From NCBI GenBank assembly GCA_041665325.1, contig JBAYJB010000003.1, positions 1,502 to 65,501 on the forward strand: 64,000 bases of DNA, written 5' to 3'. The notes below the pieces were generated by a model. That model was not told where the DNA came from. It did not search any database and saw only the letters and a program-made list of their open reading frames with translations. The position numbers were made by a program, and so were the translations under genes. Positions 1 through 64,000 of the stretch are shown in pieces (positions within the stretch are counted from its first letter, which is position 1; every line of letters begins with the position of its first letter). The DNA comes from Minisyncoccota bacterium. Lineage in GTDB: Bacteria > Patescibacteriota > Minisyncoccia > Phycocordibacterales > PALSA-1337.

Positions 1-3000
1 GATGAAGCCAGCGAAGGTCGAGGTACCCGTCCCCGAGACTTGGAGAGTGCCTGTCGTCGTGGCGCCGCCGGAGATGGTCAGACCGCCGGCTTGCGTCCCA
101 TCACCGATAGTAGAGGAAGCGTTGACCATGATACCGATCGTCGTCGTCGGAGCCAGGGCGCCGGAGGCATCGATCTCCCATGACTTACCGAACAACGATG
201 ATGGCGCTACATAGTCAGTGCCGGCGATAGCGGCAGAGAGTACGCCAGCGGTAGATTTGACCAACCCACCGGAAAGGCCGCTCAAGGTGACTGTACCGGT
301 GGCAGTCAAGCCGGCAAGAGACAGATCTCCAGAGAACAGTGCGTTGCCCTGGACGGAAAACTTGGAGAATGGCGAGGTTGTGCCGAGGCCTAAGTTACCG
401 ATTGAATTGATGACCGCGAGCGTGCTCGAGGCCGATGAGACCACTTGGAAGATATTCTCCGGTGTCGAGGAGGCCCAGATCGTCAATGTGGCATAAGGTG
501 TAGAAGTGCCGATGGCTACCCTCCTGGCCTTGGTCGAACCGACGCCGTCGGACTCCGAGTACAGAGTGAGGAGCGGCACTCCGCCGATCTGCGCCGCGTA
601 GCTCTCGACTGTGCCGGCCGGAGCGGCCGAAGTCACCGGCAGATCTACCCACGAGACATTACCGGCATTGGTCTCGAAGTTGAAGTTGCCGGTCAAGAGG
701 TTGCTGATCGAAGTGACGCCGGAAGTGTAATTCTCGAATGATCCATTCGTAAACGAGACTCCACCGGCAAAGGTAGAGGTGGCTGTAGTAGAGGTGGCGA
801 AGTATTTGTCAGCCACTACCCCGCTCGCACCGACGACAGAGAGAGCGGCGTAAGGCGTACTCGTCCCGATGCCAAGCCATCCCGTCGAAGTGAAGGTCGA
901 GGTGGCGGTAGCCCCGAAGTAGGCGGGACCGTAGACCGAGAGCATAGTAGAAGAGGCGCGGGCGAACTGCTGGAGGCCAGTCCAGATGTTGGCTGTGGCC
1001 AGGTTGAGGTCAACGGTGATGGTGCCGGAGCTAGTGATCGGCGAAGAGCCGATCGAGAGAGTGGAGTTTGTTGAGGAAAGACCGACGGAGGTGACTGTAC
1101 CTAGGTTGGTACCGACACAAGTGCCGTTGATTGCAAAACAGCCGCTCGCCAGGTTGATACCACCGGTAGACGAGAAGGTCGAGGTGGCGGTCGAGAAGTT
1201 GATGCCGTTGGTGTTGCCGATAGAAAGGAGTGAACCGGGGGTGGTGGTGCCGATGCCGATCGAGCCGGCGAAGTATCCGGTACCATTCTCGAGGAATGAA
1301 GCCAAGGTGGTGGAAGCAGAGTTGGTGATCTCGAAGAGTCTGTTCGAACCGGTTCCCGAACCCCAGATAGACATCCTGGAATATGGAGTAGTCGTACCGA
1401 TGCCGACTCGGCCACCAAGGAAGAGTGCCGAGACCGGATTCTGGTTGGAGGCCGTGGTAGAGGAGATGCCGGAGACGGTGAGTGCTCCGCCGATCATAGC
1501 GTTGGTTCCGACATTCAAGCCGTCGTGAACAAAGAGACCTTGGTTGAACTGGGCCAAGTTCCCTACTTGCAACGTGTCGATCCTGGCATTGCCGATGGCG
1601 ATATTGGAGATGTTACCTGCACCGACATCAACGATCTCGAGAGCGCCGACAAAAGAGCCGTCTAAGGTCGCTATATAAGCATAGTTGCCGGAGACGAAGA
1701 CTGATCGTGGGGTTGTCAGGACTGCTCCTCCTTCACCTGCCAAGATCTTGCCTTTGTGGACTGGGGCAGCCGGATTTGAGACATCGACGATCTCGAGAGC
1801 ATTGTTGCCTGAAGCGGTAACATACGCATAGTTGCCGGAGACGAAGACAGATGAGGGATTGCTTAGGTTGGCACCGCCTGAGCCATGGATGATCTTGCCT
1901 TTGTGGGCAGGGGCCGCGGGATTCGATATGTCGACGATCTCCAAGGCATTGCCGCCCTCAGAAGCGATATATGCATATTTGCCGGAAACGAAGACGGATG
2001 AGGGACTATTTATATCTGCACCGCCAGCTCCATCTAAGATCTGACCCGCATTGATAGGATTGGATGGATTGGATATGTCGATGATCCCAAGATAATCATC
2101 ACCGAATGGAGTAGCGGTAACATACGCATAGTTGCCGGAGACGAAGACTGAGGTGCCCGAACCACCGCCGCCAGCATCAAGAGAAGACCCTGCATGTCTA
2201 GGGTTTGCGGGGTCAGAAACATCGATGACGACCAGGACGCCGCCAGTTGCGATGACATAAGCATAGTTGCCGGAGACGAAGACGCCGTTTGCACCGCTGA
2301 TAGCAGGTACCTGTGTATCATTGATAGAGCCCTTATGAACAGGCTTCGCGGGATTGGAAACATCGACGATCTCAAGGCCTTGGTCTCCGAAGATAGTTCC
2401 GCGCGTGATATACGCATAGTTGCCGGAGACGAAGATGCCGCTCGGATAGTAGAGGACTGCGCCTCCGACACCATCGAGGAGCGAGCCTTTGTGTACCGGG
2501 TTCCTTGGGTCAGAGATATCGACAATCTCGAGGGCTCCTGCACCAGTGCCACCATAAACGGCTATATAAGCATAGTTGCCGGAGACGAAGACGCCCTTGC
2601 CTACATCGAGGTATGGTGCACTGCCGCCGCCATTCAGGAGCCTGCCGACATGGGTTGGATTGACTACGCCGCCGTCGAGAGTAAAGCCTGTGGATGAGGC
2701 GATGTAGAAGAATGGGGCGGCGCCAGCAGTCGACGAGGTGGCGATGGCTAAGTAAGGGTTGGTCTGCCCCGCTGTGCCGGCGATGGAGAGCTTGGCATAC
2801 GGCGTACTCGTCCCGATACCAAGCCAGCCAGCCGAAGTGAAGGTCGAAGTGGCGGTAGCGCCGAAGTAGGCCGGGCCGTAGACGGAGAGCTGGGTGGAGG
2901 AAGCATTCTTGAACTGCTGGAGACCAGTCCAGATGTTGGCTGTAGCTAGGTTGAGATCTACGGTGATGTTGCCGGAAGATGTGATCGGGGAGGAACCAAT

Positions 3001-6000
3001 CGTGAGGGTGGAATTGGTGGAAGCGAGACCGACGGATGTGACCGTACCTAGGTTGGTACCGACACAAGTGCCATTCACAGCAAAGCATCCCGATGCCAAG
3101 TTGATGCCGCCGGTAGACGAGAAGGTCGAGGTGGCTGTCGAGAAGTTGATGCCGTTGGTGTTGCCGACCGAGAGGAGCGAGCCGGGTGTGGTGGTGCCGA
3201 TGCCGACACTGCCGCCCAAAGTCGCTAGGTAAGCAGAACCTGTCGAAGTGAAAGCTGTGGAGGAAGCATATGTGAAGCTATTCAATCCCGTGAATGAGTT
3301 GTTATCAGCAAGCAGCGTCGAGGAGGCGGCCCCGGCGAGCGAGGTGAGGTATCCGGCATCATTCGTCCACTGCGAGATATTCGGTGTAGTGAAAAGTCCT
3401 GGGGAAAGCTTCTGATAGACGAGGGACGCACCGGTCGATTGGAGGACGGTTGAAGAAGCGCCTACTGCATTGAGACCGGTACCGCCATACAAGGGGTAAA
3501 TCGTGGAAGCGGCCGAAACTACCCCGTCCACGGCCTGCAAGGGACCGGTCAAGGCGGCTAGAGTGAGATTGGCTGTGGTGATTGTGCCAGCGAAGTATGC
3601 GTTCCCAGTCGTCGTCGCACCGCCATTGATCGTCAGACCGCCAGCTTGCGTACCATCACCAATAGTAGAGGAGGCATTGACCATGATGCCGATCGTCGTC
3701 GTCGGAGCCAGAGCGCCGAAGGCATTGATCTCCCATGATTTGCCAAATGAGCTTCCGCTTCCGGAACCGCAATTGACTCCGGTCGAAGTCAGGAATCCGC
3801 CGGCACCGAACTGGGCACAGCCGGCGGCGGCAGTCGAAAGACCAAATGAAGAAACTAAGAGATTTGGTAGCGACGAAGTAGCCGTACTGGTGGCAGTGAA
3901 GTATCCGGCCAGAGCATTCGTGCCGAGATCGCTATCGCCATAGACCGACAAGCTGCGCCATGGAGAGGTCGTGCCGAAGCCAACATTGCCGCTAAGATAT
4001 GATGTCTGGGTATTTGGATCGAACCAGAACTTGGCGGATGTCGTAGAGTTCGCTCCGATCGCCACGATATCGGTGCTGTTGTTCGGATAGTTGACGAACT
4101 GGCCGGCTACCGAGGAAGTGGTCGTAGACCAGGTGCCGCTCGAGCCACCGCCGGCACCACAAGGAGAACCCGATGAAGTGACGATGCCGGCCGAGGTCTG
4201 CAGACAACCATCGGTGAGTCCGGTGAATCTCACTGTACCTGTAGCTGTGAGACTGGCGAGTGCTAGGTTGCCGGAGAACAGAGCATCGCCTTGGATGGAG
4301 AGAAGGCGGGATGGTGAAGTGGTACCGATGCCTACTAGGCCGGTAGTCTTTATCCTGAGCTTTTCTGCACCAAAACCACCGGCAACTAAGATGGCGTCAC
4401 CACTATATGTTCCTATCTCTCCGCCTGAATTGCCAAGGTACGTGCCATTCGCAAAGACTGACGAGGCCGTTATATTGCCATTGACATCCAGCTTGGTTGT
4501 TGGATTCTTCCCTATCCCAACATTGCCTGCGAAGTATGCGTTCCCGGTCGTCGTCGCACCGCCATTGATAGTCAGTCCACCGGTCTGTGTGCCATCACCG
4601 ATAGTCGAAGACGCGTAAGCAGTCAGTCCCCCGTTGAATTGGGTAAGAGTAGATGTGGCGTTGCCGGTGAGACTAAATGGGTATGCGAATGTTGAAGTGA
4701 GATAACCCGCATCATTGGTCCACTGGGAAATGTTTGATGTCGTGAATAGTCCGGGCGAGAGCTTCTGATACACGAGTGATGTGCCGTTCGACTGGAGGAT
4801 GGTAGAAGAGGCGCCGATGCCTGTGAGGCCGGTACCGCCGTTGCCGATGCCGACCGTCCCGGACAAGTATGCTGTGGTATCAACTGACAATGCGCCGGTG
4901 CCACCGGAAGTCCGGACCAGACCGTTGGAAGTGAGGTTGGAGAGCGTGGAAATATTCTGGGAAGCGTTGACTGTGACATTGCCGCTGCTGTAAGTCAGTC
5001 CAGTACCATAAGTGGTAGTCGCGGTCCAGGTCGGAACGCCATTCAAGAAGGCGAGGATGTTGCCGGCCGTACCCGCCGTAGTCGTCGCGAGGGCGCCGCT
5101 GCCATTGCCATATAGTAGAGTGCCGGCGCTGATCGCAGACCAGCCCGTGCCGCCGTTCCCCACTCCCAGGATGCCGGCCAAGGTCAGTAAGCCGGAAGTC
5201 GTCACCGGCCCGCCAGAGAATGAGAGGCCGGTCGTGCCGCCGGAAGCATTGACGGAGGTGACCGTGCCATTGGTGCCGCCGATACAGACGCCGTTGATGG
5301 CGAAACATCCGCCGTAAGGGAGGTTGACCCCGGCTAGCGTGGAGGTCGCCGTCGTCGAAGCGCTCACAGCGGAGATGAACGAGGCGAAAGTCGAAGTGCC
5401 CAAATCGCCTACGATGCTAGTAGTAGCCGTCCCCCCCACGGAGATGCCGTTGTATGCCGAGAAAGAGGTCGAGGAAGCGGAGCGGAATTGCTGGAGGCCA
5501 GTCCAAATATTGGAATTGCCCAGGTTGAGGCCGGCTACGACCACGCCGGTGGTCGGAGAGATTGTCAGGGTGCCGTCTGGGTTAGCCGAGACCGACGATA
5601 CGGCTCCGCCGCCGGCGCTGTTCGTAATACAGTTGCCATCGACACCCCGGAAACATCCGCCGGAGAGCTGGATGCCGTTCGCGAAAGTCGAAGTGGCGTT
5701 GGTGGCGGTGATATTGAGCGCGCTGGCTTGGATGCCGGCGGCAAAAGTAGAAGTTGCAGTCGAGGTGGCGATGAGATAACCGATCGTGAGCGATGGTGTG
5801 CCGGTAGCGGCCAGACGCGTGCCATCGTATTGGAGGAGCGCGCCGGTGATGATGGAAGTCGTGTCCAAGCCGAGTGTGCCTGTGGTGGAGATGACGCCGC
5901 CTGTCAGTCCGTTGTTGGTGGCGATCGAGGTAACCGTACCGGATCCGGAGATGCCGAGCGAGCTCGTAGCCAGGAGATCGTAGGTGCCGGCACTGTTGCC

Positions 6001-7308
6001 CACGAGCAGTTTGCCGTAAGTCGGAGCCGAGGAGGTGCCGGTGCCGCCGTTGTCGAGATCGAGTATGCCGGAGAGCGTCAACGTGCCGGAGCTCGTCACC
6101 GGTCCGCCGGAGAATGAAAGGCCGGTCGTGCCGCCGGAAGCGTCGAGCGAAGTGACCGAACCAGAACCGCCTCCTCCTACACTCAATCCGCTGATCGCCT
6201 TGGAGATGCTCCAGCCGATGCTATCGCTCAAGGCGATGTTCTGCGTCATCTGCAGACGCTGGAAGATATTCAGCTGATTGGAGAGATCAGAGACTTGGTT
6301 CCGTAGGTCGTTGAGCTCGGCGCTCGATGCACCAGTGGCGCCGTTGGTGACGACGATGGTCTGCGGCGTCGTATTGCCGCCATATCCAAAGAATTGGTTG
6401 TAGACGGTCCGCGGGATAGACGGTGTCTCGTCGGGAGCCGAGACGATGACCGTCTGGCCTCCTGATAGATCGAGCCAGCGACGGACGGCATCCACCACGA
6501 CGACGCTGGTAGCTCTCCACCAATCTCCGATCGCAAACGGAACATCTGATATTGCCGCGGTATTGTCCTGAAGATTATCTCGCGTGATACTCTGCACGAT
6601 GTTCTGCGTGCGGTCTCTCATGCCAAGCGCACCACCGATCTCATGCCAGGTCAGTTGCGACATCGTCCGCGACAGCGCCGCGAAACTTTCGTCGGCCTTG
6701 AGGACGGCTGATGCTGTCGTCTCCACGACAGCGGCAACCGTTCCACGAATCTGATCAGAGTAAGAAGCGAATACCGAACCGGCACCGATCACTACGACGG
6801 CGGCTGTGACCGCCATCGCCGTACCTATCTTATGCTTCAGCGGAGATACGATCCTTCTCTGCACTCCAGGAACAAGAAGCTTTTCGGTAGCGGCCTTCTC
6901 GATCGTCGGGAGGAGCGGTCTGGCATCATCGCTATACTTCACTGCGGGCCCTCCATCCGGATAGCTGAAACTCCACACAATAGGAGGTATGGCTACCGGC
7001 GCTGCTGGAACTGACGGAACTTGATTTACAACAACAGCCGGAATCGCCTCTGCCGCAGGTTTCGCGCTTTCCGATGACTTTGTTGCAACACTCCTATTAT
7101 GACCATTTCGCGAATGGACTTTTTCCGCCCCATTCTTGTATGTGATCAAGGCATCCTGATCAACAAACCAAATGCGTCCTGTCATCTGTGCCGGCACCTT
7201 TCCACCACGACAGAGTTGCCCGATGTAATCGGCTGAATACTTGGTCATCTCGGAAGCTCGGGCAACCGAGATATACATTTTTCCATCTACGACGAGCTGT
7301 CCTTTCAT
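1..7308 (-). CDS. Giant repetitive surface/adhesin-like protein, partial (C-terminus beyond window start). N-terminal HTH-like segment, then one TM helix, then a >2,200-aa Gly/Thr/Ser-rich extracellular region with LVIVD-type repeats and duplicated modules.
   Basis: Only reading frame without stops from 7308 down to 1; every listed minus-strand ORF here lies in the other two frames. My own translation from the ATG (complement of 7306-7308) gives MKGQLVVDGKMYISVARASEMTKY... then a TM segment IGTAMAVTAAVVVIGAGSVFASY, then repeats such as GIGTTTP, LSGNVGIGTTSP and LEIVDVSNPAAPVHKGK...VFVSGNYAYV. An alternative start is the in-frame Met 10 codons downstream (~7278). Confidence 0.75.
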   Translation of the reverse strand, partial: MKGQLVVDGKMYISVARASEMTKYSADYIGQLCRGGKVPAQMTGRIWFVDQDALITYKNGAEKVHSRNGHNRSVATKSSESAKPAAEAIPAVVVNQVPSVPAAPVAIPPIVWSFSYPDGGPAVKYSDDARPLLPTIEKAATEKLLVPGVQRRIVSPLKHKIGTAMAVTAAVVVIGAGSVFASYSDQIRGTVAAVVETTASAVLKADESFAALSRTMSQLTWHEIGGALGMRDRTQNIVQSITRDNLQDNTAAISDVPFAIGDWWRATSVVVVDAVRRWLDLSGGQTVIVSAPDETPSIPRTVYNQFFGYGGNTTPQTIVVTNGATGASSAELNDLRNQVSDLSNQLNIFQRLQMTQNIALSDSIGWSISKAISGLSVGGGGSGSVTSLDASGGTTGLSFSGGPVTSSGTLTLSGILDLDNGGTGTSSAPTYGKLLVGNSAGTYDLLATSSLGISGSGTVTSIATNNGLTGGVISTTGTLGLDTTSIITGALLQYDGTRLAATGTPSLTIGYLIATSTATSTFAAGIQASALNITATNATSTFANGIQLSGGCFRGVDGNCITNSAGGGAVSSVSANPDGTLTISPTTGVVVAGLNLGNSNIWTGLQQFRSASSTSFSAYNGISVGGTATTSIVGDLGTSTFASFISAVSASTTATSTLAGVNLPYGGCFAINGVCIGGTNGTVTSVNASGGTTGLSFSGGPVTTSGLLTLAGILGVGNGGTGWSAISAGTLLYGNGSGALATTTAGTAGNILAFLNGVPTWTATTTYGTGLTYSSGNVTVNASQNISTLSNLTSNGLVRTSGGTGALSVDTTAYLSGTVGIGNGGTGLTGIGASSTILQSNGTSLVYQKLSPGLFTTSNISQWTNDAGYLTSTFAYPFSLTGNATSTLTQFNGGLTAYASSTIGDGTQTGGLTINGGATTTGNAYFAGNVGIGKNPTTKLDVNGNITASSVFANGTYLGNSGGEIGTYSGDAILVAGGFGAEKLRIKTTGLVGIGTTSPSRLLSIQGDALFSGNLALASLTATGTVRFTGLTDGCLQTSAGIVTSSGSPCGAGGGSSGTWSTTTSSVAGQFVNYPNNSTDIVAIGANSTTSAKFWFDPNTQTSYLSGNVGFGTTSPWRSLSVYGDSDLGTNALAGYFTATSTATSSLPNLLVSSFGLSTAAAGCAQFGAGGFLTSTGVNCGSGSGSSFGKSWEINAFGALAPTTTIGIMVNASSTIGDGTQAGGLTINGGATTTGNAYFAGTITTANLTLAALTGPLQAVDGVVSAASTIYPLYGGTGLNAVGASSTVLQSTGASLVYQKLSPGLFTTPNISQWTNDAGYLTSLAGAASSTLLADNNSFTGLNSFTYASSTAFTSTGSAYLATLGGSVGIGTTTPGSLLSVGNTNGINFSTATSTFSSTGGINLASGCFAVNGTCVGTNLGTVTSVGLASTNSTLTIGSSPITSSGNITVDLNLATANIWTGLQQFKNASSTQLSVYGPAYFGATATSTFTSAGWLGIGTSTPYAKLSIAGTAGQTNPYLAIATSSTAGAAPFFYIASSTGFTLDGGVVNPTHVGRLLNGGGSAPYLDVGKGVFVSGNYAYIAVYGGTGAGALEIVDISDPRNPVHKGSLLDGVGGAVLYYPSGIFVSGNYAYITRGTIFGDQGLEIVDVSNPAKPVHKGSINDTQVPAISGANGVFVSGNYAYVIATGGVLVVIDVSDPANPRHAGSSLDAGGGGSGTSVFVSGNYAYVTATPFGDDYLGIIDISNPSNPINAGQILDGAGGADINSPSSVFVSGKYAYIASEGGNALEIVDISNPAAPAHKGKIIHGSGGANLSNPSSVFVSGNYAYVTASGNNALEIVDVSNPAAPVHKGKILAGEGGAVLTTPRSVFVSGNYAYIATLDGSFVGALEIVDVGAGNISNIAIGNARIDTLQVGNLAQFNQGLFVHDGLNVGTNAMIGGALTVSGISSTTASNQNPVSALFLGGRVGIGTTTPYSRMSIWGSGTGSNRLFEITNSASTTLASFLENGTGYFAGSIGIGTTTPGSLLSIGNTNGINFSTATSTFSSTGGINLASGCFAINGTCVGTNLGTVTSVGLSSTNSTLSIGSSPITSSGTITVDLNLATANIWTGLQQFARASSTMLSVYGPAYFGATATSTFTSTGWLGIGTSTPYAALSVVGASGVVADKYFATSTTATSTFAGGVSFTNGSFENYTSGVTSISNLLTGNFNFETNAGNVSWVDLPVTSAAPAGTVESYAAQIGGVPLLTLYSESDGVGSTKARRVAIGTSTPYATLTIWASSTPENIFQVVSSASSTLAVINSIGNLGLGTTSPFSKFSVQGNALFSGDLSLAGLTATGTVTLSGLSGGLVKSTAGVLSAAIAGTDYVAPSSLFGKSWEIDASGALAPTTTIGIMVNASSTIGDGTQAGGLTISGGATTTGTLQVSGTGTSTFAGFI
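40..190 (-). repeat. Intragenic module B (IMVNASSTIGDGTQAGGLTI(N/S)GGATTTGNAYFAG). Further copies at ~3615-3765 and ~4525-4620.
   Basis: Near-identical nucleotide stretches (...gtcgtcgtcgcaccgccattgat.gtcag.ccacc.g..tg.g..ccatcaccgatagt.ga.ga.gc...) at the three locations. The shadow ORFs 2..214, 3503..3943 and 4091..4618 share VVVAPP..V.PP.CVPSPIVE.A. Confidence 0.65.
830..1270 (-). repeat. Intragenic duplicated module A, copy 1 (~440 bp, roughly 85-90% identical to copy 2 at 2790-3230).
   Basis: Nucleotide alignment by eye of 841-1270 against 2800-3230. The plus-strand shadow ORFs 986..1528 and 2894..3232 translate nearly identically (MLAVARLRSTVM...), which reflects the duplication. Confidence 0.7.
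1660..2700 (-). repeat. About seven tandem ~150-bp (about 50-aa) LVIVD-like beta-propeller repeats inside the giant CDS.
   Basis: The string catagttgccggagacgaagac (reverse complement encodes VFVSGNYAYV) recurs near 1681, 1841, 2121, 2261, 2421 and 2571, with a variant near 1975. Translated units read L(E/D)IVD(V/I)S(N/D)P..P..(H/K)(K/A)G...G.. VFVSGNYAYV. Confidence 0.7.
2790..3230 (-). repeat. Intragenic duplicated module A, copy 2. It flanks the LVIVD block on the other side.
   Basis: See copy 1. Both encode ...NGINFSTATSTFSSTGGINLASGCFA(V/I)NGTCVGTNLGTVTSVGL..TNSTL.IGSSPITSSG.ITVDLNLATANIWTGLQQF... Confidence 0.7.
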
Positions 7309-7444
7309 TAGTACAATTATAGCTCTCTGCTCTCCAAATCTCCTTGTGGATAAGCCCCATTACTGCAGATCATCGATCTCATGTATAATTAGGTCCATTG
7401 AGGGGGTTGAAAAATATTCACCCAAAAGAGCATCTCAGGTAAAC

Positions 7445-7463
7445 TTTGCGAAGGTTTTGCGAA
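7445..7463. promoter_or_regulatory. Direct repeat TTTGCGAA-ggt-TTTGCGAA in the divergent intergenic region between the giant CDS and the small HTH gene. Candidate operator.
   Basis: Seen in sequence: aaacTTTGCGAAggtTTTGCGAAaagtt. It lies between two divergently transcribed genes that both begin with HTH-like segments. Confidence 0.3.
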
Positions 7464-7515
7464 AAGTTAATCCTTACAAAAAGCTACCTAACATTAGTCA
7501 ATAAATATCACTTCA

Positions 7516-7521
7516 TATAAT
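7516..7521 (+). promoter_or_regulatory. TATAAT -10 box 9 nt upstream of the ATG at 7531, with a possible -35 TTAGTC 16 nt further upstream. Leaderless-type promoter.
   Basis: cattagtcaataaatatcacttcaTATAATcttttatcaATG. No Shine-Dalgarno between box and start. Confidence 0.4.
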
Positions 7522-7530
7522 CTTTTATCA

Positions 7531-7818
7531 ATGTTTAGTAATGATGTTTTAACCCAAATAACAACAATGAACGACTCACCAAAACTCATAAGCATCAAGG
7601 AAGCCGCTAAGATGCTTGGCATCACCCCACTGACATTGAGGAATTGGGATAAGAATGGCAAATTGCCGGCTCTTCGCCACCCCATGAATAACTATCGCGT
7701 ATACAAGCGTGAAGACATTGATAGGCTTCTTGAGGTGATCAGTATGAATACGAAGCCAGTCGAAATGAGGAAAAGGAAAATTCAAAAGAAGCTGCAGGTC
7801 ATCCATCTGGATCAATAA
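7531..7818 (+). CDS. Small helix-turn-helix DNA-binding protein (MerR/excisionase-type HTH_17-like).
   Basis: LISIKEAAKMLGITPLTLRNWDKNGKLPALRHPMNNYRVYKREDIDRLL fits the MerR/excisionase HTH pattern. 95 aa. Confidence 0.7.
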   Translation: MFSNDVLTQITTMNDSPKLISIKEAAKMLGITPLTLRNWDKNGKLPALRHPMNNYRVYKREDIDRLLEVISMNTKPVEMRKRKIQKKLQVIHLDQ

Positions 7819-7887
7819 TCGGCATCCGAGATGGGGCTTTAATATTGATTATCTCGGACGGAGGAGTTATCATTATAACTACGAGCC

Positions 7888-9312
7888 ATGACAAATAACG
7901 AGTACATAGCTACCATAGGTCTAGAGATCCACGCCGAATTAAAAACAGCCACAAAGATGTTCTGCGGCTGTAAGAATAACCCCGATGAAGAGAGGCCTAA
8001 CATCAATATCTGCCCTATTTGCCTAGGTCATCCAGGGACATTGCCGGTCTTGAACAAGGAGGCCATCAAACATGTGCTCAAAGTCGGCATCGCCCTCGAT
8101 GGGACATTGGCCGACTTCACCGAGTGGGACCGTAAGAATTACTTCTACCCTGACATCCCCAAGGGCTATCAGATCAGCCAATACAAATATCCACTAGTGA
8201 CTGACGGCAAGCTTGCCGGCGTCGCGCTCGAGCGCATCCACTTGGAGGAAGACACCGCGCAGTCCACGCACGATACGCACGACAAGAGTCTCATCAACTT
8301 CAACCGCTCCGGCGTACCGCTCATGGAGCTCGTGACCAAGCCGGTCATCCACGATGCCGTGACGGCCGTGACTTTCGCCAAGGAGCTGCAACTCCTCCTA
8401 CGCGCGCTCAGCGTCGGCGATGCCAACATGGAGAAGGGCGAGATGCGCGTCGAGGCCAACATCTCTGTTGCATCCCCCACTGACACTGCGGCCGGTAGAT
8501 TCGGCACGAAGACCGAGGTCAAGAATCTCAACTCATTCCGTTCGGTCGAACGCGCGATCGCCTACGAGCTCGACAGGCAGATGAGACTCCTCGAAGCCGG
8601 AGAGAAGGTCGTCCAGGAGACGCGTGGCTGGGATGACGCAAAGAGCGAGACATACTCGCAGAGGAGCAAAGAGAGTTCGCATGACTATCGCTATTTCCCC
8701 GAGCCGGATATCCCGAAGCTCAAGATCTCGGAGATCGCGGAATTTTCCGCGGCCGCTCTCAAGAAAGAAATTCCCGAACTCCCCTGGATCAAGCGCGACC
8801 GATTCAAAAAAGATTACGCCATGACCGACAAGGAGGCGGCGGTCTTCGTCGACTCCCCTGCCTTGGCGGATTACTTTACATCCATAATCAGTAGTTACAA
8901 AACAGACACTAAGAAGATAAAACTGACGATTAATTATTTACTGAACACTCCATTGAAGGAGATCGACACGAAGCCGATAGACATATCGTATGTCGTGGAG
9001 CTTGTCGGCATGGTTGATTCCGGAGAGATCTCTTCATCTGCCGCAAAGGATATAATCGCCATGCTCCATGAGCACCCGGGCAGATCTCCGAGGGAGATAG
9101 CTATAGGAAACAACCTCCTCCAACAGAACTCTGCCGCGGATCTCATTCCTGCCATCGAGAAAGTCCTCACAGACAATGCCGGTGTGGTCAGCGAATATAG
9201 AGGCGGCAAGACAGCTTCCCTGCAGTTCCTGATCGGTCAGGCCATGAAAGCGACAAAAGGGGCTGCGAACCCCGAGATAGTTAAAAAACTATTAGTCGAG
9301 AAGCTAGGCTAG
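7888..9312 (+). CDS. gatB: Asp-tRNA(Asn)/Glu-tRNA(Gln) amidotransferase subunit B.
   Basis: N-terminus YIATIGLEIHAELKTATKMFCGCKNN...NINICPICLGHPGTLPVLN is the GatB signature. 474 aa. Confidence 0.93.
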   Translation: MTNNEYIATIGLEIHAELKTATKMFCGCKNNPDEERPNINICPICLGHPGTLPVLNKEAIKHVLKVGIALDGTLADFTEWDRKNYFYPDIPKGYQISQYKYPLVTDGKLAGVALERIHLEEDTAQSTHDTHDKSLINFNRSGVPLMELVTKPVIHDAVTAVTFAKELQLLLRALSVGDANMEKGEMRVEANISVASPTDTAAGRFGTKTEVKNLNSFRSVERAIAYELDRQMRLLEAGEKVVQETRGWDDAKSETYSQRSKESSHDYRYFPEPDIPKLKISEIAEFSAAALKKEIPELPWIKRDRFKKDYAMTDKEAAVFVDSPALADYFTSIISSYKTDTKKIKLTINYLLNTPLKEIDTKPIDISYVVELVGMVDSGEISSSAAKDIIAMLHEHPGRSPREIAIGNNLLQQNSAADLIPAIEKVLTDNAGVVSEYRGGKTASLQFLIGQAMKATKGAANPEIVKKLLVEKLG

Positions 9313-10272
9313 GGCCTTCACGATCGCTTCTCCGAGCTTCTTGACCGCCGCATCATCTAGGACACTCACTTCGAGGATGTCCTTTCCGAGCTTTTCGAGC
9401 GATCTGCGGGCCGCCAAGGTCGTCTGCTCATCACAAAGGTCAGTCTTGGTCAGCAAAATGAGCTCTTTCTTGTCTGTCAGGCTCTCTCCATACTTCTCGA
9501 GCTCCTTGCGGACGACCTCGTAAGCTTCCAAAACATTGATATTCTCTAATGACACCAGGTGCAAGAGTATCTTGGTCTTCTTGATATGGCGCAGGAACTT
9601 GTGGCCAAGCCCCTTCCCTTCCGAGGCCCCCTCGATCAATCCAGGAAGGTCCGCCAGAATGTATCCGCCCGGGAGGGCGCCGAGGTTGGGGTCGAGTGTG
9701 GTGAATGCATAGCTCCCGACCTTGGCACCGGCGGATGTGAGCGCATTGAGCAAGCTGGATTTGCCGGCATTCGGCAGGCCGATCAAGCCGACATCAGCGA
9801 TCAGAGATAGCTCCACCTTGAAATCAGCCTCATCGCCAGGCAGGCCGGGAGTAGACTGTTCCGGCCGGATGTTGGTCGAGGCCTTGAAGTGTTCATTGCC
9901 CAAGCCACCCTTGCCGCCGTGAAGGATCTTGGCAGTCTCCCCTTCCTGGGTCAGCTCGATGACCCTCTTGGTGTTGGTATTGGTGATGACCGAACCGATC
10001 GGTAGCTCGATGTAGCGGTCCTCTCCCGATCCGCCCTGCCGGCTGAAGTTCGCTCCGGCCTCGCCGTGACCGGCCTCGAAGCTCTTGACCGACTTGTGAC
10101 GGGCTAGGATGTTGATGTCACGCACAGCGCGCACATAGACGTCGCCGCCCTTACCGCCGTTGCCGCCGCCCGGCCCGGAATATTCCTTGCTCTTCTCGTG
10201 GCGCCAACGGACCACGCCGGCCCCGCCGTTGCCGGCTTTCGCATAAAAAGCTATTTCATCGATGAGAGCCAT
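9304..10272 (-). CDS. obg: GTPase Obg/CgtA.
   Basis: Gly-rich Obg fold (FYAKAGNGGAGVVRWRHEK...GPGGGNGGKGGDVYV) followed by a GTPase domain (GLPNAGKSSLLNALT...DLPGLIEGA). Confidence 0.9.
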   Translation of the reverse strand: MALIDEIAFYAKAGNGGAGVVRWRHEKSKEYSGPGGGNGGKGGDVYVRAVRDINILARHKSVKSFEAGHGEAGANFSRQGGSGEDRYIELPIGSVITNTNTKRVIELTQEGETAKILHGGKGGLGNEHFKASTNIRPEQSTPGLPGDEADFKVELSLIADVGLIGLPNAGKSSLLNALTSAGAKVGSYAFTTLDPNLGALPGGYILADLPGLIEGASEGKGLGHKFLRHIKKTKILLHLVSLENINVLEAYEVVRKELEKYGESLTDKKELILLTKTDLCDEQTTLAARRSLEKLGKDILEVSVLDDAAVKKLGEAIVKALA

Positions 10273-10278
10273 GTAGTT

Positions 10279-11331
10279 TTAGTTGCGGCGCAGGGCCAGA
10301 GTCTTGTATATGTCAAGCAAGGCAAAGAGGAAAGCCAGGACCAGCGGCCCAAGAACGAAGCCGATCACCCCGAAGAGGGTGAGGCCGCCGAAGACCGAGA
10401 GGAGGACGAGGAGCGGATGGACCCGGGCTCCACGGCTGACGAAGAGCGGTCCGAGGAGGTTGTCGACGAGTCCGACGGCGATGAGGCTCCAGATGAGGAG
10501 ACCGACGGCATGGGGTGTCGAACCGGTGATAAACATATAGATGATACCTGGGATGAGGACAAGTGATGTACCGATGCCGGGGATGAGAGCTGCCACAGCG
10601 GCCACCGATCCCCAGACTGCCGGATTGGGCACACTGAAGATGGCAAAGCCGACGCCAGTCATGATCCCCTGGATGATCCCGATGGCGATCGAGCCGCCGA
10701 AGATGGCATATATAGTCTGGCGGAGCTTGTGCAGGACCTGCTCGTCATCGGCATCACCGAGCGGCGAGAGTTGGATGATCTGGCGCTTGAGCTCCTGCCC
10801 GTCACGTAGGAAATAGAAGAGTGACAAGAGCATGATGAATACGCCGATAGCCATGCGGGATAATCCATTGAAGACCACGTTGAGATTGTCGAACATCCAT
10901 TCCAGACCATGCGAAATGATGGTGGTGATATTGAAACTGTCGAATGATTGGGCCGGGTAGAGATCGAGGAAGATATGCGAGATCGAAGCCGAGACGCCAT
11001 TTAAGGCCGAGATAGTCTCCGAACGGCCGGACTCGTCTATCAGATAGGCATACATATTCTGGACTTCTACGTATATCTGGCCGGAGATGAGTAGGAGCGG
11101 CACAAGGACGATGACCACCACGACGATGATGGTGAGGAGGGCGGCCAAACTGCTCTTGGGCTTGCCGCCGAAGAAGAGACGGGTGATCCACCTGTACAGC
11201 GGTCCCGATACGACCGCGAGCGCGGCCGCGAGGACGATCGAAGTCAGGAATGGCAGGAACATGACCACGGCCAGGGCGATGACCGCGAGGAGGAGGCCGA
11301 AGAAGAAGTGATTCTTGGACTGTGAAGTCAT
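10279..11331 (-). CDS. AI-2E family (UPF0118/PerM-like) membrane transporter.
   Basis: 350-aa polytopic membrane protein with typical AI-2E family architecture and motifs (…IFGGSIAIGIIQGIMTGVGF…). Confidence 0.75.
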   Translation of the reverse strand: MTSQSKNHFFFGLLLAVIALAVVMFLPFLTSIVLAAALAVVSGPLYRWITRLFFGGKPKSSLAALLTIIVVVVIVLVPLLLISGQIYVEVQNMYAYLIDESGRSETISALNGVSASISHIFLDLYPAQSFDSFNITTIISHGLEWMFDNLNVVFNGLSRMAIGVFIMLLSLFYFLRDGQELKRQIIQLSPLGDADDEQVLHKLRQTIYAIFGGSIAIGIIQGIMTGVGFAIFSVPNPAVWGSVAAVAALIPGIGTSLVLIPGIIYMFITGSTPHAVGLLIWSLIAVGLVDNLLGPLFVSRGARVHPLLVLLSVFGGLTLFGVIGFVLGPLVLAFLFALLDIYKTLALRRN

Positions 11332-11358
11332 ACGGACAGTCTACCCCAGGGGGCCTAT

Positions 11359-11832
11359 TTACTCAACTTCCCTGATATCTTGCTCTATGATCACCGCCGA
11401 ATGAGCCGGGCCTGACGCTTGATCGAAGCGGATCCTGCCTTTGAATCTCTTCCCTTGGAGGAATAGCGGGAACCAGTAAGGATCGTCGCTCCACATGTCC
11501 TTGAATGGGATCTTATCGGAGTCGAACCATTGCGGCCGCATCTCTTCGGTCTCGATCGGGTCGCCGCGATGGCGATCGATCCTATAGATGTGCATCTCGA
11601 TCGATTCCTCGCCATTCTGGAATTCAAAGACGAGCACACCCTGCTCGGTCATGGCCAAGGCTTCGATGCCGCACTCTTCCAGGACCTCCCTCTTGGCCGC
11701 TTCCTCGATGGTCTCATCGGACTTGACCTTACCGCCGAAGCCATTCCAGAGACCCATGCCAAAGCCGCGCTTCTTCATGCCCAAAAGAACTTTTGAGTGT
11801 TCGTGGATCAAACAGAGCGTGGTGACTTTCAT
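11359..11832 (-). CDS. Nudix hydrolase, MTH1/NUDT1-like (8-oxo-dGTP diphosphatase family).
   Basis: Nudix box GKVKSDETIEEAAKREVLEECGI. It resembles human MTH1 over its whole length (VLLGMKKRGFG.G.WNGFGGKV...FEF...EMRP.WF..D.IPFKDMW.DD.YWFPL.LQ.K.F.G...F). Confidence 0.8.
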   Translation of the reverse strand: MKVTTLCLIHEHSKVLLGMKKRGFGMGLWNGFGGKVKSDETIEEAAKREVLEECGIEALAMTEQGVLVFEFQNGEESIEMHIYRIDRHRGDPIETEEMRPQWFDSDKIPFKDMWSDDPYWFPLFLQGKRFKGRIRFDQASGPAHSAVIIEQDIREVE

Positions 11833-12016
11833 AGATGAATATGATTATACACAAATTCAAATAAGGGGATGTTTGGTTATCAGATTCGCGAGCGTGGCGA
11901 GCAAATCCCTCTTTTCATCAAAAATTTCTAAGTCAAAACTCAAAAAGTATGTTCTGGTAGTATGGCCCGGTGATAGATGCCCTTCTTGCTCCTCCAGCGA
12001 AGTGACCACTTTCCGG

Positions 12017-14677
12017 TCACTTCAAGGAAGTTGACGGAAGTGATAGACGCCGGTGTTCTTCCGTATCGAGCGCGCCACACTTCTTGAATTTTTTACCGCT
12101 GCCACAAGGACAAGGGTCGTTGCGTCCCGGGCCATCCGCCGAACCAGCGCCGACGCGTACTGCCGCCTTACCGGAACCATCACCCAGAGTGATATCCTGC
12201 GCATTCTTCTGCACTTCGTTTAGGTCGGATTTCTCGGCCTTAGCCGGTACCCCATTCTGGACAGGCACGATATTCGGCAGGATGCGGGCGAATTGTCCAC
12301 GCATAGCGGCTTGCATCTCCTTGTAGAGACGCAGACCTTCCTTCTTGTATTCAACAAGCGGATCCCTCTGGCCATAGGCACGGAGGTTGACGCTCGAACG
12401 GGTGTAATCCATGACTTCGAGGTGCTCCACCCAATACATATCCATCGTCTGGAGGAGGATGATCCTCACGGCAGCCAGGAATGATTCGCGGCCGAATTCA
12501 CCGACTTTCTTCGTGACCACGGTCTGTGCTTCGACGTCACCTTCGGTCACCATCGTAAGCTGGGCTTCAACTTCATCGAGCGAACCCACCAAGAGAGCGC
12601 GGCGATCCTTGTACACCGTGGTGCGCTGATGGTTGATGACATCGTCGAATTCGAGGACATGTTTGCGCGAGTCGAAGTTGAAACCTTCGATCTTCTGTTG
12701 GGCGCTCTCGAGCGATTTGGAGATCATACCGTGCTCGATCGGCTCATCTTCTGGCATGCCGAGCTTGGTCATCATGGACTTGAGCATGTCGGAAGCAAAG
12801 ACGCGCATCAGCTGGTCCTCGAGCGACACATAGAACTGCGTCTCCCCCGGATCGCCCTGGCGGCCGGAGCGGCCGCGCAACTGGTCGTCGATGCGCCGAG
12901 CTTCGTGGCGCTCGGTGCCGAGGACGAAGAGGCCGCCGGTCCCGCGAACTTCGTCGTATGACTCCGGAGTGTTGGGCGAACCGCCGAGCTTGACGTCTAC
13001 GCCACGACCGGCCATGTTGGTGGCGATGGTCACGGCCCCCTTCTTGCCTGCTTGAGCGACGGTCTCACCCTCGCGCTCGGCGTATTCCGGCTTGGCATTC
13101 AAGATAGTATGCGGGATGCCTTCAGACTTGAGGAATGACGACAGGAGCTCATTCTTCTCGATCGAGACTGTGCCGATCAAGACCGGCTGACCCTTGGCAT
13201 GGAGCTCCTTGACCTTCCTCGAGATGGCCTTGAACTTGCCATGCTCGGTGCGGAAGATCTGATCATTGCGGTCGGCGCGGACCATCGGCCGATTGGTCGG
13301 CACGGTGTAGACATCGAGGCCATAGACCTTGAAGAATTCTTCGGCGGAAGTAGCCGCCGTGCCGGTCATGCCGGACAGCTTCGGGAACATGCGGAAGAAG
13401 TTCTGATAGGTGATCGAAGCATAAGTGCGAGACTCCTGCTGGACTGCGACACCTTCTTTGGCTTCGATGGCCTGATGCAAACCCTCAGACCATCGGCGAC
13501 CGGGCTGGAGGCGCCCGGTGAATTCGTCGACGATGATGATCTCATTGCCTTTGACCACATACTCTTTGTCCTTGTGATATAGGGCCTTGGCGCGGATAGC
13601 GGTCTCCAGATGGTGGACAGACTTGATACCCTTGTCGGTGTAGATATTGTCGATGCTCAGGGCCTGCTCGGCCTTGGTGATGCCGGCTTGCGTCAGAGCG
13701 ATGCCCTTATGTTTCTCATCTACAGTATAGTCGGCCTCCTGTTCGAAGCGACCGACGAGCGTGGCGAACTGCTTGTAAGTGCTCTCGGCATCGCGCATCG
13801 GCGCCGAGATGATGAGCGGCGTGCGCGCCTCATCGATCAAGATCGAGTCGATCTCATCGACGACGGCGTAGTTGAACGGCCGCTGGCGCAGACGGTCGGG
13901 CGCGTACTCCAGGTTGTCGCGCAGATAATCGAAACCGAACTCAACGTTGGTGCCATAGGTGATATCGGCTTCGTAGGCCTCACGGCGCGAGATCGGGCGC
14001 AGGAATTCATGGACGACCTTGAATGAACCTAGGAGGTCGCGCTCTTTATCGAGAGTATCGGTCTGGCTTCCTCCCGGGGACAACAGTACATCCGCTCGCT
14101 CGTCGCTAGCTCCTCCTCGCGGAGTACTGTTCTCCTCTACGGGAGCAGTAATGTGTTTCGAGTCATAGATGAAGCTCGACTCGTGGTTGACGACGGCGAC
14201 CGTGAGGCCGAGGGCGTCGTAGATCTGCCCCATCCAAGTAGCATCGCGGCGGGAGAGGTAGTCGTTGACCGTGACAAGATGCGCACCCTTACCGGTCAGG
14301 GCATTGAGGTATAGAGGGAGCGTCGCCACTAAGGTCTTGCCTTCACCGGTCTTCATCTCGGCGATACCGCCGCTATTCAAGACCATGCCGCCGATGAGCT
14401 GGACGTCGAAGTGTCTCTGACCGAGGGTGCGGCGAGAAGCCTCGCGCACTACAGCGAAGGCCTCAGGAAGGATCTCAGCGAGGATGCGGGCCTCATCTTC
14501 CTTACTCCCGTTCCCCTGCTTCAGACGCTCCTTGAACTCAGCAGTCTTAGCCTTGAGGTCGGCATCCGAGAGCGCCTTCGTGGCCGGCTCAAAAGCATTG
14601 ATCTTGGCGACCAACGGCTCGAATTTCTTGACATTCTGGGTGTGCTGGCCACCCATGAGCTTGGCGAAAAATGACAT
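12017..14677 (-). CDS. secA: Preprotein translocase ATPase SecA. It carries a ~60-aa insertion that includes a palindromic element.
   Basis: MSFFAKLMGG...KFEPLVAKINAFEP start, DEAD motor motifs, ...AYEADITYGTNVEFGFDYLRDN, and a C-terminal zinc motif CPCGSGKKFKKC. I place the start at the Met 21 codons into the listed ORF. Confidence 0.93.
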   Translation of the reverse strand: MSFFAKLMGGQHTQNVKKFEPLVAKINAFEPATKALSDADLKAKTAEFKERLKQGNGSKEDEARILAEILPEAFAVVREASRRTLGQRHFDVQLIGGMVLNSGGIAEMKTGEGKTLVATLPLYLNALTGKGAHLVTVNDYLSRRDATWMGQIYDALGLTVAVVNHESSFIYDSKHITAPVEENSTPRGGASDERADVLLSPGGSQTDTLDKERDLLGSFKVVHEFLRPISRREAYEADITYGTNVEFGFDYLRDNLEYAPDRLRQRPFNYAVVDEIDSILIDEARTPLIISAPMRDAESTYKQFATLVGRFEQEADYTVDEKHKGIALTQAGITKAEQALSIDNIYTDKGIKSVHHLETAIRAKALYHKDKEYVVKGNEIIIVDEFTGRLQPGRRWSEGLHQAIEAKEGVAVQQESRTYASITYQNFFRMFPKLSGMTGTAATSAEEFFKVYGLDVYTVPTNRPMVRADRNDQIFRTEHGKFKAISRKVKELHAKGQPVLIGTVSIEKNELLSSFLKSEGIPHTILNAKPEYAEREGETVAQAGKKGAVTIATNMAGRGVDVKLGGSPNTPESYDEVRGTGGLFVLGTERHEARRIDDQLRGRSGRQGDPGETQFYVSLEDQLMRVFASDMLKSMMTKLGMPEDEPIEHGMISKSLESAQQKIEGFNFDSRKHVLEFDDVINHQRTTVYKDRRALLVGSLDEVEAQLTMVTEGDVEAQTVVTKKVGEFGRESFLAAVRIILLQTMDMYWVEHLEVMDYTRSSVNLRAYGQRDPLVEYKKEGLRLYKEMQAAMRGQFARILPNIVPVQNGVPAKAEKSDLNEVQKNAQDITLGDGSGKAAVRVGAGSADGPGRNDPCPCGSGKKFKKCGALDTEEHRRLSLPSTSLK
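14071..14148. repeat. ~75-bp imperfect palindromic element, copy 1, embedded in-frame in secA (second copy at 47226-47305).
   Basis: ctcccggggACAACAGTACATCCGCTCGCTCGTCgctagcTCCTCCTCGCGGAGTACTGTTCTCctctacgggag. The arms GACAACAGTACATCCGC and GCGGAGTACTGTTCTC are reverse complements. The second copy is >85% identical outside a short central segment. Confidence 0.75.
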
Positions 14678-14724
14678 ATGTGGAGCCACTCTATCACATT
14701 TGGCCCTAACGGGCCATGAATTTG

Positions 14725-15750
14725 CTAATTCACCCACTCCACTTCGCCGGTCACTTCCACTCCGGTCTTCTCCTTGACTCTGTTCATCAATTCTTGGGCC
14801 AGGTTGACTACGTCGGCGGCAGTCGATCCGGGCTTGGCCACGATGACCAAGGCCTGCTTCTCATAGACGCATACGCCGTCGAGGCAGAGATCTTTGGCGT
14901 GGCAGACATTGTCCAGGATCCAGCCGAGTGAGAGCTTGATGCGGCCGTCGGGCTCCGGATATCCGGGAAGATCGGGATACGCCTTCTTGAGCTCATGCCA
15001 CTTGTCGATGGTGATGGTCGGATTCTTGAAGAACGACCCTGCTGTACCCCAAAGCTTCCAATCCGGCAGCTTGTGCCAGCGGATATCGATGACGGCCGCG
15101 CGGATATCCCGCGGCGTCGGGTTCGCGACCGGCGGCGTCTTGCGCTTGAAATAGTCATCGACATCGCGATATCTGGTATTGACCTCTCCCTTAGCGCTCA
15201 AAGAAAAATTCACGCGGGTGATGACATAACGGGCGCGGTCTTCCTTGAAAACCGAATCACGGTAGGCAAAATGGCAATCTTGATTGTTGAGCTCGCGATA
15301 TTGTGAGGTCTGGCGGTCGAGGACGCGTACCGACACGATCGTGTCGGAAGCTTCCGTGCCGTAGGCGCCGATGTTCTGCACCGGCGCGGCGCCAACCGTG
15401 CCGGGAATGGCCGAGAGATTCTCCAAGCCATAGAGGCCGCGCTCAACGGTCTCCTCGACTAGCTCATCCCACATCTCACCGGCCGCGGCCGAGACGATCG
15501 TCCTATCCCCTTCGGTCCGGTATGTGACGCCGCGAAGCTCGATCTTGATGACGAGGCCAGGGAATCCCTTGTCGGAGATGAGGATATTTGACCCGCCGCC
15601 TAGAATGAAGACGCGCAGCTTCTTCTCGCTCGCGAAGGCCAGAGCCTTGAGCAATTCATCCTCGGTCGAAACATGACAAAAAAAGCGGGCTGATCCCCCG
15701 ATTTTGAATGTCGTATATTGTGCCAAAGCGACGTTTTCCTGAATATTCAT
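14725..15750 (-). CDS. murB: UDP-N-acetylenolpyruvoylglucosamine reductase.
   Basis: MNIQENVALAQYTTFKIGGSARFF...FILGGGSNIL is the FAD-binding MurB signature. Start placed at Met14 of the listed ORF. Confidence 0.88.
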   Translation of the reverse strand: MNIQENVALAQYTTFKIGGSARFFCHVSTEDELLKALAFASEKKLRVFILGGGSNILISDKGFPGLVIKIELRGVTYRTEGDRTIVSAAAGEMWDELVEETVERGLYGLENLSAIPGTVGAAPVQNIGAYGTEASDTIVSVRVLDRQTSQYRELNNQDCHFAYRDSVFKEDRARYVITRVNFSLSAKGEVNTRYRDVDDYFKRKTPPVANPTPRDIRAAVIDIRWHKLPDWKLWGTAGSFFKNPTITIDKWHELKKAYPDLPGYPEPDGRIKLSLGWILDNVCHAKDLCLDGVCVYEKQALVIVAKPGSTAADVVNLAQELMNRVKEKTGVEVTGEVEWVN

Positions 15751-15765
15751 ATGTTTGTACCAACT

Positions 15766-15826
15766 GACGGCGACGGGTGCGAGCTCCAAATATAATGTCT
15801 ATAATGTGAGTACAGCCGTCGCCGTC
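15766..15826. promoter_or_regulatory. Perfect 11-bp GC-rich inverted repeat (GACGGCGACGG ... CCGTCGCCGTC) enclosing a 39-nt AT-rich loop with two tandem TATAATGT boxes.
   Basis: Seen in sequence between the murB start and the stop of the upstream O-antigen-ligase-like gene: gacggcgacgggtgcgagctccaaaTATAATGTcTATAATGTgagtacagccgtcgccgtc. Confidence 0.4.
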
Positions 15827-15889
15827 ACTTGGTGCAATCTACTCTCATTATATGCTCGGTTCCGGAATCCGCAAGTATGACGCTCCATG

Positions 15890-15916
15890 ACGCAAAAGGC
15901 CGCCAGAGGCGGCACT
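15890..15916 (-). terminator. Possible intrinsic terminator for the minus-strand gene ending at 16041.
   Basis: Reverse complement reads gtgccgcctctggcggccttttgcg: a GC stem followed by CTTTTGC. Confidence 0.25.
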
Positions 15917-16040
15917 TTGCGTAGACATTTTTGGAGAGTGCCCACACTGGGTACTCACCAAGACAATATAGCATAAATGACCATAAAAAGCAAGTCTCGT
16001 CTGTCGATAGACAGTGGATAACCGATCCCCTGTCTTGCCC

Positions 16041-18224
16041 TTATTTCTGGATCTCCTTGATGGACGCATCTATCTGATCCTTGTATTCCGGATGATCCTT
16101 GGCGATCTGTCGGAGCGTAGCCACGGCCGCCGAGAGCTGTCCGGCGGTATATTGGGCTTGGGCCAGCTGGATAGCGGCGCCGGCATTCTTGGGGTCGATC
16201 TTCAGGAGGGCTTGGTATATGTCCAAGGCCTTGGAATAGTCCTTGACTGCCATGTAAGCCTGGGCGACCTGCGGCGACTGGAAGATCCCCGTATCGTCCG
16301 CAAACATCTGACGGGCCGCGGCGTCTTTGCCAGCGATGATGAGAGCCACAACATAAGTACTCTTGACCGACACATTATCCGGTGCCGCGTCATATGCAGC
16401 CTTCAGGATATCGACGGCCTCGGCGGCTTTGCCGGAGTTGATGAGACTGATGCCCAACTGGAGACTGATCGACTGTTTGGCTGGCGAGAGCTCATGCGCC
16501 GTCTGTAGCAGAGCGACCGCAGCTGCCGATTGGTTGACGACATTCAGGAATGATCCGCCGAGAGTGTAGATGCGGGCGTCCTTCATGGGCGTAGCGGCGA
16601 TCTGATCCGTGATGGCTTTGTTCGCCAGATCGTAGAAAGCCTGCTTGGTAGGACCGGGGACCTGTTGGTTGCCGATGACGCCGCTCGCGCAAGACAAGAG
16701 CTGTTCACGGATCTCCTGATTGGCTGTGTAGACGTCGATGGCTAGAACCTTCTCGAAAAGAGCGACATCCGGCTGTGAGCCGCAAGCTTGGAGCGCCCTG
16801 ATGAGACCGGTGTTGGCCTTGATCACCCGGACATTGAGGAAATAGATGCCGAAGATAAGGACGATGATGATGACAGGTAGGGCGACATATTCGACAGCTT
16901 CGACGGGCATCGGCTTGTCACCGATCATCTTGATCGGACGGCCTGGGCGCAGAGAGTCAGCGAACCCGAGCGCCGTGAAGAACAGGACGTAACTAGCCAG
17001 GTTGTCGAAGACGAAGATGTTGTGGACGGCATAGCCGGCCAAGAGGCCAGTGAGGATGCTCTTCTCCCCGACAGTGAGTGAGGATCTCCAGATCGAGAAA
17101 AGGAATAGGATATATAGAGACAGGTAGGCGAGCAATCCGACGATACCCGAAGCGGTCAGCCAATCGAGGAAGACACTGTGGGCGCGGTCGAACCATTGCT
17201 CCTGATTCCACATCTTTGGTTCATAATTGGCGTTGAAGATGTAGTTGAAATTCTCCTGACCCCAGCCCAAGATCGGACGCTCGGCAAAGCCCTTCACGGC
17301 CATCGGCCAGATATAGCCGCGGGCTTGAGTCTTGTTCTCTTCCCAGGAGATCGAGGCCATGCGCTGTAAGGTCTCGTTATTCTGGATGAACGGCTGATGA
17401 CGATTGGCCCAGAATACCAAGCTGACCAAGACGATGAGAGCGACGCCGCCTAGAGCCACACCGCGCGACTTCCTGGACTCCTTCTTGCCAAAGACGACAT
17501 ACAGGAGAAGGGCCAAGACAGCGCCGCCTACGAGACCGAGGATCGTGCCGCGGGTAGAAGTCTCGAAGACTTCAAAGGCGAACAGAAGCGCGAGGATCAG
17601 GTATGCCCAGCGCAAAAAAGAGGCATTATTGATCTGCCGAGCTTTGGCCACGAGGAACATGTAAGCGGCCAAGCCGGCATTCCAGAGCATGTATACGGCC
17701 ATGTATGCGGCGTTGCCGAGAGAGGCATCGATACGAGAAGACCCTTGGTGGATGGCTGCCCAACCAAAGAACTGGAAGAGACCGTAGATGCCGACGATGA
17801 GGGCGATGAAGAGCTCGACATTCAAGAATCGATGCCACATCCGCTTCCCCTCTTCGCCGGAACCGAAGATATTGGTAGTGACGAGGAAGAAGGCGCCGAG
17901 GTGAGCGATAGTGAGCCATCCCTCCATACGCTCGAAGTTGGACCAGATGCTACGAAGCGGGTTGACGCCCAGGAGATCGGCGGCCAAAGTGACTAGAGTG
18001 AAGATGCCGATGCCGATCGTGAGCGGCGTCCACTTGGGCCGATACTTGGCGTCGAGGAAAGCTAGGATGAGCCAGGCGGCCAGAGCGACCTCTACGAGGA
18101 TCCTGAAATAGAAAGCCTTGCCGGTGATGAACGGGAAGAAAAAAGGATTAGCGATGATGAGGGGGAAAACTGGGACAAGGAAGATAGCGGCTAGGGCGAG
18201 GAAGCGAGCGGTTTTTTTGATCAT
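16041..18224 (-). CDS. O-antigen ligase/polymerase-family (Wzy_C-like) polytopic membrane protein with a C-terminal TPR-repeat domain.
   Basis: ~12 predicted TM helices with a large periplasmic loop (…RGTILGLVGGAVLALLLY…) typical of the WaaL/Wzy family. The C-terminal ~300 aa form Ala-rich TPR-like repeats. Start placed at MIKKTARF, Met29 of the listed ORF (the listed ORF begins at TTG). Confidence 0.7.
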   Translation of the reverse strand: MIKKTARFLALAAIFLVPVFPLIIANPFFFPFITGKAFYFRILVEVALAAWLILAFLDAKYRPKWTPLTIGIGIFTLVTLAADLLGVNPLRSIWSNFERMEGWLTIAHLGAFFLVTTNIFGSGEEGKRMWHRFLNVELFIALIVGIYGLFQFFGWAAIHQGSSRIDASLGNAAYMAVYMLWNAGLAAYMFLVAKARQINNASFLRWAYLILALLFAFEVFETSTRGTILGLVGGAVLALLLYVVFGKKESRKSRGVALGGVALIVLVSLVFWANRHQPFIQNNETLQRMASISWEENKTQARGYIWPMAVKGFAERPILGWGQENFNYIFNANYEPKMWNQEQWFDRAHSVFLDWLTASGIVGLLAYLSLYILFLFSIWRSSLTVGEKSILTGLLAGYAVHNIFVFDNLASYVLFFTALGFADSLRPGRPIKMIGDKPMPVEAVEYVALPVIIIVLIFGIYFLNVRVIKANTGLIRALQACGSQPDVALFEKVLAIDVYTANQEIREQLLSCASGVIGNQQVPGPTKQAFYDLANKAITDQIAATPMKDARIYTLGGSFLNVVNQSAAAVALLQTAHELSPAKQSISLQLGISLINSGKAAEAVDILKAAYDAAPDNVSVKSTYVVALIIAGKDAAARQMFADDTGIFQSPQVAQAYMAVKDYSKALDIYQALLKIDPKNAGAAIQLAQAQYTAGQLSAAVATLRQIAKDHPEYKDQIDASIKEIQK

Positions 18225-18301
18225 GGTGGTAAGGGTACTATAACATGGCCTATTTGCAAAGTTTAATTGAAAAAACAGGCCCAAAATGCTAGCATGGCCC
18301 C

Positions 18302-19126
18302 ATGTCAACGGCCGTCACCGTCATCCGCCCCAAGCGGTTATTCCACCTCGCCGACCTCAAGGAACTCTGGAATTACCGGGAGCTTTTGTATTTCTTCAGC
18401 TGGCGGGACCTCAAGGTACGCTACAAGCAGACAGCGATCGGCGTCCTCTGGTCGGTCCTACAGCCCTTCATCACTATGGTGGTGTTCTCGTTCTTCTTCG
18501 GCAAGCTCGTCCAGGTGCCGTCTGACGGAGTGCCCTATCCGATCTTCGTGTACACCGGCCTCCTATTCTGGCAATTCTTTTCCGACTCCTTGAATGAGAC
18601 CAGCAACTGTCTCCTGGCCAACAAAGCCATCGTCACCAAGATATACTTCCCGCGACTGATCCTGCCGATCTCTTCTGTACTGACCAAGCTCGTGGACTTC
18701 GCGATCGCCGCGGTCATCATGATCGGTCTCATGTTCTACTATGGATATGTGCCAAGTTGGGGCGGCCTACTCATGCTGCCGCTCTTACTCGTCCTGACAT
18801 TCATGGCCGCGGTCGGGCTCGGCCTCGTCCTGGCTTCGATCAACGTCAAATATCGCGATGTGCGCTACGCCCTGCCCTTCTTCATCCAGATACTACTCTT
18901 CGTCACGCCGGTCATATATCCGGCATCGCTCGCCGGAAGCTATTCGAAGTTTCTGGCCTTGAACCCGATGATGGGCGTGATCCAGAGCGCCCGCGCGGCT
19001 CTCCTCGGCACTACACCGATCAACTGGACGCTCATCCTGACTTCGGCGATCGGCGGACTCATCCTGCTAGGCATCGGCTTGGTCTACTTCAAGAAAACAG
19101 AGAGGTACTTCGCAGATATCATATAG
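18302..19126 (+). CDS. wzm: ABC-2 type polysaccharide export permease (Wzm/TagG/KpsM family).
   Basis: LWNYRELLYFFSWRDLKVRYKQTAIGVLWSVLQPF is the ABC-2 permease signature. Six TM segments, 274 aa. Confidence 0.85.
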   Translation: MSTAVTVIRPKRLFHLADLKELWNYRELLYFFSWRDLKVRYKQTAIGVLWSVLQPFITMVVFSFFFGKLVQVPSDGVPYPIFVYTGLLFWQFFSDSLNETSNCLLANKAIVTKIYFPRLILPISSVLTKLVDFAIAAVIMIGLMFYYGYVPSWGGLLMLPLLLVLTFMAAVGLGLVLASINVKYRDVRYALPFFIQILLFVTPVIYPASLAGSYSKFLALNPMMGVIQSARAALLGTTPINWTLILTSAIGGLILLGIGLVYFKKTERYFADII

Positions 19127-19164
19127 ACATTATAAACTCACACTGGCGGCAGCAATCTAACATC

Positions 19165-19722
19165 ATGAAGCAGAAAGATAACGGTATGCTAGTGTGGATA
19201 ACGGGATTACCTGGTTCCGGCAAGACAACGCTAGCAAACGCTGTATACAAAAAAATAGGTCTTGTTATCCCAGCCATACATATCGACGGCGATCACTTCC
19301 GGGCGATCATGGGTAATGATCTGGGACACAGCATGAAAGACCGTTTAGAAAACGCCTATCGAATAACACGCCTCAACAAACACCTGACTGATCAAGGTAT
19401 CACGGTCATCTGTTCGACAGTCTCGTTGTTCAGGGAAATACACAGATGGAATAGAAAAAATCACAAAAAACTGATGGAAATATATATCGATACTCCCATG
19501 GATATCCTAATGAGGAGAGACCAAAAAGGGATGTATACCGGTGCAGCAAAGAAACAAGTCAAGAATGTACGTGGCTTCGACCAGGGTTTCGATATGCCGC
19601 AAAAACCCGATATGATCATAAGGAATACGGGCAGTCTAAAGAACTTCTTGCTCCATACTGAGAAGATTGTCAGAACTATAAAAAGAAGGAATATATCTCA
19701 TGAAAAAAAGACCAGAAAATAA
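19165..19722 (+). CDS. Adenylylsulfate-kinase-fold enzyme, CysC-like. In context it is most likely a Cj1415-type cytidine-diphosphoramidate 3'-kinase.
   Basis: P-loop LVWITGLPGSGKTTLA and APS-kinase core (HIDGDHFR...LGHS..DR.EN..R...L..GI.VI.S..S..R..R.......EIYIDTP). 186 aa. Its end overlaps the next gene by 23 nt. Confidence 0.8.
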   Translation: MKQKDNGMLVWITGLPGSGKTTLANAVYKKIGLVIPAIHIDGDHFRAIMGNDLGHSMKDRLENAYRITRLNKHLTDQGITVICSTVSLFREIHRWNRKNHKKLMEIYIDTPMDILMRRDQKGMYTGAAKKQVKNVRGFDQGFDMPQKPDMIIRNTGSLKNFLLHTEKIVRTIKRRNISHEKKTRK

Positions 19723-22069
19723 AATCTTTGGCACCAAGGCAGAAACCCTAGAGCGGCTTCATGGCCACTTGAAGAAGTCGGTGGTAGACAAACTGGTGCT
19801 CTTTTCGGTCGAGGACTGGCCGAAAGAAAAATCTGCGATCGTAACCAAGATCATCTCGACATTCCCGAAGAAGCTCCTGATCGTCAGGAGCAGCGCTTTT
19901 GCTGAGGACTCCACTAAGCAGTCGAATGCCGGTCACTTCGCTTCGCTTGGCAACGTGAAGTGCTCCGCTCCGAAGATCGAGAAGGCCGTGGAGGAGGTGA
20001 TCAGCAGATATGACGGAGATATCCGCAACCAGGCCTTCGTCCAAGAACATATCACCGACGTAGACCTAAGCGGCGTCGTCTTCACCAGAGACGTCAACAA
20101 TCTCGCCCCTTACATGACGATAAACTACGACGACTCTAGCGGTCGTACCGATACGATCACTTCCGGTCAGAGCACCGCTCATAAGACGCTCGTCATCTAT
20201 CGGGAGAAGAGGCCTATGCTGACGGACCAGAGGCTCATGAAAGTATATGCGGCAGTGGAGGAACTCGAGAAAGTACTGAAGAGCGATAGGCTCGATATCG
20301 AATTTCTCTACAAGAAGGGAGTGGTGCATATCTTGCAGGCTCGACCTCTCACCGCCAAGACCAAAGAAGCACCCAGCCTCGACAGCGTCTCCGAGATCGT
20401 GCGAGGCATCAGCGACTACATGCGTGAATCTAACGCACCGCATCCGGACCTCTACGGCGACGATACATTCTACGGGATTATGCCTGACTGGAATCCGGCC
20501 GAGATGATCGGCATCAAACCGAGACCACTGGCCTTGTCGCTCTATCGAGAGCTCATCACTGACAGCATCTGGGCGTTCCAGCGCGACAACTACGGCTACA
20601 AGAGGCTGCGCAGCTTCCCTCTCCTGGTGTCGCTCGCGGGGCATCCCTATATCGACCTGCGCGTCGACTTCAACTCGTTCATACCCAAGGCCCTCGATGA
20701 CGATCTGTCTCATCGGCTGGTGAATTTCTATCTCGACAAATTGCGTTCCGTGCCGGCGAGCCACGACAAGATCGAATTCGACATCGTCTATTCCTGCTAC
20801 ACGCTCGATCTGGACGCTCGTCTCATGGAGCTCAAGAGACACGGCTTTTCTGCCAAGGACCGGCAAGCGATCAAAGATTCACTGCTCGAACTGACCAATA
20901 AGATCATCCGTCCCGACGGACTATATAAGGAAGACCTCAAGAAGATAACCACTCTCAAGAAGAGGCTCAAGCCCCTACTCGAATCGAGGCTCACTGAAGC
21001 CAAGAAGATCTACTGGCTTATCGAAGACTGCAAGCGCTACGGCACCCTGCCTTTTGCCGGCATCGCCAGGGCGGCCTTCATCGCCATCCAGCTTTTGGAC
21101 TCTATAGTCAGCCTCGGCATCATCTCCATCGAGGAGAAAAATCTCTTCCTCAGCACTATGAATACAGTAGCCAGACACCTGTCAGAAGATATGGACAAGC
21201 TCAATAGAGGGAAGCTCCCGATCAAGGCCTTCCTCAAAAAATACGGGCATCTCCGTCCGGGGACCTACGACATCCTGTCTGAGAGCTACGAGGAGAATTT
21301 CCACAAATACTTCGACCGCGGCACCAGAGCCGCGGAACCGAGCGCGGACCACCCCAAGAAACTAACGCTCTCTTCCATACAGATGAAGAAGATTGACCGT
21401 CTGCTCAAGAAGCATGGTTTGGCAGTCGATGCCGATGAGTTTTTCCTCTTCATGAAGGAAGCCATCGAGGGACGCGAGTATGCCAAGTTCGTATTCACGC
21501 GAAATATCCATGAGATCCTCAAATCGATCAAGGCTTATGGGACGAGAATCAGTGCTACGCCGGAAGATATGTCGTACGTCGAGATCGGGGCGCTTATGAA
21601 GATGCATTCGGCGGTAATTTTGCCGATTGAAGAGAGGAAGCTCCTCGAGGATATCAAAGCCAACCGAGCTAGGCACAAGCTCAACCGCTTCGTAAAGCTG
21701 CCCCAGCTCATAACACAGCCGGAAGACCTCTATCATTTCTACATGGATAGCATCGAACCGAACTATGTGACCAGCGAGTCGGCCATCGGAAACGTCGCCA
21801 CCATCATCCGCAACACGAGCACCAAAAACATCAAGGGCAAGATCGTGTGTATCGAGAATGCCGATCCAGGCTTCGACTGGATCTTCTCGCATAAGATCAA
21901 AGGCCTGATCACCGCCTACGGCGGCGCCAATTCCCACATGGCTATCCGCGCCGCCGAACTGAACATCCCCGCCGTTATCGGTTGTGGTCCGGCGCTCTTC
22001 GATAAATGGAGCAACGCGAAGAAGATGAAGATCGACTGTCTCAATAAGAAATCCGATGTCCTCTCCTAA
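19700..22069 (+). CDS. PEP-utilizing dikinase-family enzyme (PPDK_N ATP-grasp plus C-terminal phosphohistidine swivel domain). Candidate Cj1418-type L-glutamine kinase.
   Basis: 789 aa. The C-terminal mobile-domain motif IVCIENADPGFDWIFSHKIKGLITAYGGANSHMAIRAAELNIPAVIGCG has the conserved His. There is no TIM-barrel PEP-binding domain, as in rifampin phosphotransferase, glucan-water dikinase and Cj1418. Confidence 0.75.
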   Translation: MKKRPENKIFGTKAETLERLHGHLKKSVVDKLVLFSVEDWPKEKSAIVTKIISTFPKKLLIVRSSAFAEDSTKQSNAGHFASLGNVKCSAPKIEKAVEEVISRYDGDIRNQAFVQEHITDVDLSGVVFTRDVNNLAPYMTINYDDSSGRTDTITSGQSTAHKTLVIYREKRPMLTDQRLMKVYAAVEELEKVLKSDRLDIEFLYKKGVVHILQARPLTAKTKEAPSLDSVSEIVRGISDYMRESNAPHPDLYGDDTFYGIMPDWNPAEMIGIKPRPLALSLYRELITDSIWAFQRDNYGYKRLRSFPLLVSLAGHPYIDLRVDFNSFIPKALDDDLSHRLVNFYLDKLRSVPASHDKIEFDIVYSCYTLDLDARLMELKRHGFSAKDRQAIKDSLLELTNKIIRPDGLYKEDLKKITTLKKRLKPLLESRLTEAKKIYWLIEDCKRYGTLPFAGIARAAFIAIQLLDSIVSLGIISIEEKNLFLSTMNTVARHLSEDMDKLNRGKLPIKAFLKKYGHLRPGTYDILSESYEENFHKYFDRGTRAAEPSADHPKKLTLSSIQMKKIDRLLKKHGLAVDADEFFLFMKEAIEGREYAKFVFTRNIHEILKSIKAYGTRISATPEDMSYVEIGALMKMHSAVILPIEERKLLEDIKANRARHKLNRFVKLPQLITQPEDLYHFYMDSIEPNYVTSESAIGNVATIIRNTSTKNIKGKIVCIENADPGFDWIFSHKIKGLITAYGGANSHMAIRAAELNIPAVIGCGPALFDKWSNAKKMKIDCLNKKSDVLS

Positions 22070-22075
22070 TATATT

Positions 22076-22855
22076 ATGAAAGCTATCATCTTAGCGGCAG
22101 GCATGGGAAAGAGGCTCGGCAAGTATACGGCCAATCTGCCCAAGGGTATGCTCTCATTCCGAGGCGAGACTCTGATAGAGAGGCAGGTCAGAACGCTCCG
22201 CTCCTGCGGGATAAAAGATATCTCCATCGTGACCGGTTACGAGGCCAAGAAGATCACTATCCCGGACGTGAAGTATTATCACAACAAAAGATATGCAGAG
22301 ACGAATATGGTCGAGAGCTTGTTTTGTGCCGAGAAAGAACTAAAAGGAGATGTGCTCATCGCTTATTCAGATATCATTTATGAAGATCGAGTAATCAAAC
22401 AAATGATTGAGAGCCTGGCGGATATCGGAGTTGCTGCCGATGAGGATTATCAGGGATACTGGAAGGCTCGTCTCGACAATGAGACAGACGACTTGGAAAG
22501 TCTGGTTGTAGCAAGCGGCCAAATCATCGAGCTTGGCGTTCCCTGCGGCCCGGATAAGGCCGCACTGCGCTACGTCGGCCTGATCAAGTTGTCTTCCAAG
22601 GGAGTAGCAAATATTAAGGAAGTCTATACGGAGAATAGAAAACGCTTCTTTGATTCGAGCGCTCCCTGGTTGGGATCTAAGTCTTTCAAACAGGGCTATA
22701 TGACGAGCCTGCTTCAAGCTACCATTAACGCAGGTCATGAAGTGAAGCCAGTCGTGATTCGCCGGGGTTGGATGGAATTCGACACTGAAAATGATTATGA
22801 GAGAGCCGAGGTTTGGGCCAATAAAGGCAGCTTGGGGAGATTCATAAAATTATGA
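22076..22855 (+). CDS. Nucleotidyltransferase (LicC/Cj1416-like cytidylyltransferase family).
   Basis: N-terminal MKAIILAAGMGKRLG (GxGxR) nucleotidyltransferase motif. 259 aa. Confidence 0.75.
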   Translation: MKAIILAAGMGKRLGKYTANLPKGMLSFRGETLIERQVRTLRSCGIKDISIVTGYEAKKITIPDVKYYHNKRYAETNMVESLFCAEKELKGDVLIAYSDIIYEDRVIKQMIESLADIGVAADEDYQGYWKARLDNETDDLESLVVASGQIIELGVPCGPDKAALRYVGLIKLSSKGVANIKEVYTENRKRFFDSSAPWLGSKSFKQGYMTSLLQATINAGHEVKPVVIRRGWMEFDTENDYERAEVWANKGSLGRFIKL

Positions 22856-23541
22856 AAAAGAATCAGATCGTTGGCATCACACAAAGAGTCACCGTCAACA
22901 AAAATGGCGTCAGGTGTGACACATTGGAACAGAACTACAGTACCTACTTCTCCGCTCTCGGAGTCACTCTCATACCGATACCGAACGACCTCACGAGTGT
23001 CTCCAGCTTCATCGAGTCGACACATATGAGCAAGCTTATCTTCTCCGGCGGCGGAGATATCGATCCTGATCTTTATGGCGGCAAAAGAAAAGATCCGGCC
23101 TCGTATACTGCCGATAGAGAACGAACCGAGAAAGAGCTATTCGCTTATGCGCAGAAGTCCGATATGCCCGTCCTAGGCATCTGCCGCGGCGCGCAGATGA
23201 TCAATGTGCTCTCCGGAGGAAAGCTCCTAGACCTTCGGGAGACATATGGACCGGTTCACGGGCATGTTAAAACATTCCACGACGTCGAGATAGTAGCTGG
23301 CCTCATAACCGGACTGCCAAAGGGGCCAGCGAAGGTCAACTCCTATCATGACTTTGGTTTCACCAAAAAGGAGCTAGGCCAAGGACTGGTGGCTTTCGCC
23401 AAGGCCAAGGACGGCATTGTCGAAGGCATCGGGAATATAGATAAAAAGATATATGGTATATTATGGCATCCAGAACGCGACGGCATAGACCGAGAAGAGT
23501 TGACCAAGAAGATTATCGAAGCTTTTTTATCCGATACATAA
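22852..23541 (+). CDS. Class I glutamine-amidotransferase-like / peptidase C26 hydrolase (Cj1417-like gamma-glutamyl hydrolase candidate).
   Basis: Catalytic triad motifs PVLGICRGAQMIN and ILWHPERDG. 229 aa. ATGA start/stop overlap with the upstream gene. Confidence 0.75.
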   Translation: MKKNQIVGITQRVTVNKNGVRCDTLEQNYSTYFSALGVTLIPIPNDLTSVSSFIESTHMSKLIFSGGGDIDPDLYGGKRKDPASYTADRERTEKELFAYAQKSDMPVLGICRGAQMINVLSGGKLLDLRETYGPVHGHVKTFHDVEIVAGLITGLPKGPAKVNSYHDFGFTKKELGQGLVAFAKAKDGIVEGIGNIDKKIYGILWHPERDGIDREELTKKIIEAFLSDT

Positions 23542-23551
23542 ATACATCTAT

Positions 23552-24313
23552 ATGAAACAAGGCGACTTTACAACTCTGGCGAAGAACTACATCCACCGCG
23601 CCGGATATTCGCCACTTGTGCTCGAGACTATATATAAGTATGCCGGATTTACTAAAGACACCCTGATCGCCGACGTGGCGGCCGGCACCGGCAAACTTAC
23701 AGAGAACCTCTTGGCCTACCCGAGTAGAAAGCTATTCTGTATCGAACCGAATGATGCCATGAGGGAGGAAGGCGGCAAATATATAAATGATAAAAGAGTC
23801 AGTTGGGCCAAGGGATCGGGCGAAAAGACCGGACTACCGACGGCTTCCATAGACTGGGTGACCGTGGGTTCGGCCTTCCACTGGATGGACTTGGTCGTGA
23901 CCCTGGGAGAATTCCATCGGATCCTCAAGCCCGGCGGCGTCTTCACAGCCATCTGGAATCCTCGCGATATCTCCGGTAGCGAACTACACAGTAAGATCGA
24001 GAAGAAGATCCATGATATGGCGCCTTTTATCGAGAGGAAGTCTTCCGGCTCCGGAAAATACACCGAAGACCTAGACGAGAAGATCGTCAGCACCTCCCAG
24101 TTCCGTGACATCATATATATGGAAGCCAAACATGAAGAAAAGATGAGCAAGGAAAGATATATGGGCATATGGGATTCCGTCAATGACATTCCCGCTCAGA
24201 CCGGACCGGAGCTCTGGGACAAGATCCTCGCCGAGATCAGAGCGATCATCGAGCCCTACGGTGAGATCATTGTGCCCTACAAGACCCGATCCTGGACTGC
24301 ACGAAAAGTGTAA
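23552..24313 (+). CDS. Class I SAM-dependent methyltransferase (Cj1419/Cj1420-like candidate).
   Basis: Motif I IADVAAGTGKLTENL, a motif II/III-like VTVGSAFHWMD, and LKPGGVF. Confidence 0.75.
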   Translation: MKQGDFTTLAKNYIHRAGYSPLVLETIYKYAGFTKDTLIADVAAGTGKLTENLLAYPSRKLFCIEPNDAMREEGGKYINDKRVSWAKGSGEKTGLPTASIDWVTVGSAFHWMDLVVTLGEFHRILKPGGVFTAIWNPRDISGSELHSKIEKKIHDMAPFIERKSSGSGKYTEDLDEKIVSTSQFRDIIYMEAKHEEKMSKERYMGIWDSVNDIPAQTGPELWDKILAEIRAIIEPYGEIIVPYKTRSWTARKV

Positions 24314-24323
24314 GGATAGCAAA

Positions 24324-25859
24324 ATGAATAAGCGCACAGAAATACAACTGGTCGCGTCGCACTTCCCATCTGGTCTATCCTGGCTGAACAACTTCCTCTT
24401 GGAGATCGGCGTGCTCGCCTACAACGGGGACGCGACCTTCGATGGTATGTGGCAACGGATCGGAGATCATACCTTCAGACTGAAGGAGACTGAGGAGCGT
24501 CAGAGGCAATGGCTGCCGGTCCTGAGCAAAAAACTAATCTTCGACTTTCCGGAAGATATCATGGTCAGATGGTCTCACAATCTGCCGATGATAGTCAGAG
24601 AGGAGCAGAAGACGATCTTATTTGTACGAGATGGTAGGGACGCCGTATATTCAGCCTTCAAAAGGGAGGGCCTCTATAGCTCGCTAGAAGCTATGGTCAA
24701 GGCAAGATGTGCCCCCCTGAGTCTCACCCCTCCGGAAACATGGGCGGTGTTCAATCGTCTATGGATAGAGAACGTCACTCCTTCGTGCCTGAGGGTGGTG
24801 AAGTTTGAAGACCTGAAGACAAAGCCATACGAGACCATCAAGGATATACTGGAATTCATCGGAGTAGAGCGTCGAGACGCGGACATTCTATCCGCCATCG
24901 AGTCATCTAGTTTTGAAAATGCAAAAAGAGCCGAGGTCGCGCACAAGGAACATGATCGGAGCACGATTGTGCCGACGATAAACAGAAGTGGTGCGATCTT
25001 CGAGTGGAAGGGGCGATATGACAGTGCCTCGTTATCGACATTCAAGGGGTTCCCTGAAAAGATGCTATCGTACCTCGGATATGAAACCTCCGGCAGCGAC
25101 AATAAGACAAGACCGGATGCAAAATTGCCGGGATATACTTCAGACGAGGAGAAGAAATTCGTCGAAGCGTGGCAAAGATACACGAGGACCTACCGGCAGG
25201 GACGGTGGCAATACGATATCCTCATCAAGATGCGGGAAGTAAGAGCGTGGTCCAAAAATGTGGCCCTCAAACTGCTGAGCATCGAGCTCCTCTCAAGCCT
25301 TATCAAAACAAAAGATCCATATATTAAGTTTACATATAGCCCGAACGGCGAAGACATCCTGATTGGCAACATACTGATGAAGAAAAATTCAAAGACATTC
25401 GATGATATCAACGGGTTGTATGTCAGTATCGATCCTCCCCACCCGCGAAAGTGTTCTTACACCTACTTGTTATATAATCATGGCTGGAGAGGCCTAAACA
25501 TCGTGGATGCTAGTTTATACTCCACATTCAGGAGAGATCGGCCGCACGATAAGAATTTCCTCTCGAACAATGGCGAGGGCAGCGAAAACGGTCGCCAACC
25601 AATAAAAGACCTGCTCTCCAAGAACCTTCCCCGCGAAAGATCCTTGGGTCTCCTTGTTCTCGATCAAGAGAGCAGGAATGGTGAAATGGTAGAGTCAAAT
25701 ATCTGGAGTTTACGGCCGAAGCTTGTGATTGCCAGGGATTCAAGATACTCCCCCGCAAGACCTGATGATTCGGAGCTATATTCTTTCATGAAACGGACCG
25801 GGTACAGCTTGATAGGTTGGATGAACCAGACTATGGCCTTTTTGGACCAGACAAGGTAA
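24324..25859 (+). CDS. Two-domain protein: N-terminal sulfotransferase-fold domain (PAPS-type 5'-PSB and 3'-PB motifs) fused to a C-terminal degenerate FkbM-like methyltransferase-fold domain.
   Basis: N-domain VASHFPSGLSWL (5'-PSB-like) and ILFVRDGRDAVYSAF (3'-PB RDxRD..S.Y). C-domain TYSPNGEDILIGNIL...YTYLLYNHGWRGLNIVDA is homologous to the N-terminus of the FkbM protein at 27152, but the Gly-rich SAM loop is replaced by VSIDPP. Start placed at Met48 of the listed ORF. Confidence 0.65.
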   Translation: MNKRTEIQLVASHFPSGLSWLNNFLLEIGVLAYNGDATFDGMWQRIGDHTFRLKETEERQRQWLPVLSKKLIFDFPEDIMVRWSHNLPMIVREEQKTILFVRDGRDAVYSAFKREGLYSSLEAMVKARCAPLSLTPPETWAVFNRLWIENVTPSCLRVVKFEDLKTKPYETIKDILEFIGVERRDADILSAIESSSFENAKRAEVAHKEHDRSTIVPTINRSGAIFEWKGRYDSASLSTFKGFPEKMLSYLGYETSGSDNKTRPDAKLPGYTSDEEKKFVEAWQRYTRTYRQGRWQYDILIKMREVRAWSKNVALKLLSIELLSSLIKTKDPYIKFTYSPNGEDILIGNILMKKNSKTFDDINGLYVSIDPPHPRKCSYTYLLYNHGWRGLNIVDASLYSTFRRDRPHDKNFLSNNGEGSENGRQPIKDLLSKNLPRERSLGLLVLDQESRNGEMVESNIWSLRPKLVIARDSRYSPARPDDSELYSFMKRTGYSLIGWMNQTMAFLDQTR

Positions 25860-25874
25860 CTTAAACAAGAAGAC

Positions 25875-27155
25875 ATGAGCAAACCGATAATAGAAGTCAG
25901 GAATATTAGCAAGCGCTACGATATCACACATACGCATGGCGGCTATGTGGCCTTGCGCGATGTCCTGACAACGATCATGCGTCGGCCATTCTCCTTCTTG
26001 GCGCACAAGGCCAAGCGCGCCGTCGGCCTCGAGAAAAAAGAAGAATTCTGGGCGCTCAAAGATGTGAGCTTCGCCGTAAATAGGGGCGAGGTCATCGGGG
26101 TAATCGGCGCGAACGGCGCCGGCAAGTCCACCCTGCTCAAGATACTCTCCCAGATCACGCCGCCCACCGGAGGCGAGGTCATCCTGCGAGGCCGGGTCGG
26201 CTCCCTTCTTGAGGTCGGTACCGGCTTCCATCCAGAATTGACCGGTCGCGAAAATATCTTCTTGAACGGGGCCATCCTCGGCATGAAGAAACAGGAGATC
26301 GCCGCGAAGTTCGATCAGATCGTCGACTTCGCAGGGATCGAAAGATTCTTAGATACACCTGTCAAGCACTATTCGAGCGGTATGTATGTGCGGCTGGCTT
26401 TCTCCGTAGCCGCTCACATGGAGCCGGATATCCTCCTCGTCGACGAAGTCCTAGCTGTAGGTGATGCAGAATTCCAGAAGAAATGCCTCGGTAAGATGGA
26501 CGAGATCACTAGGAATGAAGGCCGAACTATCATCTTCGTGAGCCATAGTCTGAATACGATCCGAGACCTATGCCCAACTACAATCTTGATGAAGGAGGGG
26601 CGTATAGACCTAGTCGGTCCGACCGACGAAGTGATCGACCATTATCAGGAAGAGATCAAGGGGCTGCGCTCTATCGATCTTCGAAATGAAACTAGGAGGC
26701 GTGGCACCGGAGCAATCAAATTGACAGATTTTTATGTCGAAAACTCTGACGGAAGCAAATCAACCATGGTCAAAAGCGGAGAATCCACCACTTTCGTATT
26801 GTCTTATGAGTGCGCAAAACCAGAGAATGTAAAAACTGCTGATGTTGGCATATCTATAAATAGGAACGGGGCACCAATCGCGACTTTTTATAGTTCATAC
26901 GTCAAGAGCTCCTTATCCGACATTGCTACATCTGGACAATTCCGCTTCTCGGCCGAAAATATTCCGCTCGCTGAAGGCACTTACGGCATTGGCGCACGCG
27001 TACTTGCGAATGATGTCGAGGCCGACTGGCCAAAATCAGAAATCGGCCAACTCGAGGTTTCAAATCCGACAGAATTCAAGGAGAAAGGATTTCGCACGGG
27101 GGCGGGCTCAGCAGTCATCATAAATGGCCTTTGGAGTCACATCCCTTCCAAATGA
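25875..27155 (+). CDS. wzt: ABC transporter ATP-binding protein Wzt/TagH-type with a C-terminal carbohydrate-binding (Wzt_C-like) extension.
   Basis: Walker A GVIGANGAGKSTLLKIL, signature YSSGMYVRLAFS, Walker B ILLVDEVLAVGD. A ~150-aa C-terminal beta-rich extension follows. 426 aa. Confidence 0.85.
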   Translation: MSKPIIEVRNISKRYDITHTHGGYVALRDVLTTIMRRPFSFLAHKAKRAVGLEKKEEFWALKDVSFAVNRGEVIGVIGANGAGKSTLLKILSQITPPTGGEVILRGRVGSLLEVGTGFHPELTGRENIFLNGAILGMKKQEIAAKFDQIVDFAGIERFLDTPVKHYSSGMYVRLAFSVAAHMEPDILLVDEVLAVGDAEFQKKCLGKMDEITRNEGRTIIFVSHSLNTIRDLCPTTILMKEGRIDLVGPTDEVIDHYQEEIKGLRSIDLRNETRRRGTGAIKLTDFYVENSDGSKSTMVKSGESTTFVLSYECAKPENVKTADVGISINRNGAPIATFYSSYVKSSLSDIATSGQFRFSAENIPLAEGTYGIGARVLANDVEADWPKSEIGQLEVSNPTEFKEKGFRTGAGSAVIINGLWSHIPSK

Positions 27156-27868
27156 AAAAAACGTTGAAAGCCATGATCCGAGCGTTAGTCAAGCTGATTC
27201 CGCTCGAATTTATTGAGCAGATGATTTCCTTGAAGATGGGCTATCCAACGATCTCGTATGGTCCAAACGGAGAAGACGCCATTTTAAGGAACATGCTCCG
27301 CGGCATAAGCGGCGGCTTCTACATAGATGTTGGCGCATATCATCCCAATAGGTTTTCTAATACACGCACCTTTTACAATGATGGCTGGTCCGGCATAAAT
27401 ATAGATGCGATGCCAGGTAGCATGAAAGCGTTCATGAAAGAGCGCCCCAGAGATATCAACCTCGAATCAGCCGTATCTGACAGGACCGAGACATTGACAT
27501 ATCACGTGTTTGCGGAACAAGCATACAACACCTTCTCTCATGAATTGGCAACGGAGTGTGTAAAGTCAGGGAAAAACAAAATACGCGAGATAAAACTCGA
27601 CACGATGCGGCTTGTAGACATCCTCGATGAGTACATGCCGAAAGACAAAATAATAAATTTGCTTTCGATCGATGTGGAGGGATACGATATGGCGGTTCTC
27701 CGATCAAATGATTGGATAAGGTATCTCCCCGAGGTCATAGCTATAGAAGAAATTGGCTTCGACGTCGAGGCTCCCCAGAAATCAGAGATATTCAACTTCC
27801 TCAAAAGCAAAGGTTACCATCTGGAAGTGGCTATGCCCAAAACGATATTTTTCCGTCTACACAAATGA
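27152..27868 (+). CDS. FkbM-family SAM-dependent methyltransferase.
   Basis: GFYIDVGAYHPNRFSN...GINIDAMPGSMKAF...ESAVSDRTETLTYHV matches the FkbM-family pattern. Start placed at MKKTLKAM, forming an ATGA overlap with the wzt stop. Confidence 0.75.
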   Translation: MKKTLKAMIRALVKLIPLEFIEQMISLKMGYPTISYGPNGEDAILRNMLRGISGGFYIDVGAYHPNRFSNTRTFYNDGWSGINIDAMPGSMKAFMKERPRDINLESAVSDRTETLTYHVFAEQAYNTFSHELATECVKSGKNKIREIKLDTMRLVDILDEYMPKDKIINLLSIDVEGYDMAVLRSNDWIRYLPEVIAIEEIGFDVEAPQKSEIFNFLKSKGYHLEVAMPKTIFFRLHK

Positions 27869-29574
27869 AACCACTTAAGACCCCTATCCTGTTCATTGCC
27901 TTCAATCGTCCAGGACCTACTAAGGATGTTTTTGCGGAGATCCGTAAGGCACGCCCCGAAAAACTCTTCGTGGCAGTCGATGGCCCGAGAAAAGACCGGC
28001 CAGAAGATGTGGACAAAGTAAACAAGGTTCAGGAGATAGTGAGCCAAGTAGACTGGCCATGTGAAGTAAAAAAACTCTTCAGAACAGAGAACCTCGGATG
28101 CAAAATCGGCGCGACTTCGGCTATCACATGGTTCTTCGAACATGTCGAGGAAGGCATCATTGTGGAAGACGACTGTCTGCCGGAACAATCCTTCTTTGCC
28201 TTCTGTTCTGAAATGCTCGAGCATTTCCGCAATGAGCCGAGGGTAGCCATGATCTGCGGGTATAACATAGAGAAGACTTCTGATCTTCCGTATTCCTATA
28301 CCTTCTCACGCTACGGACATCTCTGGGGCTGGGCTTCATGGAAAAGGATCTGGGATCAATACGATGTGACCATGAAAGTTTGGGACAATATTGATAACCG
28401 CAAGAAGATTAGAAAAGCCATGGATGATTATCGGCAATGGAATTATCGCGAGTGGCTATACAATGAGACCTACGAGGGTCGCAAGGATACGTGGGACTAC
28501 CAGTGGGAATCATATCGCCTACTTCATAGTCAGATCTGCGTGATCCCAAATAGGAACATGATCAGAAATCTGGGTTTTGGCGCCGATGCCACTCACACCA
28601 AGCAAACTACTTCGCACCTCGTCATTCCAGGACAAACCATGAAGTTTCCTCTAGCACATAATCCAGACCTGGTAGCCAGTGACTACTATGATCGACTACT
28701 CCGCCCCAAGATCAAAGCCCAAAGCCGACTGCGGAGATCGCTCAAGGATAGAAGCTTTAGACTGGGGAAACTATTGCTCCCGCCATTCATATATCAGTTA
28801 GTCAGGAAGCTCATCCGGGGCACAAAAGTATGGAAGCCTATCTGGAATACCCTTGATTATGAACCGATGGCCGGAGTGAAGATGTTCTTTGACCCTTCCG
28901 GCTCCTGGCAGAGCAAGATGAAGAATGGGTCGTATGATAAGTTCATGTTCGACCGAGTATCCGCCATCGGCGCCGAAGGCAAGGTGATCTACGATATCGG
29001 TGCACATGTCGGATACCATTCCCTCTATTTCGCCCGGCTTGTTGGTAAAAACGGCAAGGTTATCACGATTGAACCTAATAAGAAGAACTTTGAGCGCCTA
29101 AAGAAGAACATAGACGAAAACAAGGATCTGAAAGAAAGGATATCAGCATTTAATATTGCGGTTGGAGACAAGGATGGGAAAGTGGAATTCAACATAAATG
29201 AAGATGTCGAGGGAGGTCGTAGCACTGGCAGCTTCATAGGCACGGCCGACACATTCTCAAGCCGCGAGACATATAAGAATAAGGGGTTCACAAAAACTTC
29301 TGTTGACCTAGTGACTATAGATTCATTTGAGAAGATGCTTAGCATTCACGACGCTCCAGACATCATCAAAATCGACGTTGAGGGCGCCGAGTCATTGGCT
29401 CTCGAGGGCGCCAGGGGAATCTTACTCGCTAAGAAACCGGTGCTTTTTGTCGAGATCCATTCGATGAGAAACATGTCAGATGTCATGAACTTCTTACACT
29501 CGATATCATATGAGGCCAAGATCGCTAATATTGAGGGCAATGGGGTGTGTTATATAGAGGCACACGCTAAGTGA
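27865..29574 (+). CDS. Fusion of a GT-A-fold glycosyltransferase-like domain (EDD motif) with a C-terminal FkbM-family methyltransferase.
   Basis: N-domain ILFIAFNRPGPTKDVF...LFVAVDGPR...GIIVEDDCLP. C-domain VIYDIGAHVGYHSLYFARLVGKNGKVITIEPNKKNFERLKKNI...IIKIDVEGAESLALEGA is classic FkbM. ATGA overlap with the upstream gene. Confidence 0.7.
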   Translation: MKPLKTPILFIAFNRPGPTKDVFAEIRKARPEKLFVAVDGPRKDRPEDVDKVNKVQEIVSQVDWPCEVKKLFRTENLGCKIGATSAITWFFEHVEEGIIVEDDCLPEQSFFAFCSEMLEHFRNEPRVAMICGYNIEKTSDLPYSYTFSRYGHLWGWASWKRIWDQYDVTMKVWDNIDNRKKIRKAMDDYRQWNYREWLYNETYEGRKDTWDYQWESYRLLHSQICVIPNRNMIRNLGFGADATHTKQTTSHLVIPGQTMKFPLAHNPDLVASDYYDRLLRPKIKAQSRLRRSLKDRSFRLGKLLLPPFIYQLVRKLIRGTKVWKPIWNTLDYEPMAGVKMFFDPSGSWQSKMKNGSYDKFMFDRVSAIGAEGKVIYDIGAHVGYHSLYFARLVGKNGKVITIEPNKKNFERLKKNIDENKDLKERISAFNIAVGDKDGKVEFNINEDVEGGRSTGSFIGTADTFSSRETYKNKGFTKTSVDLVTIDSFEKMLSIHDAPDIIKIDVEGAESLALEGARGILLAKKPVLFVEIHSMRNMSDVMNFLHSISYEAKIANIEGNGVCYIEAHAK

Positions 29575-29578
29575 TCAC

Positions 29579-30520
29579 ATGAAGATCCACATCATCACTA
29601 TTTTCGACAAGAATCGCCTCGGGAGAGCCCTAGCGTTCAGAGAGTCGCTTGCAAAATATGCTCCCGGTTGCCATGTGCGCTTCCTTTGTCTTGACCAGGA
29701 GGCATACGATATGACCAACCGGCTCAATCTCGACGATACTACCGCTATGCTTCCGGAGGAGCTAGATGACAAGGAACTTCTAGCCACACGTGCTGGACGA
29801 ACCAATCCGGAGTTCGCGTCGACTTGTAAGCCGGCACTGCTCTCCTACATGATGGAGAGTGGCGTCGTCGAACAAAACGACCTCTTGGTCTTCATAGATG
29901 ACGATTTCTTCTTCTATCAACCTCTCCTGCCCCTGTTCGAAAAGATTTATCACTCTGGTTCTATTGCCATAACCCCACACCGCTTCCCTCCTCATCGTGA
30001 ACATGAGACAGCCACCAAGGGCATATACAATGCCGGTATCGTCTTTTTCAAGAATGATCCCGAGGCGCGAAAATGCCTCAAGGAATGGCGCCTGCAGTGT
30101 CTGAAGTGGTGTTACCTGCGCTATGAGAATGGTCAGATAGGCGATCAGGGGTACCTCAGTGATTGGCCTAAGAAGTATAAGGGCGTCTATGAGATTCCGG
30201 ACATTGGCGTCAATCTCGGCACCTGGAATATCAAAAACTACAAGATTACCAGGAACGTCGGTGGAGACCTTATGATTGATGACCAGCCGCTCATCTGTTA
30301 TCACTTCCATGGGCTTAGGTTATATCTAAATAAACAGAATAAGGTACGGGCCTATCCGATCACGGTCTTACATTCAGGGATTTATAAGCCTTGCATAGAA
30401 GCCTTGGAAAAAGCCTATATAGGATTGATGATCGTAGATCCGAAGTGGGTGTATGGAACCATTGCTAGGCCAAGCATGTTGAGGCTTTTGAAACAAGCCA
30501 TCTTGAGGTTGAAATATTAA
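29579..30520 (+). CDS. Putative GT-A-fold glycosyltransferase (nucleotide-diphospho-sugar transferase-like).
   Basis: LVFIDDDFFFYQPL DxD-type motif and Rossmann-like N-terminus. 313 aa. No closer family assignment is possible by eye. Confidence 0.45.
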   Translation: MKIHIITIFDKNRLGRALAFRESLAKYAPGCHVRFLCLDQEAYDMTNRLNLDDTTAMLPEELDDKELLATRAGRTNPEFASTCKPALLSYMMESGVVEQNDLLVFIDDDFFFYQPLLPLFEKIYHSGSIAITPHRFPPHREHETATKGIYNAGIVFFKNDPEARKCLKEWRLQCLKWCYLRYENGQIGDQGYLSDWPKKYKGVYEIPDIGVNLGTWNIKNYKITRNVGGDLMIDDQPLICYHFHGLRLYLNKQNKVRAYPITVLHSGIYKPCIEALEKAYIGLMIVDPKWVYGTIARPSMLRLLKQAILRLKY

Positions 30521-30544
30521 CGCTTTAAGACTAATATCAGCCAC

Positions 30545-33175
30545 ATGCAGAAAATAGTCATAACAGGCGGGCTGGGATATGTAGGTACCGAGCTATGTAA
30601 GCTTTACTCCGGCGAGGCACGCTTCAAGAAGATTGTGGTCGTCGATAATCGATTCTTCTCGTCCCGTGTCACACAGCTCAGAGATTGGGGTATGGAATTC
30701 ATTCATGGCAACATCCTAGACAAGGATCTCATGAAATCCATTCTTGCAGATGCTGACATCGTATACCACTTGGCAGGCATCACGGATGTTTCTTATACCA
30801 AGAATGAATCAAGTGAGGCCAAAGATAGGCTTATAACTGAGGTCGGCGTTACGGGCACGAAGAATATCATCGACTACTCACCGGCAAAGGCTAAAATCAT
30901 CTTCCCTTCAACGCACGTGGTCTATGAAGGATTCGGCAAGACAAAATTCAACATCACTGAAGATGAACTAACAGTGCCGATGCTTTCATATGCTATGGGT
31001 AAGGATCAGTCTGAAAAAGATCTGATGGCATCAAAAAAGAATTATGTGATCCTCCGCTTCGGATCAGTATATGGATACTCGGAATCAGATACCATGCGTA
31101 TCAACATCATGCCGAATCTGTTCTCCAAGATCGCTTCGCAGAACGGCACAATCAGTCTCTTCTCCGGTGGAGTACAGTACAAGAGCCTGGTCTCACTCGT
31201 AGATGCCGTTCGGGGCCTAAAATTCATGGGTGAGTCAAAGATAAACCGCGAGATTTTCCATCTATGCAACGAGAACATGACGGTCAAGGAAGTGGCTGAT
31301 GTATGCAAGAAGATCAATCCATTAGTAAAGATCATTTCGACTAAGGACGAGATACCAAACTTGGGATATACCACATCAAACAAAAAGCTATTGGCTACCG
31401 GCTTCACATTTAAACACAATATTGAGAGTAGTATCGCTGAGATGATAAGCGCCTGGTCAGCCAAGGAGCTGCCGGATGCTCTGGAATATACAGTACGCGG
31501 CGACAAGGAATTCATCGATGCACGCGGCAAGATCAGCAACTATGAGCTGACGGAACCGATAAACTTGATAGGTTACATCGAATCAAAAGCCGGCACAGTC
31601 CGCGCCAATCACTACCACCCAATCCAGGAACAGAAGTGTCTTGTCATCACAGGGTCATACATAAGCGTCATCAAGGACTTGGCTTATCCAGATGCCCTAG
31701 TCGAAACGCGCCTCATCAAAGCTGGAGACATCGCTGTCATCAGGCCCAATGTAGCCCACACCATGGTATTCCTCGAGGATACGGTATTTCTCAACCTAGT
31801 GCGCGGAGAACGCGAGCATGAGAACTACGGAGTGACGCATACGATCCCTTACAAACTTGTCGACGATAAATTTAGAGACGAACTCCTCAAGAATTTCAAA
31901 CCGGAGTGCCGTTCGTGCGGTAAAAAAAACTTGAAGGACGTTGTCACCCTTGGACTTTCTCCACTAGCCAATAATCTATTACCGAACAAAGATACGCATG
32001 CCGAGATGTTCCCTCTCGAAATGAAGTATTGTCCGGATTGCCACAATTGCCAGTTGTCATTTACAGTATCGGCCCACAAACTATTTGATCACTATCTCTA
32101 TGTATCCTCGACAGCCAAAAGCTTTCGCAAGCATTTTGAAGAAGCGGCTGAACAGTATCTGAAGCAATTCAATCTCACCAAGAAGGACCTTGTTGTAGAT
32201 ATCGGCAGCAATGACGGCATTGCGCTCCGCCCTCTCAAGGCCAGAGGCATCAAAGTCCTAGGCATCGAGCCTGCCAAGAATATCGCCGACCTAGCCAACG
32301 CCGAAGGCATCGAGACCGTCAATGACTATTTTAGTAAGGCCGTCGTAGACAAGATCATCAAAGAAAAAGGCAAGGCTACCTTGATCACTGCTTCCAACGT
32401 ATTCGCTCATTCTGACTTCCTCAAGGATATCGCCATAAATGCCATGAAGCTCCTCAAGGACAACGGCCAATTCATCGTTGAGGTCCAATATCTCATGGAT
32501 ACGATTAAGGATCTGACTTTCGACAATATATATCACGAGCATGTGAACTATTGGTCGGTCACTTCGATCAACAACTTCTTTGAATGTTTGGGCTTCAAGG
32601 TCGTTAAGATAGAACATATAGATACTCACGGCGGATCAATCCGTGTCTATGTCAAGAAAGGCGGCAAACCTGACAAGAGCGTCCTTGATTCGCTCAAAGG
32701 CGAAGAGGTCTTCGGACTTAAGGATTACCAGACTTACCTTAAATTCGGACGTGATATCGCAGATTTGAGAGAAGTCGTCAAACGAAATATCGGATTACTA
32801 AAGAAGAACTACAAACACATCGCCGGATATGGGTCTCCAGCCAAAGCCACAACAGCTCTTAACTATTTCGGCATAGACAACACTCATATCGATTACATCA
32901 TCGAAGACAACGAGCTCAAGAACGGCAAAATCGTTCCTGGCGTAATGATCCCGATCAAAAATAAGCAGTACGCATTTACTCATTTACCAGAGGTCATCAT
33001 AGTCATGGCTTGGAACTTTTTCGAGGCAATCAAGAATAACAACGCCGAGTTAACCAATGAGGGCGTGATCTTCATAAACATCAAGGATTTGCAGGATAAG
33101 AATTTTAAAGTGCCAAGAAGTCTCAGGAGAATCACTAAGAATAGGGTTTCTAAGAAAAAGGCTCTAAAGAAATAA
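30545..33175 (+). CDS. Trifunctional nucleotide-sugar tailoring protein: NAD-dependent SDR epimerase/reductase + WxcM/FdtA-like cupin (sugar 3,4-ketoisomerase-type) + TylC3/NovU-type sugar C-methyltransferase.
   Basis: The SDR domain has VITGGLGYVGTELC and YAMGK (YxxxK). The cupin domain has RANHYHPIQEQKCLVITGSYISVI. The C-MT domain has a Zn-ribbon CRSCGKK...CPDCHNC followed by VVDIGSNDGIALRPL, and ends in the C-methyltransferase C-terminal region. 876 aa. Confidence 0.7.
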   Translation: MQKIVITGGLGYVGTELCKLYSGEARFKKIVVVDNRFFSSRVTQLRDWGMEFIHGNILDKDLMKSILADADIVYHLAGITDVSYTKNESSEAKDRLITEVGVTGTKNIIDYSPAKAKIIFPSTHVVYEGFGKTKFNITEDELTVPMLSYAMGKDQSEKDLMASKKNYVILRFGSVYGYSESDTMRINIMPNLFSKIASQNGTISLFSGGVQYKSLVSLVDAVRGLKFMGESKINREIFHLCNENMTVKEVADVCKKINPLVKIISTKDEIPNLGYTTSNKKLLATGFTFKHNIESSIAEMISAWSAKELPDALEYTVRGDKEFIDARGKISNYELTEPINLIGYIESKAGTVRANHYHPIQEQKCLVITGSYISVIKDLAYPDALVETRLIKAGDIAVIRPNVAHTMVFLEDTVFLNLVRGEREHENYGVTHTIPYKLVDDKFRDELLKNFKPECRSCGKKNLKDVVTLGLSPLANNLLPNKDTHAEMFPLEMKYCPDCHNCQLSFTVSAHKLFDHYLYVSSTAKSFRKHFEEAAEQYLKQFNLTKKDLVVDIGSNDGIALRPLKARGIKVLGIEPAKNIADLANAEGIETVNDYFSKAVVDKIIKEKGKATLITASNVFAHSDFLKDIAINAMKLLKDNGQFIVEVQYLMDTIKDLTFDNIYHEHVNYWSVTSINNFFECLGFKVVKIEHIDTHGGSIRVYVKKGGKPDKSVLDSLKGEEVFGLKDYQTYLKFGRDIADLREVVKRNIGLLKKNYKHIAGYGSPAKATTALNYFGIDNTHIDYIIEDNELKNGKIVPGVMIPIKNKQYAFTHLPEVIIVMAWNFFEAIKNNNAELTNEGVIFINIKDLQDKNFKVPRSLRRITKNRVSKKKALKK

Positions 33176-33220
33176 GTCATAAAGAAAACATCGGTTATCG
33201 CGCTCCGCAAAAAATTGATT

Positions 33221-34123
33221 CTATTTTACATGACCTTCTAACACAAAACGTCTTTTGACACGGTAATCGTATATACCGATGAATCGACAGACGAGACTGA
33301 GCATCGGGGCAGTGAAATGATCGTATTTTTCCTGACTAAAACGATATATAAGTTTGGTAAGTGTGGAATCCGGATGTGTATCTATATATTTGATAATCTG
33401 GAGGGCCGGCATTGTCTTCATGGGACCGCCAGCAAAGTGGATAAAACTGTTCTTGTGATACATTTCCAATATTTTTGAAAGGCTCCGACCGAAAGCCGTC
33501 CGATAACACGCGGCAATCGTATTAAATCCTGACGGAAGCTCTACCCCCCTCTTATCATTGAGTAGATGATAGGAAAGTGGACCATTCTCCCAACATCTCT
33601 GCTCTGGATAGGTATCATAGACCATTTCAAGCATGGGCTTGATATCTTTGGAGACGATGAATACCCCAGTATTCATGAGAACATCGGGCCGGTTGTTTGC
33701 CGGGCACCCATCGTAAAGTTCTAGATCCGTGCGCTTCAGCCCTTTCAAATTGTAAGGATTGTTTGCAACAATTCCCCACTGCATATCACCTATGAAACTA
33801 AATGGATCAGCGGCATGGCTGGTGATATATACATCAGCATCCACGAATAAGGCCCTGCTATACTTTGCGACTCGCGGATGATCAAATATGAGCAGTTTTT
33901 GCCAAGCAACATGTTTATCTGATCTTCGCAGGGGCTGATCAATAATCACCAGCTCGAAGCCGTTTTTCTCCGCATATCTTTCGAGACTTCCGCAGAAAAG
34001 CTTACGGAATTTTATTGAGAAAGTATCGCCAATCGCAATGGTGACCAGAACTTCACGCTTCCTATCGTCGTGGTGGTCGAGGGTCATAATGTGTGGTAGA
34101 TTAGCATATAATCCAACCATCAT
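33221..34123 (-). CDS. Putative GT-A-fold glycosyltransferase (DxD motif FVDADVY).
   Basis: 300 aa, cytoplasmic, with ...ALFVDADVYITS... The family cannot be resolved by eye. Confidence 0.4.
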   Translation of the reverse strand: MMVGLYANLPHIMTLDHHDDRKREVLVTIAIGDTFSIKFRKLFCGSLERYAEKNGFELVIIDQPLRRSDKHVAWQKLLIFDHPRVAKYSRALFVDADVYITSHAADPFSFIGDMQWGIVANNPYNLKGLKRTDLELYDGCPANNRPDVLMNTGVFIVSKDIKPMLEMVYDTYPEQRCWENGPLSYHLLNDKRGVELPSGFNTIAACYRTAFGRSLSKILEMYHKNSFIHFAGGPMKTMPALQIIKYIDTHPDSTLTKLIYRFSQEKYDHFTAPMLSLVCRFIGIYDYRVKRRFVLEGHVK

Positions 34124-34212
34124 GAAAGGTGTCGTTCTATCCGAAGGACGCGATATTGAGGGGATAATTTAGCAAAATACTGCCCCGAAGAAGGTGGTTA
34201 GCAAGAAGTAAT

Positions 34213-35220
34213 ATGCCTGATAATAAAAAAATCCTCGTGACTGGCGGCCTTGGCTTCATCGGAAGTTGTTTTACCGAGATGGCCCTGAAAAGAGGATACG
34301 AAGTCATCAATGTAGACAAGATGACCTATGCTATACGAGAAGATACTGACTTTGAGAAGTACCCAAATTACACTTTCCTCAAGAGAGATATAAATGACCT
34401 TGTGAAAATACCCCCTGAAGTGAGTTGGGTCATTAACTTTGCGGCCGAATCTCATGTAGACAACTCCATCAACGAAGCTGCGCCGTTCTTCCGGAGCAAT
34501 GTCGGCGGTGTATACCACCTGCTACAACTTCTAAAGGCCATGCCAGCGACAAGGAGGCCTACCCTGCTACAAATATCGACTGATGAGGTCTATGGAGATA
34601 TCCTAGAAGGATCATTCTTCGAGACTGACATGCTCAAACCTTCTAGCCCATACTCTGCGAGCAAGGCGGCGGCGGACCAGCTGGTCATGGGCTGGGGACG
34701 GACATACGACATACGCTATCGCATCGCGAGAAGTAGTAATAATTATGGTTATGGCCAGAGAGCTGAGAAGCTGATTCCTAAAGCTATGAAACTGGCTATC
34801 AGAGGTAAAAAGATACCTGTGCACGGTGATGGGTCATATCGCAGGGAATGGACCTTTACTGAAGATAATTGCGAAGGTCTGTTTGCTATCATGGAAAAAG
34901 GCACTGATGGAGAGATTTACAATATTTCAGCCCGGGAGGAATTGACCAACCTGGAGGTGATAAAAAAGGTGCTTGGAGTGATGGGAAGACCGGATGACCT
35001 ATACGAATTCGTAGAGGATCGTCCGGGACAAGACGTGCGCTACTCCATAAACACTGACAAGATTCGTGCACTAGGTTGGAAACCAGCCATGACACTAGAC
35101 CGCTACTTACCAATCTGCAAGAAACTCAATGAGGATAGAACACGTTCTATGCCGCCCGGCAAGAAAGAGCGTCTAGCAAAAATCTTTGGCCTCAAAAATA
35201 TACTTTATCGGAAGTCGTAG
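34213..35220 (+). CDS. rfbB: dTDP-glucose 4,6-dehydratase.
   Basis: ILVTGGLGFIGS...YxxxK (YSASKAAAD) and overall RmlB-type SDR organisation. 335 aa. Confidence 0.85.
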   Translation: MPDNKKILVTGGLGFIGSCFTEMALKRGYEVINVDKMTYAIREDTDFEKYPNYTFLKRDINDLVKIPPEVSWVINFAAESHVDNSINEAAPFFRSNVGGVYHLLQLLKAMPATRRPTLLQISTDEVYGDILEGSFFETDMLKPSSPYSASKAAADQLVMGWGRTYDIRYRIARSSNNYGYGQRAEKLIPKAMKLAIRGKKIPVHGDGSYRREWTFTEDNCEGLFAIMEKGTDGEIYNISAREELTNLEVIKKVLGVMGRPDDLYEFVEDRPGQDVRYSINTDKIRALGWKPAMTLDRYLPICKKLNEDRTRSMPPGKKERLAKIFGLKNILYRKS

Positions 35221-35714
35221 CGCTCCTTCAGTGCCTGGATGATTGGAATATGGATGAGCAGAAGGTCCTCTGGCATCTCTGTCAGAGGAAAGAACTTGGC
35301 GATATCACTCTCCTCGACATTGCCCGGCTTCTCGCAAACAAACATAAGAGTGATGACATCTCCACGGGGGCTTTCGCCGATGCCATTGCCGGGTTGATAT
35401 TGGAACCATCTGTAGAACTCGTAGGGTGTAGATGACGACATACCCATCTCACTCGTGATGACCCTGTCTAAGGTATCCTCGAATTTCTCGTTCGGGAGAT
35501 GGATAGAACCGGGTATGTGCCAACCCTTGAAGAATTCATCCTCCCTATAAGTAAGAAATATCTCACGTACTCCATCATTATTCCTCATGACCGCCAATTC
35601 TGCTGCGATTGTCGGAAAGGCTAGACACCAAGCGGAAAAAACTTCAGGAGGCAATGGGAATGTCACCTTGCCCATAAGCTTGATAAGCTCGTTCTGTTCT
35701 TGAGATGCCAGCAT
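35205..35714 (-). CDS. Hypothetical protein with a degenerate Nudix box. Possible nucleotide-sugar hydrolase.
   Basis: GSIHLPNEKFEDTLDRVITSEMGM partially matches Gx5Ex7REUxEExGU; the two Glu positions are replaced. 169 aa. Confidence 0.35.
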   Translation of the reverse strand: MLASQEQNELIKLMGKVTFPLPPEVFSAWCLAFPTIAAELAVMRNNDGVREIFLTYREDEFFKGWHIPGSIHLPNEKFEDTLDRVITSEMGMSSSTPYEFYRWFQYQPGNGIGESPRGDVITLMFVCEKPGNVEESDIAKFFPLTEMPEDLLLIHIPIIQALKERYDFR

Positions 35715-35754
35715 GGCTTTGCAATAAAGTTATATGCTGTAGAATAACATACAT

Positions 35755-36450
35755 ATGAAAAATCCAATAAGAAAAATGCTAAACAAGGCCGGATTAGACC
35801 TGCGTAGACACCACCCCGAAGCCGACCGCCTGGCCTGGCTGTCGGGCATGAATATCCAGACGGTCTTCGACATCGGCGCCAATATCGGGCAGTTCGCCAC
35901 GGAGATCCGCGCCGCGTTGCCAGATGCACAGATCTACTCCTTCGAGCCACTCGCGGGATGCTACGGTAAGCTCGTCGGTGCATTCAAGGGTGATCAGAAG
36001 TTCCGCGCTTTCAACTATGCGCTCGGGGAAAGAGCGGAGAAGATCGCCATGAATAGGAGCGCTTACACGCCGAGCTCTTCCCTCCTGCCTATGGCCGATT
36101 CGCACAAAGAACTTTTCCCTCACACCAAAGATTCCTTGCCGGAGACCATAGAGGTGCGACGGCTAGACGATGTCTGGGCCGAACTCAAGCCGGTCGGAGA
36201 AGTCCTCATCAAAGCTGACACACAGGGTTACGAAGCCAGAGTCATCGCCGGAGGCCTAGAAGCGTTCAAACAAGCAAGGGCCGTACTCATTGAAGCTTCG
36301 TTTGTAGAACTATACGAAGGCCAACCGCTTTTCGACGACATATATCAGAAGCTCAAAGCTCTCGGTTTTGTCTATAAGGGCGCCTTGCACCAGAAGATCA
36401 ACAATAAAACAGGCGAGGTCATATTCGAGGACGCGATATTTACGCGTTGA
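35755..36450 (+). CDS. FkbM-family methyltransferase.
   Basis: VFDIGANIGQFATE...IYSFEPL...NYALGERAEKIAM...IKADTQGYEARV. A TAGAAT box sits 9 nt upstream of the ATG. Confidence 0.8.
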   Translation: MKNPIRKMLNKAGLDLRRHHPEADRLAWLSGMNIQTVFDIGANIGQFATEIRAALPDAQIYSFEPLAGCYGKLVGAFKGDQKFRAFNYALGERAEKIAMNRSAYTPSSSLLPMADSHKELFPHTKDSLPETIEVRRLDDVWAELKPVGEVLIKADTQGYEARVIAGGLEAFKQARAVLIEASFVELYEGQPLFDDIYQKLKALGFVYKGALHQKINNKTGEVIFEDAIFTR

Positions 36451-37492
36451 TTGCGGCAATAATGTCTTGAGCCAGCTTTCGCGCGGTCAGCTTCTCATCG
36501 AAGAGGCGGCGGCCAGCATCCGCGATCTCCCGCGCCAGCTGCGGCTCATTCTTGAGCTTCAGGATCTTGGCCGCGATGTCCTCCGGGTCTGCCAGATTGG
36601 TCATGAGGCAATCCTTGCCGTTTGTAAGCAATTCAGATACTCCTTGAGCGCGCCCAGTCACATACGGCATCCTCATAGCCAATGACTCGAAAGCCTTATG
36701 GGGGATGGTGCGCTCTAGACGCTCGTGAGCCTCGAACTGGCCGAGGGAAACATGACATTCGAGTGACTTCCTCCTCAAGACATCCGGCGGCAGGTGCTCT
36801 CGAATCCATTCGACATTTTTCGGCTTCAGGCTAGCGATGAGGGCGGAGATTGCTGCCACTTCGTGGCCGCTACCGATGATGCGGATATTTACATCGGACT
36901 TCTCCAAGAGCTTAGCAGCTTGCACGATGTATTTGACGCCCGCTTCAGGCAGGAATCGGCCACGGAAGACAGCAGTGAACTTCACCCTCTTCGAGATTCC
37001 CTGTTCTTCGCGATAGATATGCTCGTCAGCCCCCGTGAAAATCCTGAAAACCTTGTCGGGCGAGAGTGAAAACTGTTTGATGAAGTATTCTTTCTGTACA
37101 TTCGTCTCCACCAAGATCTGGTCGGCTGCGTGGATTGCCCGGCGGTCGATGAGCCTGATCCAGGCCTTCATGATGGGATTGGATCGGTATTTGCCACGTG
37201 AGATAACTTCACCCTCGTAGAGAGTACAGAGAGCGTCGAAGATGACGGACTTCCTCGAGAGGTGCTTGGCGAACGGCACCATGATATGACCGGGGTAACC
37301 GACGATGAGAGCGTCGTAGCCACCGGACGCAATGATAGCGGCATGCTTGCGCCAGAGCCGCCAATATTTGATAGGACCCCAAGAAGTATCGCGACATTCG
37401 ACAACCTCGATGCCATTCTGCCTCAAGCCGGAGATGTAAGGTTTGTTGCGGCCAAAATCAGGATTGTATATACCAAAATAGCAGAGCTTCAT
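36440..37492 (-). CDS. GT4-family (GT-B fold) glycosyltransferase.
   Basis: C-terminal domain has HKAFESLAMRMPYVTG (EX7E-type). Its N-terminus MKLCYFGIYNPDFGRNKPYISGLRQNGIEVVECRD is paralogous to the N-terminus of 42394..43449. Confidence 0.7.
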   Translation of the reverse strand: MKLCYFGIYNPDFGRNKPYISGLRQNGIEVVECRDTSWGPIKYWRLWRKHAAIIASGGYDALIVGYPGHIMVPFAKHLSRKSVIFDALCTLYEGEVISRGKYRSNPIMKAWIRLIDRRAIHAADQILVETNVQKEYFIKQFSLSPDKVFRIFTGADEHIYREEQGISKRVKFTAVFRGRFLPEAGVKYIVQAAKLLEKSDVNIRIIGSGHEVAAISALIASLKPKNVEWIREHLPPDVLRRKSLECHVSLGQFEAHERLERTIPHKAFESLAMRMPYVTGRAQGVSELLTNGKDCLMTNLADPEDIAAKILKLKNEPQLAREIADAGRRLFDEKLTARKLAQDIIAAINA

Positions 37493-37506
37493 GACCTTAC
37501 ACTACC

Positions 37507-39264
37507 TCAAAAAGGTAGATTAACAAAGTTGAGTATCAGAGAATCCATGAAGAAGCTGGCAATGATATATATGATGAGGATCGGGACAAATAGGTACCAG
37601 TACCGCTCGAATCTCTTGAAGAAGAATGAGGCGATGACCACTAGGGCCGGCACCATGACAAAGGCGATGCGCTGAGTGATGGCAGGCCACAATAGCATGG
37701 GCGCGGCTGACAGCAAGAAGCACAGCGTGAAGGCTTTGATGTTCCGACTTGGATGACGCCAGAGGTAATAAGCCCCGGCGATGACCAGGATCGCCAGCAG
37801 GTTGGTGAGCGACCCCATGACCTTCACGTATTCGACCACCCTTGAAGAATAGTGATAATAACCCTGTGCAAAAGAAAGCCAGTCAAAATAGGTATAGTCG
37901 TATATGCGATAGACCGCCAGGTGGAGGATGAGTGTCGGAATGATCATGATGAGCACCGGTCGCCAGATCTTCTTCAGAAATATCGTGACCGACGGGAAGC
38001 ACTCATATATGAGGTACAGGCCGATGAGACACGCCCCGAGGAGTGCATACTCCTTGAAGAGCCCACCGATGCCCACAGCTAGAGAGGCCAACCAGAGGTA
38101 GCCCTGTCGGCCCGAGCGCGCGTAGCACAAGACACCCAGGGCCGAGGCGATATAGAATACCCACCCACCGATATCCATGAAGTAACTCAAGCCAAAAGTG
38201 ACCATCGCGTAGTTCCCTGCCAAGAACAGCGCCGAGAGCGTGGCCACCTTGTCACTGCCATGGATGCGCTTGATCAGTTCGTAGAAGAGTAGCGTGGAGA
38301 TAACATAGAAGATGACATTCATGATGAGCCAGCCGTTGTCATAGCTTCCGAAGATCTTCGACAAGCCGGCGATAGTCCAGAGTCCGCCGGTGGCCGTCAG
38401 GATCCTATTCGGCACAAAATGCGTTGGGGCCTGCCCGTGCTCCAGAATGCTGATGGCCTGTATGTATGAGGGCGCGTCGCTCATCGGATCGATTTGGGAA
38501 TGGTATACCATGACTGAAGCCGCCACGAGTGCGGCTGTACATGCGAGGCAGGCGATGAAGTAGATGCGCTTCTGGACTCGGCCAAGGCTGCCAAACCATT
38601 CCTTGAGGATGAGAGCGATCGTCTGAAAGCCATCGCGATATCTGATCTTCTTGCCGTGAGCGGCGTCGCGCGGTGCATAAGTGATGGGCACTTCCCTGAT
38701 ATCACAACCAGCACGAATGGCACGCAAAGTGAAGATAACTTCCGAGTCGAAGCGGCCCGGACCGAACAAGCCCTTCAACTTACCCGGGAAGAGCTTGTAG
38801 CAAGTCCAGATGTCTGTCAGATTGACGCCATAGAGGATGTTGACCATCTTGGTGATGATCCAGACGCCGAGACGCGAGATGATAAAGCCTTTGCGTGTGT
38901 GGCCGGTGATGTTGCGGGAGCCATACACGACGGAATCATCGCCAGTGATGGCTGCGACTAGATGAGGAATTTGGTTGGGATGATATTCCAGATCGGCGTC
39001 CTGGATGAGGATGAAGTCCCCTTTCGCCGCCGCTAGACCATCTTTGACGGCCGAACCCTTGCCTCCGTTCGTAGTCCGAAGGATGATACTGGCCTTATCC
39101 TTGAGCCCAGCGAGGATATCGCGAGTGCCGTCGGTGGAACAATCGTCGACTACCACGACCTCGATCTGCCAGCCCGGGATGGAGACTGCGAAGACTCGCG
39201 ACAAAAGCTCGCGGATAGTCGCCTGTTCGTTGAAACTCGGGATGATGATGGAGAGAGTTTTCAT
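37507..39264 (-). CDS. Fusion of a GT2 (DPM1/GtrB-like polyprenyl-phosphate glycosyltransferase) domain with a ~330-aa polytopic membrane domain (possibly GT-C-like).
   Basis: N-terminus LSIIIPSFNEQATIRELL...VVDDCSTDGTRDIL...ILIQDADLEY is GT2. The C-terminal half has ≥9 predicted TM helices. Confidence 0.7.
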   Translation of the reverse strand: MKTLSIIIPSFNEQATIRELLSRVFAVSIPGWQIEVVVVDDCSTDGTRDILAGLKDKASIILRTTNGGKGSAVKDGLAAAKGDFILIQDADLEYHPNQIPHLVAAITGDDSVVYGSRNITGHTRKGFIISRLGVWIITKMVNILYGVNLTDIWTCYKLFPGKLKGLFGPGRFDSEVIFTLRAIRAGCDIREVPITYAPRDAAHGKKIRYRDGFQTIALILKEWFGSLGRVQKRIYFIACLACTAALVAASVMVYHSQIDPMSDAPSYIQAISILEHGQAPTHFVPNRILTATGGLWTIAGLSKIFGSYDNGWLIMNVIFYVISTLLFYELIKRIHGSDKVATLSALFLAGNYAMVTFGLSYFMDIGGWVFYIASALGVLCYARSGRQGYLWLASLAVGIGGLFKEYALLGACLIGLYLIYECFPSVTIFLKKIWRPVLIMIIPTLILHLAVYRIYDYTYFDWLSFAQGYYHYSSRVVEYVKVMGSLTNLLAILVIAGAYYLWRHPSRNIKAFTLCFLLSAAPMLLWPAITQRIAFVMVPALVVIASFFFKRFERYWYLFVPILIIYIIASFFMDSLILNFVNLPF

Positions 39265-39980
39265 TTCAGTCTTTTGCGCAAGCGGAATAGGTCGCCGAAC
39301 ATCTTCAGAGAATCACCGAACAGCGAAACCTTGGATTCGTCAGTATCTCGCCAGATGATGTCTATTGATCGGATGGTAAATATTTGTCGGACCGAAACAG
39401 CCAAGAGTTCCGTGTCGAAAAGAAATCCGGTCTCTTGCATCCGTGAAGCGATCTTGAGGAATGATTCCTTCTTCATAGCCTTGAAGCCGCACTGATGGTC
39501 ATCAAATGTGGTGTCAAGAAGAACTCGCACCATGAGATTGTACACCGCCGAAACAGCTTTGCGCGTGAATCTCTTGGAAAAGACCTGTGAACTCTTGCCA
39601 AGTCGATTGCCGATGGCCAGATCGGCGCCCTTGACGATTATTTCATCTACAAGCGGTAGAAATGAATTAAGATCCGAGGATAGGTCGGTATCCATGAACG
39701 AAAGGACATCTCCAGTGCTCCCGCTCCAAGCCGTCCTGATGGCTAACCCCTTCCCTTTCTGTGTGAGATTCAAAACTCTGACTTGCGGAAAATGTTTGGC
39801 CAGATCAGCAGCGACCGCGGCAGACGAGTCAACGCTGGCATTGTTAACCAGTGTGATGACATGCTTATATGGAAATATACTATCCCGCAAAAATCCGACC
39901 AGTCGCTCGACCGATGAACGCAAAATCTTCTCTTCGTTGTAGAGCGGGATGACTATATCGATAAGAGGGTGATCGGGCAT
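39261..39980 (-). CDS. GT2-family glycosyltransferase (DPM1-like, soluble/peripheral).
   Basis: IDIVIPLYNEE...VNNASVDSS...LSFMDTDLSS. 239 aa. Confidence 0.75.
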   Translation of the reverse strand: MPDHPLIDIVIPLYNEEKILRSSVERLVGFLRDSIFPYKHVITLVNNASVDSSAAVAADLAKHFPQVRVLNLTQKGKGLAIRTAWSGSTGDVLSFMDTDLSSDLNSFLPLVDEIIVKGADLAIGNRLGKSSQVFSKRFTRKAVSAVYNLMVRVLLDTTFDDHQCGFKAMKKESFLKIASRMQETGFLFDTELLAVSVRQIFTIRSIDIIWRDTDESKVSLFGDSLKMFGDLFRLRKRLK

Positions 39981-39981
39981 G

Positions 39982-41433
39982 TTATATCTTTTGCCTGCGA
40001 GCTAAGATCGAATACTTATAGACCTTGGCGATCTCCGTATAGTGATCAAATACGCCGGTTTTATCGGCTTCAAAATAGTTGGTTGGCGCCACTACCTTGT
40101 CGACTCTTCCAGCAGCGAGTACCGGCAGATTCTCCGACCCGAGCGAGCGATCGAATAAGATGATGTACTGATAATAATTCCGCCCGTGCATGAATGGCAC
40201 GACATCAGGAGTATTGTAGAAGAAGACCGACTCGGAACCCTTGATCTCGTTTGTGAAATAAGCTTGCAGTGAAGCCGTTTTGTGGCTCGAATAGGTTTGG
40301 GCTACCCAAGAGTTGAAGCCGAGTTGATATACGCCGAGGATGCCGAGCAGAATGATAGCTATCACATACATCCGCTTCGCATGCCAAACTGACACCTTAC
40401 GTGAGATAGCTTCGGAGATATAGAGCAGTGAATATGGAAAGAAGATGAGGGAGAGAAGCTGTGCTGGCAAAAGATACCGATACAAGCCCGGGGTGCGCAA
40501 ATAAGCAAAGAAGATGAGGACGGAGAATGCGAAAGCAATGATCTCTTCGGCATGCAGCTTGATCCTGGCCTTGATACGCATGAAGAAAGCTACAGCCCAA
40601 ACCAAGAGGAGCGATACGGTGTAGAGCGGCCCGACATCCGAAAATAGATGGCGGATATTGTTGAGGATGACCCCCCTTACATCAGTGAGACTGTATGGGT
40701 TGGCATAATAATTCAGAGTCTCGGTGAGTGAATCACCGGCACGGAATTGGACAACGAGCCAGATAAGCACGGGGATGAACATACTGGCCGCGCCGATGCC
40801 GATCTCCTTCAGTGACAGGGTTCCCCTTCTCCATTCGAGATATGAGGCAATCAGGATACCAGGTACGATCACGATGAAGGTCGGCTTAGTAGCCACAGCA
40901 AGGCCAGCCAACAACCCAGAGAGGACGATCCAGAATATCTTGCGGGCGTCATCGGCCCTAACGTTCCACGACGAGATCAGGAACAGAAGCAGATAGAAAA
41001 GTCCGGGAACTTCACCCATGACACTCTTGCCATTGCCATAGAGCGGTGGGAAGGTGGCGACCATGGTTAGCACAGCCAAAGCCACAACGGACCCGTACAT
41101 CTTCTTGGAGAGGAGGTAGCTTGCGGCCACGAAGCCGATCAGGAAGAGAGCCATAAGGAAGCGTGCCTGGAAGATGCCGACTGAGAAGATCTTAAACCAA
41201 AGGCCAAGCGGGTATATGAGCGGATATCCGACGGTCAAGAATGTAGTGATGTGATTTATTTGGCCCGGGGCCATCTGTATTCCGTCTATGCCCGTAGTCG
41301 CCAGATTGGCCGAGGTCTGGAAATACCAGCCTTCATCGAACATGAATGACGGGCTCTCAGTAAGATGAAAGAACCCGAAGAATATCACCAGAACGAACAA
41401 GGCTATGAGACAAATTTTCTGAGTGGTCGACAT
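39982..41433 (-). CDS. GT-C-fold membrane glycosyltransferase (ArnT/PMT, GT39/GT83-like; phospholipid-carrier dependent).
   Basis: 483 aa and polytopic. The N-terminal loop FMFDEGWYFQTS matches the DE motif of PMT/ArnT-type enzymes. Confidence 0.65.
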   Translation of the reverse strand: MSTTQKICLIALFVLVIFFGFFHLTESPSFMFDEGWYFQTSANLATTGIDGIQMAPGQINHITTFLTVGYPLIYPLGLWFKIFSVGIFQARFLMALFLIGFVAASYLLSKKMYGSVVALAVLTMVATFPPLYGNGKSVMGEVPGLFYLLLFLISSWNVRADDARKIFWIVLSGLLAGLAVATKPTFIVIVPGILIASYLEWRRGTLSLKEIGIGAASMFIPVLIWLVVQFRAGDSLTETLNYYANPYSLTDVRGVILNNIRHLFSDVGPLYTVSLLLVWAVAFFMRIKARIKLHAEEIIAFAFSVLIFFAYLRTPGLYRYLLPAQLLSLIFFPYSLLYISEAISRKVSVWHAKRMYVIAIILLGILGVYQLGFNSWVAQTYSSHKTASLQAYFTNEIKGSESVFFYNTPDVVPFMHGRNYYQYIILFDRSLGSENLPVLAAGRVDKVVAPTNYFEADKTGVFDHYTEIAKVYKYSILARRQKI

Positions 41434-41498
41434 GGCAGTATTCTGTGATAATATGTTGAAGCAATTGTAGCCGAAATCCCCAGTAAAAACCAGACTTT

Positions 41499-42401
41499 AT
41501 GGAAAATCCCGCGGCTTCTATCCTCAAGAAAATAATCTCGCTGGTCCCTAAGAAGGCAGTGCGCTTCAGCTACCTCAAACTCTGCAAACCTAAGCCCCTG
41601 AGAGCCCTTGCTGACGGCCTCATCAGGAAGCTCACACCCATCCAGATCGTCCTGCCCGAAGGAACCGTCTTTCTGGACCAGAACGATCCGGCCGTATCGG
41701 GTGCGTTGGCCATGGGCGCACATGATCCATACGAGATCGAATGCTTCCGGAACGCGCTCAAAACAGACATGAATGTCGTCGACATCGGCGCGAATATCGG
41801 ATACTACACCGTGGTCGCCGCCGGGCGAGTCGGGTCGCAAGGAAAGGTGTTCGCTTACGAGCCGGAAAGCCACAACTTTTCCTTGCTCGAGAAGAATATC
41901 GAGGCCAACAAGTTCACGTGGACCACACCAATCAAAGCTGGTCTCTCCGACAAGCCCGGCAAGCGCATTCTGTTCGTAGCCGAAGAGCACACCGGCATCC
42001 ATTCATTTGCGGACAACCGCGGCGCTGGAAGTGGCGTAGAGGTAGAGACGGACACGCTCGACCATTCTCTGGAAAGTTACGGCTCACCCAAGATAGACCT
42101 GATCAAGATGGACATCGAAGGAGCAGAGATATTGGCTCTCCAAGGCATGAAGCAGACATTTGCGCGCAATCCGGGACTCATCCTATTTATCGAGCTATAT
42201 CCCCAGGCTATCGAGAGGTTCGGCCACAGAGCGATCGAACTGCTCGATATCCTCAAGGAATCTGGGTTTACGCTGTCGATCATTGATGAAGACAAAAAAG
42301 CCATCACACCTCTGCCAGAAGCTGAGTTCAGATCATTCATAGAGAGCTTCCCCGCCACGGGCGAGGTCGCCAAGAATATATACGCGGTCCGTTCTAGATG
42401 A
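41499..42401 (+). CDS. FkbM-family methyltransferase.
   Basis: VVDIGANIGYYTVVAAGRVGSQGKVFAYEPESHNFSLLEKNI...IKMDIEGAEILALQGM. Confidence 0.8.
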   Translation: MENPAASILKKIISLVPKKAVRFSYLKLCKPKPLRALADGLIRKLTPIQIVLPEGTVFLDQNDPAVSGALAMGAHDPYEIECFRNALKTDMNVVDIGANIGYYTVVAAGRVGSQGKVFAYEPESHNFSLLEKNIEANKFTWTTPIKAGLSDKPGKRILFVAEEHTGIHSFADNRGAGSGVEVETDTLDHSLESYGSPKIDLIKMDIEGAEILALQGMKQTFARNPGLILFIELYPQAIERFGHRAIELLDILKESGFTLSIIDEDKKAITPLPEAEFRSFIESFPATGEVAKNIYAVRSR

Positions 42402-43449
42402 CCTTAGAGAGGATATCCACGAGCGACTGCGCGACTTCTGTTGGCCGGTGCTTACACGCTGTATCATAGCCATGTTTGGCCAAAGAATCTCGAAGTGATT
42501 TGTCAGCCGCTAGTTTGGTGATACCGTTTACTATCGACTGCGGATCATTCTTGACCAAGAGCATGTCTTCGTCCGTAAATATCTCTCTCACCGCCGGCGT
42601 GTCCATAGTGATCATCGGCCGCTCTGTCGCTAAACCCTCATACACTTTATTTGGTATCACTCGCATGGTCTTTGCCCGGTCGCCGAATACGCCGAGGACG
42701 ATATCGGCTTCGGCTAGATAATTGTTCAGATCGGTCAGGGGGACATTGCGATCGATGAACTCTATATTGTCGAGCTTATATCTATCCGCAAGACTTCTCG
42801 CCAGAGGCAGTTCCCTGCCAGCTCCGATCATCCTGAATCTCAAATCTTTTTTGTCTCTGCATAGATTGACTGCCTCGATGATATTGCATGCACCCTGCAG
42901 GGGGATGTAGGTGCCGTGGAAATGAACTAGTGTGTAGTCTTTTTTTGTCGCGGGCTTTGGGTAAAATACTTTGTCGTTTATGCCAAGATATACAGTAAAT
43001 ATCTTCTCGGAATTAACTAAGAACCATCTGGCCCAATACTCCTTGTGCTGTTCTGTGTCGGCAACGATCATGTCTGCAAACATGAGGCCAAACCAATCCA
43101 ATATCAATAACTTGAGCGCCTTGGGTCCGAAACGTGAGTATTTCCGCCGATCATTCACGACCGAATCGAACATGGAGTAGAAGGCGTCCGACACGACCGG
43201 CTTCTTCGAGATCATCTTGGCTAGGATAGTCGAGACCGGAGACGGATACGCGGCATAGACGAAGTCATAGTCATCACGGAGCGCGCGCAGGGACTTCTTG
43301 AGCTTGGCGTATCTCTTTGGGTCGCGCCAATCTTCGCGGCATTCGACGACGTCGACGCCGGCCTGGCGCAAACCGGCCAGGAGGATGGCATTCCGGCTAT
43401 AGGCCGGGTCGTATATCCCAAAGAAACATATTTTCAGCGGCTGGCCCAT
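42394..43449 (-). CDS. GT4-family glycosyltransferase, paralog of 36440..37492.
   Basis: MGQPLKICFFGIYDPAYSRNAILLAGLRQAGVDVVECRE N-terminus and a GT-B C-domain. Start placed at Met48 of the listed ORF. Confidence 0.65.
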   Translation of the reverse strand: MGQPLKICFFGIYDPAYSRNAILLAGLRQAGVDVVECREDWRDPKRYAKLKKSLRALRDDYDFVYAAYPSPVSTILAKMISKKPVVSDAFYSMFDSVVNDRRKYSRFGPKALKLLILDWFGLMFADMIVADTEQHKEYWARWFLVNSEKIFTVYLGINDKVFYPKPATKKDYTLVHFHGTYIPLQGACNIIEAVNLCRDKKDLRFRMIGAGRELPLARSLADRYKLDNIEFIDRNVPLTDLNNYLAEADIVLGVFGDRAKTMRVIPNKVYEGLATERPMITMDTPAVREIFTDEDMLLVKNDPQSIVNGITKLAADKSLRDSLAKHGYDTACKHRPTEVAQSLVDILSKVI

Positions 43450-44207
43450 CCGAGTGTTAGTTTGATGCGGTACCAGAGCATCTTGATGAATAAGATCCGG
43501 GAAAGATATGACGCCAGTCCTTCCCTCTTCCTTCCCTCGGCCACGCTGAATCCTTCGCGTTCCAAGTGTCTGACGGCCTCGTATAACCATGTATCCTTGC
43601 TAATCCCGTGGACATAAGGAAGTGCCGGCAATCCCTTCTTGACTGATAGAAACAGTTCCTTCAGCTTGCAACTCTCCTCACTACCCTCGCTCTCGCACTC
43701 GGCCGGAGTCCATTCGGGTTTCAAGAAGAATTCCAGGACTGCCTTCTTCCATATGGCCGCCTGGAATGAAACCGAGTACTTGTCGCTCTTAGCGATGATC
43801 CCCAGACTTGCGTCCTCCGGATATGCGATCTTGGGAGGAGGCACCGGACAAAGTCTGATACAGCCGATGCCGTCCCGGCGCAGGAGATCATCCAAGCGCT
43901 TGATCCTGGCCGTATCGATCGGCTCCGACAGGAAATAATCCGTATGAAGGACGATGAGGCGTTCGGCCCCGATGCGGGAGATTCCCTCCCTCATCCTGCT
44001 CGTCCACTGTTCGAGCCAAGGGCGGCCGGTATCGGCCGGCACCAGAAGCGGCAGGACACGCGGATCGGGAAAGGTTTTTCCCTCGGAAAAAAGGTATATC
44101 GGATATGGGCAATCCGGCCAATATCTGAAAAGCAGACCGAAGAAGGCGGGCCATGTGTCTGAATAAGAATCCCTGGCGGCGATGAGGATAGCCGTATCGG
44201 ATTTCAT
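43434..44207 (-). CDS. Hypothetical protein in the glycan island (possibly GT-A-like).
   Basis: 257-aa ORF in an operon with glycosyltransferases. No recognisable motif. Confidence 0.35.
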   Translation of the reverse strand: MKSDTAILIAARDSYSDTWPAFFGLLFRYWPDCPYPIYLFSEGKTFPDPRVLPLLVPADTGRPWLEQWTSRMREGISRIGAERLIVLHTDYFLSEPIDTARIKRLDDLLRRDGIGCIRLCPVPPPKIAYPEDASLGIIAKSDKYSVSFQAAIWKKAVLEFFLKPEWTPAECESEGSEESCKLKELFLSVKKGLPALPYVHGISKDTWLYEAVRHLEREGFSVAEGRKREGLASYLSRILFIKMLWYRIKLTLGWASR

Positions 44208-44260
44208 GCCGCCACTATACCATTTAATATGGGCTTGTTGTATGATGCACGATACCTAAT

Positions 44261-45262
44261 ATGACATCGATAGCCATAATCCTGCCTGACAAAAGCAAAG
44301 ATTATATCGCCAATTCGGTCCTCGACGGGTTCCGCGCCCTGGAACATACCGGAGATTATTTCGTCCGTATCTCGCCGCGGTTCATCCCGATCGCCGACTA
44401 TGCCGACTGGGAGCTCGAGGAGGGCGCCTTCATAGAATTCGCCAAGAAAGCCGATCTCATCCTCTACATCCACGCCAAATACACCTCACGCGAGCTTGTA
44501 GACAAGATCGGCCTGTGGGACAAGACCATAACCATCGACGGTCACGAGGTCGGCAAAGACAACCGGTACGATTTCACCATCCAGAAGGGACTCCTAGACG
44601 GGACATTCAAGAGCGGCGGTTCTATCCAGCAAGATCTCCTCGCCAAGTGCCGCCGATACTTCAGACGAGAGAGGCCTTACATCGACGGGATCATCCCCTT
44701 CCCATTCGCCATCGAGAAGCGCTTCATGAAATATGTCCCCGGCCAGAAGAAAGACATAGACTTCACCTGCATCTTCGGCCAAGACGAGCACCCGCTGATG
44801 CGCCGGTACGCTACGGAGATGCTGGAGAGTTATTGTGCGAAGAACGGATTCACCTGCATGACGGCCAAGACGAACCACATCCTGCTGAACCGCGACTTCC
44901 GGAACACCAAGTCGCAAGCCAAATTCCATGACATCCTAGCGAGGACCAAGGTCGGCGTATCAGTCGGTGGGTCCGGCTTCGACACCTTGCGCTTCTGGGA
45001 GATCCTGGCCAACAACTGCGTCCTCCTGACGGAATCCATCGACATCTATGATCTCGGCAGTGACGCGCTGAAGTTCAAGCGGATCTTCGAGTTCAAGAAT
45101 CTTTTCGAATTCAAATACCAACTGGAGGAGCTGGGCAAACTCATCAAGTCCGGCAGGATCGATGACTATCTCGGACAAGGAGAGTATACGGCCATCCTAG
45201 ACAAACATTTGTCTGGACCGCGAGTGCGCGAACTAGTCAGGATTTCGCTCCAGCCAAAATAA
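44261..45262 (+). CDS. Hypothetical protein (possible glycosyltransferase-like, GT-B-type).
   Basis: 333-aa ORF within the glycan island. No diagnostic motif. Confidence 0.35.
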   Translation: MTSIAIILPDKSKDYIANSVLDGFRALEHTGDYFVRISPRFIPIADYADWELEEGAFIEFAKKADLILYIHAKYTSRELVDKIGLWDKTITIDGHEVGKDNRYDFTIQKGLLDGTFKSGGSIQQDLLAKCRRYFRRERPYIDGIIPFPFAIEKRFMKYVPGQKKDIDFTCIFGQDEHPLMRRYATEMLESYCAKNGFTCMTAKTNHILLNRDFRNTKSQAKFHDILARTKVGVSVGGSGFDTLRFWEILANNCVLLTESIDIYDLGSDALKFKRIFEFKNLFEFKYQLEELGKLIKSGRIDDYLGQGEYTAILDKHLSGPRVRELVRISLQPK

Positions 45263-45267
45263 CAGAG

Positions 45268-46533
45268 TTATAGGAACCTCATCTTCCTGGCCGCAAAGAC
45301 GGTCATTTTGAGCAGGAGCCAGCCGTGCTTCCAGCGGCTGATATTGGTCTCGCCATATACGCGCTCCTTGTAGTGGATCGGCAGATCGACGATCTTGAGA
45401 TTGAGCTTGGCCGCCCCGAAGAGCAAGTCAAAGTCGCCGAAGGGATCGAAATCACCAAAGAAGCTCCGGCCCCGTTGGATCTTGTCATAATCAGCCCTCC
45501 ATAGGACCTTGGTGCCGCAGAGCGTATCTTTGAGCGGCTGGCCGAGGATCCAACTGAAAGCCAGACTGAAGAATTTGTTGCCGAAGAAGTTGAGGACGCG
45601 CATGGAATCCTTCTCCAGGGGGTATACGAGCCGCGAGCCATTGACGAAGTCGGCCTTGTTCCCCACAAGCGCATCATAGAACTTGCCCAGTTCATCGGCT
45701 GGCACAGTCATGTCGGCATCATAGATCGCCAGGATGTCGCCTGTCGCCATATCGAAGCCCTTCCTGACGGCATCGCCCTTGCCGCGGCCTTCCTGTTTGC
45801 AGTACTTGATATTATGCGTCTTACCGAGGAGGCCCGACACCCTCACAATCTCATCATAAGTGTTATCGGTCGAATTCCCTTCGACGAAGATGATCTCGGT
45901 CGATGAGCCGAGCCGCGGCAGGTCACGGGCGATCTTCTCGATCGTACCGGCTTCATTGCGGGCCGGAACGACGATGGAGATCGATGGACCGCCTTTCTGG
46001 GCCTGTGCCGGGAGGCGCGGCACCGGCTTGCGTACGATGAGATAATGGATGAGTCCTAGATGCGTGAACGGCCAGATGTTGGCGATGAAGTGGTTGAAGA
46101 TAAAGGAGACGATCGGTATATAGACAGGCACGAGCATCTTCGCCCCGGATCTGACTGTCTCCAGCCCGGCCAGATGGGCGAAATTCTTGAGATCATTCCT
46201 GGTCAGCCAGTTCTGCTCGATGATCTCGCGACGCAGGCGGAGGTGCGAAGCCAGACGCAAGACCGGCTCCCACAAGACATTGTATTGGGTGATGACGATA
46301 CGGCCGTCATCGTGGAGCGACTCTTTGGCTTGCAGCAAGAATGACTGGACATCAGCGACATAACCGAGGATATCAGTCGCGACAATATAGTCATATCGTC
46401 CGGCAGGAATGGACACCCCCCTATTCTTGACGGCTTCCTGCTGATCGATGATGAGAATCCTGGCATCCTTAGGTACAGTAAAAGCGATGAATCTGACAAG
46501 GTAGTCGTAATAATAATTCTTGAGATGGGACAT
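45268..46533 (-). CDS. Fusion of an N-terminal class I SAM-methyltransferase-like domain with a C-terminal GT2 glycosyltransferase.
   Basis: N-domain ILIIDQQEA...YDYIVATDILGYVADVQSFLLQAKESLHDDGRIVIT. C-domain ISIVVPARNEAGTI...VEGNSTDNT...AIYDADMT. Start placed at MSHLKNYYY, which removes the low-complexity overlap with the downstream gene. Confidence 0.65.
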   Translation of the reverse strand: MSHLKNYYYDYLVRFIAFTVPKDARILIIDQQEAVKNRGVSIPAGRYDYIVATDILGYVADVQSFLLQAKESLHDDGRIVITQYNVLWEPVLRLASHLRLRREIIEQNWLTRNDLKNFAHLAGLETVRSGAKMLVPVYIPIVSFIFNHFIANIWPFTHLGLIHYLIVRKPVPRLPAQAQKGGPSISIVVPARNEAGTIEKIARDLPRLGSSTEIIFVEGNSTDNTYDEIVRVSGLLGKTHNIKYCKQEGRGKGDAVRKGFDMATGDILAIYDADMTVPADELGKFYDALVGNKADFVNGSRLVYPLEKDSMRVLNFFGNKFFSLAFSWILGQPLKDTLCGTKVLWRADYDKIQRGRSFFGDFDPFGDFDLLFGAAKLNLKIVDLPIHYKERVYGETNISRWKHGWLLLKMTVFAARKMRFL

Positions 46534-46540
46534 GATGGAA

Positions 46541-48307
46541 TTATAGGCTATATATGGTCTTTTGGTCATGCGGACAATCATACACCCTAGCTGTGACATT
46601 CTTGGAATCCGATCCGAAGAGAGTCCGACATTGCGCGAAGAACTTGTGATAGAAGCCGCCGGGGTCGAGCTTGGGTATGTCGACGACCAGATATTGGCCG
46701 TCGAAGGCGGCGAATTTGGCACGATATCCCCCTTCAGATTCCGGTGTCGCGTATATTCTACCGGCATACTTGCCCATGATAGACAGCGGCCCGGCGCCGA
46801 TATCATTGTAAGTGATGACCTGCTTGATATCTTCGGAATTTTTGATAAAGATGACAGCTTCCTGGAGAACTTGTGGCGCATTGCCATTGATCCCGCCATA
46901 CAGAAACTCCTCGGCGAAGACGCCGTTGTACGCGAGGCCGATGATGACGAGGATGATCAGGGCACAGTCCCGCCACGACTTCTTGAAGAGCCCTATGAGC
47001 GCGATCCCCGCCGCAACGAGATACGAAAAGGCGATGAACAGGAATGATATATAGAAGCCCATCGGCCCGGAACCGCCATTGAGCGGTGTGAGGATGTTCC
47101 AGTAGCCATGAATGACCCGTGAGAACCACAGGGTCTTGGGGTACAGGGCGACGACTGATTGTGGCAGGAAGTTGAGGGCGATGAGGATGACGGCGATGAT
47201 GAGGCCGATGATTATAGCCGCGCCCTCTCGGCGACAACAGTACATCCGCTCGCTCGTCCTCCTTGCGTCCTCCTCCTCGCGGAGTACTGTTCTCGCCTGC
47301 GGGCACGACCAGGAATCAAAGACCTTGCTCAAGATCATGCCGGTGATCGCCGCGAGCGGCACGATGGCGAACATCAGATATTTGTCGAGTGCCGCGCGGG
47401 AAAAGTCGAAGACCACAAAGTAGAATAGGAAGCCGATAGCCAGATAGAGCCAGAATGGCAAAGTCTTCTTGAATATCTCTCTCGAAGAAAATAAGAGCGG
47501 CACTAGCATGAGCGGCGAGATATAGTAGATCGCCTTGGCACCCTGCACGATGATCTGCAGCCAATTCCGGCCAGCATCACCTGAATATTGGTTGGCATGA
47601 TCCAACATCAGACTGATGCTGAAGGCCGGGTACACGGCTTGGATCAGGTAGAGCAGGCCTATATAGACGGCGACAAATACGGCCGCGCCGAGGATACCCG
47701 CTCCGGCCCATCGGAAAGAAAGTTGTTTCCTGATTGACCACAGGTAGTCTGCGGCTATCGCCCCGATGCCCAGGATGAAATTCAATTTGATGAGCAAGCC
47801 GAGCAGAAGTACGACGATGAGCGCGGCGAGCCAATACCCTCTTTGGGCAGGCTCGGCGCGGTGCCATCTGTCATACGCAAACACGGCCAACAGGAAGAAG
47901 AACGGCAATATGGCTCCGTCAACATCCGGCGAAAGAGAGCCAAGGATATTGTAGAAGCAAACGGCGAGAAGTCCGACCGATATGGCTGCCGTCCTGCGGT
48001 CAGAACGATCCTTGATCACGAAATACAGGAGGATCGCCGAGCCGATAGAGAACAGCAGCGGAAAAAGCCGGAAATGATCGACGCCGAATACGGCGTGGGC
48101 CGCCACGAACATCATCTGCATGAGCGGCGGGTGGGCATAGAATGTCCCGGCTCCGGCCACGGTCTCGGAGGTCGCCACATTCTTCCATTCATCCTGGTGA
48201 TAAGGGAGATCTACGCCCGGCAGGCGCAGAACCAGGAATAATACGGCGATTCCGGCAATCACTAGTGTAGCTTTGGTACGCGGAGTCATAGTCGATGATG
48301 TGGACAT
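46541..48307 (-). CDS. GT-C-fold membrane glycosyltransferase (ArnT/PMT-like). Contains palindromic element copy 2.
   Basis: 588 aa and polytopic, with DLPYHQDEWKNV DE motif in the first loop. The element encodes ...ARTVLREEEDARRTSERMYCCRRE... in a cytoplasmic loop. Confidence 0.65.
   Translation of the reverse strand: MSTSSTMTPRTKATLVIAGIAVLFLVLRLPGVDLPYHQDEWKNVATSETVAGAGTFYAHPPLMQMMFVAAHAVFGVDHFRLFPLLFSIGSAILLYFVIKDRSDRRTAAISVGLLAVCFYNILGSLSPDVDGAILPFFFLLAVFAYDRWHRAEPAQRGYWLAALIVVLLLGLLIKLNFILGIGAIAADYLWSIRKQLSFRWAGAGILGAAVFVAVYIGLLYLIQAVYPAFSISLMLDHANQYSGDAGRNWLQIIVQGAKAIYYISPLMLVPLLFSSREIFKKTLPFWLYLAIGFLFYFVVFDFSRAALDKYLMFAIVPLAAITGMILSKVFDSWSCPQARTVLREEEDARRTSERMYCCRREGAAIIIGLIIAVILIALNFLPQSVVALYPKTLWFSRVIHGYWNILTPLNGGSGPMGFYISFLFIAFSYLVAAGIALIGLFKKSWRDCALIILVIIGLAYNGVFAEEFLYGGINGNAPQVLQEAVIFIKNSEDIKQVITYNDIGAGPLSIMGKYAGRIYATPESEGGYRAKFAAFDGQYLVVDIPKLDPGGFYHKFFAQCRTLFGSDSKNVTARVYDCPHDQKTIYSL
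47226..47305. repeat. ~80-bp imperfect palindromic element, copy 2, embedded in-frame in the GT-C gene.
   Basis: ctctcggcgACAACAGTACATCCGCTCGCTCGTCctccttgcgtccTCCTCCTCGCGGAGTACTGTTCTCgcctgcgggc. Same plus-strand orientation as copy 1, but translated in a different frame. Confidence 0.75.
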
Positions 48308-48317
48308 ACTAGCTCGA

Positions 48318-49352
48318 TCAACCCTGAATGGCCCGGGTCAATTCGTCGGCCAATCTAGTCAAGCTGTGAGTCTGGACCAAACCAGCGATATTGGCCGCCT
48401 TCTTGGTGCGTTCGACGTCAGTGAGAGCCAAGAGCTTCGTGATCTTCTCGGCCAGATCGGCTGGGTCGTTGTATCGGAACATCAGGGCATCATCGAGGAT
48501 GACGCGCAGATCGTCGTTCGAAGCGAAGACAAAACAGCCGCAGGCCATGGCCTCGAAGATGGTCTTGTCATACATGCCGTTCGGCGACAGATTGACGAAG
48601 ATATGGTGAGCCGAATACACCTTGACCGTCTCTCTGTTCGGGACTCCTTTGTAGAATTTCACCTGGCCGGCAAGCTTGGCCTCGACGACCTGTTTCTTCA
48701 GGGATTCGGCGTACATCTCTCCGTCAGCCGGCGGATTGCCGTAGATATCCGCGGTGAACTTCACGCCCTTGGCCTTCAAGAGGGCTAGAGCGCCCACCAG
48801 GCAATCCAAGTTCTTGGAGGGGGCGATGCGGCCGAGCGAGAGGATCGAGCTCGGCACCGGCGCTACCGCTGGGTCGGGCCTGAAGGTCGCGGTATCCACA
48901 CCGACCGGCATAAACATTGTATTGCGATATTTGGCGGTATAAGAGTATCGGGAAGTACAGAACACCTTGGTGCAGAAGATGGCGGCGAGATCGGTGGAGA
49001 TCCCTCCGGCAAAATGGTTGCGCCACATGTAGATGCGTTTGCCGAGAAGCTTCCACAACCAGCCTGCGGCGAGGACGTATTCCTGATTCATGTGCACGAG
49101 CACCGCATCATAGCGGTTGAAATAGCGGATCGAGAAATAAAAGAGCAGGAAGATGTATTTGAGCTTATTCTTCCATTTCTCTTTACCCAACGACAGGACG
49201 GACACATTGCCAGGCAAGTCGTAATCCCCCTTTTGCAGGCAGACGATCACCACCGACTTCAGGTGCTTGGAGAACTCCTCCACCCAGCGGTGGACGAAAC
49301 CGAGGACTGGATCGGCACGATCTATCTTCTGGGTGATGATGAGCAGTCTCAT
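48318..49352 (-). CDS. GT4-family glycosyltransferase.
   Basis: GT-B architecture with C-terminal TIFEAMACGCFVFASN (EX7E-like). 344 aa. Confidence 0.7.
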   Translation of the reverse strand: MRLLIITQKIDRADPVLGFVHRWVEEFSKHLKSVVIVCLQKGDYDLPGNVSVLSLGKEKWKNKLKYIFLLFYFSIRYFNRYDAVLVHMNQEYVLAAGWLWKLLGKRIYMWRNHFAGGISTDLAAIFCTKVFCTSRYSYTAKYRNTMFMPVGVDTATFRPDPAVAPVPSSILSLGRIAPSKNLDCLVGALALLKAKGVKFTADIYGNPPADGEMYAESLKKQVVEAKLAGQVKFYKGVPNRETVKVYSAHHIFVNLSPNGMYDKTIFEAMACGCFVFASNDDLRVILDDALMFRYNDPADLAEKITKLLALTDVERTKKAANIAGLVQTHSLTRLADELTRAIQG

Positions 49353-50860
49353 GGTCTTTTGGGCGACGAAGGGGCGAAGATGAACATCCTGTATATGATA
49401 AAGCTTTCAATGGCGATGGCAATGCTGGTCAGCACTTGACTAAGCAGGTAATGCAACCCCCCGTAATGCACGAGTATATAGATGAGGCCGGTGTTGATGG
49501 CCAGGTTGCCTCCGGTCACGAGGAGGTACAAGAGGGCCTGGCCGTGCACGCCGTCCATGCCATGGTCCTGGAAAGTGAAGAATTTCTGCAGGATGAAGCT
49601 CACCACAAAAGCCACCAGGAAAGCGAGGACTGACGACAGGACATACCAGATCCCGAAGACATCCGTAAGGATATACAGAAGGATCAGATCAGTGGCGGCG
49701 GCCGTGCCGCCAGAGAAGAGGTAGCGGATGAGCTTGGCGGCGGTCGCTTTCTTCTTGCGGAGAGGTGAAGGTGAGTTCACTAGTCCGGTAGCGGCTTTCT
49801 CGACTGCACTCACAGTCGCGCCGATGGAGAATGAACCGGCTTTGGCTATCGCGGCTCCGACTAGTCCCTTGCGGAAGCTTTGGTCGGTGGATATCCGCTT
49901 CACGGCGGCGATGAATCCCGTCTCATCGTCTGGAGCGATGAGGATGCCTTCCCGGCCATCGGTGATGATCTCCGGCAGGTCTCCGACCCGAGTAGTGATG
50001 ACAGGCGTGCCGACGGCCATGGCTTCAACTATCTGGAATGAGAAGCTCTCAAAGCTAGTGTTGAGGGCGAAGATCTCCGCCTGAGAGATCTTCCCGATGA
50101 GCTCTCCCCTGTCGATGCGGCCGAGCAGGGCCACGCGGCTCTCGAGACCGAGCTTGGCGATCAGATCGTTGAGTTGGGACATCTCTGGCCCATCGCCGAC
50201 GATCTCTAGCTTCCAGCCGTCGAGCTTCTTCATGGCGACTATCAGCATAGCAAAGCCCTTCCACGGCACCAGACGGCCAGCTGAAATGATCGTCCTTGGC
50301 ATGAATGACACAGCGGACTTCAACTTCACGATCTCCGAGAGATCGACGCCATTATATATAGGGATAACCTTGTCCTGGCTCTTTACCCAGCCATTGGCCA
50401 GAACGGCAAAATACTTGCTAGGTGCGATCGCGATATCGGAGTGGCCAACGACGAAACGCTGGATGTAGCGCAGACATTCGGTCCTGAAGCCATACTTCTT
50501 CTTCTGGAAATCATCTATGGTATCCATGACGCCGAAGCGCTGGACGGATTGCTCCCAGGCATGATCACCGGGGATACGGACCATGAGAGCTTTGCCGAGG
50601 ACGAAGGCCGACACCAGAGAAGGCAGGCCGACTGATACCGTATCTTGGGCAAAGATGACATCCGCCGCGCGAGCATGCCATAGGAGCTTCAGGGAAAATA
50701 CTATATGTCTCACAACCTTGGGCAGACGCCGCACCGTGCTGAAGCTAAGCACATCCGTCACGATCCCCCGCTTGGGCAATTCGTCAGAGAGGAGCTTGGA
50801 ATACGTAGCCGGGCCGCCGATATCCGGCGGGTACATGCCCGTGGCGATCAATATTTTCAT
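49349..50860 (-). CDS. GT4 glycosyltransferase fused to a C-terminal GtrA-like four-TM domain.
   Basis: N-terminus MKILIATGMYPPDIGGPATY; mid-region QIVEAMAVGTPVITT. The C-terminal ~120 aa read LIRYLFSGGTAAATDLILLYIL...LAINTGLIYILVHYGG, which is GtrA-like. Confidence 0.7.
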   Translation of the reverse strand: MKILIATGMYPPDIGGPATYSKLLSDELPKRGIVTDVLSFSTVRRLPKVVRHIVFSLKLLWHARAADVIFAQDTVSVGLPSLVSAFVLGKALMVRIPGDHAWEQSVQRFGVMDTIDDFQKKKYGFRTECLRYIQRFVVGHSDIAIAPSKYFAVLANGWVKSQDKVIPIYNGVDLSEIVKLKSAVSFMPRTIISAGRLVPWKGFAMLIVAMKKLDGWKLEIVGDGPEMSQLNDLIAKLGLESRVALLGRIDRGELIGKISQAEIFALNTSFESFSFQIVEAMAVGTPVITTRVGDLPEIITDGREGILIAPDDETGFIAAVKRISTDQSFRKGLVGAAIAKAGSFSIGATVSAVEKAATGLVNSPSPLRKKKATAAKLIRYLFSGGTAAATDLILLYILTDVFGIWYVLSSVLAFLVAFVVSFILQKFFTFQDHGMDGVHGQALLYLLVTGGNLAINTGLIYILVHYGGLHYLLSQVLTSIAIAIESFIIYRMFIFAPSSPKRP

Positions 50861-50868
50861 GGATTCTA

Positions 50869-51888
50869 CTATACCCGAAGAGCGTCGGTAATACCACGAG
50901 CGACGGCGACTGGAGACTGCTCAACTATCATAGCTCCCTGTTCCCCGGCCACCCCTACATCAGTGGAGACGATCCGGCACCCTGCCGCATGGGCCTCAAC
51001 TAGAGTCATGCCATAACCCTCGAAAAGCGAGGTGTTCAGGAATAGATCGGAGGTCTTATAATAAGAAGCGAGCGTTCCCTGGTCTGCCCATGATTCGAAT
51101 ACGATCGAATGATCCAGTCCGAGGTGCGCAACCAGGGCCTTGAGTTTTCCGGCCTGGGAGCCGGATCCCACGATGATCAGTCCGGCCTTGGGGATATCCT
51201 TGATGACTTCAGGCCATGAACGGATGGCCAGCTCGACACCCTTCTCCGGCTCAAGCCGCGAAGCCATGAGGACAACCTTACCGAACTGTGGATACTTCTT
51301 GCGCAGGTCTGCCGTGATGGGAGCATTCTTGAGCGCTTCGACATCGACGGCTATCGGCCTGACGAATATCTTGGCCGGACTGATGCCGAGCGTCTCGATC
51401 ACATACTGGCTGATGCGGTCGGAAACTACTCTGATGCTATCGGCTTTGGGCAGGTGCGACAGGGCCATAGCTTTGCGGAGCTTATTGCCGAGCGAATACG
51501 GATAGTTCGGACTGCCGATATCCGTGTGCACCTGGAGCTCGAGCGGCAGACCAGAACCCTTGCGGAGCGAAACCCCGGCCATAGCCGTGAGGAACGGGTC
51601 CTGACAAGTGATCTTGGTGATATCGCGACGGGCGATGATAAATCGGCCGAGGCGCATGGCGTCCATGGGATACAGGATCTTCGCCGCCGAGCGCGTCGGA
51701 TAGACCCAGACGTTCGAGCCTATCGAAGTTTCCCGGAAGCTCCGGTCTGTCGCGACGATGACATGGATCTCGTCCCATTGCTTGCCGTATTCCAGGAAAC
51801 GCTTGCTGACAGCGCTGTCCGGCTCAAATAACAACCGATCCGTACCGATCGATAGTAGTCTCTTTGGTTTTTGTCCGTCTGTCTGCAT
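50869..51888 (-). CDS. GT4-family glycosyltransferase.
   Basis: C-terminal FEGYGMTLVEAHAAGCRIVSTDVG. 339 aa. Confidence 0.7.
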   Translation of the reverse strand: MQTDGQKPKRLLSIGTDRLLFEPDSAVSKRFLEYGKQWDEIHVIVATDRSFRETSIGSNVWVYPTRSAAKILYPMDAMRLGRFIIARRDITKITCQDPFLTAMAGVSLRKGSGLPLELQVHTDIGSPNYPYSLGNKLRKAMALSHLPKADSIRVVSDRISQYVIETLGISPAKIFVRPIAVDVEALKNAPITADLRKKYPQFGKVVLMASRLEPEKGVELAIRSWPEVIKDIPKAGLIIVGSGSQAGKLKALVAHLGLDHSIVFESWADQGTLASYYKTSDLFLNTSLFEGYGMTLVEAHAAGCRIVSTDVGVAGEQGAMIVEQSPVAVARGITDALRV

Positions 51889-51900
51889 GGATATGGATAT

Positions 51901-53064
51901 TCAAGAGATATCGGCCAGGATGTCCTTCATGTTAGCGGCGATGTTCGCCCAACCATACTTCTCCTCGACCAGCTCTCTGGCGCGCCCGACGACATAATCT
52001 CGCGACTCCCGATCCTTGGCTAGTTTCTCAGCTTTCTGGGCGATGGACTTAGGGTTGCCGACTTCGCAGAAGAAGCCCGTCTCGCCGTCCGTCAGGAAGT
52101 CTGGGATACCACCGACCGGCGTGGCGATGACCGGGATACCGGCCGCCATAGCCTCCAGGAATGAATTGCCGAGGCCCTCGGAGCGCGACGGTCTGACAAA
52201 GATGTCAGAAATCTGCAGATATTGCGGCAGATTTTCGTGCGATACGAAGCCCTTGAATACAACTCGGCCATCAAGCTTCAAGTCACGAATCTGGGTCCGC
52301 AAAGCTGATTCGTCATGGCCCGTTCCGATATTCAGGAACTTATATGGAGTGTCCAGATGTCTTAGAGATGAGATGATGTCGTCGACGGCGTTCTTGTATA
52401 CCATGCGGCCGGCCGTCACAAGCACGATGTCTTGGTCGGTGAAGCCGAGCTCCCTGCGCAAGGCCGATTTGCGCTCCGGCGCGAGCGGCGCAGAGAAGTG
52501 CTCGTAGTCAACACCGTTCGGGATGACCACAACCGGGCATACTGCTCCCATGTGGCGCGACCAATCAGCCAGATAATTCGAGATCGTCTGGATATGGTTC
52601 GCTGCCGCAAAAATCTTCCGAAACCAGGGCGAGAGGACTCCTTCACGGCGTTTGAAATGGTCGCCCTCCTGGATGGTCAGGAATATCGGAACCTTCGGTT
52701 GCTTCTTCTTGAAAAGATAGGCGGCATATCCGGCATAGCTCGCCATGATGGCCCAGACCGCATCGTATCTTTCCACACGGTGGAGTCGTCGAGCTTTGGC
52801 AGAGGCGACAAATGGAAAAAATAGCTTTTGGAATATGCCGACATCATCGAAGACACGGAAGATCCTCACATTGCCGATCTGTTCTTCCCTCTTACCGCGG
52901 CCGTCGCCCAGAGTGATCATATCGAACTGCATCTCGTTTTTTGAGATACGATCAGTGATCTCCTTCACGGCGACTTCCGCCCCGCCGATGAGGAGGGGGT
53001 AGTAAGATAATGAGAATATCAGGACTCGGCGTGGCTTCATGCTTTCATACTTCCATACCTTCAC
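51901..53064 (-). CDS. GT4-family glycosyltransferase.
   Basis: VLIFSLSYYPLLIGGAEVAV... and SEGLGNSFLEAMAAGIPVIATPVGG. 4-nt overlap with the upstream gene. Confidence 0.75.
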   Translation of the reverse strand: MKVWKYESMKPRRVLIFSLSYYPLLIGGAEVAVKEITDRISKNEMQFDMITLGDGRGKREEQIGNVRIFRVFDDVGIFQKLFFPFVASAKARRLHRVERYDAVWAIMASYAGYAAYLFKKKQPKVPIFLTIQEGDHFKRREGVLSPWFRKIFAAANHIQTISNYLADWSRHMGAVCPVVVIPNGVDYEHFSAPLAPERKSALRRELGFTDQDIVLVTAGRMVYKNAVDDIISSLRHLDTPYKFLNIGTGHDESALRTQIRDLKLDGRVVFKGFVSHENLPQYLQISDIFVRPSRSEGLGNSFLEAMAAGIPVIATPVGGIPDFLTDGETGFFCEVGNPKSIAQKAEKLAKDRESRDYVVGRARELVEEKYGWANIAANMKDILADIS

Positions 53065-54902
53065 TCGACTTTCAACACGTTCTTTAGAACATCTTCGGGG
53101 ACCTCTTTTAGTGATTCTTTCAGCGACTGGGAGGTGGGCGCCGGTGATTTGATAGGTGGCTGGATAGGCGATGGGGCCGGTCTGGTCACAAGCTCGTCAG
53201 ACTTCTTGCCGAGTGCAGCGGCGAGAGCGCTCTTCAGCCCTTCGACATTCTTGGGGGTCTGCGCCTTGGGATCGACCTTGGCAACCGGCTTCGGAGCGAG
53301 GGTGGTCAAAGGAATCGGCTTCACCGGTTCCGGCTTTGCCTCGGGAACGAGTGGTTGGGGCGGCTTGGATTGGACCGGAGGAACACCCTTCGGGGCAACG
53401 ACCTGACCCAGGTTGGCAAATGGTTTGTGCGTCGGCTGTGGGACAGGCGGCTTCGGAGGAGCCTGCGTAGAGGGTTTGACGGCAGCCGCGTTCGTAGGCG
53501 AGAGCGGTGTCGCGCGAGGAGGAGCCGGAGGCGAAGAGCGAGCGGGAGCACTGCTCTCGCCGAGAGGACGCGGCGGCAGTGCAACCTTCGGCAACGGTAC
53601 CGATATGGGCTTCGGCGTCGGCTCGTGGAATTTGACGATCTCGGCCTCGACACCAGCGCGCGGCTTAGCGAACTGCTCGCGGGAAGCGGCCAGGATCTCC
53701 TGAACATATGATGCATCCGGGTGCGCAAATGGCGGCAATCCTCGGGCCGAGAAGGGCGGCGAGGTCAGGCCGTCGATCATGAGCTTGAGATACATCTGAT
53801 ACTGGCCGAGATTGACTAGATCCTCGACAGTGAACTGGGGCATGAATTCATTCTCAAGGAGCTCGGCATCATTGGCCCCGATCCGGAAGACGATCATGGT
53901 CCCCACGTTACCGAAGACGGCCGGACGTACAAATTCATCCATTTGCTCGACATATTGGTGAGCGATGGTCAGATTGAGCTTGTATTTACGGGCTTCGGAG
54001 AGGATGTCGGCGAACGAAGCGTTGGCGAAGTTCTGGAATTCGTCGACGAAGAGATAGAAGTTCGGCAGGACCTTCATGATCCGATCCGGGACATCGGCGC
54101 GCGACATGGCGGCCAGGTATATCTTGGTGACCAGAAGGCCGCCGAGGAGCTTCATATTCTCGTCGCCGATCTTGCCCTTGGACAAGTTGATGATGATGAT
54201 CTTGCGCTTGTCCATGGCCTCGCGGAAATCGAAGGACGAATGCGGCTGACCGATCATGTTCCGGATCAGCGGATTGGCGGTGAATTGGCCGACCTTGTTC
54301 TGGATGGCTGGCACAGCTTCAGCGGCCATACGCTCCGTGTAGCCGGCGAATTCCTTGACCCAAAAGGCCTTGACCGAGGGGTCTTGGACATGGGAGACAA
54401 TCTCCTTCCTATATTCCTTGTCGGAAAGCATCCTATTCACGCCCAAGAGAGTCGAGCCGGGCGCTTCGAGGAGAGCCAAGAGCGTGTTAGTCAGGATATA
54501 TTCCATGCGGGCTGACCAGGCATCTACCCAGATCTTCTTGAAGGTGCTCATGAGGCCGGAGACTACTAGATGCCTCTTCTCGGGAGTGACGCTCTCAAGC
54601 ACATTGAATGAGATCGGGTACTCGGTATCGAACGGCGCGATGTATATAACATCGCGGATGCGGTCTTTGGGTACGTATTCGAGGAGGAGGTCTACGGTCT
54701 TGCCGTGCGGATCGATGAAGCACATGCCTTCCCCGCCCTGGATATCTTGCACTGCCATAATCTCCAAGAGATTGGACTTGCCCATGCCGGTCTTACCGAT
54801 GACATAGACATGGCGCGTGCGGTCCTTGGCCTTGATGCCGAACTTGACCCGCTTGTTGCGGGCGTCAGTCTCGGCGAAGTATGTGATGCGATTGTCGTCC
54901 AT
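53061..54902 (-). CDS. TraD/VirD4-like type IV secretion coupling-protein-family ATPase with a ~180-aa Pro/Lys-rich disordered C-terminal tail.
   Basis: Walker A VIGKTGMGKS and Walker B LFVDEFQNF, with the overall TraG/TraD/VirD4 layout (…AHQYVEQMD…VFRIG). No N-terminal TM helix. Confidence 0.65.
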   Translation of the reverse strand: MDDNRITYFAETDARNKRVKFGIKAKDRTRHVYVIGKTGMGKSNLLEIMAVQDIQGGEGMCFIDPHGKTVDLLLEYVPKDRIRDVIYIAPFDTEYPISFNVLESVTPEKRHLVVSGLMSTFKKIWVDAWSARMEYILTNTLLALLEAPGSTLLGVNRMLSDKEYRKEIVSHVQDPSVKAFWVKEFAGYTERMAAEAVPAIQNKVGQFTANPLIRNMIGQPHSSFDFREAMDKRKIIIINLSKGKIGDENMKLLGGLLVTKIYLAAMSRADVPDRIMKVLPNFYLFVDEFQNFANASFADILSEARKYKLNLTIAHQYVEQMDEFVRPAVFGNVGTMIVFRIGANDAELLENEFMPQFTVEDLVNLGQYQMYLKLMIDGLTSPPFSARGLPPFAHPDASYVQEILAASREQFAKPRAGVEAEIVKFHEPTPKPISVPLPKVALPPRPLGESSAPARSSPPAPPRATPLSPTNAAAVKPSTQAPPKPPVPQPTHKPFANLGQVVAPKGVPPVQSKPPQPLVPEAKPEPVKPIPLTTLAPKPVAKVDPKAQTPKNVEGLKSALAAALGKKSDELVTRPAPSPIQPPIKSPAPTSQSLKESLKEVPEDVLKNVLKVE

Positions 54903-54935
54903 AGAAGATGCTATTTCAGGACAATTATATCATAG

Positions 54936-54974
54936 ATAAAAAGAGACCCACCTTGTCCTGTGACTTGGTGGGCC
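54936..54974 (-). terminator. Rho-independent terminator (minus strand) downstream of the hypothetical gene 55024..55443.
   Basis: Minus strand reads GGCCCACCaagtcacaggacaaGGTGGGTCtcTTTTTATCT. Confidence 0.55.
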
Positions 54975-55023
54975 TTGAGCGATATCCTCGATATCGCGTG
55001 TGTTGAGTGTTGCGGTGCCTGAG

Positions 55024-55443
55024 TCACCCACCGACGGCGTGCAGATAGTTGTGCCGGCGGATCGGGCTTGTCGTCACCGTGAGGATGGGGTGACAACTGC
55101 GCGGGATGGCAGGACCATCTGCCGGAGCTGAGGCCAAGGCGGCCTCGTATTCACCACGAGTTTGAAACCCCAGACTGGAGATCTCGTCCATGGTGAGCCA
55201 ACCTTCTCCCGGCGCCCTCTCGACGACGATAGTGGGTCTGCTCGGCGGCCTGTAGGGGGCCACCGTATTGGATTTGTTGCCCACAGCCACCTTTGGGATG
55301 ACAAACGGGACAACGGTCTTACTGACAACTGCTGCAGGTTGACCGCTAGGGGTAGCGGCCACCGAAACCTTGCTCCCCTTACGGGAGCGAGACTTTGATT
55401 TTTTCACGACTTTACTGATTTTGACCAACCTTGCATCTACCAT
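55024..55443 (-). CDS. Hypothetical basic protein. Possible HTH-like C-terminus.
   Basis: ORF with its own downstream terminator. Lys/Ser-rich N-terminus. C-terminal GWLTMDEISSLGFQTRGEYEAAL is weakly HTH-like. Confidence 0.4.
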   Translation of the reverse strand: MVDARLVKISKVVKKSKSRSRKGSKVSVAATPSGQPAAVVSKTVVPFVIPKVAVGNKSNTVAPYRPPSRPTIVVERAPGEGWLTMDEISSLGFQTRGEYEAALASAPADGPAIPRSCHPILTVTTSPIRRHNYLHAVGG

Positions 55444-55642
55444 ATGTCTGCCAGATTGCACTCCATGTGCAGAGCGACAGGAGTCCATCAGGGGAAACGG
55501 ACTTCGACCACACCGCTTTTGAGGCGTCCCGATAGATATCGGGAACAGACAAACGTAAACACAAGAGATTACCAATCCGGTTTCATATAGTAACGCTTTT
55601 TGGCCAAAAAGCAAGGGGCTGTGGATGGCGCCAGAAAGCCCC

Positions 55643-56845
55643 TTACGGCTCTATAACCGGCATCAAAGCCTCTTTGTTATAGACATTGGCTGCATTCCAG
55701 AGCATCCAGCTAGTCAGACCGGCATCATAGACTCCCTGATACTGCTTCTTAACCATCTCTGGCGTGTACACGGCTCCGAGGTCGAATGCTTGCAACCAGG
55801 GGCGGATCTTGTCCGGACTCGAAGAGGCGGCCACTGCTCGCTCTACCGCCCTGATCATAGTATTTTTGACCACTTCATATGGGTACTCGGCCGGGTTTGG
55901 ATAGCCATCGAAATTGCTTATAAAATGTGAAGGGTAGACCATCGGTGCTACATAATCGAAATACGGCAAGGAATTCTCCAGGATCTGGCCGATGCCCATG
56001 TCGTCGGTATTGACCGTGGTCTGGCCGAAGAGATCGGCCGACATGATGATACCCTCTGGCGCGAGCTCCGAGCGAAGATAGGAAAAGAAATCCGTCATGG
56101 CCATGGCCTTGGTCGTCGAAGCCGACAGGATGAAACGAGCATCGCTCATGTCCCCGTCGGATGGAAAGCGGATATAATCAAAATTGATCTCATCGAAGCC
56201 GATGGCGTATCCTTCCTTAGAGATATCCACGATGTAATCCCAATAGGCCGGGAAGTTAGGATCGATGTAAGCCAATCTATTCTTGTCTGTCCATGGCGTA
56301 TCAGGGTGAGAGATGCTCTGCACGGCGATCTCCGGATGGGCGGCCGCATACAGAGGGTCCTGGAAGACCGTGACGCGAGCGATGGCGTAGATATTGTCCT
56401 TGTGGAGACGCGCGATGAACTCGGGCAGGTCGGCTACGCGACAACCCTTGCCCGACGGGGCCGGTACCTTGCTCGCGGCATACGAGATCGTACCGGTATA
56501 GTCCTTGAGGTCGATCACCAGAGCATTGATCTCGGTGTCCTTCATGACTGACAAAACTCGCTCCCGGATGCTCGGGGTGCTGGCCACGCAGGAAGTCATG
56601 TATATGCCTTTGACCGCGGCAGGAGTTGCGATGTGAGTGACGACGGGCAACGGTTCTACCGCCTTGACTGATGTGGTCGCAAGGTCCGATAGCCCAGCCA
56701 AATCCCCATAGTCGATATGATCACTGGGCAATAGGCCTTCGGGCATGAATAAGAAAATCAAAGCGCCCAGCACGACGATGACGCAAGCGCCAAAGACGAT
56801 ACCGGTGGTTCGTGCCACACCGGCCTCATGACCGCGAATATTCAT
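55643..56845 (-). CDS. Putative glycoside hydrolase-like (TIM-barrel, DUF4015/GHL-type) protein with an N-terminal TM anchor.
   Basis: N-terminal TM IVFGACVIVVLGALIFLF. The motifs ...NALVIDLKDYTG..., FDEINFDYIRFPSDGD and MVYPSHF recall the putative glycosyl hydrolase-like family. Start placed at MNIRGH. Confidence 0.45.
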   Translation of the reverse strand: MNIRGHEAGVARTTGIVFGACVIVVLGALIFLFMPEGLLPSDHIDYGDLAGLSDLATTSVKAVEPLPVVTHIATPAAVKGIYMTSCVASTPSIRERVLSVMKDTEINALVIDLKDYTGTISYAASKVPAPSGKGCRVADLPEFIARLHKDNIYAIARVTVFQDPLYAAAHPEIAVQSISHPDTPWTDKNRLAYIDPNFPAYWDYIVDISKEGYAIGFDEINFDYIRFPSDGDMSDARFILSASTTKAMAMTDFFSYLRSELAPEGIIMSADLFGQTTVNTDDMGIGQILENSLPYFDYVAPMVYPSHFISNFDGYPNPAEYPYEVVKNTMIRAVERAVAASSSPDKIRPWLQAFDLGAVYTPEMVKKQYQGVYDAGLTSWMLWNAANVYNKEALMPVIEP

Positions 56846-57156
56846 GGGGTTGCCTGATCGGCTGGATTGGTAACTGCTGGTCCCGAAGAAGTGGAGGGTT
56901 GAGCTGATCCTGGAACGGAAACAGGCGGCACCGAAGGAACAGAGGTCTCTGGAGCTTGGGCAGGCCGGCGGCGCTCCATATATGAGATCGAACGGTCTTG
57001 CATCGCCTTTGCTTCCGGCCGGATCCTCGAAGCGACAAAGACGATGACCACCCCAGTGATCAAGGCTAGAACCTCTCTGACTCCGGGCGGGAAGCCGAGC
57101 TTGAATAAGATCATAACCCAAATACCGAGAAGCATGATGACCTGGCGTTTCGACAT
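56842..57156 (-). CDS. Small membrane protein with a Pro/Ser-rich tail.
   Basis: Two TM helices, then PAQAPETSVPSVPPVSVPGSAQP. 104 aa. ATGA overlap with the downstream gene. Confidence 0.45.
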   Translation of the reverse strand: MSKRQVIMLLGIWVMILFKLGFPPGVREVLALITGVVIVFVASRIRPEAKAMQDRSISYMERRRPAQAPETSVPSVPPVSVPGSAQPSTSSGPAVTNPADQATP

Positions 57157-57195
57157 GATGAGATTATTATAGCAACAAGCAGAGCATCGCGCACC

Positions 57196-57897
57196 CTAAC
57201 GATTGCTCACAATGACGACGAACTCGCCGCGCACCGTATCCGGATGGATTTCAAAATATCGAGCGGTCTCTGCAGCCGTGCCGCTCACCACTTGTTCAAA
57301 TATTTTAGTCAGCTCGCGACAGACCGTCACACGCTTGCCTGCGACGTCAAGATGCAGAGCAAGAGACTCCAGAGTCTTTTCGATACGATGAGGCGATTCG
57401 TAGAAGACCACAGTACGTTCCGCGACGGTGATCTCCTTGAATAGGGTCTCTCTTCCCTTCTTGTGCGGCAGGAAGCCCAGGAATACGAAGTCGGCACAGG
57501 GCACGCCGGCGATCGACAGAGCGGCGGTCAGAGCTGACGGGCCGGGCACAGACTCGATCTTCAACCGGCCATCAGCTAGTTCGACTGCCATGTCCTTACG
57601 GAGCCGCGAGACCAGCTCGGCCCCGGGGTCGGATATGCCGGGGGTGCCGGCGTCGGAGACCAAAGCGAGATTCTTGCCCTCGCCCAACAATCTGATGATC
57701 CCCTCTACTCGGGAGATCTTGCTATGCGCATGGTAGGACAGCGTCGGTGTCTTGATGCTGTGCCGGTCAAGCAACCGCTTGGTCATGCGGGTATCTTCGC
57801 AGAGGATCACATCTGCCGCCGCGAGGGTCTTGAGCGCCCGGAGGGTGATGTCCTCGAGATTGCCGATGGGGGTGCCGACGATGGATAAGGTAGACAT
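57196..57897 (-). CDS. rsmI: 16S rRNA (cytidine1402-2'-O)-methyltransferase.
   Basis: LSIVGTPIGNLEDITLRALKTL..ADVILCEDTR...ALVSDAGTPGISDPG is the tetrapyrrole-methylase-fold RsmI signature. Start placed at MSTLSIV. Confidence 0.85.
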   Translation of the reverse strand: MSTLSIVGTPIGNLEDITLRALKTLAAADVILCEDTRMTKRLLDRHSIKTPTLSYHAHSKISRVEGIIRLLGEGKNLALVSDAGTPGISDPGAELVSRLRKDMAVELADGRLKIESVPGPSALTAALSIAGVPCADFVFLGFLPHKKGRETLFKEITVAERTVVFYESPHRIEKTLESLALHLDVAGKRVTVCRELTKIFEQVVSGTAAETARYFEIHPDTVRGEFVVIVSNR

Positions 57898-58020
57898 GTG
57901 TTGTTCCAGTATAGTCGTGCCCGCAGGCGAGAACAAGTCCTCCGCGAGGAGGAAGCGAAGCTGAGGATCGAGTGGAGGACTGTTGTCGCCGAGAGGGCGC
58001 GTGTATGATAGTGTAAACGC

Positions 58021-59259
58021 ATGACTACCCGGGAAACCGTCATCTATGTGACCAGGGAGATCGAGAGGGCCCTCGGTATGGCCCCGAATGAGCATTATCT
58101 CATCGTCACCAACCGCACCGCTTATGGCGTGAAGGTGCGCGATCAATACCCCGACTTCGTGACCCTCATAGCAGATCAGGCCGGCGAGCTCCTCGGGACC
58201 GGTGACCTGCTGAAGCATGAACAGACCGAGGAACTCGTAGCCAAGGTCGCCAAAGCCTCCGGAGCAAAACCTTATATCCTGGTCTTCAAGAATACCGCCC
58301 GGATCGAACCCTTGGTCCGCGACCACGGCTGGATGCTCCTCAATCCGAGCGCGGCTTCATCCGAGAAGATCGAGAGCAAACTCTCGCAGATCGGGTGGCT
58401 CGCCGAGCTCGGCAGATACCTGCCGGCACACCGCATGGCCTCGATGCGCCATGTCCCATTCGAGGGCAAACCCTTCGTCATCCAGTGGGCGCACGGCCAT
58501 ACCGGCACAGGCACGATCCTGATCGAATCGGAAGAGGCCCTCAAGGCCGTCCAAGCCAAATTCCCCGAACGCTGGACGCGCGTCACCGAGTATATTCGAG
58601 GGCCGTCATTCACGGTCAATGTGATCATCACCCCGGATCGCGTGGCGGTCGGGAATGTCAGCTACCAGATCACCGGGCTTCCCCCCTTCACGGACAACCG
58701 CTTCACCACGATCGGCAACGACTGGGGAGTGGCGCGCACTCTGCTCACAGCCGACGATAAGAGCCGGCTGGACGAGATGGTCCGCGAGATCGGGGCCAAG
58801 ATGCAAAAAGATTATTGGCGCGGCCTCTTCGGTATAGATGTCATCAAGGATATCGACAGGAACAAGCTCTACCTCATCGAGATCAACGCCCGACAAGCGG
58901 CTTCATCGCCTTTTGAGTCATCCTTGCAGGAAGAACAGCGCTCCAAGGGAGCTCAAGGTCTGACCGTCTTCGAAGCCCATATCGCCGCCCTCCTCGGACA
59001 GCCGGTGGTCAAGCCGATCATCGAGATCAAGGAGGGCGCCCAGATCGTCCAGCGTGTCACCAAAGATGTCCGTTCCGTACCGGCAGAAGCCGCAGGCGGG
59101 CTAGAGCTGGCCGGGTACAATGTCGTGGCTTATGAGAATACCAAGGAAGGATCCGACCTCCTCCGCGTCCAGAGCGCAAAAGACATCATGGCCGCCGACG
59201 GCGCCTTCAACGACAAGGGCAAGGAGATATCTGGCATCGTCAGCGGCAGGGGCTTGTAG
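58021..59259 (+). CDS. ATP-grasp-fold enzyme (carboxylate-amine ligase-like), function unknown.
   Basis: 412 aa. ...FVIQWAHGHTGTGTILIESEE... and ...LYLIEINARQAASSP fit the ATP-grasp B/C-domain pattern. A TATGAT box sits 11 nt upstream of the ATG. Confidence 0.5.
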   Translation: MTTRETVIYVTREIERALGMAPNEHYLIVTNRTAYGVKVRDQYPDFVTLIADQAGELLGTGDLLKHEQTEELVAKVAKASGAKPYILVFKNTARIEPLVRDHGWMLLNPSAASSEKIESKLSQIGWLAELGRYLPAHRMASMRHVPFEGKPFVIQWAHGHTGTGTILIESEEALKAVQAKFPERWTRVTEYIRGPSFTVNVIITPDRVAVGNVSYQITGLPPFTDNRFTTIGNDWGVARTLLTADDKSRLDEMVREIGAKMQKDYWRGLFGIDVIKDIDRNKLYLIEINARQAASSPFESSLQEEQRSKGAQGLTVFEAHIAALLGQPVVKPIIEIKEGAQIVQRVTKDVRSVPAEAAGGLELAGYNVVAYENTKEGSDLLRVQSAKDIMAADGAFNDKGKEISGIVSGRGL

Positions 59260-59272
59260 TAGACTTAAGGGG

Positions 59273-60055
59273 ATGGACACCCAAACCCTCTCACCCGACG
59301 CCCTCTCGGTCATCGACCATTACCTACATTTCCATGTCGGCCCGGCCGTCTGCTCTATCCCCTATTTCAACAACAAGACCGTGCGTGCCCGCGGGGCGTT
59401 GGGCATTTCCGTGGGCAAAGGCAGCCCCAAGGAGATCACCGACGAGGTCAATATGCTGATCTTCAAACACCACATCGACAGCAACGCCCTGACGAACGAT
59501 TCCTTGAAGAAATTCCTGGTTGACCGGAACATTGGTATCGATTGTTCCGGCTTCGCGTACCACATCCTGAACTCCGAGAGCCGGGCGCGCAACAAGGACG
59601 GGCTCAAGAAGCGCATCGCATTCACCCGGGCGCGCGGTCTAGTCGGCCGGATCATGGCCAAGATGAGTCCCGTCAAGAATACCGATGTCGCCACGCTCGC
59701 TGACAACGAGAACAGCCGCATCATCGCGATCGGCGAGGTCATGCCCGGCGATATGATCATCATGATCCAAGAGACCACCGATGACGAGCGCAACCATATC
59801 CTCGTCGTGCACGAAGTAGAACGGGTGGACTCCAAACCGACCGTCATCCATTACTCTCACGCCATCGCTTATCCCGAAGACGGCCTCTATGGCAGCGGCA
59901 TGAAGCAGGGCACGATCGAGATCGCCGATCCGACCGGCTCGCTCTTCCAGCAACTATGGAAAGAAGGTGGAATGATCGAAGGCGCTTCGAATATCTTCAC
60001 CCGAGCACGAGGTTCTCGCACCGAGCTGCGCCGATTGAAGTGGCTCTATTCCTGA
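59273..60055 (+). CDS. NlpC/P60-family (papain-like Cys/His) hydrolase domain protein, apparently cytoplasmic.
   Basis: Catalytic Cys motif IGIDCSGFAYHIL, then PGDMIIMIQETTDDERNHILVVHEV (the PGD..I...H pattern of NlpC/P60). No signal peptide. Confidence 0.55.
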   Translation: MDTQTLSPDALSVIDHYLHFHVGPAVCSIPYFNNKTVRARGALGISVGKGSPKEITDEVNMLIFKHHIDSNALTNDSLKKFLVDRNIGIDCSGFAYHILNSESRARNKDGLKKRIAFTRARGLVGRIMAKMSPVKNTDVATLADNENSRIIAIGEVMPGDMIIMIQETTDDERNHILVVHEVERVDSKPTVIHYSHAIAYPEDGLYGSGMKQGTIEIADPTGSLFQQLWKEGGMIEGASNIFTRARGSRTELRRLKWLYS

Positions 60056-60091
60056 TTGAAACGGCGCTCCAGCCGTGATATTCTGGAACGG

Positions 60092-61219
60092 ATGATAACC
60101 ATCCTCCAGGGCACGGCTGATCTGGCGTACATCTTGGGCTTCACGCTCGTCGGGGCTTTCGCGGCATTCCTCCTAGCGCCGCCTGTCATCCGTTTCCTCA
60201 AACATTTCAATGTCGTCAAAGGAGCCAAGGTAGAGCTGACCGCTCTCGGCTCTCACGCCTACAAAGCCACCACCCCGGTCATGGGAGGCTTGTTGGTCAT
60301 CATCACCATCGCTCTGATCACTTACCTCTTCAACTGGTCTCGAAGCTTCACTTGGGTGCCGATCGGCGTGATGCTCATCGCCGCCATCTTGGGAGCCGTC
60401 GACGATATCATGAATGTCTACGGTGCCGAACGCCGCTCTAGGAAACTCGACCACGTCCTCACCCTGATCCGCGTCCACCATGACTGGCGAGTCCGCGTCT
60501 GGTACGCTGTGACTCTGCCTTGGACCCTGTTCAAACGCATGTCCGTCTGGTTCGGTTCGCGCCCCGGCAAAGGCGTCTTCGTCCACGAGAAGCTCATCCT
60601 GCAATTCATCGCCGGATCGGTCACGGCCTGGTGGATATATGACAAGCTGGGACCGGCCTGGCACTTCGTCTATTTCCCCTTCGGGCTCTACTGGGACGCC
60701 GGCTGGCTGATCGTGCCGATCGTCATCCTGACCGTCATGTTCACCGCAAACGCCGTCAATATCGCCGACGGCATGGACGGCCTCTCCGGCGGCATGCTGG
60801 TCATCACCTTTAGTGCCTTGACGTTCCTGTCCTGGATCAACGGCTTCGGCGAGATCGCCATCCTGAACGCTACCGCCGTCGGAGCCCTGGCGGCCTACAC
60901 TTATTTCAATATCAAGCCGGCGCGCTTCATGATGGGCGATGTAGGATCATTGGGCCTCGGCGCACTCCTGGCTGTGAGCGCCATGGCTATCGGTGAGATC
61001 GGCTCCCTCTTCTTTCTGGGCTTCATGTTCTACATCGAAGCCCTCTCAGTCATCATCCAGGTCGGCTCACGTTATTTCTTCGGGCGCAAGGTGTTCAAGA
61101 TGGCACCCTTGCACCACCATTTCGAACTGCTCGGCTGGAGCGAGGAACGGACGGTCATGCGCTTCTGGATCATCCATTTCGTGTTCGTGGTATTCGGGTT
61201 CTGGCTGGCACTACACTAA
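60092..61219 (+). CDS. mraY: Phospho-N-acetylmuramoyl-pentapeptide transferase.
   Basis: NAVNIADGMDGLSGG, ...MGDVGSLGLGALLA..., ...APLHHHFEL. The listed ORF begins at TTG 60056; the first ATG is at 60092. Confidence 0.88.
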   Translation: MITILQGTADLAYILGFTLVGAFAAFLLAPPVIRFLKHFNVVKGAKVELTALGSHAYKATTPVMGGLLVIITIALITYLFNWSRSFTWVPIGVMLIAAILGAVDDIMNVYGAERRSRKLDHVLTLIRVHHDWRVRVWYAVTLPWTLFKRMSVWFGSRPGKGVFVHEKLILQFIAGSVTAWWIYDKLGPAWHFVYFPFGLYWDAGWLIVPIVILTVMFTANAVNIADGMDGLSGGMLVITFSALTFLSWINGFGEIAILNATAVGALAAYTYFNIKPARFMMGDVGSLGLGALLAVSAMAIGEIGSLFFLGFMFYIEALSVIIQVGSRYFFGRKVFKMAPLHHHFELLGWSEERTVMRFWIIHFVFVVFGFWLALH

Positions 61220-61223
61220 GCCC

Positions 61224-61892
61224 ATGAATAAAAAGCCCGCCCGAGAATATCTGTGCTGGAAGGAAGAGATCATTACCGATTTCTCCGAGGCAAATGTGGC
61301 CAAAAAATACAATGAGGGCTTTGTATTTACACGTATAGGAAAAGGCGTGATGCAGCAGACGCGCTCCGTTCGCATTGATATGTCTAGATTTGAACTAACT
61401 AGCGAGAACCGCCGCATCCTCAAAAAAACAGAGGGGGTTGAATTGAAGGGTTTTGAATTGCCCTTGAAAGATTATGATTTCAAAGTCGGCAAACTCGCCA
61501 AAGATTTCTACGACGAAAAATTCGGGCCAGGCATCATGAGCGCCAACAAGGTCAAGGAGCTAGTGGCGGATCTTACGAAAAGTTCGTTCAATTCTCTCCT
61601 CACGTATTCGAATGGTGACTCCCCCCTCGGTTACACCATCTGCTACCAAAACAAAGACCTCCTCCACTACTCTTATCCGTTCTATGATCTGGATGAATCT
61701 CCAAAGGACATGGGCCTCGGCATGATGATCCGCGCTGTGCAGTATGCAAAAGAGGCAGGTCTGAAATATATCTATCTCGGCTCCTTGCAAAGGCCGGGTG
61801 ACATTTACAAATTGCAGTTCGAGGGATTGGAGTGGTTCGATAGGAATGGGTGGCAGACGGGTACAGCAGAACTTAAAGAGATTTTGAAGTAA
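61224..61892 (+). CDS. ATE_C/Bpt-like (arginyl- or leucyl-tRNA-protein-transferase-like, GNAT-fold) protein.
   Basis: LHYSYPFYDLDESPKDMGLGMMIRAVQYAKEAGLKYIYLGSLQRPGDIYKLQFEGLEWFDRNGW matches the ATE C-terminal consensus (S.Y.FYDPD...LG...YYYLGY....KM.YK..F.P.E..W). 222 aa. Confidence 0.45.
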   Translation: MNKKPAREYLCWKEEIITDFSEANVAKKYNEGFVFTRIGKGVMQQTRSVRIDMSRFELTSENRRILKKTEGVELKGFELPLKDYDFKVGKLAKDFYDEKFGPGIMSANKVKELVADLTKSSFNSLLTYSNGDSPLGYTICYQNKDLLHYSYPFYDLDESPKDMGLGMMIRAVQYAKEAGLKYIYLGSLQRPGDIYKLQFEGLEWFDRNGWQTGTAELKEILK

Positions 61893-61897
61893 AAGAT

Positions 61898-61925
61898 AAA
61901 CCCCCAAGCCGGATTGCTTGGGGGT
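61898..61925 (+). terminator. Perfect 9-bp stem hairpin (CCCCCAAGC-cggatt-GCTTGGGGG) immediately after the 61892 stop.
   Basis: Seen in sequence. The downstream stretch is not U-rich on the plus strand, so strength and direction are uncertain. Confidence 0.4.
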
Positions 61926-62380
61926 GGAGTTTGATACGCGTATCTCCTTAGCGTACTTCGGGATTATCGCAATAATACCTGAAGTGACCGACCTGACCGC
62001 CGAGCCCGTCGAACTTGGTAAGTGGCTTATCGCCCATCATGAGGGTAATCGGGTCCGCTCTGCCTTGCTCCAGAACCTTCTCTTGAAGGCCTGTGACCTC
62101 AACCAGAACGAAGCGATAAGCGCCGAAACCTTTGATACCAAATTCCCAGTCTTGTCCGTGATACACAAAGTATCGGGGGTCAGACGGAGGTTGGCTGGCG
62201 GCTCGGCCATTTTCGATGTTCGGGACATGACTCTGCAACTTGCGATGCAGTTCGGCAATCGGTAGACGAGTGGTCTCGCGACTGCACATAGCTCTGTAGG
62301 GTAGTCTATACATACTTTACTCACTTTCTTTTGTATGTACCTCCACGGAATGTGAAGGCAACTGTCGCCGGTTTTGAAGC

Positions 62381-62426
62381 GGGTACAGTACGCAGAGAAG
62401 AATAACTCTTCGCTATGTACTGTACC
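62381..62426. promoter_or_regulatory. 20-bp imperfect inverted repeat (GGGTACAGTACGCAGAGAAG-aataact-CTTCGCTATGTACTGTACCC) ~100 bp upstream of the murC-like start.
   Basis: Seen in sequence. It shares the ACAGTAC/GTACTGT core with the two intragenic palindromic elements. Confidence 0.4.
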
Positions 62427-62526
62427 CAACCCTTTCAATGTTCCAATACCCTGCTATTATACACCACAATATCCCCCTTTGTCAAGTATCCCAATCCCTC
62501 AAAATGGCCTAGAATTAGGGCCATAT

Positions 62527-63915
62527 ATGGCCAAGCCCAACAAAGTCCACTTCATCGGTATCTGCGGCGTCGCCATGTCCGCGGTCGCCACAGCCCTCCA
62601 CAAGAAAGGCTTCAAGGTCACCGGCTCCGACGCCGGCTTCTTCCCACCCATCTCCACCCACCTGACCAAGCTCGGCATCCCCTACTACGCCGGCTGGCAT
62701 CCCGAGAAGATGATCGAGGGCGGCAAGCCAGATCTCGTGATCGTCGGCAACGCTATCGGCACGACCAATCCCGAACTCCTCTACGTCAAGGAAAATAAAA
62801 TGACATTTAAGTCATATCCGGAAGCCATCGGCGAATTCCTCATCGCCAAGAATAGCATCGTCGCGGCCGGCACTTATGGCAAGACCACCTCGAGCGCGTT
62901 GCTCACACACATATTGAGACATGCAAAATGGAACCCTTCCTACATGATCGGTGGTCTGACGCAGGATGAGTATCCAGCCGCGGCTATCGACAGCACCGAG
63001 TGGAGCGTGGTCGAGGGCGATGAATACACCACAGCCAAGTGGGATCAACGGCCGAAGTTCGCGCACTACAAGCCGACGCATCTGCTTCTCACGGCAGTGA
63101 AGTGGGATCATGCCGATATTTATAAAACAGAGGAGAGTTATTTTGATGCGTTCCGCACACTGATTAAGGAACTACCGAAGCCGCAAAGCATCATCGTTTC
63201 CTGTTTGGACAGCGAGACAGCGCACAAACTCATAGACCAAGCAATCAGGGGCTTTGTCAGCTACGGTAAGTCTGAATTTGCCAGCTATCGTTATTCGGAT
63301 GTCGTGCAATCCAAGGACGGTTTGAAATTCAAGATCACGCACGATGATCTCATCCATGAGATAAAGAGTCCCCTACTGGGCGCTTACAATGCCGAAAACA
63401 TCACCGGCTGTTTTGCTATGGCGTACGAGATCGGCATACCGGCAGATAAGGTAGTCGAAGCGATCTCTTCATTCATGGGCATGAAGCGCCGCATGGAAAA
63501 GCGCTTAGATGGAAAAGTAACCGTCATTGACGACATCGCCCATTCACCGGAGAAAGCAAAATCTGTATTGAAAAATCTCCGAGAGATATACTCCGGCAAG
63601 ATCATCGCCGTCTATGAGCCGAACACCGGCAACCGGACACCGGAATCTATCCCCTCTTACAAAGACGCATTCAGAGACGCCGATGAAGTGATCGTGCCGG
63701 CATTGACCAAACTCAAGGTAGATGCCAAGGACACGGACAAGACATTCGATGGGGCAAAATTGGCAGAAGTGATCGGAAAAAACGCTAAATATATCGAGGA
63801 TGACGACACCTTAGTCACGCACCTTATCCAGGGACGAAAAGCTGGCGATGTCATCGCTTTCCTAGGCTCCCACGGCTTCCGTGGCATGATCGAGGAGACG
63901 GTTAAGAAGTTTTAA
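62527..63915 (+). CDS. murC: Mur ligase, MurC/Mpl family (UDP-N-acetylmuramate-L-alanine ligase, or a murein-peptide ligase).
   Basis: HFIGICGVAMSAVATALHKKGFKVTGSD...FPPISTHLTKLGI; ATP-binding GTYGKTTSSALL; typical Mur-ligase three-domain length. The FPP...LGI element resembles Mpl. A TAGAAT box sits 11 nt upstream. Start placed at Met52 of the listed ORF. Confidence 0.75.
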   Translation: MAKPNKVHFIGICGVAMSAVATALHKKGFKVTGSDAGFFPPISTHLTKLGIPYYAGWHPEKMIEGGKPDLVIVGNAIGTTNPELLYVKENKMTFKSYPEAIGEFLIAKNSIVAAGTYGKTTSSALLTHILRHAKWNPSYMIGGLTQDEYPAAAIDSTEWSVVEGDEYTTAKWDQRPKFAHYKPTHLLLTAVKWDHADIYKTEESYFDAFRTLIKELPKPQSIIVSCLDSETAHKLIDQAIRGFVSYGKSEFASYRYSDVVQSKDGLKFKITHDDLIHEIKSPLLGAYNAENITGCFAMAYEIGIPADKVVEAISSFMGMKRRMEKRLDGKVTVIDDIAHSPEKAKSVLKNLREIYSGKIIAVYEPNTGNRTPESIPSYKDAFRDADEVIVPALTKLKVDAKDTDKTFDGAKLAEVIGKNAKYIEDDDTLVTHLIQGRKAGDVIAFLGSHGFRGMIEETVKKF

Positions 63916-63935
63916 GGGAAAATAGGAATATGAAA

Positions 63936-63966
63936 ATGGCCCGGCTCCCTTCGGGAATCGGGCCAT
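63936..63966 (+). terminator. Hairpin (ATGGCCCG...CGGGCCAT, 8-bp stem) 20 nt after the murC-like stop.
   Basis: atggcccggctcccttcgggaatcgggccat. No clear U-tract within the window. Confidence 0.35.
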
Positions 63967-64000
63967 ATCGCTTGGCTAGCTAGGACAAGACTACTATCGT

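Follow-up and report, generated by a model that had tools for sequence, protein, structure and literature searches.

Rickettsia palindromic elements (RPEs) are documented as in-frame insertions within protein genes, and each RPE family is reported to encode one conserved peptide, in a single frame and orientation (Ogata et al. 2000 via PMC10969869). The REPs and REPINs of the GTAG super-family, which are mobilised by RAYT tyrosine transposases, are mostly extragenic; intragenic REPs, coding for 20-30 aa, are documented in certain species (PMC3733652). Bacterial MITEs with intragenic in-frame copies include ERIC/RU, Correia and Nezha (PMC2759123, PMC2229807, PMC10969869). The repeats described here probably form a small non-autonomous palindromic family of this MITE/REP/RPE-like kind, dispersed in a Paceibacteria/Minisyncoccia-like Patescibacterium and its relatives. 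It is a new family of a known type, namely selfish DNA within protein genes, the type first described in Rickettsia, and full-text literature searches found no description of such elements in Patescibacteria.

Four copies (A to D) of a hairpin repeat of ~90-97 nt occur in the window, by which we mean the whole 64-kb stretch of DNA analysed (nhmmer, E 1e-21 to 1e-26). Copy A (14061-14150, minus strand; nhmmer E 1e-22; CM R1 69.3 bits, E 8.5e-15) lies inside secA, copy B (47215-47311, minus strand; nhmmer E 2e-26; CM R1 95.3 bits) inside a PMT_2-like membrane glycosyltransferase gene, and copy D (53482-53576, plus strand; nhmmer E 1.5e-21; CM R1 86.1 bits), the most diverged of the four, inside the tail of a DUF87/TrwB-like ATPase gene. 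Copy C (57912-58005, plus strand; nhmmer E 1e-24; CM R1 81.5 bits) is in a spacer. The orientation of C and D is opposite to that of A and B, and the three intragenic copies are read through in intact ORFs. A weak partial match to the left arm at 55208-55244 (E 0.02-0.06) was excluded from the copy count. An earlier note on this DNA, which had taken the host to be CPR-like (it does belong to the CPR/Patescibacteria), described the element as ~75 bp long, with a second copy at 47226-47305. The homologous unit is longer, at ~90-97 nt, and the second copy is borne out by identical blocks of 26 and 22 nt that A and B share in unrelated host genes, where 0 are expected by chance (100 shuffles). The core pattern of the element is likewise expected 0 times by chance.

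The secA gene that hosts copy A (12017-14677, minus strand) is unbroken and encodes the full set of five SecA Pfam domains, these being the domains recorded for P0001, which is 94% identical to the window SecA; the window protein also matches solved SecA structures. The ORF is continuous on the minus strand over 12017-14737 as mechanically called, with the true start probably at ATG 14677. The palindromic arms that had been reported inside this ORF were found there, GACAACAGTACATCCGC at 14079-14095 and GCGGAGTACTGTTCTC at 14119-14134, and the region is translated in frame as ...ENSTPRGGASDERADVLLSPGGS.... For copy A, the strand that folds better (the top strand) corresponds to the mRNA sense, and the frame GTA GAG GAG AAC gives the peptide PVEENSTPRGGASDERADVLLSPGG. 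The insertion falls in the NBD1 loop, which has 8 residues in E. coli SecA (6s0k) and 67 in the window SecA, in agreement with the earlier suggestion of a long insertion in a loop that is short in E. coli. Among 120 orthologues of the clade the length of this loop ranges from 44 to 111 aa. Residues 172-207 are coil in an AF2 model, with pLDDT of 30-37, and the copy A peptide in SecA is predicted to be disordered.

Alignment of SecA orthologues also agrees with the suspicion that the segment is lineage-specific. Copy A is present in SecA of the same species (94% SecA identity, 98% nt), and the element is identical in the strain locus L117. The closest SecA outside the species (P0002 from locus L118, 78% identical) shows a gap of exactly 75 nt at the copy A site, and this empty site holds no palindrome (MFE -2.2). 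The comparison with an empty site at the DNA level applies to copy A, copies B and D being compared through protein homologues.

The product of the gene with copy B (46541-48289, minus strand) is a polytopic glycosyltransferase-like protein of 582 aa and is identical to P0121. The top strand is again the sense strand, read in another frame than A to give the peptide SCPQARTVLREEEDARRTSERMYCCRREGA, and all six frames of this copy are stop-free. All 17 glycosyltransferase homologues lack 23 aa exactly at copy B, between two hydrophobic segments; the combined query of the three host proteins returned 18 matches, the query's own protein not being among them. The host of copy D (53061-54902, minus strand) encodes a P-loop ATPase of 613 aa that matches DUF87 and TrwB_AAD_bind weakly. 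Here the copy sits in a Pro-rich C-terminal tail that is missing from the homologue P0139, with its top strand antisense to the host mRNA, and the encoded peptide is PRPLGESSAPARSSPPAPPRATPLSPTNA. Copy C takes up nearly all of the 123-nt spacer that separates two divergent genes, an rsmI-like one starting at 57897 on the minus strand and an ATP-grasp one starting at 58021 on the plus strand, and lies ~15 nt upstream of the start codon of the latter.

No two of the coding copies A, B and D agree in both frame and orientation, and C encodes no protein, which places the homology in the nucleotides and not in the peptide. This bears directly on the idea of a shared peptide module, i.e. protein-level homology, with the insert serving SecA and other envelope proteins as a functional domain. 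One frame, GCA GGC GAG AAC, translated as AGEN...LSP, is common to the SecA copies of three species and to a giant ORF of locus L123, as such a module would have it. However, the frame of B differs from this one, D lies on the opposite strand and C encodes no protein; in addition, disorder is predicted for the peptide, and a peptide query against 1.84 billion representative proteins gave 0 matches. Since the differences in frame and orientation contradict it, we consider a peptide module highly improbable.

The likeness of the family to RPEs is one of behaviour and apparently not of sequence, RPEs being compared here by their published description (PMC10969869). Both are dispersed multi-copy palindromic repeats of ~100 nt that have entered unrelated housekeeping genes in frame, in bacteria with small genomes and dependent on a host, and that also have copies in spacers. 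In both, the host ORFs remain uninterrupted, with the insert at a place that the protein fold can accommodate. Unlike RPEs, the present repeats occur in Patescibacteria and not in Rickettsiales, measure 80-105 nt as against ~150 nt, and are read in several frames and both orientations instead of as one conserved peptide; a further difference is their conserved internal-loop core, with covarying stems on either side. The resemblance to RPEs that had been proposed thus holds for in-frame behaviour, and does not extend to a single conserved frame nor, apparently, to sequence.

Across the family the element is 80-105 nt long, and all members have in common the core GCA-GGCGAGAAC...GTTGTCGCC-GAGAGG, set between covarying stems. 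The top strand is purine-rich. Along it, an outer stem of variable sequence is followed by an unpaired GCA (or GTA) and then by the conserved helix GGCGA/TCGCC, which carries a G.G mismatch (GAGAAC vs GTTGTC). Beyond this lie a variable inner stem and a purine-rich loop (GAGGAGG in the window copies), and on the 3' side an unpaired GAGA precedes the closing outer stem; the conserved internal loop is asymmetric. The termini are about GTCAGCCG...CGGTGTGAC in L122, L127 and L123-2, and GTCGTGCCC...GGGCGCG in copies B and C.

Folding confirmed a long hairpin with strong covariation. Compared with shuffles, z ranges from -2.6 to -5.3 on the strand given in the earlier note and from -3.6 to -7.5 on its complement. 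Pairing is found in 96.8% of cells, with both-sided changes in 10 of 23 pairs; 0 of 500 shuffles attain the observed pairing and covariation values, and slid controls collapse. The top strand folds better in seven of seven members with both RNA and DNA parameters. With the former its advantage is 2 kcal/mol for copy A and 11-16 kcal/mol for the remaining six; with the latter it is 2-8 kcal/mol. G.U pairs occur on one strand only (~10 G.U cells vs 2 A.C cells), and in seven of eight members the better-folding strand follows the direction of the host or downstream gene.

Several of these features would also suit a structured RNA with a function of its own, be it a cis-regulatory hairpin or a small RNA, in which selection acts on the structure and the coding copies are incidental or regulate translation. 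The strong covariation, the G.U pairs confined to the strand that always folds better, the agreement of this strand with gene direction, the conserved asymmetric internal loop and the position of copy C ~15 nt upstream of a start codon all favour such a role. We nevertheless consider it improbable. The same covariation arises from palindromic DNA without any RNA function, and copies lie deep inside ORFs in differing frames, with D antisense to its host. The contexts have no common trait: they comprise loops in an essential translocase and in a glycosyltransferase, a Pro-rich tail and the spacer between two divergent genes. At the gathering threshold Rfam 15 had 0 matches to the window, and no family matched even at E up to 10, the best score at copy C being 15.8 bits against a cut-off of 59. 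At copy C no promoter-like site was found, and the two terminator-like matches there are short stems in the loop region of the element with no clean T-run.

Other identities were considered and rejected. The attC sites of integrons have consensus ends RYYYAAC...GTTRRRY and are positioned between gene cassettes, with an integrase nearby. The ends CGAGAAC...GTTGTCG do not fit when compared by eye with this consensus, the copies lie inside ORFs, and the window contains no integrase. A K-turn reading of the internal loop, translational-bypass ('hop') elements, inteins and introns were likewise rejected by eye; for these and for attC the grounds are the misfit to consensus and the absence of stops from the copies in the frame in which they are read.

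Beyond this genome, CM R1 found four further members in three other Paceibacteria-like species (68-81 bits): one in the SecA loop of L122, one in the SecA loop of L127, and two in L123, of which one is in a spacer and the other in frame within a giant ORF. None was found in 59 kb of other relatives (L119, L128-L130), nor in L118 or L124. Together with the four window copies, in three unrelated ORFs and one intergenic region, these members do away with the possibility that only two copies exist; the copies at 53482-53576 and 57912-58005 had been missed in the earlier note. A separate palindromic family, GTCATTCCCGCGAAAGCGGGAATC, occurs six times inside ORFs within 23 kb of L123.

The subfamily to which the window copies belong is rare in public data. 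The sole match in a strict scan of JGI metagenomes was the copy C locus in another sample, and the copy C sequence is also present in the independent JGI contig Ga0265292_1038347 (L116), where RsmI differs by three residues. Copy A was found in a different ENA sample (L117, 98% nt). A six-frame peptide query with all four copies against 5.8 billion proteins matched the hosts of A and B only. Two other searches gave chance matches: the pattern CAGTN{3,6}CCNCTCGN{10,30}TCCTCCTCGCG matched genome contigs 115 times, in high-GC genomes, with 0 confirmed by nhmmer, and an arms-only pattern matched viral contigs twice, identically and both times without a hairpin. The independent JGI and ENA assemblies that carry copies C and A exclude an assembly chimera or artefact, for which nothing speaks beyond general caution on metagenome-assembled contigs; moreover the window is 100% identical to the ENA contig k141_1027373 of ERZ27249449.

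The copies thus lie in unrelated genes and spacers, in either orientation and in different frames, as clean insertions relative to orthologues and with host ORFs that stay open. The earlier note had offered a mobile MITE-like family or a recombinational hot-spot as explanations. The copies and insertions support the former, and we keep the latter as a rival in which non-mobile palindromes are spread or homogenised by recombination or gene conversion, or made locally by template-switching. Copies A, B and C do form a mosaic, with inner arms common to A and B and an outer stem common to B and C. No transposase of any kind was found in the ~73 kb of genome examined, made up of the window and 8.8 kb on its right side, nor any consistent direct repeat (target-site duplication) within 14 nt of the core on both sides, and the ends of the element are not sharply defined. 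No presence/absence polymorphism was seen within the species, all copies being fixed in the available strains. Such a recombinational origin nonetheless appears unlikely. The empty SecA site of L118 has no palindrome to seed conversion, a unit of ~100 nt with the termini GTCAGCCG...CGGTGTGAC recurs in unrelated genes elsewhere (SecA in L122 and L127, the giant ORF in L123), and the distribution is patchy among close SecA lineages. As no transposase, target-site duplication or sharp ends were found, mobility is inferred from distribution alone.

If the repeats are a mobile palindromic family, as we prefer, the element would be copied as DNA to new sites by a trans-acting enzyme with the conserved core as its recognition site. 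Given the consistent advantage of one strand in pairing and the lack of any visible target-site duplication, this putative enzyme may be a single-strand-specific HUH/tyrosine transposase of RAYT or IS200/IS605 type, though the strand bias could reflect strand-asymmetric C-to-T mutation instead of a single-stranded intermediate. Surviving insertions would be those that are stop-free, have a length that is a multiple of three and land in permissive surface loops or tails. Within a gene the element would simply be translated into a disordered, charged segment of 23-25 aa, and read-through would give element-encoded peptides such as ENSTPRGGASDER. Complementarity of the arms might persist because copies unable to form the hairpin fail to propagate, or it might be restored by templated repair inside the palindrome. 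Copies would be lost by internal deletion. Outside the loop P0029 (ERZ1426827) has 92.6% identity to P0023, and in it the inner 22 aa are gone and SAVLAG|DG, the translation of the ends of the element, is kept; the predicted DNA of P0029 would read ...GTCAGCCGTCCT-GCAGG|GGACGGTG..., with the element ends retained.

The repeats share with intragenic REPs the form of G+C-rich hairpins within genes, with a GTAG/GCAG motif beside a conserved stem, and with REPs in general a strand-specific pairing that fits a single-stranded DNA substrate (PMC3733652); REPs have no target-site duplications, and no consistent one was seen here, where the element ends are not sharply defined. Unlike in REPs, where the motif is terminal, the GTAG-like motif is here inside an internal bulge and is mostly GCAG, GTAG being restricted to copies A and D; three of the four window copies are intragenic, and no RAYT is present in ~73 kb of genome. 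In contrast to REPINs, which consist of two self-palindromic units of 20-40 nt in inverted orientation, the halves are not palindromic by themselves, and the element is thus one long continuous hairpin, not a dimer of REP units. As with MITEs, which a DDE transposase mobilises, these are small non-autonomous repeats with inverted-repeat ends and hairpin folds that are both intergenic and intragenic and add peptides to their hosts. They differ from MITEs in that the whole element is one imperfect palindrome, not terminal inverted repeats around a unique core, in that no target-site duplication was found, and in that the window and the loci of relatives hold no parent insertion sequence.

Tiny genomes are typical of CPR/Patescibacteria, whose proteins and rRNAs carry unexplained lineage-specific insertions. 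Our data indicate that palindromic repeat DNA, translated within an essential gene, accounts for at least some of these insertions, which provides a concrete and testable origin for insertions in CPR proteins. Annotators and phylogeneticists should note that variable loops of CPR marker proteins can derive from repeats. Unrelated long hairpins also occupy the SecA loop in several other species of the clade, and these show that one SecA surface loop has been repeatedly colonised by unrelated hairpin elements. We tentatively suggest, as a possibility that we hold with some doubt, a hitherto undescribed superfamily of hairpin elements in Patescibacteria, recognisable by a conserved core with an asymmetric internal loop (GCA-GGCGA / TCGCC-GAGA). 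An enzyme would move its members in single-stranded form, and the SecA NBD1 loop may be a recurrent landing pad for them. If this is true, such elements, together with families like GTCATTCCCGCGAAAGCGGGAATC, could be a major source of the lineage-specific insertions characteristic of CPR proteins.

The hairpin that an earlier note described inside secA at 14071-14148 (arms GACAACAGTACATCCGC / GCGGAGTACTGTTCTC) is present, and lies on the minus strand within a continuous ORF in which the arms region is translated as ENSTPRGGASDERADVLLSPGGS. The second copy, placed at about 47226-47305, is also real, sharing with the first a 26-nt and a 22-nt block of identity where none is expected by chance. 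The repeat is indeed palindromic, however, the homologous unit is around 90-97 nt rather than the ~75 bp first proposed. A repeat scan together with an nhmmer profile revealed two additional copies in reverse orientation, giving four in the window with E-values of 1e-21 to 1e-26. With coordinates refined by covariance model, copy A (14061-14150) lies in secA in the sense orientation, and copy B (47215-47311) is also sense, but in a different frame, in the gene for a 582-aa polytopic glycosyltransferase-like protein. Copy D (53482-53576) runs antisense to the gene that contains it, where a DUF87/TrwB-like ATPase has its proline-rich C-terminal tail, and non-coding copy C (57912-58005) takes up most of the 123-nt spacer between divergent rsmI-like and ATP-grasp genes. 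Given these differing frames and orientations, the similarity among copies is at the DNA level, with no common peptide. All six frames of copy B are open, and stop codons are scarce in the remaining copies.

The mechanical secA ORF spans 12017-14737 from a GTG at 14737; translation more likely begins at ATG 14677 (MSFFAKLMGG...), as indicated both by P0001, an orthologue of 886 aa with 94% identity, and by the match to solved SecA structures. One stretch of 740 bp (54902-55643) has no called gene, and its 196-aa mechanical ORF has no Pfam match. Within it, 55208-55244 weakly resembles part of the element's left arm (E 0.02-0.06), either as a decayed half-copy or by chance. Elsewhere, a very large repetitive ORF on the minus strand (1-7300) runs past the left window end and contains tandem repeats of 147 nt (49 aa) along with several further families of internal repeats; its orthologue at locus L117 exceeds 2365 aa and has no Pfam match. 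The region 24000-36000 has a G+C content of 46-49% against 52-58% elsewhere and encodes glycan modification functions (sulfotransferase, FkbM methyltransferases, Wzt-type ABC transporter, epimerases and C-methyltransferase), and could represent an envelope-glycan island gained by horizontal transfer.

ENA contig ERZ27249449 k141_1027373 (95.4 kb) matches the window at 100% identity. Judged by its SecA homologues, whose sources are named as Minisyncoccia, Paceibacterota and Taylorbacteria, the organism belongs to Patescibacteria. Copy A is unchanged in the conspecific strain L117 (SecA 94% identical, DNA 98%), whereas in L118, which encodes the closest other SecA (P0002, 78%), exactly 75 nt are missing and the empty site is non-palindromic, so the SecA segment is lineage-specific, as had been suggested. 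For copy B, which sits between two hydrophobic segments, 23 aa are absent exactly at the element in all 17 retrievable host homologues (39-44% identical). The tail bearing copy D is absent in the single homologue found, and copy C turns up again in a JGI contig, assembled independently, of a strain that differs slightly. An artefact, or an assembly chimera such as the earlier note considered for the second copy, is excluded by the recurrence of copies A and C in independent assemblies. The element is a dispersed DNA repeat, inserted relative to orthologues, that leaves its host ORFs intact.

Relatives of the element were sought by terminal-motif search and then with R1, a covariance model based on an alignment of seven members, and were identified in three other species. 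L122 (protein P0023) and L127 (P0080) each carry a member in this SecA loop, oriented and read in the way that copy A is, and L123 carries one in a Wzy_C/MurB spacer and one in-frame within a giant ORF (SAALAGEN...VLSPKE); R1 found no members in the related loci L118, L119, L124 and L128-L130. The subfamily of the window element is rare among public protein sets. At the site in the window equivalent to the L123 spacer, directly upstream of the murB start codon, lies an unrelated ~85-nt hairpin (15755-15837, TTGCACCAAGTGACGGCGACGGCTG...CACCCGTCGCCGTCAGTTGGTACAA; MFE -42 to -46 kcal/mol, z-score -6 to -7), which is single-copy in the window and does not match R1.

All members have one architecture, in which an outer stem of variable sequence encloses GCA or GTA in unpaired form, the conserved helix GGCGA/TCGCC adjoining a G.G mismatch, a variable inner stem and loop and, on the 3' side, GAGA, likewise unpaired. 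Changes on both sides were seen in 10 of the 23 consensus pairs, and the paired fraction of cells is 96.8%; the observed values were not reached in any of 500 shuffles, and the signal collapsed when partners were slid. Compensatory differences were found even among paralogues of one genome (B compared with C, and the two L123 copies). The top strand, defined as that reading GCAGGCGAGAAC...GTTGTCGCCGAGAGG, always folds better: RNA parameters give it a margin of 2 kcal/mol in A and of 11-16 kcal/mol in the six others, and DNA parameters one of 2-8 kcal/mol, because wobble pairs fall on this strand (~10 G.U against 2 A.C cells). Asymmetric C-to-T mutation could also give such a bias. The family combines a conserved core and covarying stems with strand-biased pairing and a patchy phylogenetic distribution.

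Within SecA the element appears to turn over. In the P0023 subclade it is found in P0023, P0072 and P0080 and is absent in P0040, and in P0058 it appears decayed but recognisable, by eye, from the common peptide motif DLST...KTKRD. P0029, which shares 92.6% identity with P0023 when the loop is set aside, is missing the inner 22 aa and keeps SAVLAG|DG, the translated element termini, and is best read as having undergone an internal deletion. Copy A resembles its paralogue B far more than it does the SecA copies of other species, and the nearest relatives of the window SecA (80-82% identical) are empty at the site, which fits either an independent, fairly recent insertion or concerted evolution.

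The host loop, correctly noted as short in E. coli, has 8 residues there (6s0k) against 67 in the window SecA, and this segment ranges from 44 to 111 aa among 120 clade orthologues. AlphaFold, in a model of modest overall quality (mean pLDDT 67), predicts coil for residues 172-207, including the element-encoded part (pLDDT 30-37). We inspected the DNA of eight long loops and found long hairpins in six (the window, L122, L127, L123, L124 and L130). The insert of L124 (10550-10702) forms a ~130-nt hairpin and that of L130 (10526-10702) a double hairpin (MFE -90). In L129, a dispersed repeat of 99 nt that is not palindromic occurs twice within secA (10158-10256 and 10638-10736, 88% identity), and L128 has low-complexity direct repeats. 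The insert of L123 comes from another palindromic family, GTCATTCCCGCGAAAGCGGGAATC..., which is read as VIPAKAGIQ...LDSRFRGNDK and has six copies in 23 kb (8996-9086, 10651-10736, 12393-12480, 15900-15986, 17967-18056 and 19050-19098), every one within called ORFs: MurB, SecA twice, GatB (called as two ORFs) and two others. In four lineages, represented by P0049, P0076, P0081 and P0090, the SecA loop bears this peptide signature, which is missing from their nearest relatives, a distribution implying that the family entered the loop repeatedly and independently. The SecA loop is an insertion hot-spot.

How the element spreads can be proposed from its sequence features. A trans-acting enzyme recognising the core would copy it; our preferred, though tentative, guess is a single-strand-specific tyrosine/HUH transposase of the RAYT or IS200/IS605-like type (PMC3733652), because no target duplication was detected at the copies, the strands are asymmetric and a GTAG/GCAG motif lies beside the conserved helix. 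No transposase was found in the ~73 kb of genome read. The arms could stay complementary because mobility is selected for, or through repair by template switching inside palindromes, a known mechanism. Survival in genes would reflect a filter that retains insertions whose length is divisible by three, which lack stop codons and which land at a permissive disordered site.

The element behaves like Rickettsia palindromic elements (RPEs), intragenic REPs and MITEs (PMC10969869, PMC3733652), which supports the RPE-like reading of the earlier note. However, RPEs use one conserved frame and the window element does not, and, unlike in REP/REPIN, its halves are not self-palindromic and its GTAG-like motif is internal; on the features compared it falls outside these families. 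There was no Rfam match, and attC was rejected by eye, the element ends being off the attC consensus. As far as full-text searches reached, such elements are not described in Patescibacteria. Overall the finding is real and its interpretation is upheld: the repeats form a new family within a known type of element, in a phylum without an earlier report, and their interest lies in the conserved core with covarying stems and in the recurrent colonisation of one SecA loop.

Follow-up and report, generated by a model that had tools for sequence, protein, structure and literature searches.

Cj1421 and Cj1422 are the genetically defined transferases of O-methyl phosphoramidate (MeOPN) in Campylobacter jejuni, and in Vibrio cholerae O1 Ogawa it is WbeT/RfbT, an FkbM-related enzyme, that 2-O-methylates the non-reducing terminal sugar of an O-antigen exported by Wzm/Wzt, a cap that is not known to gate export via a carbohydrate-binding module (CBM). 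CPR cells are generally held to be without an outer membrane and LPS. Methyl caps read by the carbohydrate-binding domains of Wzt proteins are established for Aquifex aeolicus (3-O-Me-Man; PMC9445017), for E. coli O8/O9a (PMC3482155, PMC11231755) and for the S-layer glycan of Geobacillus stearothermophilus (PMC2943079). The slg clusters of G. stearothermophilus NRS 2004/3a and Paenibacillus alvei carry wzm-wzt followed, with overlapping codons, by a methyltransferase-containing enzyme, and have a Wzy_C O-oligosaccharyltransferase (with TPR in WsfB) by the transporter; a 2-O-methyl cap has been proposed as the Wzt signal, and no phosphoramidate cassette is described there (PMC2943079). The MeOPN pathway of C. 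jejuni is summarised in PMC6429109 and PMC12096443.

The window analysed here is a 64,000-nucleotide stretch of DNA from an uncultured, ultra-small member of Candidatus Paceibacterota (CPR/Patescibacteria), and it holds a variable cell-surface glycan island that lies next to murB and is anchored by a Wzy_C/TPR ligase-like gene and wzm. Twelve close-packed plus-strand genes span exactly 18302-33175, and the conserved anchor gene is transcribed divergently from them:

16041-18224, minus strand: Wzy_C (O-antigen-ligase/O-oligosaccharyltransferase-like) membrane protein with a C-terminal TPR (Pfam Wzy_C 80.6 bits, TPR_19 68 bits)
18302-19126, plus strand: gene 1, wzm, glycan-export permease of the ABC-2 type (Pfam ABC2_membrane 62.5 bits)
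19165-19722, plus strand: gene 2, APS-kinase-fold kinase (Pfam APS_kinase 125.8 bits; NCBIfam PRK05541 171 bits, cut-off 127)
19700-22069, plus strand: gene 3, L-glutamine kinase homologue of the Cj1418 type, PPDK_N plus swivelling phosphohistidine domain (NCBIfam NF004508 963 bits, cut-off 501)
22076-22855, plus strand: gene 4, nucleotidyltransferase (Pfam NTP_transf_3 64.3 bits)
22852-23541, plus strand: gene 5, class-I glutamine-amidotransferase/Peptidase_C26 fold (Pfam Peptidase_C26 112.8 bits)
23552-24313, plus strand: gene 6, class-I SAM methyltransferase (Pfam Methyltransf_11 52.8 bits)
24324-25859, plus strand: gene 7, sulfotransferase-fold domain plus degenerate FkbM-like domain (Pfam Sulfotransfer_1 42.8 bits)
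25875-27155, plus strand: gene 8, wzt, with an ABC ATPase domain (aa 1-262) and Wzt_C (aa 263-426, nt 26661-27152) (Pfam ABC_tran 81.3 bits; Wzt_C 39.0 bits, cut-off 30.4)
27152-27868, plus strand: gene 9, FkbM methyltransferase (Pfam Methyltransf_21 74.3 bits)
27865-29574, plus strand: gene 10, N-domain of a Wzm/Wzt-linked family plus FkbM methyltransferase (Methyltransf_21 82.2 bits, aa 377-549; TIGR01444 113 bits)
29579-30520, plus strand: gene 11, conserved protein of a family without name, DDD motif
30545-33175, plus strand: gene 12, last operon gene, NDP-sugar epimerase/reductase fused to a Zn-finger C-methyltransferase (Pfam Epimerase 74.9, Methyltransf_13 53.4, Methyltransf_23 59.4, Methyltransf_14 128.3 bits)
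33221-34123, minus strand: convergent conserved protein of the backbone, DAD motif
35755-36450, plus strand: FkbM methyltransferase of the backbone, outside the operon (Pfam Methyltransf_21 65.5 bits)
41499-42401, plus strand: another FkbM methyltransferase of the glycan island, farther downstream (Methyltransf_21 74.6 bits)

The initial annotation had described an operon-like ABC-transporter (Wzm/Wzt) glycan locus of 12 plus-strand genes in which wzm and wzt are split by a modification cassette, and the gene coordinates bear this out, with six genes and 6.7 kb between the two; profile matches and conserved gene clustering likewise support its assignment of the intervening genes to a phosphoramidate (MeOPN-type) cassette. 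Successive junctions measure +38, -23, +6, -4 (ATGA) and +10 nt from gene 1 to gene 6 and +10, +15, -4 (ATGA), -4 (ATGA), +4 and +24 nt from gene 6 to gene 12, so that the claim of gaps of at most 38 nt or ATGA overlaps holds everywhere except between genes 2 and 3, which overlap by 23 nt. Promoter-like matches (24, vs 22.8+/-4.0 in shuffled sequence) and terminator-like matches (20, vs 17.5+/-4.5) in the operon stay at shuffle level, and a reading of 18302-33175 as a single transcript is thus compatible with the data.

Like the systems of E. coli O9a/O8 (= K. pneumoniae O3/O5), R. terrigena/K. pneumoniae O12 and A. aeolicus, the locus pairs an ABC-2 permease with a Wzt bearing a C-terminal jelly-roll of the 5HNO, 2R5O and 6O14/8DKY fold, and as there its methyltransferase genes are translationally coupled to wzt; a polymerase-terminator logic is plausible here as well (PMC11231755, PMC9445017). 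Unlike these systems, it belongs to a CPR bacterium, its wzm and wzt stand six genes apart, and its possible chain terminators comprise enzymes of the FkbM type and one unassigned domain rather than a WbdD-like kinase/methyltransferase with a coiled-coil ruler. The Wzt matches the A. aeolicus Wzt 8DKU (phmmer, E 3e-60); its CBM is only 14-22% identical in sequence to the solved ones. The claim of a C-terminal, cap-reading CBM stood up to a fold check set beforehand: beside the Pfam Wzt_C match, the domain model (pLDDT 89.8) has as its top Foldseek matches 5HNO/5HNP (5HNO E 2e-9), 2R5O and 6O14/8DKY, the three solved Wzt carbohydrate-binding domains. The slg clusters resemble the window in their transporter genes with an overlapping methyltransferase gene after wzt and in their Wzy_C and TPR protein by the transporter, the window having such a protein at 16041-18224, a candidate for attaching the glycan to its acceptor after export; they differ in that the window has no identified S-layer or other acceptor protein and in that the enzymes are not orthologous.

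Six orthologous Paceibacterota loci share one backbone (Wzy_C/TPR, wzm, wzt, FkbM, GT-like/FkbM, gene 11 and beyond) in which wzm adjoins wzt and the cassette is missing, and genes 2-7 (19165-25859, 6.7 kb) are therefore an insertion between wzm and wzt. Three of the six (L089, L090 and L091), whose Wzt proteins are the closest to that of the window, leave a gap of 3 nt between wzm and wzt, and have no match to genes 2 to 7 (N-domain); their genes for Wzy_C/TPR, wzm, wzt and genes 9-11 (and 12, whose L091 orthologue is 78% identical) are 50-80% identical to those of the window, as are those that follow, for a 300-aa protein, an epimerase, an FkbM protein and a GT1. L092-L094 match the same backbone genes, likewise without the cassette, and cassette genes occur in 0 of the 80 loci with a homologue of the gene-10 N-domain, the cassette-free loci having been retrieved by similarity to the window's own Wzt or gene 10, which does not make for an unbiased sample, although the missing cassette is still informative. 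The Wzy_C/TPR orthologue keeps its position in L089, L090, L092, L094 and L172, and wzm, core-gene-like in its GC3 of 0.80, is 72-80% identical to that of L087, L089, L090 and L091.

Gene 9, 55-63% identical to its orthologue directly 3' of wzt in L089-L091 and with matches in the equivalent place in L092-L094 (E 4e-63 to 3e-94), follows wzt in all orthologous loci and is a candidate cap methylase. The N-domain of gene 10, glycosyltransferase-like by inspection only (EDD motif), belongs to a widespread family with 287 metagenome relatives, and of the 31 loci that extend over 12 kb or more, 18 have a homologue at most 6 kb from a long Wzt; gene 10 is a candidate terminal-sugar transferase/methylase. 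Gene 11, with no Pfam, NCBIfam or PDB match, is possibly a GT-A glycosyltransferase, again by inspection only, with an orthologue (60-64% identical) 3' of gene 10 in L089-L091 and same-position matches in L092-L094 (E 7e-139 to 3e-142), and gene 12 is predicted to act in branched or C-methyl sugar synthesis. The protein at 33221-34123 has no Pfam match, is 50% identical to its orthologue in L089-L091 and has matches also in L092-L094, and the FkbM gene at 35755 is 67-71% identical to its orthologue in L089/L090, with matches in L092/L094. Five FkbM domains had been named, two of them (35755 and 41499) outside the operon; those at 27152, 27865, 35755 and 41499 are upheld by Pfam Methyltransf_21, whereas the C-half of the gene at 24324 is a degenerate relic. 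A heavily methylated polymer is likely, which supports that part of the initial proposal. Gene 10 and the gene at 41499 recall V. cholerae WbeT/RfbT in their weak V_cholerae_RfbT matches, below the Pfam gathering score.

The cassette resembles the C. jejuni pathway (Cj1415-Cj1418) in clustering a PEP-utilizer-type glutamine kinase, a nucleotidyltransferase, a GATase-fold hydrolase and an APS-kinase-fold kinase, with a SAM methyltransferase common to both; it differs in that C. jejuni decorates internal residues of a KpsMT-exported capsule, whereas the window's cassette sits within the Wzm/Wzt operon of a CPR bacterium, has a sulfotransferase-fold protein as its adjacent transferase candidate and, on casual reading, shows no poly-G phase-variation tracts. 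Gene 2, which opens the insertion and scores below the cut-off of TIGR00455 (apsK), is a candidate Cj1415-like cytidine diphosphoramidate 3'-kinase; gene 3 has homologues, 46-52% identical, that carry the JGI name 'glutamine kinase'; gene 4 is a candidate Cj1416-like CTP:phosphoglutamine cytidylyltransferase; gene 5 is a candidate Cj1417-like gamma-glutamyl-CDP-amidate hydrolase, its best NCBIfam match being that equivalog (NF045546) at 81.5 bits, far under the cut-off of 250; and gene 6 may be the O-methylase of the phosphoramidate. Genes 2-7 are a mobile module whose core (glutamine kinase, NTP-transferase, GATase, APS-kinase and MT11) recurs in 65-74 of the 80 loci sampled, which span many phyla: an APS-kinase gene stands beside the glutamine kinase in 72, an NTP-transferase gene shares its locus in 74, gene 5 has a homologue in 72, and gene 6 has one in 65 and in every Patescibacteria cassette locus. 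The order APSK-GlnK-NTP-GAT-MT11-ST recurs in L083/84 and L087, a sulfotransferase-fold gene follows the cassette in all seven Patescibacteria loci, in 32 of 80 other loci one is found no more than about 6 kb away, and a CysQ-like Inositol_P gene lies inside three cassettes.

Gene 7 closes the insertion. Its sulfotransferase-fold domain (aa 1 to about 290) is modelled with pLDDT >90 over aa 1-260, and the family keeps the motifs RDGRDxxYS and NRxGxxGEWK, an invariant His and the 3'-phosphate-binding motifs, which makes the domain a candidate phosphoramidyl transferase using 3'-phospho-CDP-amidate. The C-terminal half (aa about 300-511, nt 25224-25859) has no Pfam match even at E<=10; it is homologous to gene 9 (BLASTP, 27% identity, E 1e-23) and is a degenerate FkbM relic: the catalytic motifs, DxGA and DVEG, have gone, and so have about 45 residues. 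This relic of a gene-9-type methyltransferase, in a gene directly 5' of wzt, could direct gene 7 to the end of the chain and so make the phosphoramidate a possible part of the cap, an observation that counts against the explanation we favour.

That explanation, to which we give a probability of roughly 0.6, is a conserved cap-reading Wzm/Wzt backbone that has acquired an inserted phosphoramidate cassette as decoration. Assembly of the glycan would take place in the cytoplasm, on a lipid carrier, before its export by Wzm/Wzt, with the Wzt C-terminal CBM reading a cap at the non-reducing end; this cap is most likely methyl-type, made by the conserved FkbM module, and we infer a methylated terminal sugar from the genes always found after wzt (9, 10 and 11). 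By homology with Cj1418, Cj1416, Cj1417 and Cj1415, genes 3, 4, 5 and 2 would make 3'-phospho-cytidine-5'-diphosphoramidate, a compound resembling PAPS, out of glutamine, ATP and CTP. From this donor the N-domain of gene 7 would pass the phosphoramidate on to a hydroxyl group of a sugar in the chain, either during chain growth or after its completion, and gene 6 would O-methylate it. The phosphoramidate is probably a side decoration and not the export signal.

Phosphoramidate or methyl groups had been proposed as that signal; the methyl half is the better supported, and the phosphoramidate half is not sustained. A (methyl) phosphoramidate from genes 2-7 that terminates the chain and is recognised by the operon's Wzt_C would be the counterpart of the methyl-phosphate cap known from E. 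coli O9a and K. pneumoniae O3 and O7, with which it is nearly isosteric (PMC11231755, PMC3482155). The cassette does lie within the transporter operon, wzt begins 15 nt 3' of gene 7, and the gene-9-type C-half of gene 7 may dock at the chain end; moreover, the cassette shares a gene cluster with a Wzt_C-bearing Wzt in four other loci (L087, L083/84, L003 and L009), directly abutting it in L087, L084 and L003, whose Wzt_C domains form a separate clade across two phyla (mutual E 1e-24 to 1e-40). The window's Wzt_C, however, falls in another clade with no significant similarity to those of L087, L084 and L003, and groups with three of the six cassette-free orthologues, L089-L091, compared residue by residue at 58-62% identity, a level that does not guarantee the same ligand; these are equally distant from one another (55-62%). 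In L172, which has the same anchor and other downstream genes, Wzt_C is just 43% identical, so that the CBM tracks the downstream glycan genes. The conserved partners of the window's wzt are FkbM genes and not the cassette, which is absent from all six orthologous loci keeping wzm-wzt-FkbM-GT/FkbM-gene 11 and elsewhere also accompanies Wzx-type flippases, a setting in which a terminal cap would be pointless, and Wzt_C is present in 118 of the 120 nearest Wzt proteins whatever their context; a phosphoramidate signal is accordingly quite unlikely.

Phosphoramidate and methyl might instead share one terminal residue, the methyl part being ancestral and the cassette adding a second, non-essential epitope, as would suit an insertion placed exactly between the transporter genes, the kinship of the pseudo-FkbM domain with gene 9, and a fusion that is unique, its C-half having no other matching protein among 1.84 billion representatives, which suggests local adaptation; yet that domain may be a mere recombination scar and is unstructured in the AlphaFold model (pLDDT <50), and we consider a composite cap unlikely. 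It is very improbable that genes 2 and 7 serve plain sulfation, with gene 2 supplying PAPS as an APS kinase and gene 7 using it to sulfate the polysaccharide, so that the polymer would be sulfated rather than phosphoramidated. In favour of this reading, Pfam matches the two to APS_kinase and Sulfotransfer_1, the PDB matches of gene 2 are APS kinases, and the 50 best PDB fold matches of gene 7 are all PAP(S)-bound sulfotransferases. Against it, there is no ATP sulfurylase among the scanned ORFs of the window, gene 2 passes the PRK05541 subfamily cut-off and not that of the apsK equivalog, and the 5'-phosphosulfate-loop lysine of canonical sulfotransferases is, by inspection, not conserved in the gene 7 family. 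The two genes are, besides, embedded among and co-occur with glutamine kinase, nucleotidyltransferase and amidohydrolase genes across dozens of phyla.

Beyond a cap-reading exporter that has probably gained a decoration, the comparison yields two new leads: the relatives L087, L084 and L003 may hold a clade of phosphoramidate-reading CBMs, and sulfotransferase-fold proteins emerge as candidate phosphoramidyl transferases.

The operon at 18302-33175 (+) is a glycan-export operon of a CPR bacterium into which a phosphoramidate module of the MeOPN type has been captured. Both ingredients are known already, namely export by Wzm and Wzt with a cap-reading carbohydrate-binding module (CBM), and the MeOPN phosphoramidate pathway.

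Genes of the operon (all plus strand), with family matches
Gene 1: wzm; ABC2_membrane, 62.5 bits
Gene 2: APS-kinase fold; above the cut-off for the PRK05541 subfamily (171 bits against 127), below that for the apsK equivalog (133.4 against 138.7)
Gene 3: PPDK_N and PEP-utilizers; NCBIfam NF004508, 963 bits against a cut-off of 501
Gene 4: NTP_transf_3
Gene 5: Peptidase_C26/GATase; best NCBIfam match NF045546 (gamma-glutamyl-CDP-amidate hydrolase, Cj1417), 81.5 bits, under the 250-bit cut-off
Gene 6: Methyltransf_11
Gene 7: Sulfotransfer_1, 42.8 bits against a cut-off of 22, followed by a C-terminal half (25224-25859) without a Pfam family
Gene 8: wzt; ABC_tran, 81.3 bits, and Wzt_C, 39.0 bits against a cut-off of 30.4
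Gene 9: FkbM, 74.3 bits
Gene 10: N-terminal domain without a family match (27865-28884), then FkbM, 82.2 bits
Gene 11: no family match
Gene 12: fusion of an epimerase and a C-methyltransferase

An ORF listing with inspection of start codons places the twelve genes at exactly these limits, and the tight junctions described in the initial annotation are correct with one exception, genes 2 and 3, which share 23 nt (distances in order: +38, -23, +6, -4, +10, +10, +15, -4, -4, +4 and +24 nt, the largest intergenic gap being 38 nt). The operon is bordered by a divergent Wzy_C/TPR gene upstream and a convergent gene downstream, and one transcript for the whole is plausible; matches to promoter and terminator consensus sequences do not outnumber those in shuffled sequence. 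In the 77-nt divergent intergenic region (18225-18301), the sequence TTGAAA-17-TAGCAT, with a TG upstream, resembles a sigma-70 promoter and stops 7 nt before the wzm ATG, so that the transcript could have no leader or a very short one. An obvious Shine-Dalgarno sequence is absent from most of the operon's genes. The genes for SecA, MurB and the Wzy_C/TPR protein are found upstream; downstream lie FkbM genes at 35755 and 41499, many GT1, GT2 and GT-C genes and a GtrA fusion. A TrwB/VirD4-like or HerA-like (DUF87) ATPase gene at 53061-54902 (-) adjoins this glycosyltransferase block, and two minus-strand ORFs, 45268-46899 (an MT23 and GT2 fusion) and 46541-48307 (a PMT_2 GT-C), share about 360 nt in the ORF listing, and the former probably starts further in.

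Genes 1 and 8 are predicted to encode the Wzm ABC-2 permease and the Wzt nucleotide-binding protein of a glycan exporter, the latter matching Aquifex aeolicus Wzt (8DKU) at E 3e-60. Residues 254-426 of Wzt were modelled from an alignment of 60 homologues (pLDDT 89.8), and the top Foldseek matches of this domain are Raoultella terrigena O12 5HNO and 5HNP (E 2.4e-9 for 5HNO; TM 0.65-0.71), with E. coli O9a 2R5O (E 6.7e-7) and A. aeolicus 6O14 and 8DKY also found, 8DKY being the A. aeolicus Wzt carbohydrate-binding domain with 3-O-methyl-mannose bound. The CBM-like fold proposed from sequence for the C-terminal extension is therefore upheld, in that its best PDB matches are solved Wzt carbohydrate-binding domains. 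It is important to stress that, among the 120 Wzt proteins nearest to this one, 118 carry Wzt_C, the named ones all from Patescibacteria, so the domain is a default of the lineage and its presence is uninformative about the cassette.

The C-domains closest to that of the window's Wzt (58-62% identity) belong to Wzt proteins from three loci, labelled L089, L090 and L091, which share with the window the flanking AI-2E transporter, SecA and MurB genes and, at 50-80% protein identity, a backbone of Wzy_C/TPR, wzm, wzt, genes 9, 10 and 11 (and gene 12), an opposite-strand conserved unknown, an epimerase, an FkbM gene and a GT1 gene. There only 3 nt separate wzm from wzt, and genes 2-6 and the gene 7 N-domain have no match anywhere in the three loci. 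A metagenome scan with gene 10 adds three further loci (L092-L094) in which the same backbone genes are matched and no cassette genes occur; cassette genes are likewise found in none of 80 loci with the gene 10 N-domain. Because the orthologous loci are cassette-free, the 6.7-kb block at 19165-25859 (+) is a lineage-specific insertion between wzm and wzt. The earlier observation that a modification cassette splits wzm from wzt is confirmed. No direct or inverted repeats flank the insertion and no tRNA or Rfam match was found in the window, and thus there is no mobile-element signature. Nor is composition distinctive, with a GC content of 0.499 in the cassette and 0.479 in the rest of the operon; the sole step, within 18302-35220, comes after wzm: GC3 is 0.72-0.80 in the core genes and wzm and drops to 0.46-0.65 in gene 2 and all genes that follow, up to and including the epimerase gene at 34213, except for gene 3 (0.72). 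In a further locus, L172, the same MurB/Wzy_C/wzm/wzt anchor is followed by wholly different downstream genes, and the CBM is only 43% identical to that of the window. The GC3 step and this exchange of cargo behind a shared anchor together point to a hypervariable glycan island that begins right after wzm.

The inserted genes resemble the phosphoramidate pathway to differing degrees. Gene 3 is assigned by its profile and by the names of its homologues (glutamine kinase in JGI naming) as a putative L-glutamine kinase of the Cj1418 family. Gene 2 falls within PRK05541, which we take to be the Cj1415 (cytidine diphosphoramidate 3'-kinase) subfamily. Gene 4 matches the general NTP_transf_3 family only and is a candidate CTP:phosphoglutamine cytidylyltransferase (Cj1416), an assignment based on its co-location with the kinase. 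No C. jejuni Cj1415-1418 structure was among the PDB sequence-search matches. A glutamine-kinase profile scan of species-representative genomes gave at least 595 confirmed relatives, with no Patescibacteria among the matches listed; the 80 loci kept span Omnitrophota to Pseudomonas, Shewanella and Lachnospiraceae. Homologues of gene 4 lie beside the kinase in 74 of these, of genes 5 and 2 in 72 each and of gene 6 in 65, and wzm/wzt accompany it in only two (L003 and L009). The phosphoramidate pathway thus behaves as a mobile six-gene module of many phyla, including the genome-reduced CPR, that can enter an existing export operon.

In all seven Patescibacteria loci with the closest glutamine kinases (52-60% identity), a Sulfotransfer_1 gene directly follows the cassette, and three of the seven hold within it a CysQ-like Inositol_P gene, absent from the window, which would fit a need to clear a PAP-like 3',5'-bisphosphate left over from group transfer.

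CysQ-like Inositol_P genes (3'(2'),5'-bisphosphate nucleotidase family) in Patescibacteria cassettes
L083, 2926-3684
L084, 3710-4468
L088, 12334-13092

Across the 80 other loci, 32 have a sulfotransferase-fold gene at most about 6 kb from the kinase, as found with HMMs of two such families; the second of these, of the Sulfotransfer_3 type (e.g., L005, 5260-6588), is near the kinase in 24 of the 80, in diverse phyla. The N-domain of gene 7 gave a confident model whose 50 top Foldseek PDB matches are all PAP(S)-bound sulfotransferases (TMt 0.42-0.64). Its family keeps RDGRDxxYS and NRxGxxGEWK, the counterparts of two 3'-phosphate-binding motifs, together with a histidine, and R102/S110 and R221-x-G223 are conserved in 52 homologues. 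The domain is accordingly predicted to have a sulfotransferase fold with 3'-phosphate-binding motifs. By inspection the lysine of the 5'-phosphosulfate loop is not conserved in the family, no ATP sulfurylase was found among the window ORFs scanned, and the genomic partners of genes of this type are phosphoramidate genes. The product of the Cj1415-type kinase is 3'-phosphorylated CDP-amidate (PMC6429109, PMC12096443), and because of this a PAPS-type fold would be logical for a phosphoramidyl transferase. The decoration and transfer steps of the pathway were still described as uncharacterised as of 2025 (PMC12409886). For transfer, a sulfotransferase-fold protein that is a recurrent neighbour of the module and fits a PAPS-like donor is a concrete candidate open to testing; in the window, the sulfotransferase-fold domain of gene 7 is the candidate for the role that Cj1421/Cj1422 have in C. 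jejuni. A limited literature search, which is no proof of novelty, returned no paper linking MeOPN or Cj1421 to a sulfotransferase, and in a similarly limited search on phosphoramidate in Patescibacteria the best matches made no mention of phosphoramidate.

The C-terminal half of gene 7 is where the initial annotation, which had counted five FkbM domains, needs correction: four stand by Pfam (PF05050/TIGR01444, cut-off 22.7 bits), in genes 9 and 10 and at 35755 (65.5 bits) and 41499 (74.6 bits), and the aligned FkbM genes have the SAM-binding DxGA and D-x-E-G motifs. The gene 7 C-half has no Pfam match even at E<=10. It is nonetheless a homologue of gene 9 (E 1e-23) that has SIDP in place of DVGA, LDQES in place of IDVEG and a deletion of about 45 residues, and so it reads as a degenerate copy of a gene-9-type FkbM domain whose SAM-binding and catalytic motifs are lost. 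Its predicted model has a pLDDT below 50, and it may either be a scar of recombination or serve in targeting. A word-indexed homologue search with gene 7 retrieved the protein itself and one other; an exhaustive HMMER search found no second example of the C-half or the fusion among 1.84 billion representative proteins.

What, then, does the exporter read? We favour, with a probability of roughly 0.6, a methyl-type cap as the export signal, the phosphoramidate being an added decoration. The window's Wzt_C is no more diverged from its cassette-free orthologues than these are among themselves (55% identity), and the L172 comparison indicates that the CBM changes together with the downstream glycan genes. 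This type of CBM always has the FkbM gene 9, the gene 10 fusion and gene 11 as neighbours; genes 9 and 10, candidate cap-installing terminators, adjoin wzt in all six orthologous loci. Methylated terminal sugars are established ligands of Wzt carbohydrate-binding domains (PMC9445017, PMC11231755, PMC3482155), and the S-layer glycan clusters of monoderms, which combine wzm-wzt-methyltransferase with a Wzy_C(+TPR) O-oligosaccharyltransferase, provide a precedent (PMC2943079). The large gene 10 N-domain family has 287 metagenome relatives, and of 31 loci that are 12 kb or longer, 18 have it within 6 kb of a long Wzt; the domain, fused to FkbM in the window, is fused to a TylF O-methyltransferase in Bacteroidota (L003, 16274-17995), a pairing with methyltransferases that recurs in Wzt_C systems. 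It has no PDB sequence match, the sole match of gene 11 is insignificant (E 0.92), and Pfam at E<=10 offers nothing useful for either or for the gene at 33221. The earlier suggestion that phosphoramidate or methyl groups act as the export signal is thus partly supported, its methyl half being the better supported and its phosphoramidate half disfavoured for the window.

That a (methyl) phosphoramidate is a new class of chain-terminating cap, read by the Wzt domain as the export signal, seems to us unlikely. Under such a scheme, a sulfotransferase-fold phosphoramidyl transferase would install phosphoramidate from a PAPS-like 3'-phospho-CDP-amidate; in the window, the pseudo-FkbM domain would direct gene 7 to the end of the chain, and the CBM would tolerate or read the resulting phosphoramidate terminus. 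The fusion of gene 7 to a gene-9-like pseudo-methyltransferase leaves a little room for terminal phosphoramidation here, at similarly long odds. The idea fits better a second set of Wzt C-domains, which we call clade A, because there wzt directly abuts the cassette.

Cassette-abutting Wzt proteins whose C-domains form clade A
L087, 8173-9447 (Patescibacteria)
L084, 3-737 (Patescibacteria)
L003, 6243-7538 (Bacteroidota)

These C-domains are 36-46% identical to one another (E 1e-24 to 1e-40) across phyla between which NBD identity is only 60%, and they have no detectable similarity to the window's Wzt_C clade. Against the 120 nearest Wzt homologues they give weak matches only (best about 1e-7), none near 1e-24 to 1e-40, and a clade A domain occurs in 0 of 26 cassette-free Wzt proteins compared, a sample biased by the use of the window's own genes to find the cassette-free loci. 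This pattern is what a phosphoramidate-reading CBM would produce, and clade A is a candidate for one.

Two testable by-products emerge, both as candidates: a sulfotransferase-fold phosphoramidyl transferase and a phosphoramidate-linked CBM clade. Orthologous loci with and without the cassette, together with a second CBM clade tied to it, amount to a natural experiment on a possible role of a P-N group as an export cap. The locus suggests an elaborate, variable and methyl-rich surface glycan next to a PglL/WsfB-like ligase, and such a glycan bears on how CPR episymbionts appear to their hosts and to phages.

Follow-up and report, generated by a model that had tools for sequence, protein, structure and literature searches.

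A six-gene cassette (positions 19165-25859) is inserted between wzm and wzt, the two genes of a glycan exporter, in the 64,000-nucleotide stretch of DNA analyzed here (the window), which comes from a MAG of a tiny, uncultured bacterium of Candidatus Paceibacterota. We consider it probable that the products of this cassette synthesize a phosphoramidate donor resembling PAPS and with it decorate a lipid-linked glycan exported by Wzm/Wzt. From folds, families, catalytic residues, linkage and co-occurrence we infer the likely substrates, products and acceptor glycan. A first-pass annotation had described the genome as CPR-like, which the host bears out, and had read the first five genes as a complete O-methyl phosphoramidate (MeOPN) pathway of the Campylobacter type. 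In Campylobacter, such enzymes serve to attach a rare phosphorus-nitrogen group to the capsule. That reading is supported by family models (no top curated match was to a bona fide CysC, PpsA, GlmU or GuaA family), IMG names, catalytic residues and co-occurrence, and no ATP sulfurylase was found. Its claim of completeness fails in one respect: the gene of a probable transferase, the sixth, was left out.

Table 1. Features of the cassette and its surroundings (window coordinates; E-values in the last column are from Pfam).
Feature	Position	Strand	Details
Wzy_C/O-antigen-ligase-like membrane protein, TPR tail	16041..18308	-	PF04932 Wzy_C 1.5e-22; TPR families
wzm, ABC-2 permease of glycan exporter	18302..19126	+	PF01061 ABC2_membrane 5.4e-17
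APS-kinase-fold kinase	19165..19722	+	185 aa from ATG at 19165; PF01583 APS_kinase 1.9e-36
Dikinase-like enzyme	19700..22069	+	789 aa; PF00391 PEP-utilizers 2.6e-15; PF01326 PPDK_N 3.9e-12
Nucleotidyltransferase	22076..22855	+	PF12804 NTP_transf_3 2e-17
C26 hydrolase	22852..23541	+	PF07722 Peptidase_C26 2.7e-32
SAM methyltransferase	23552..24313	+	PF08241 Methyltransf_11 6.5e-14
Sulfotransferase-fold/FkbM-like fusion	24324..25859	+	PF00685 5.5e-11
wzt, ABC ATPase with C-terminal carbohydrate-binding domain	25875..27155	+	PF00005 1.4e-22; PF14524 Wzt_C 9.8e-10
Remaining same-strand glycan operon	27131..33175	+	PF05050, PF01370, PF08421, PF08484

The five ORFs of the original description lie where it had placed them, and all five Pfam domain calls are significant. 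They are co-directional, are flanked by wzm and wzt, and overlap or nearly abut one another: the start of the dikinase-like gene overlaps the end of the kinase gene by 23 nt, 6 nt separate its stop from the nucleotidyltransferase gene, the latter shares a 4-nt ATGA overlap with the C26 gene, and a 10-nt gap precedes the methyltransferase gene. Promoter and terminator scans of the locus gave chance-level results only, and the operon was therefore called solely from gene spacing and strand.

The same genes travel together widely. In a linkage sample of 80 loci that spans more than 15 phyla, the glutamine-kinase gene had as neighbors a nucleotidyltransferase gene in 75, a C26 hydrolase gene in 72, a kinase gene in 70 and a methyltransferase gene in 63. 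The number of species genomes with the cassette is at least 589, and its carriers include several other CPR lineages and one giant-virus MAG. The cassette is not rare, and the window locus is a good, unexceptional example of it. The suggestion of a new biological context was overstated in this respect, although our literature search found no paper tying MeOPN to Patescibacteria.

The dikinase-like protein, whose domains run from ATP-grasp through a helical domain to a phosphohistidine swivel, is predicted from its sequence to be an L-glutamine kinase of the Cj1418 type. It scored 963 bits against NF004508 (cutoff 501) over residues 5-787 of 789, versus at most 60 bits against any NCBIfam model of PEP synthase or Rph, and the Pfam scan found no PEP/pyruvate TIM-barrel domain in it, in agreement with the earlier call of an ATP-grasp/swivel-His enzyme that lacks a PEP domain. 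The swivel histidine (H746, in a GGANSH motif) is invariant in 24 of 24 and 76 of 76 homologues. Relatives at 45-52% identity bear the IMG name 'glutamine kinase'. The AF2 model has a pLDDT of 86.2, and the best full-length fold match was rifampin phosphotransferase (E 1.7e-24).

The kinase gene would encode a CDP-amidate 3'-kinase of the Cj1415 type. Its best NCBIfam match, NF004041 (171 bits, cutoff 127), is also matched by cassette-linked kinases of other phyla, whereas the apsK equivalog TIGR00455 fell just short of its cutoff (133.4 vs 138.7), a result that speaks against a bona fide CysC. The LGF and ISP[Y/F] of solved APS kinases are replaced in the window kinase by LGH and VSLF; this signature is found in 59 and 57, respectively, of 63 cassette-linked kinases, for which it can be written LG[H/Y] and TIS[L/M]F. 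Kinase and dikinase are fused in P0061, P0073 and P0104.

The nucleotidyltransferase is without any specific curated model, and its best match among solved structures is LicC, a CTP:phosphocholine cytidylyltransferase (1jyk, 6.8e-12). Its GxGxR motif is present as had been described, and G9, G11, R13, K23 and D99 are invariant across 67 cassette-linked homologues. Relatives at 58-61% identity are called 'L-glutamine-phosphate cytidylyltransferase' in IMG, pointing to a CTP:phosphoglutamine cytidylyltransferase of the Cj1416 type. The C26 protein is a predicted gamma-glutamyl-CDP-amidate hydrolase of the Cj1417 type. NF045546, the model of that name, was its best NCBIfam match over the full length (8.4e-23), which argues against a bona fide GuaA, though the score is 81.5 bits where the cutoff is 250, and the protein is the most divergent member; C26 proteins of cassettes in other phyla also match this model, with up to 191 bits in Sulfuricurvum (Campylobacterota). 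The expected Cys and His-Glu are retained as C111, H206 and E208, which are invariant in 63 homologues and line up with the triad region in C26 enzymes of solved structure.

The methyltransferase ranks fourth among the partners in conservation: a homologue (30-56% identity) adjoins the glutamine-kinase gene in 63 of the 80 loci, usually abutting the kinase or dikinase-like gene, and the CPR locus L088 has one at 73% identity. The enzyme may O-methylate the phosphoramidate, a role given here by inference because Cj1419 and Cj1420 are without an assigned function in C. jejuni (PMC11800397). The earlier matching of the proteins to Cj141x enzymes stands by way of family models, IMG/KEGG-derived names and synteny.

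The protein encoded by the sixth gene joins a sulfotransferase-fold N-domain (residues ~1-260) to a degenerate FkbM-like C-domain, the latter 27% identical (E 1e-23) to the FkbM protein encoded at 27131-27868. Its AF2 model (pLDDT 92.1, pTM 0.90) is accompanied by top Foldseek matches that are all PAP/PAPS-bound sulfotransferases (E ~1e-7), and in the 3'-phosphate motifs R102 and S110 are invariant across the family, with R221 and G223 near-invariant. The position of the sulfuryl-contacting Lys in the PKSGTTW loop is apparently Pro, a tentative assignment from a low-scoring alignment. The gene forms the end of the cassette in five CPR or probable-CPR loci (L081, L082, L088, L089 and L090) and also shares the cassette operon in Bacteroidota, Sulfuricurvum and Thermodesulfovibrionales loci; five of seven sampled family members lie within a glutamine-kinase operon, and one relative carries a fused SAM methyltransferase. 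The protein is likely a (methyl)phosphoramidate transferase. A CysQ-type 3'(2'),5'-bisphosphate nucleotidase gene (TIGR01331, 252 bits) lies in or beside the cassette in 10 of the 80 loci, and accompanies it in the Yanofskybacteria locus L089 as well, which fits a 3'-phosphonucleotide by-product.

In the pathway that we propose on the model of the C. jejuni enzymes, the nucleotidyltransferase would join CMP from CTP to phosphoglutamine, and the Cys111-His206-Glu208 hydrolase would remove glutamate to leave CDP-amidate, whose 3'-OH would be phosphorylated by the APS-kinase-fold enzyme. The resulting 3'-phospho-CDP-amidate would be bound by the sulfotransferase-fold protein as PAPS is by sulfotransferases, and the phosphoramidate moved to a sugar hydroxyl; the SAM methyltransferase would methylate the phosphoramidate.

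The surrounding genes agree with the first-pass placement of the pathway in a Wzm/Wzt glycan locus, with PF01061 upstream and PF00005 plus PF14524 downstream. The best NCBIfam match of wzm, below cutoff, is the galactan export permease Wzm/RfbD, and the gene product is 72% identical to that of the wzm preceding the cassette in the Patescibacteria locus L090. The cassette lies beside wzm/wzt in L003, L082, L086 and L090, and in L003, L082 and L090 it is abutted by a Wzt with Wzt_C. The Wzy_C-like protein may act as ligase of the exported glycan. Downstream of wzt, the glycan operon encodes the FkbM methyltransferase, an epimerase/C-methyltransferase fusion and two further proteins, one of 620 aa that ends in an FkbM domain and one of 313 aa without a Pfam match.

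The same donor could serve a different outcome, either an unmethylated phosphoramidate or an acceptor other than the Wzm/Wzt glycan (e.g., a protein or lipid), and we regard this as unlikely. Unmethylated phosphoramidate does occur in C. jejuni (PMC9561416), knockouts of Cj1419/Cj1420 caused no visible change (PMC11800397), 17 of the 80 loci lack the methyltransferase, and the window holds at least five other methyltransferase genes. On the other hand, the methyltransferase gene keeps its place next to the cassette in most loci, a transferase relative is fused to such an enzyme, and wzm and wzt flank the cassette here and lie beside it elsewhere. Were this outcome the true one, the methyltransferase would act on a sugar.

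It is less probable still that the chemistry has diverged, with the dikinase-like enzyme phosphorylating another amide or amine, or the nucleotidyltransferase using some nucleotide in place of CTP, so that another nucleotide-activated phospho group would result. The window nucleotidyltransferase shares only 30-49% identity with its counterparts at the 80 loci, its nearest relatives are CPR/DPANN proteins that NCBI places in the 'phosphocholine cytidylyltransferase family', and the low score of the C26 protein points the same way. Yet the dikinase-like protein keeps 43-60% identity to cross-phyla homologues, with ~130 invariant positions, none of the catalytic residues is lost from the three partner enzymes, and the other loci have the same gene order and coupling.

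As had been stated, the window contains no detectable sat or cysDN: neither a Pfam scan of essentially all its ORFs of at least 150 aa nor a six-frame motif scan found ATP sulfurylase, CysD or CysN, and a motif search of 1.59 Mb from 90 related loci found no sulfate-activation genes. Sulfation is a very improbable alternative, in which a true APS kinase would make PAPS for glycan sulfation by the sulfotransferase-fold protein and the remaining three enzymes would be unrelated. In its favor, PF01583 is the Pfam family of APS kinase and PF00685 that of PAPS sulfotransferase, the kinase is just 5 bits short of the apsK cutoff and the transferase's top structural neighbors are all sulfotransferases; against it stand the missing sulfate activation, the kinase signature, the overlap or fusion of the kinase with the dikinase-like gene, the glutamine-kinase operons housing the transferase subfamily and, tentatively, the apparent Pro.

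We compared the phosphoramidate cassette with known systems. Rifampin phosphotransferase (RPH-Lm, PDB 5hv1/5fbs) and PEP synthase/PPDK share the three-domain architecture of the dikinase-like protein (ATP-grasp, a helical domain for the substrate, swivel His) at just 14-16% sequence identity; PEP synthase/PPDK differ from it in having the TIM-barrel. The chemistry of the C. jejuni MeOPN pathway, with Cj1415 as CDP-amidate 3'-kinase, Cj1416 as cytidylyltransferase, Cj1417 as hydrolase and Cj1418 as L-glutamine kinase, is summarized in PMC11800397. The window has the same five folds, likewise clustered and apparently co-transcribed in an ABC-exported surface-glycan locus, a likeness drawn from family models (NF045546 is named for Cj1417), names and synteny. 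The gene order is kinase-GlnK-NT-C26-MT in the window, whereas the gene numbering of C. jejuni gives MT-MT-GlnK-C26-NT-kinase, Cj1419/1420 being methyltransferases and Cj1421/1422 transferases. The candidate transferase in the window is the sulfotransferase-fold/FkbM-like fusion, where C. jejuni has Cj1421/1422; glycan export is by Wzm/Wzt, with Wzt_C as the binding domain, where the C. jejuni capsule has KpsMT; and the host is a Paceibacterota MAG rather than Campylobacter.

Archaeal Borg elements have a predicted MeOPN-like cluster that comprises a glutamine kinase, a cytidylyltransferase and a hydrolase (bioRxiv 10.1101/2024.11.05.622173), which like the window cassette lies outside Campylobacter in a surface-glycan region. 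Unlike the cassette, it is known from structure matches only, has no described kinase or sulfotransferase-fold gene, and belongs to an archaeal extrachromosomal element. With the PAPS system (CysC, PAPS sulfotransferases and CysQ) the cassette shares the kinase and transferase folds, the 3'-phosphate-binding motifs and, at other loci, accompanying CysQ-type genes; it differs in having no sulfate-activating enzyme, in a kinase without LGF and ISP[Y/F] whose gene is coupled to those of the glutamine kinase, cytidylyltransferase and hydrolase, and in the transferred group, which would be phosphoramidate rather than sulfate. Finally, E. coli O9a requires for export a terminal phosphate and methyl cap, which the carbohydrate-binding domain of its Wzt reads (PMC3482155, PMC9445017). 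Its WbdD/Wzt system has in common with the window Wzm/Wzt dependence, Wzt_C and phospho-methyl-type modification genes in the transporter operon; unlike O9a, the cassette is without a WbdD-like kinase-methyltransferase and would supply a P-N group from a nucleotide donor. One idea is that this P-N group could be a chain-end cap read by the carbohydrate-binding domain of Wzt.

The first-pass annotation had placed a complete pathway for the donor of O-methyl phosphoramidate (MeOPN), encoded by five genes (19165-24313), within a Wzm/Wzt operon. ORF and Pfam calls bore out every particular of that layout, down to the overlap between the kinase gene and the gene of the dikinase-like protein, in a same-strand run whose junctions are overlaps or gaps of no more than 16 nt. 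Promoter and terminator scans were uninformative. The five genes stand as placed, but "complete" did not fit the interval, which ends before a sixth gene that encodes a sulfotransferase-domain protein and appears to belong to the same unit.

The cassette lies in a large glycan island of about 45 kb, in which Pfam identified GT1, GT2, GT4, PMT_2, FkbM, GtrA and Wzy_C/TPR domains, and which is flanked by genes for SecA, MurB, GatB, Obg and a Mur ligase. The G+C content of the island is 0.44-0.53 versus 0.55-0.58 in the flanks; across the glycan operon (22001-36000) it is 0.44-0.49, versus 0.55-0.58 in the flanking housekeeping DNA, as is typical of surface-glycan islands that are exchanged horizontally. 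An 876-aa epimerase/C-methyltransferase fusion probably supplies this glycan with a C-methylated deoxysugar. The three PMT_2 proteins and the GT1-GtrA fusion suggest further extracytoplasmic glycosylation with polyprenyl-phosphate sugars.

Genes of the cassette and of the surrounding glycan island, with their window positions
Feature	Position	Strand	Domains and junctions
wzm	18302-19126	+	PF01061 ABC2_membrane
APS-kinase-fold kinase, 185 aa	19165-19722	+	APS_kinase (Pfam)
Dikinase-like protein, 789 aa	19700-22069	+	PPDK_N (PF01326) and PEP-utilizers (PF00391); 23-nt overlap with kinase gene
Nucleotidyltransferase, 259 aa	22076-22855	+	NTP_transf_3; starts 6 nt past previous stop
C26 hydrolase, 229 aa	22852-23541	+	Peptidase_C26; 4-nt overlap with preceding gene
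SAM methyltransferase, 253 aa	23552-24313	+	Methyltransf_11; 10-nt gap before
Sulfotransferase-domain protein, 511 aa	24324-25859	+	Sulfotransfer_1; 10-nt gap before
wzt	25875-27155	+	ABC_tran (PF00005) and Wzt_C (PF14524, 9.8e-10); 15-nt gap before
Epimerase/C-methyltransferase fusion, 876 aa	30545-33175	+	NAD-dependent sugar epimerase/dehydratase, zinc-binding and C-methyltransferase modules; PF01370, PF08421, PF13489, PF08484
Three PMT_2 (ArnT/protein-mannosyltransferase-like) membrane proteins	37507-39264, 39982-41433, 46541-48307	all -	One fused to GT2 domain
GT1-GtrA fusion	49349-50860		
TraG/VirD4-like type IV secretion coupling protein	53061-54902	-	PF10412, PF12696, DUF87; just past glycosyltransferase block

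Family models and residues of the kinase bear on whether the cassette activates sulfate. The kinase, a predicted CDP-amidate 3'-kinase, passed the NCBIfam model NF004041 (171 bits, cutoff 127), did not pass the apsK equivalog TIGR00455 (133.4 bits, cutoff 138.7) and scored far under the cutoffs of other CysC models. NF004041 was also the best model, at 169-211 bits, for five cassette-linked kinases from other phyla. In APS kinases, the Phe of an LGF motif stacks on the adenine of APS. Comparison of 63 cassette-linked kinases with three solved APS kinases (7yq0, PAPSS2 and 8a8h) revealed that LGF is replaced by LG[H/Y] in 59 of the 63, and that the ISP[Y/F] of the solved enzymes is replaced by TIS[L/M]F in 57; the window kinase carries LGH and VSLF. 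Among the ORFs of the 64-kb window, we detected no ATP sulfurylase (Sat), CysD or CysN, in agreement with the first reading, and sulfurylase/CysDN motifs were absent from the 1.59 Mb of 90 related loci. The motif differences, together with the absence of sulfurylase and CysDN from the 64-kb window and the related loci, make sulfate activation an unlikely function of the cassette, and we rejected it.

The 789-aa protein, a predicted L-glutamine kinase, matched NF004508 (PRK05849) of NCBIfam end to end with 963 bits (cutoff 501). It consists of an ATP-grasp and a swivel phosphohistidine domain, and since its Pfam matches are PF01326 and PF00391 only, the PEP/pyruvate TIM-barrel domain is absent, as had been proposed. 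The catalytic H746 is invariant in 76 of 76 homologues, and many relatives with 45-52% identity bear the IMG label "glutamine kinase". In its AlphaFold model (pLDDT 86), the protein is closest to full-length rifampin phosphotransferase. PEP synthase or PPDK identity was rejected on scores of at most 60 bits, compared with PEP synthase cutoffs of 598-1063, as were the rifampin phosphotransferase and prodigiosin ligase models, which also gave no more than 60 bits versus the 963 bits of NF004508. Three homologous proteins of 928-962 aa (P0061, P0073 and P0104) are natural fusions of an APS-kinase-fold domain with a glutamine-kinase homologue. As independent evidence, these fusions argue that the two proteins act in one pathway.

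The gene of the nucleotidyltransferase, the candidate CTP:phosphoglutamine cytidylyltransferase, adjoins the glutamine-kinase gene and is coupled to it. Its product has generic NCBIfam matches only, with no specific curated model; GxGxR (G9/G11/R13), K23 and D99 are invariant among cassette-linked homologues, and the best solved relative is LicC, a CTP:phosphocholine cytidylyltransferase. GlmU and RmlA identities were discarded, as they gave only motif-level matches at the N terminus, far under the cutoffs. IMG labels two relatives (58-61% identity) "L-glutamine-phosphate cytidylyltransferase" and others "choline kinase", and NCBI assigns relatives to the "phosphocholine cytidylyltransferase family". 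DPANN archaea also carry members of this clade. The closest relatives, at 56-66% identity, are a mixture of CPR bacteria and DPANN (Woesearchaeota and Nanoarchaeota), which suggests that the gene has been exchanged between these two groups of ultrasmall organisms.

For the C26 protein, the best NCBIfam match was NF045546, "gamma-glutamyl-CDP-amidate hydrolase", which it covered in full at 81.5 bits versus a cutoff of 250; GuaA and TrpG identities were rejected because they scored lower still. NF045546 was the best model for all cassette-linked C26 proteins elsewhere, at 110-191 bits, likewise under the cutoff of 250, and the top score of 191 bits came from Sulfuricurvum, which belongs to the same phylum as Campylobacter. 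The catalytic triad, C111/H206/E208, is retained and does not vary among cassette-linked homologues. The first-pass annotation had counted top profile matches to CysC, PpsA, GlmU or GuaA, or loss of the catalytic Cys and His residues, against its own reading. Neither was seen: NF004041, NF004508 and, though under its cutoff, NF045546 score best, and both H746 and the C26 triad are unchanged across their homologue sets.

Residues 1-260 of the sixth gene's 511-aa product form a sulfotransferase domain (PF00685, 5.5e-11). An AF2 model built on an alignment of 60 relatives (pLDDT 92.1, pTM 0.90) had as its best Foldseek neighbours exclusively PAP- or PAPS-bound sulfotransferases, with a TM score of about 0.55 to PAP-bound SULTs. 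Across the 60 relatives, the 3'-phosphate motifs RxxxxxxxS and RxGxxGxWK are kept, with R102 and S110 invariant and R221, G223 and W228 nearly so, and His85 is near-invariant. The 5' loop, whose family consensus is PSGxxW, places a Pro opposite the Lys of the solved SULT, an assignment that is tentative because this stretch of the alignment has a negative score. The C-terminal half resembles FkbM proteins and has no glycine-rich SAM motif. Its last 210 residues (25224-25859) share 27% identity (E 1e-23) with an FkbM protein encoded at 27131-27868, with SIDPPHP replacing the paralogue's glycine motif IDVGAYHP and a deletion of about 40 residues; this part of the protein may have lost its activity or taken on another role.

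An exhaustive HMMER search identified 673 cluster representatives of the sulfotransferase-fold family, whereas a word-indexed search gave only three. We sampled seven representatives across the identity range for gene context. In five, the gene shares an operon with those of the kinase, the methyltransferase, a glutamine-kinase homologue and the C26 hydrolase. The nucleotidyltransferase is present in four of these operons; the last gene of the other one is truncated at the contig edge and lacks a Pfam record. Another lies on a short contig without cassette genes. The most distant member (L087:6630-9343) has as neighbours one gene with a pyruvate-kinase domain (PF00224) and one with an APS-kinase fold; we detected no homologue of the glutamine kinase at this locus, which may represent another route to a 3'-phosphorylated donor. 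One relative in the family is fused to a SAM methyltransferase.

Approximately 25 of the best 80 genome loci encode, along with the cassette, a member of a second sulfotransferase-like family (PF13469), which hhalign relates to the first with a probability of 94.6%. A neighbour-gene cluster of about 340-aa proteins (18 loci) that looked sulfotransferase-like by eye was supported by neither Pfam nor hhalign. In 10 of the 80 loci (e.g. L032:4907-5755; TIGR01331, 252 bits), the cassette contains or adjoins a gene for a CysQ-type 3'(2'),5'-bisphosphate nucleotidase, and in a Yanofskybacteria locus this gene stands between the glutamine-kinase and nucleotidyltransferase genes (L089:11334-12092); the window has no CysQ-type gene. 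Such an enzyme would fit disposal of a by-product of the 3'-phospho-CMP type. Taken together, fold, motifs, operon linkage and CysQ point to a PAPS-like donor, a sulfotransferase-fold user and release of a 3',5'-bisphosphate nucleotide.

We scanned a single genome for each GTDB species with the 789-aa protein as query and found a relative in at least 589 genomes. Within 10 kb of the 789-aa-type gene in the best 80 of these loci, we found the nucleotidyltransferase in 75, the C26 hydrolase in 72, the kinase in 70 and the methyltransferase in 63, usually in a tight operon. The taxa include Omnitrophota, Bacteroidota, Bdellovibrionota, Myxococcota, Alpha-, Beta- and Gammaproteobacteria, Firmicutes, Acidobacteriota, Planctomycetota, Melainabacteria, Spirochaetota and Sulfuricurvum. 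Campylobacter was not among these best 80 of at least 589 loci, and PDB sequence searches with the window proteins matched no Cj141x entry. A B12-binding/radical-SAM protein (789-1043 aa) and a short-chain dehydrogenase recur beside the cassette in Sulfuricurvum and two metagenome contigs (L015:5079-7448 with 4207-5085; L085:1122-5144; L086:12369-16309).

Most of the proteins closest to those of the window come from Patescibacteria (Paceibacterota, "Pacebacteria", Yanofskybacteria and Daviesbacteria). We compared three contigs whose relatives of the 789-aa protein are assigned to CPR by NCBI. Their gene orders are kinase-methyltransferase-glutamine kinase-nucleotidyltransferase-C26-sulfotransferase (L088), ABC exporter-kinase-methyltransferase-glutamine kinase-CysQ-nucleotidyltransferase-C26-sulfotransferase (L089) and wzm-wzt(Wzt_C)-kinase-glutamine kinase-nucleotidyltransferase-C26-methyltransferase-sulfotransferase (L090). 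The last has the cassette order of the window, and its wzm shares 72% identity with that of the window; its cassette follows both exporter genes, while that of the window stands between them. These contigs indicate that the cassette recurs in CPR and that the window locus is one example of it. In a contig that bears the label of a giant-virus MAG (IMGVR_UViG_GVMAG-M-3300024261-33_000001), homologues of the C26 hydrolase, nucleotidyltransferase and glutamine kinase are consecutive (L091:4579-8370; 29, 32 and 35% identity to the window proteins, respectively), and no kinase or transferase match was found in a 14-kb stretch of it; this three-gene core would make CDP-amidate. Our comparisons show the putative donor pathway to be a mobile, conserved cassette in hundreds of species, including several ultrasmall CPR lineages.

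From the folds, residues and linkage observed, and with step chemistry modelled on the C. jejuni enzymes (summary in PMC11800397), we infer the following substrates and products. Glutamine would be N-phosphorylated via phospho-His746, after which cytidylyl transfer, removal of glutamate and 3'-phosphorylation would follow in that order. The sulfotransferase-fold protein would then move the phosphoramidate onto the glycan, and O-methylation, the presumed role of the methyltransferase, would complete the modification. Family models, conserved residues, synteny and the names given by third parties support the membership of these proteins in the pathway.

The biochemistry of the pathway in C. jejuni is already known, relatives are publicly annotated as glutamine kinase, and the cassette is widespread. 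MeOPN has been treated as Campylobacter-specific (PMC9561416; PMC3907429), and a similar cluster was reported in archaeal Borg elements (bioRxiv 10.1101/2024.11.05.622173). The literature that we searched contained no link of the MeOPN pathway to Patescibacteria and no report tying MeOPN or Cj1421 to sulfotransferases. Beyond current descriptions, our comparisons suggest a transferase candidate with a sulfotransferase fold, a CysQ link and an association with Wzt_C. The sulfotransferase-fold family, often with a CysQ-type phosphatase, is a concrete candidate for the transfer step. CPR surface chemistry probably governs attachment to hosts, and the cassette reaches several such lineages.

The comparison also suggests a possible role of the P-N group in export. 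The window exporter consists of an ABC-2 permease and an ABC ATPase with a Wzt_C carbohydrate-binding domain (Pfam), and the cassette lies between or beside wzm and a Wzt_C-bearing wzt in the window and in three relatives' loci (L003, L082 and L090). In E. coli O9a, the phosphate-plus-methyl cap added by WbdD controls chain length, and the transporter's binding domain reads such caps (PMC3482155, PMC9445017). This precedent and the Wzt_C domain beside the cassette raise the idea that the P-N group is a chain-end cap, which, on gene position, we put forward tentatively. The combined reading, in which the sulfotransferase-fold protein transfers phosphoramidate from 3'-phospho-CDP-amidate in place of PAPS and the (methyl)phosphoramidate is a non-reducing-end cap that stops growth and is read by Wzt_C, we consider less likely than not. 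If it is true, P-N-capped glycans would be widespread, in CPR, many phyla and a giant-virus MAG, rather than a Campylobacter speciality.

The predicted components resemble several known systems and depart from them at defined points. CysC adenylyl-sulfate kinases combine LGF, ISP[Y/F] and a partner sulfurylase, whereas the window kinase has none of the three (for the sulfurylase, within 64 kb). Rifampin phosphotransferase shares its arrangement of ATP-grasp, helical and swivel-His domains with the model of the 789-aa protein, in which there is no PEP domain. PAPS sulfotransferases have their fold and 3'-phosphate motifs in common with the 511-aa protein, but their PKSGTTW loop corresponds, in a tentative alignment, to FPSGLSW. 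Finally, the cap proposed for the window glycan would correspond to the methyl-phosphate cap found in E. coli O9a, with a P-N group instead.
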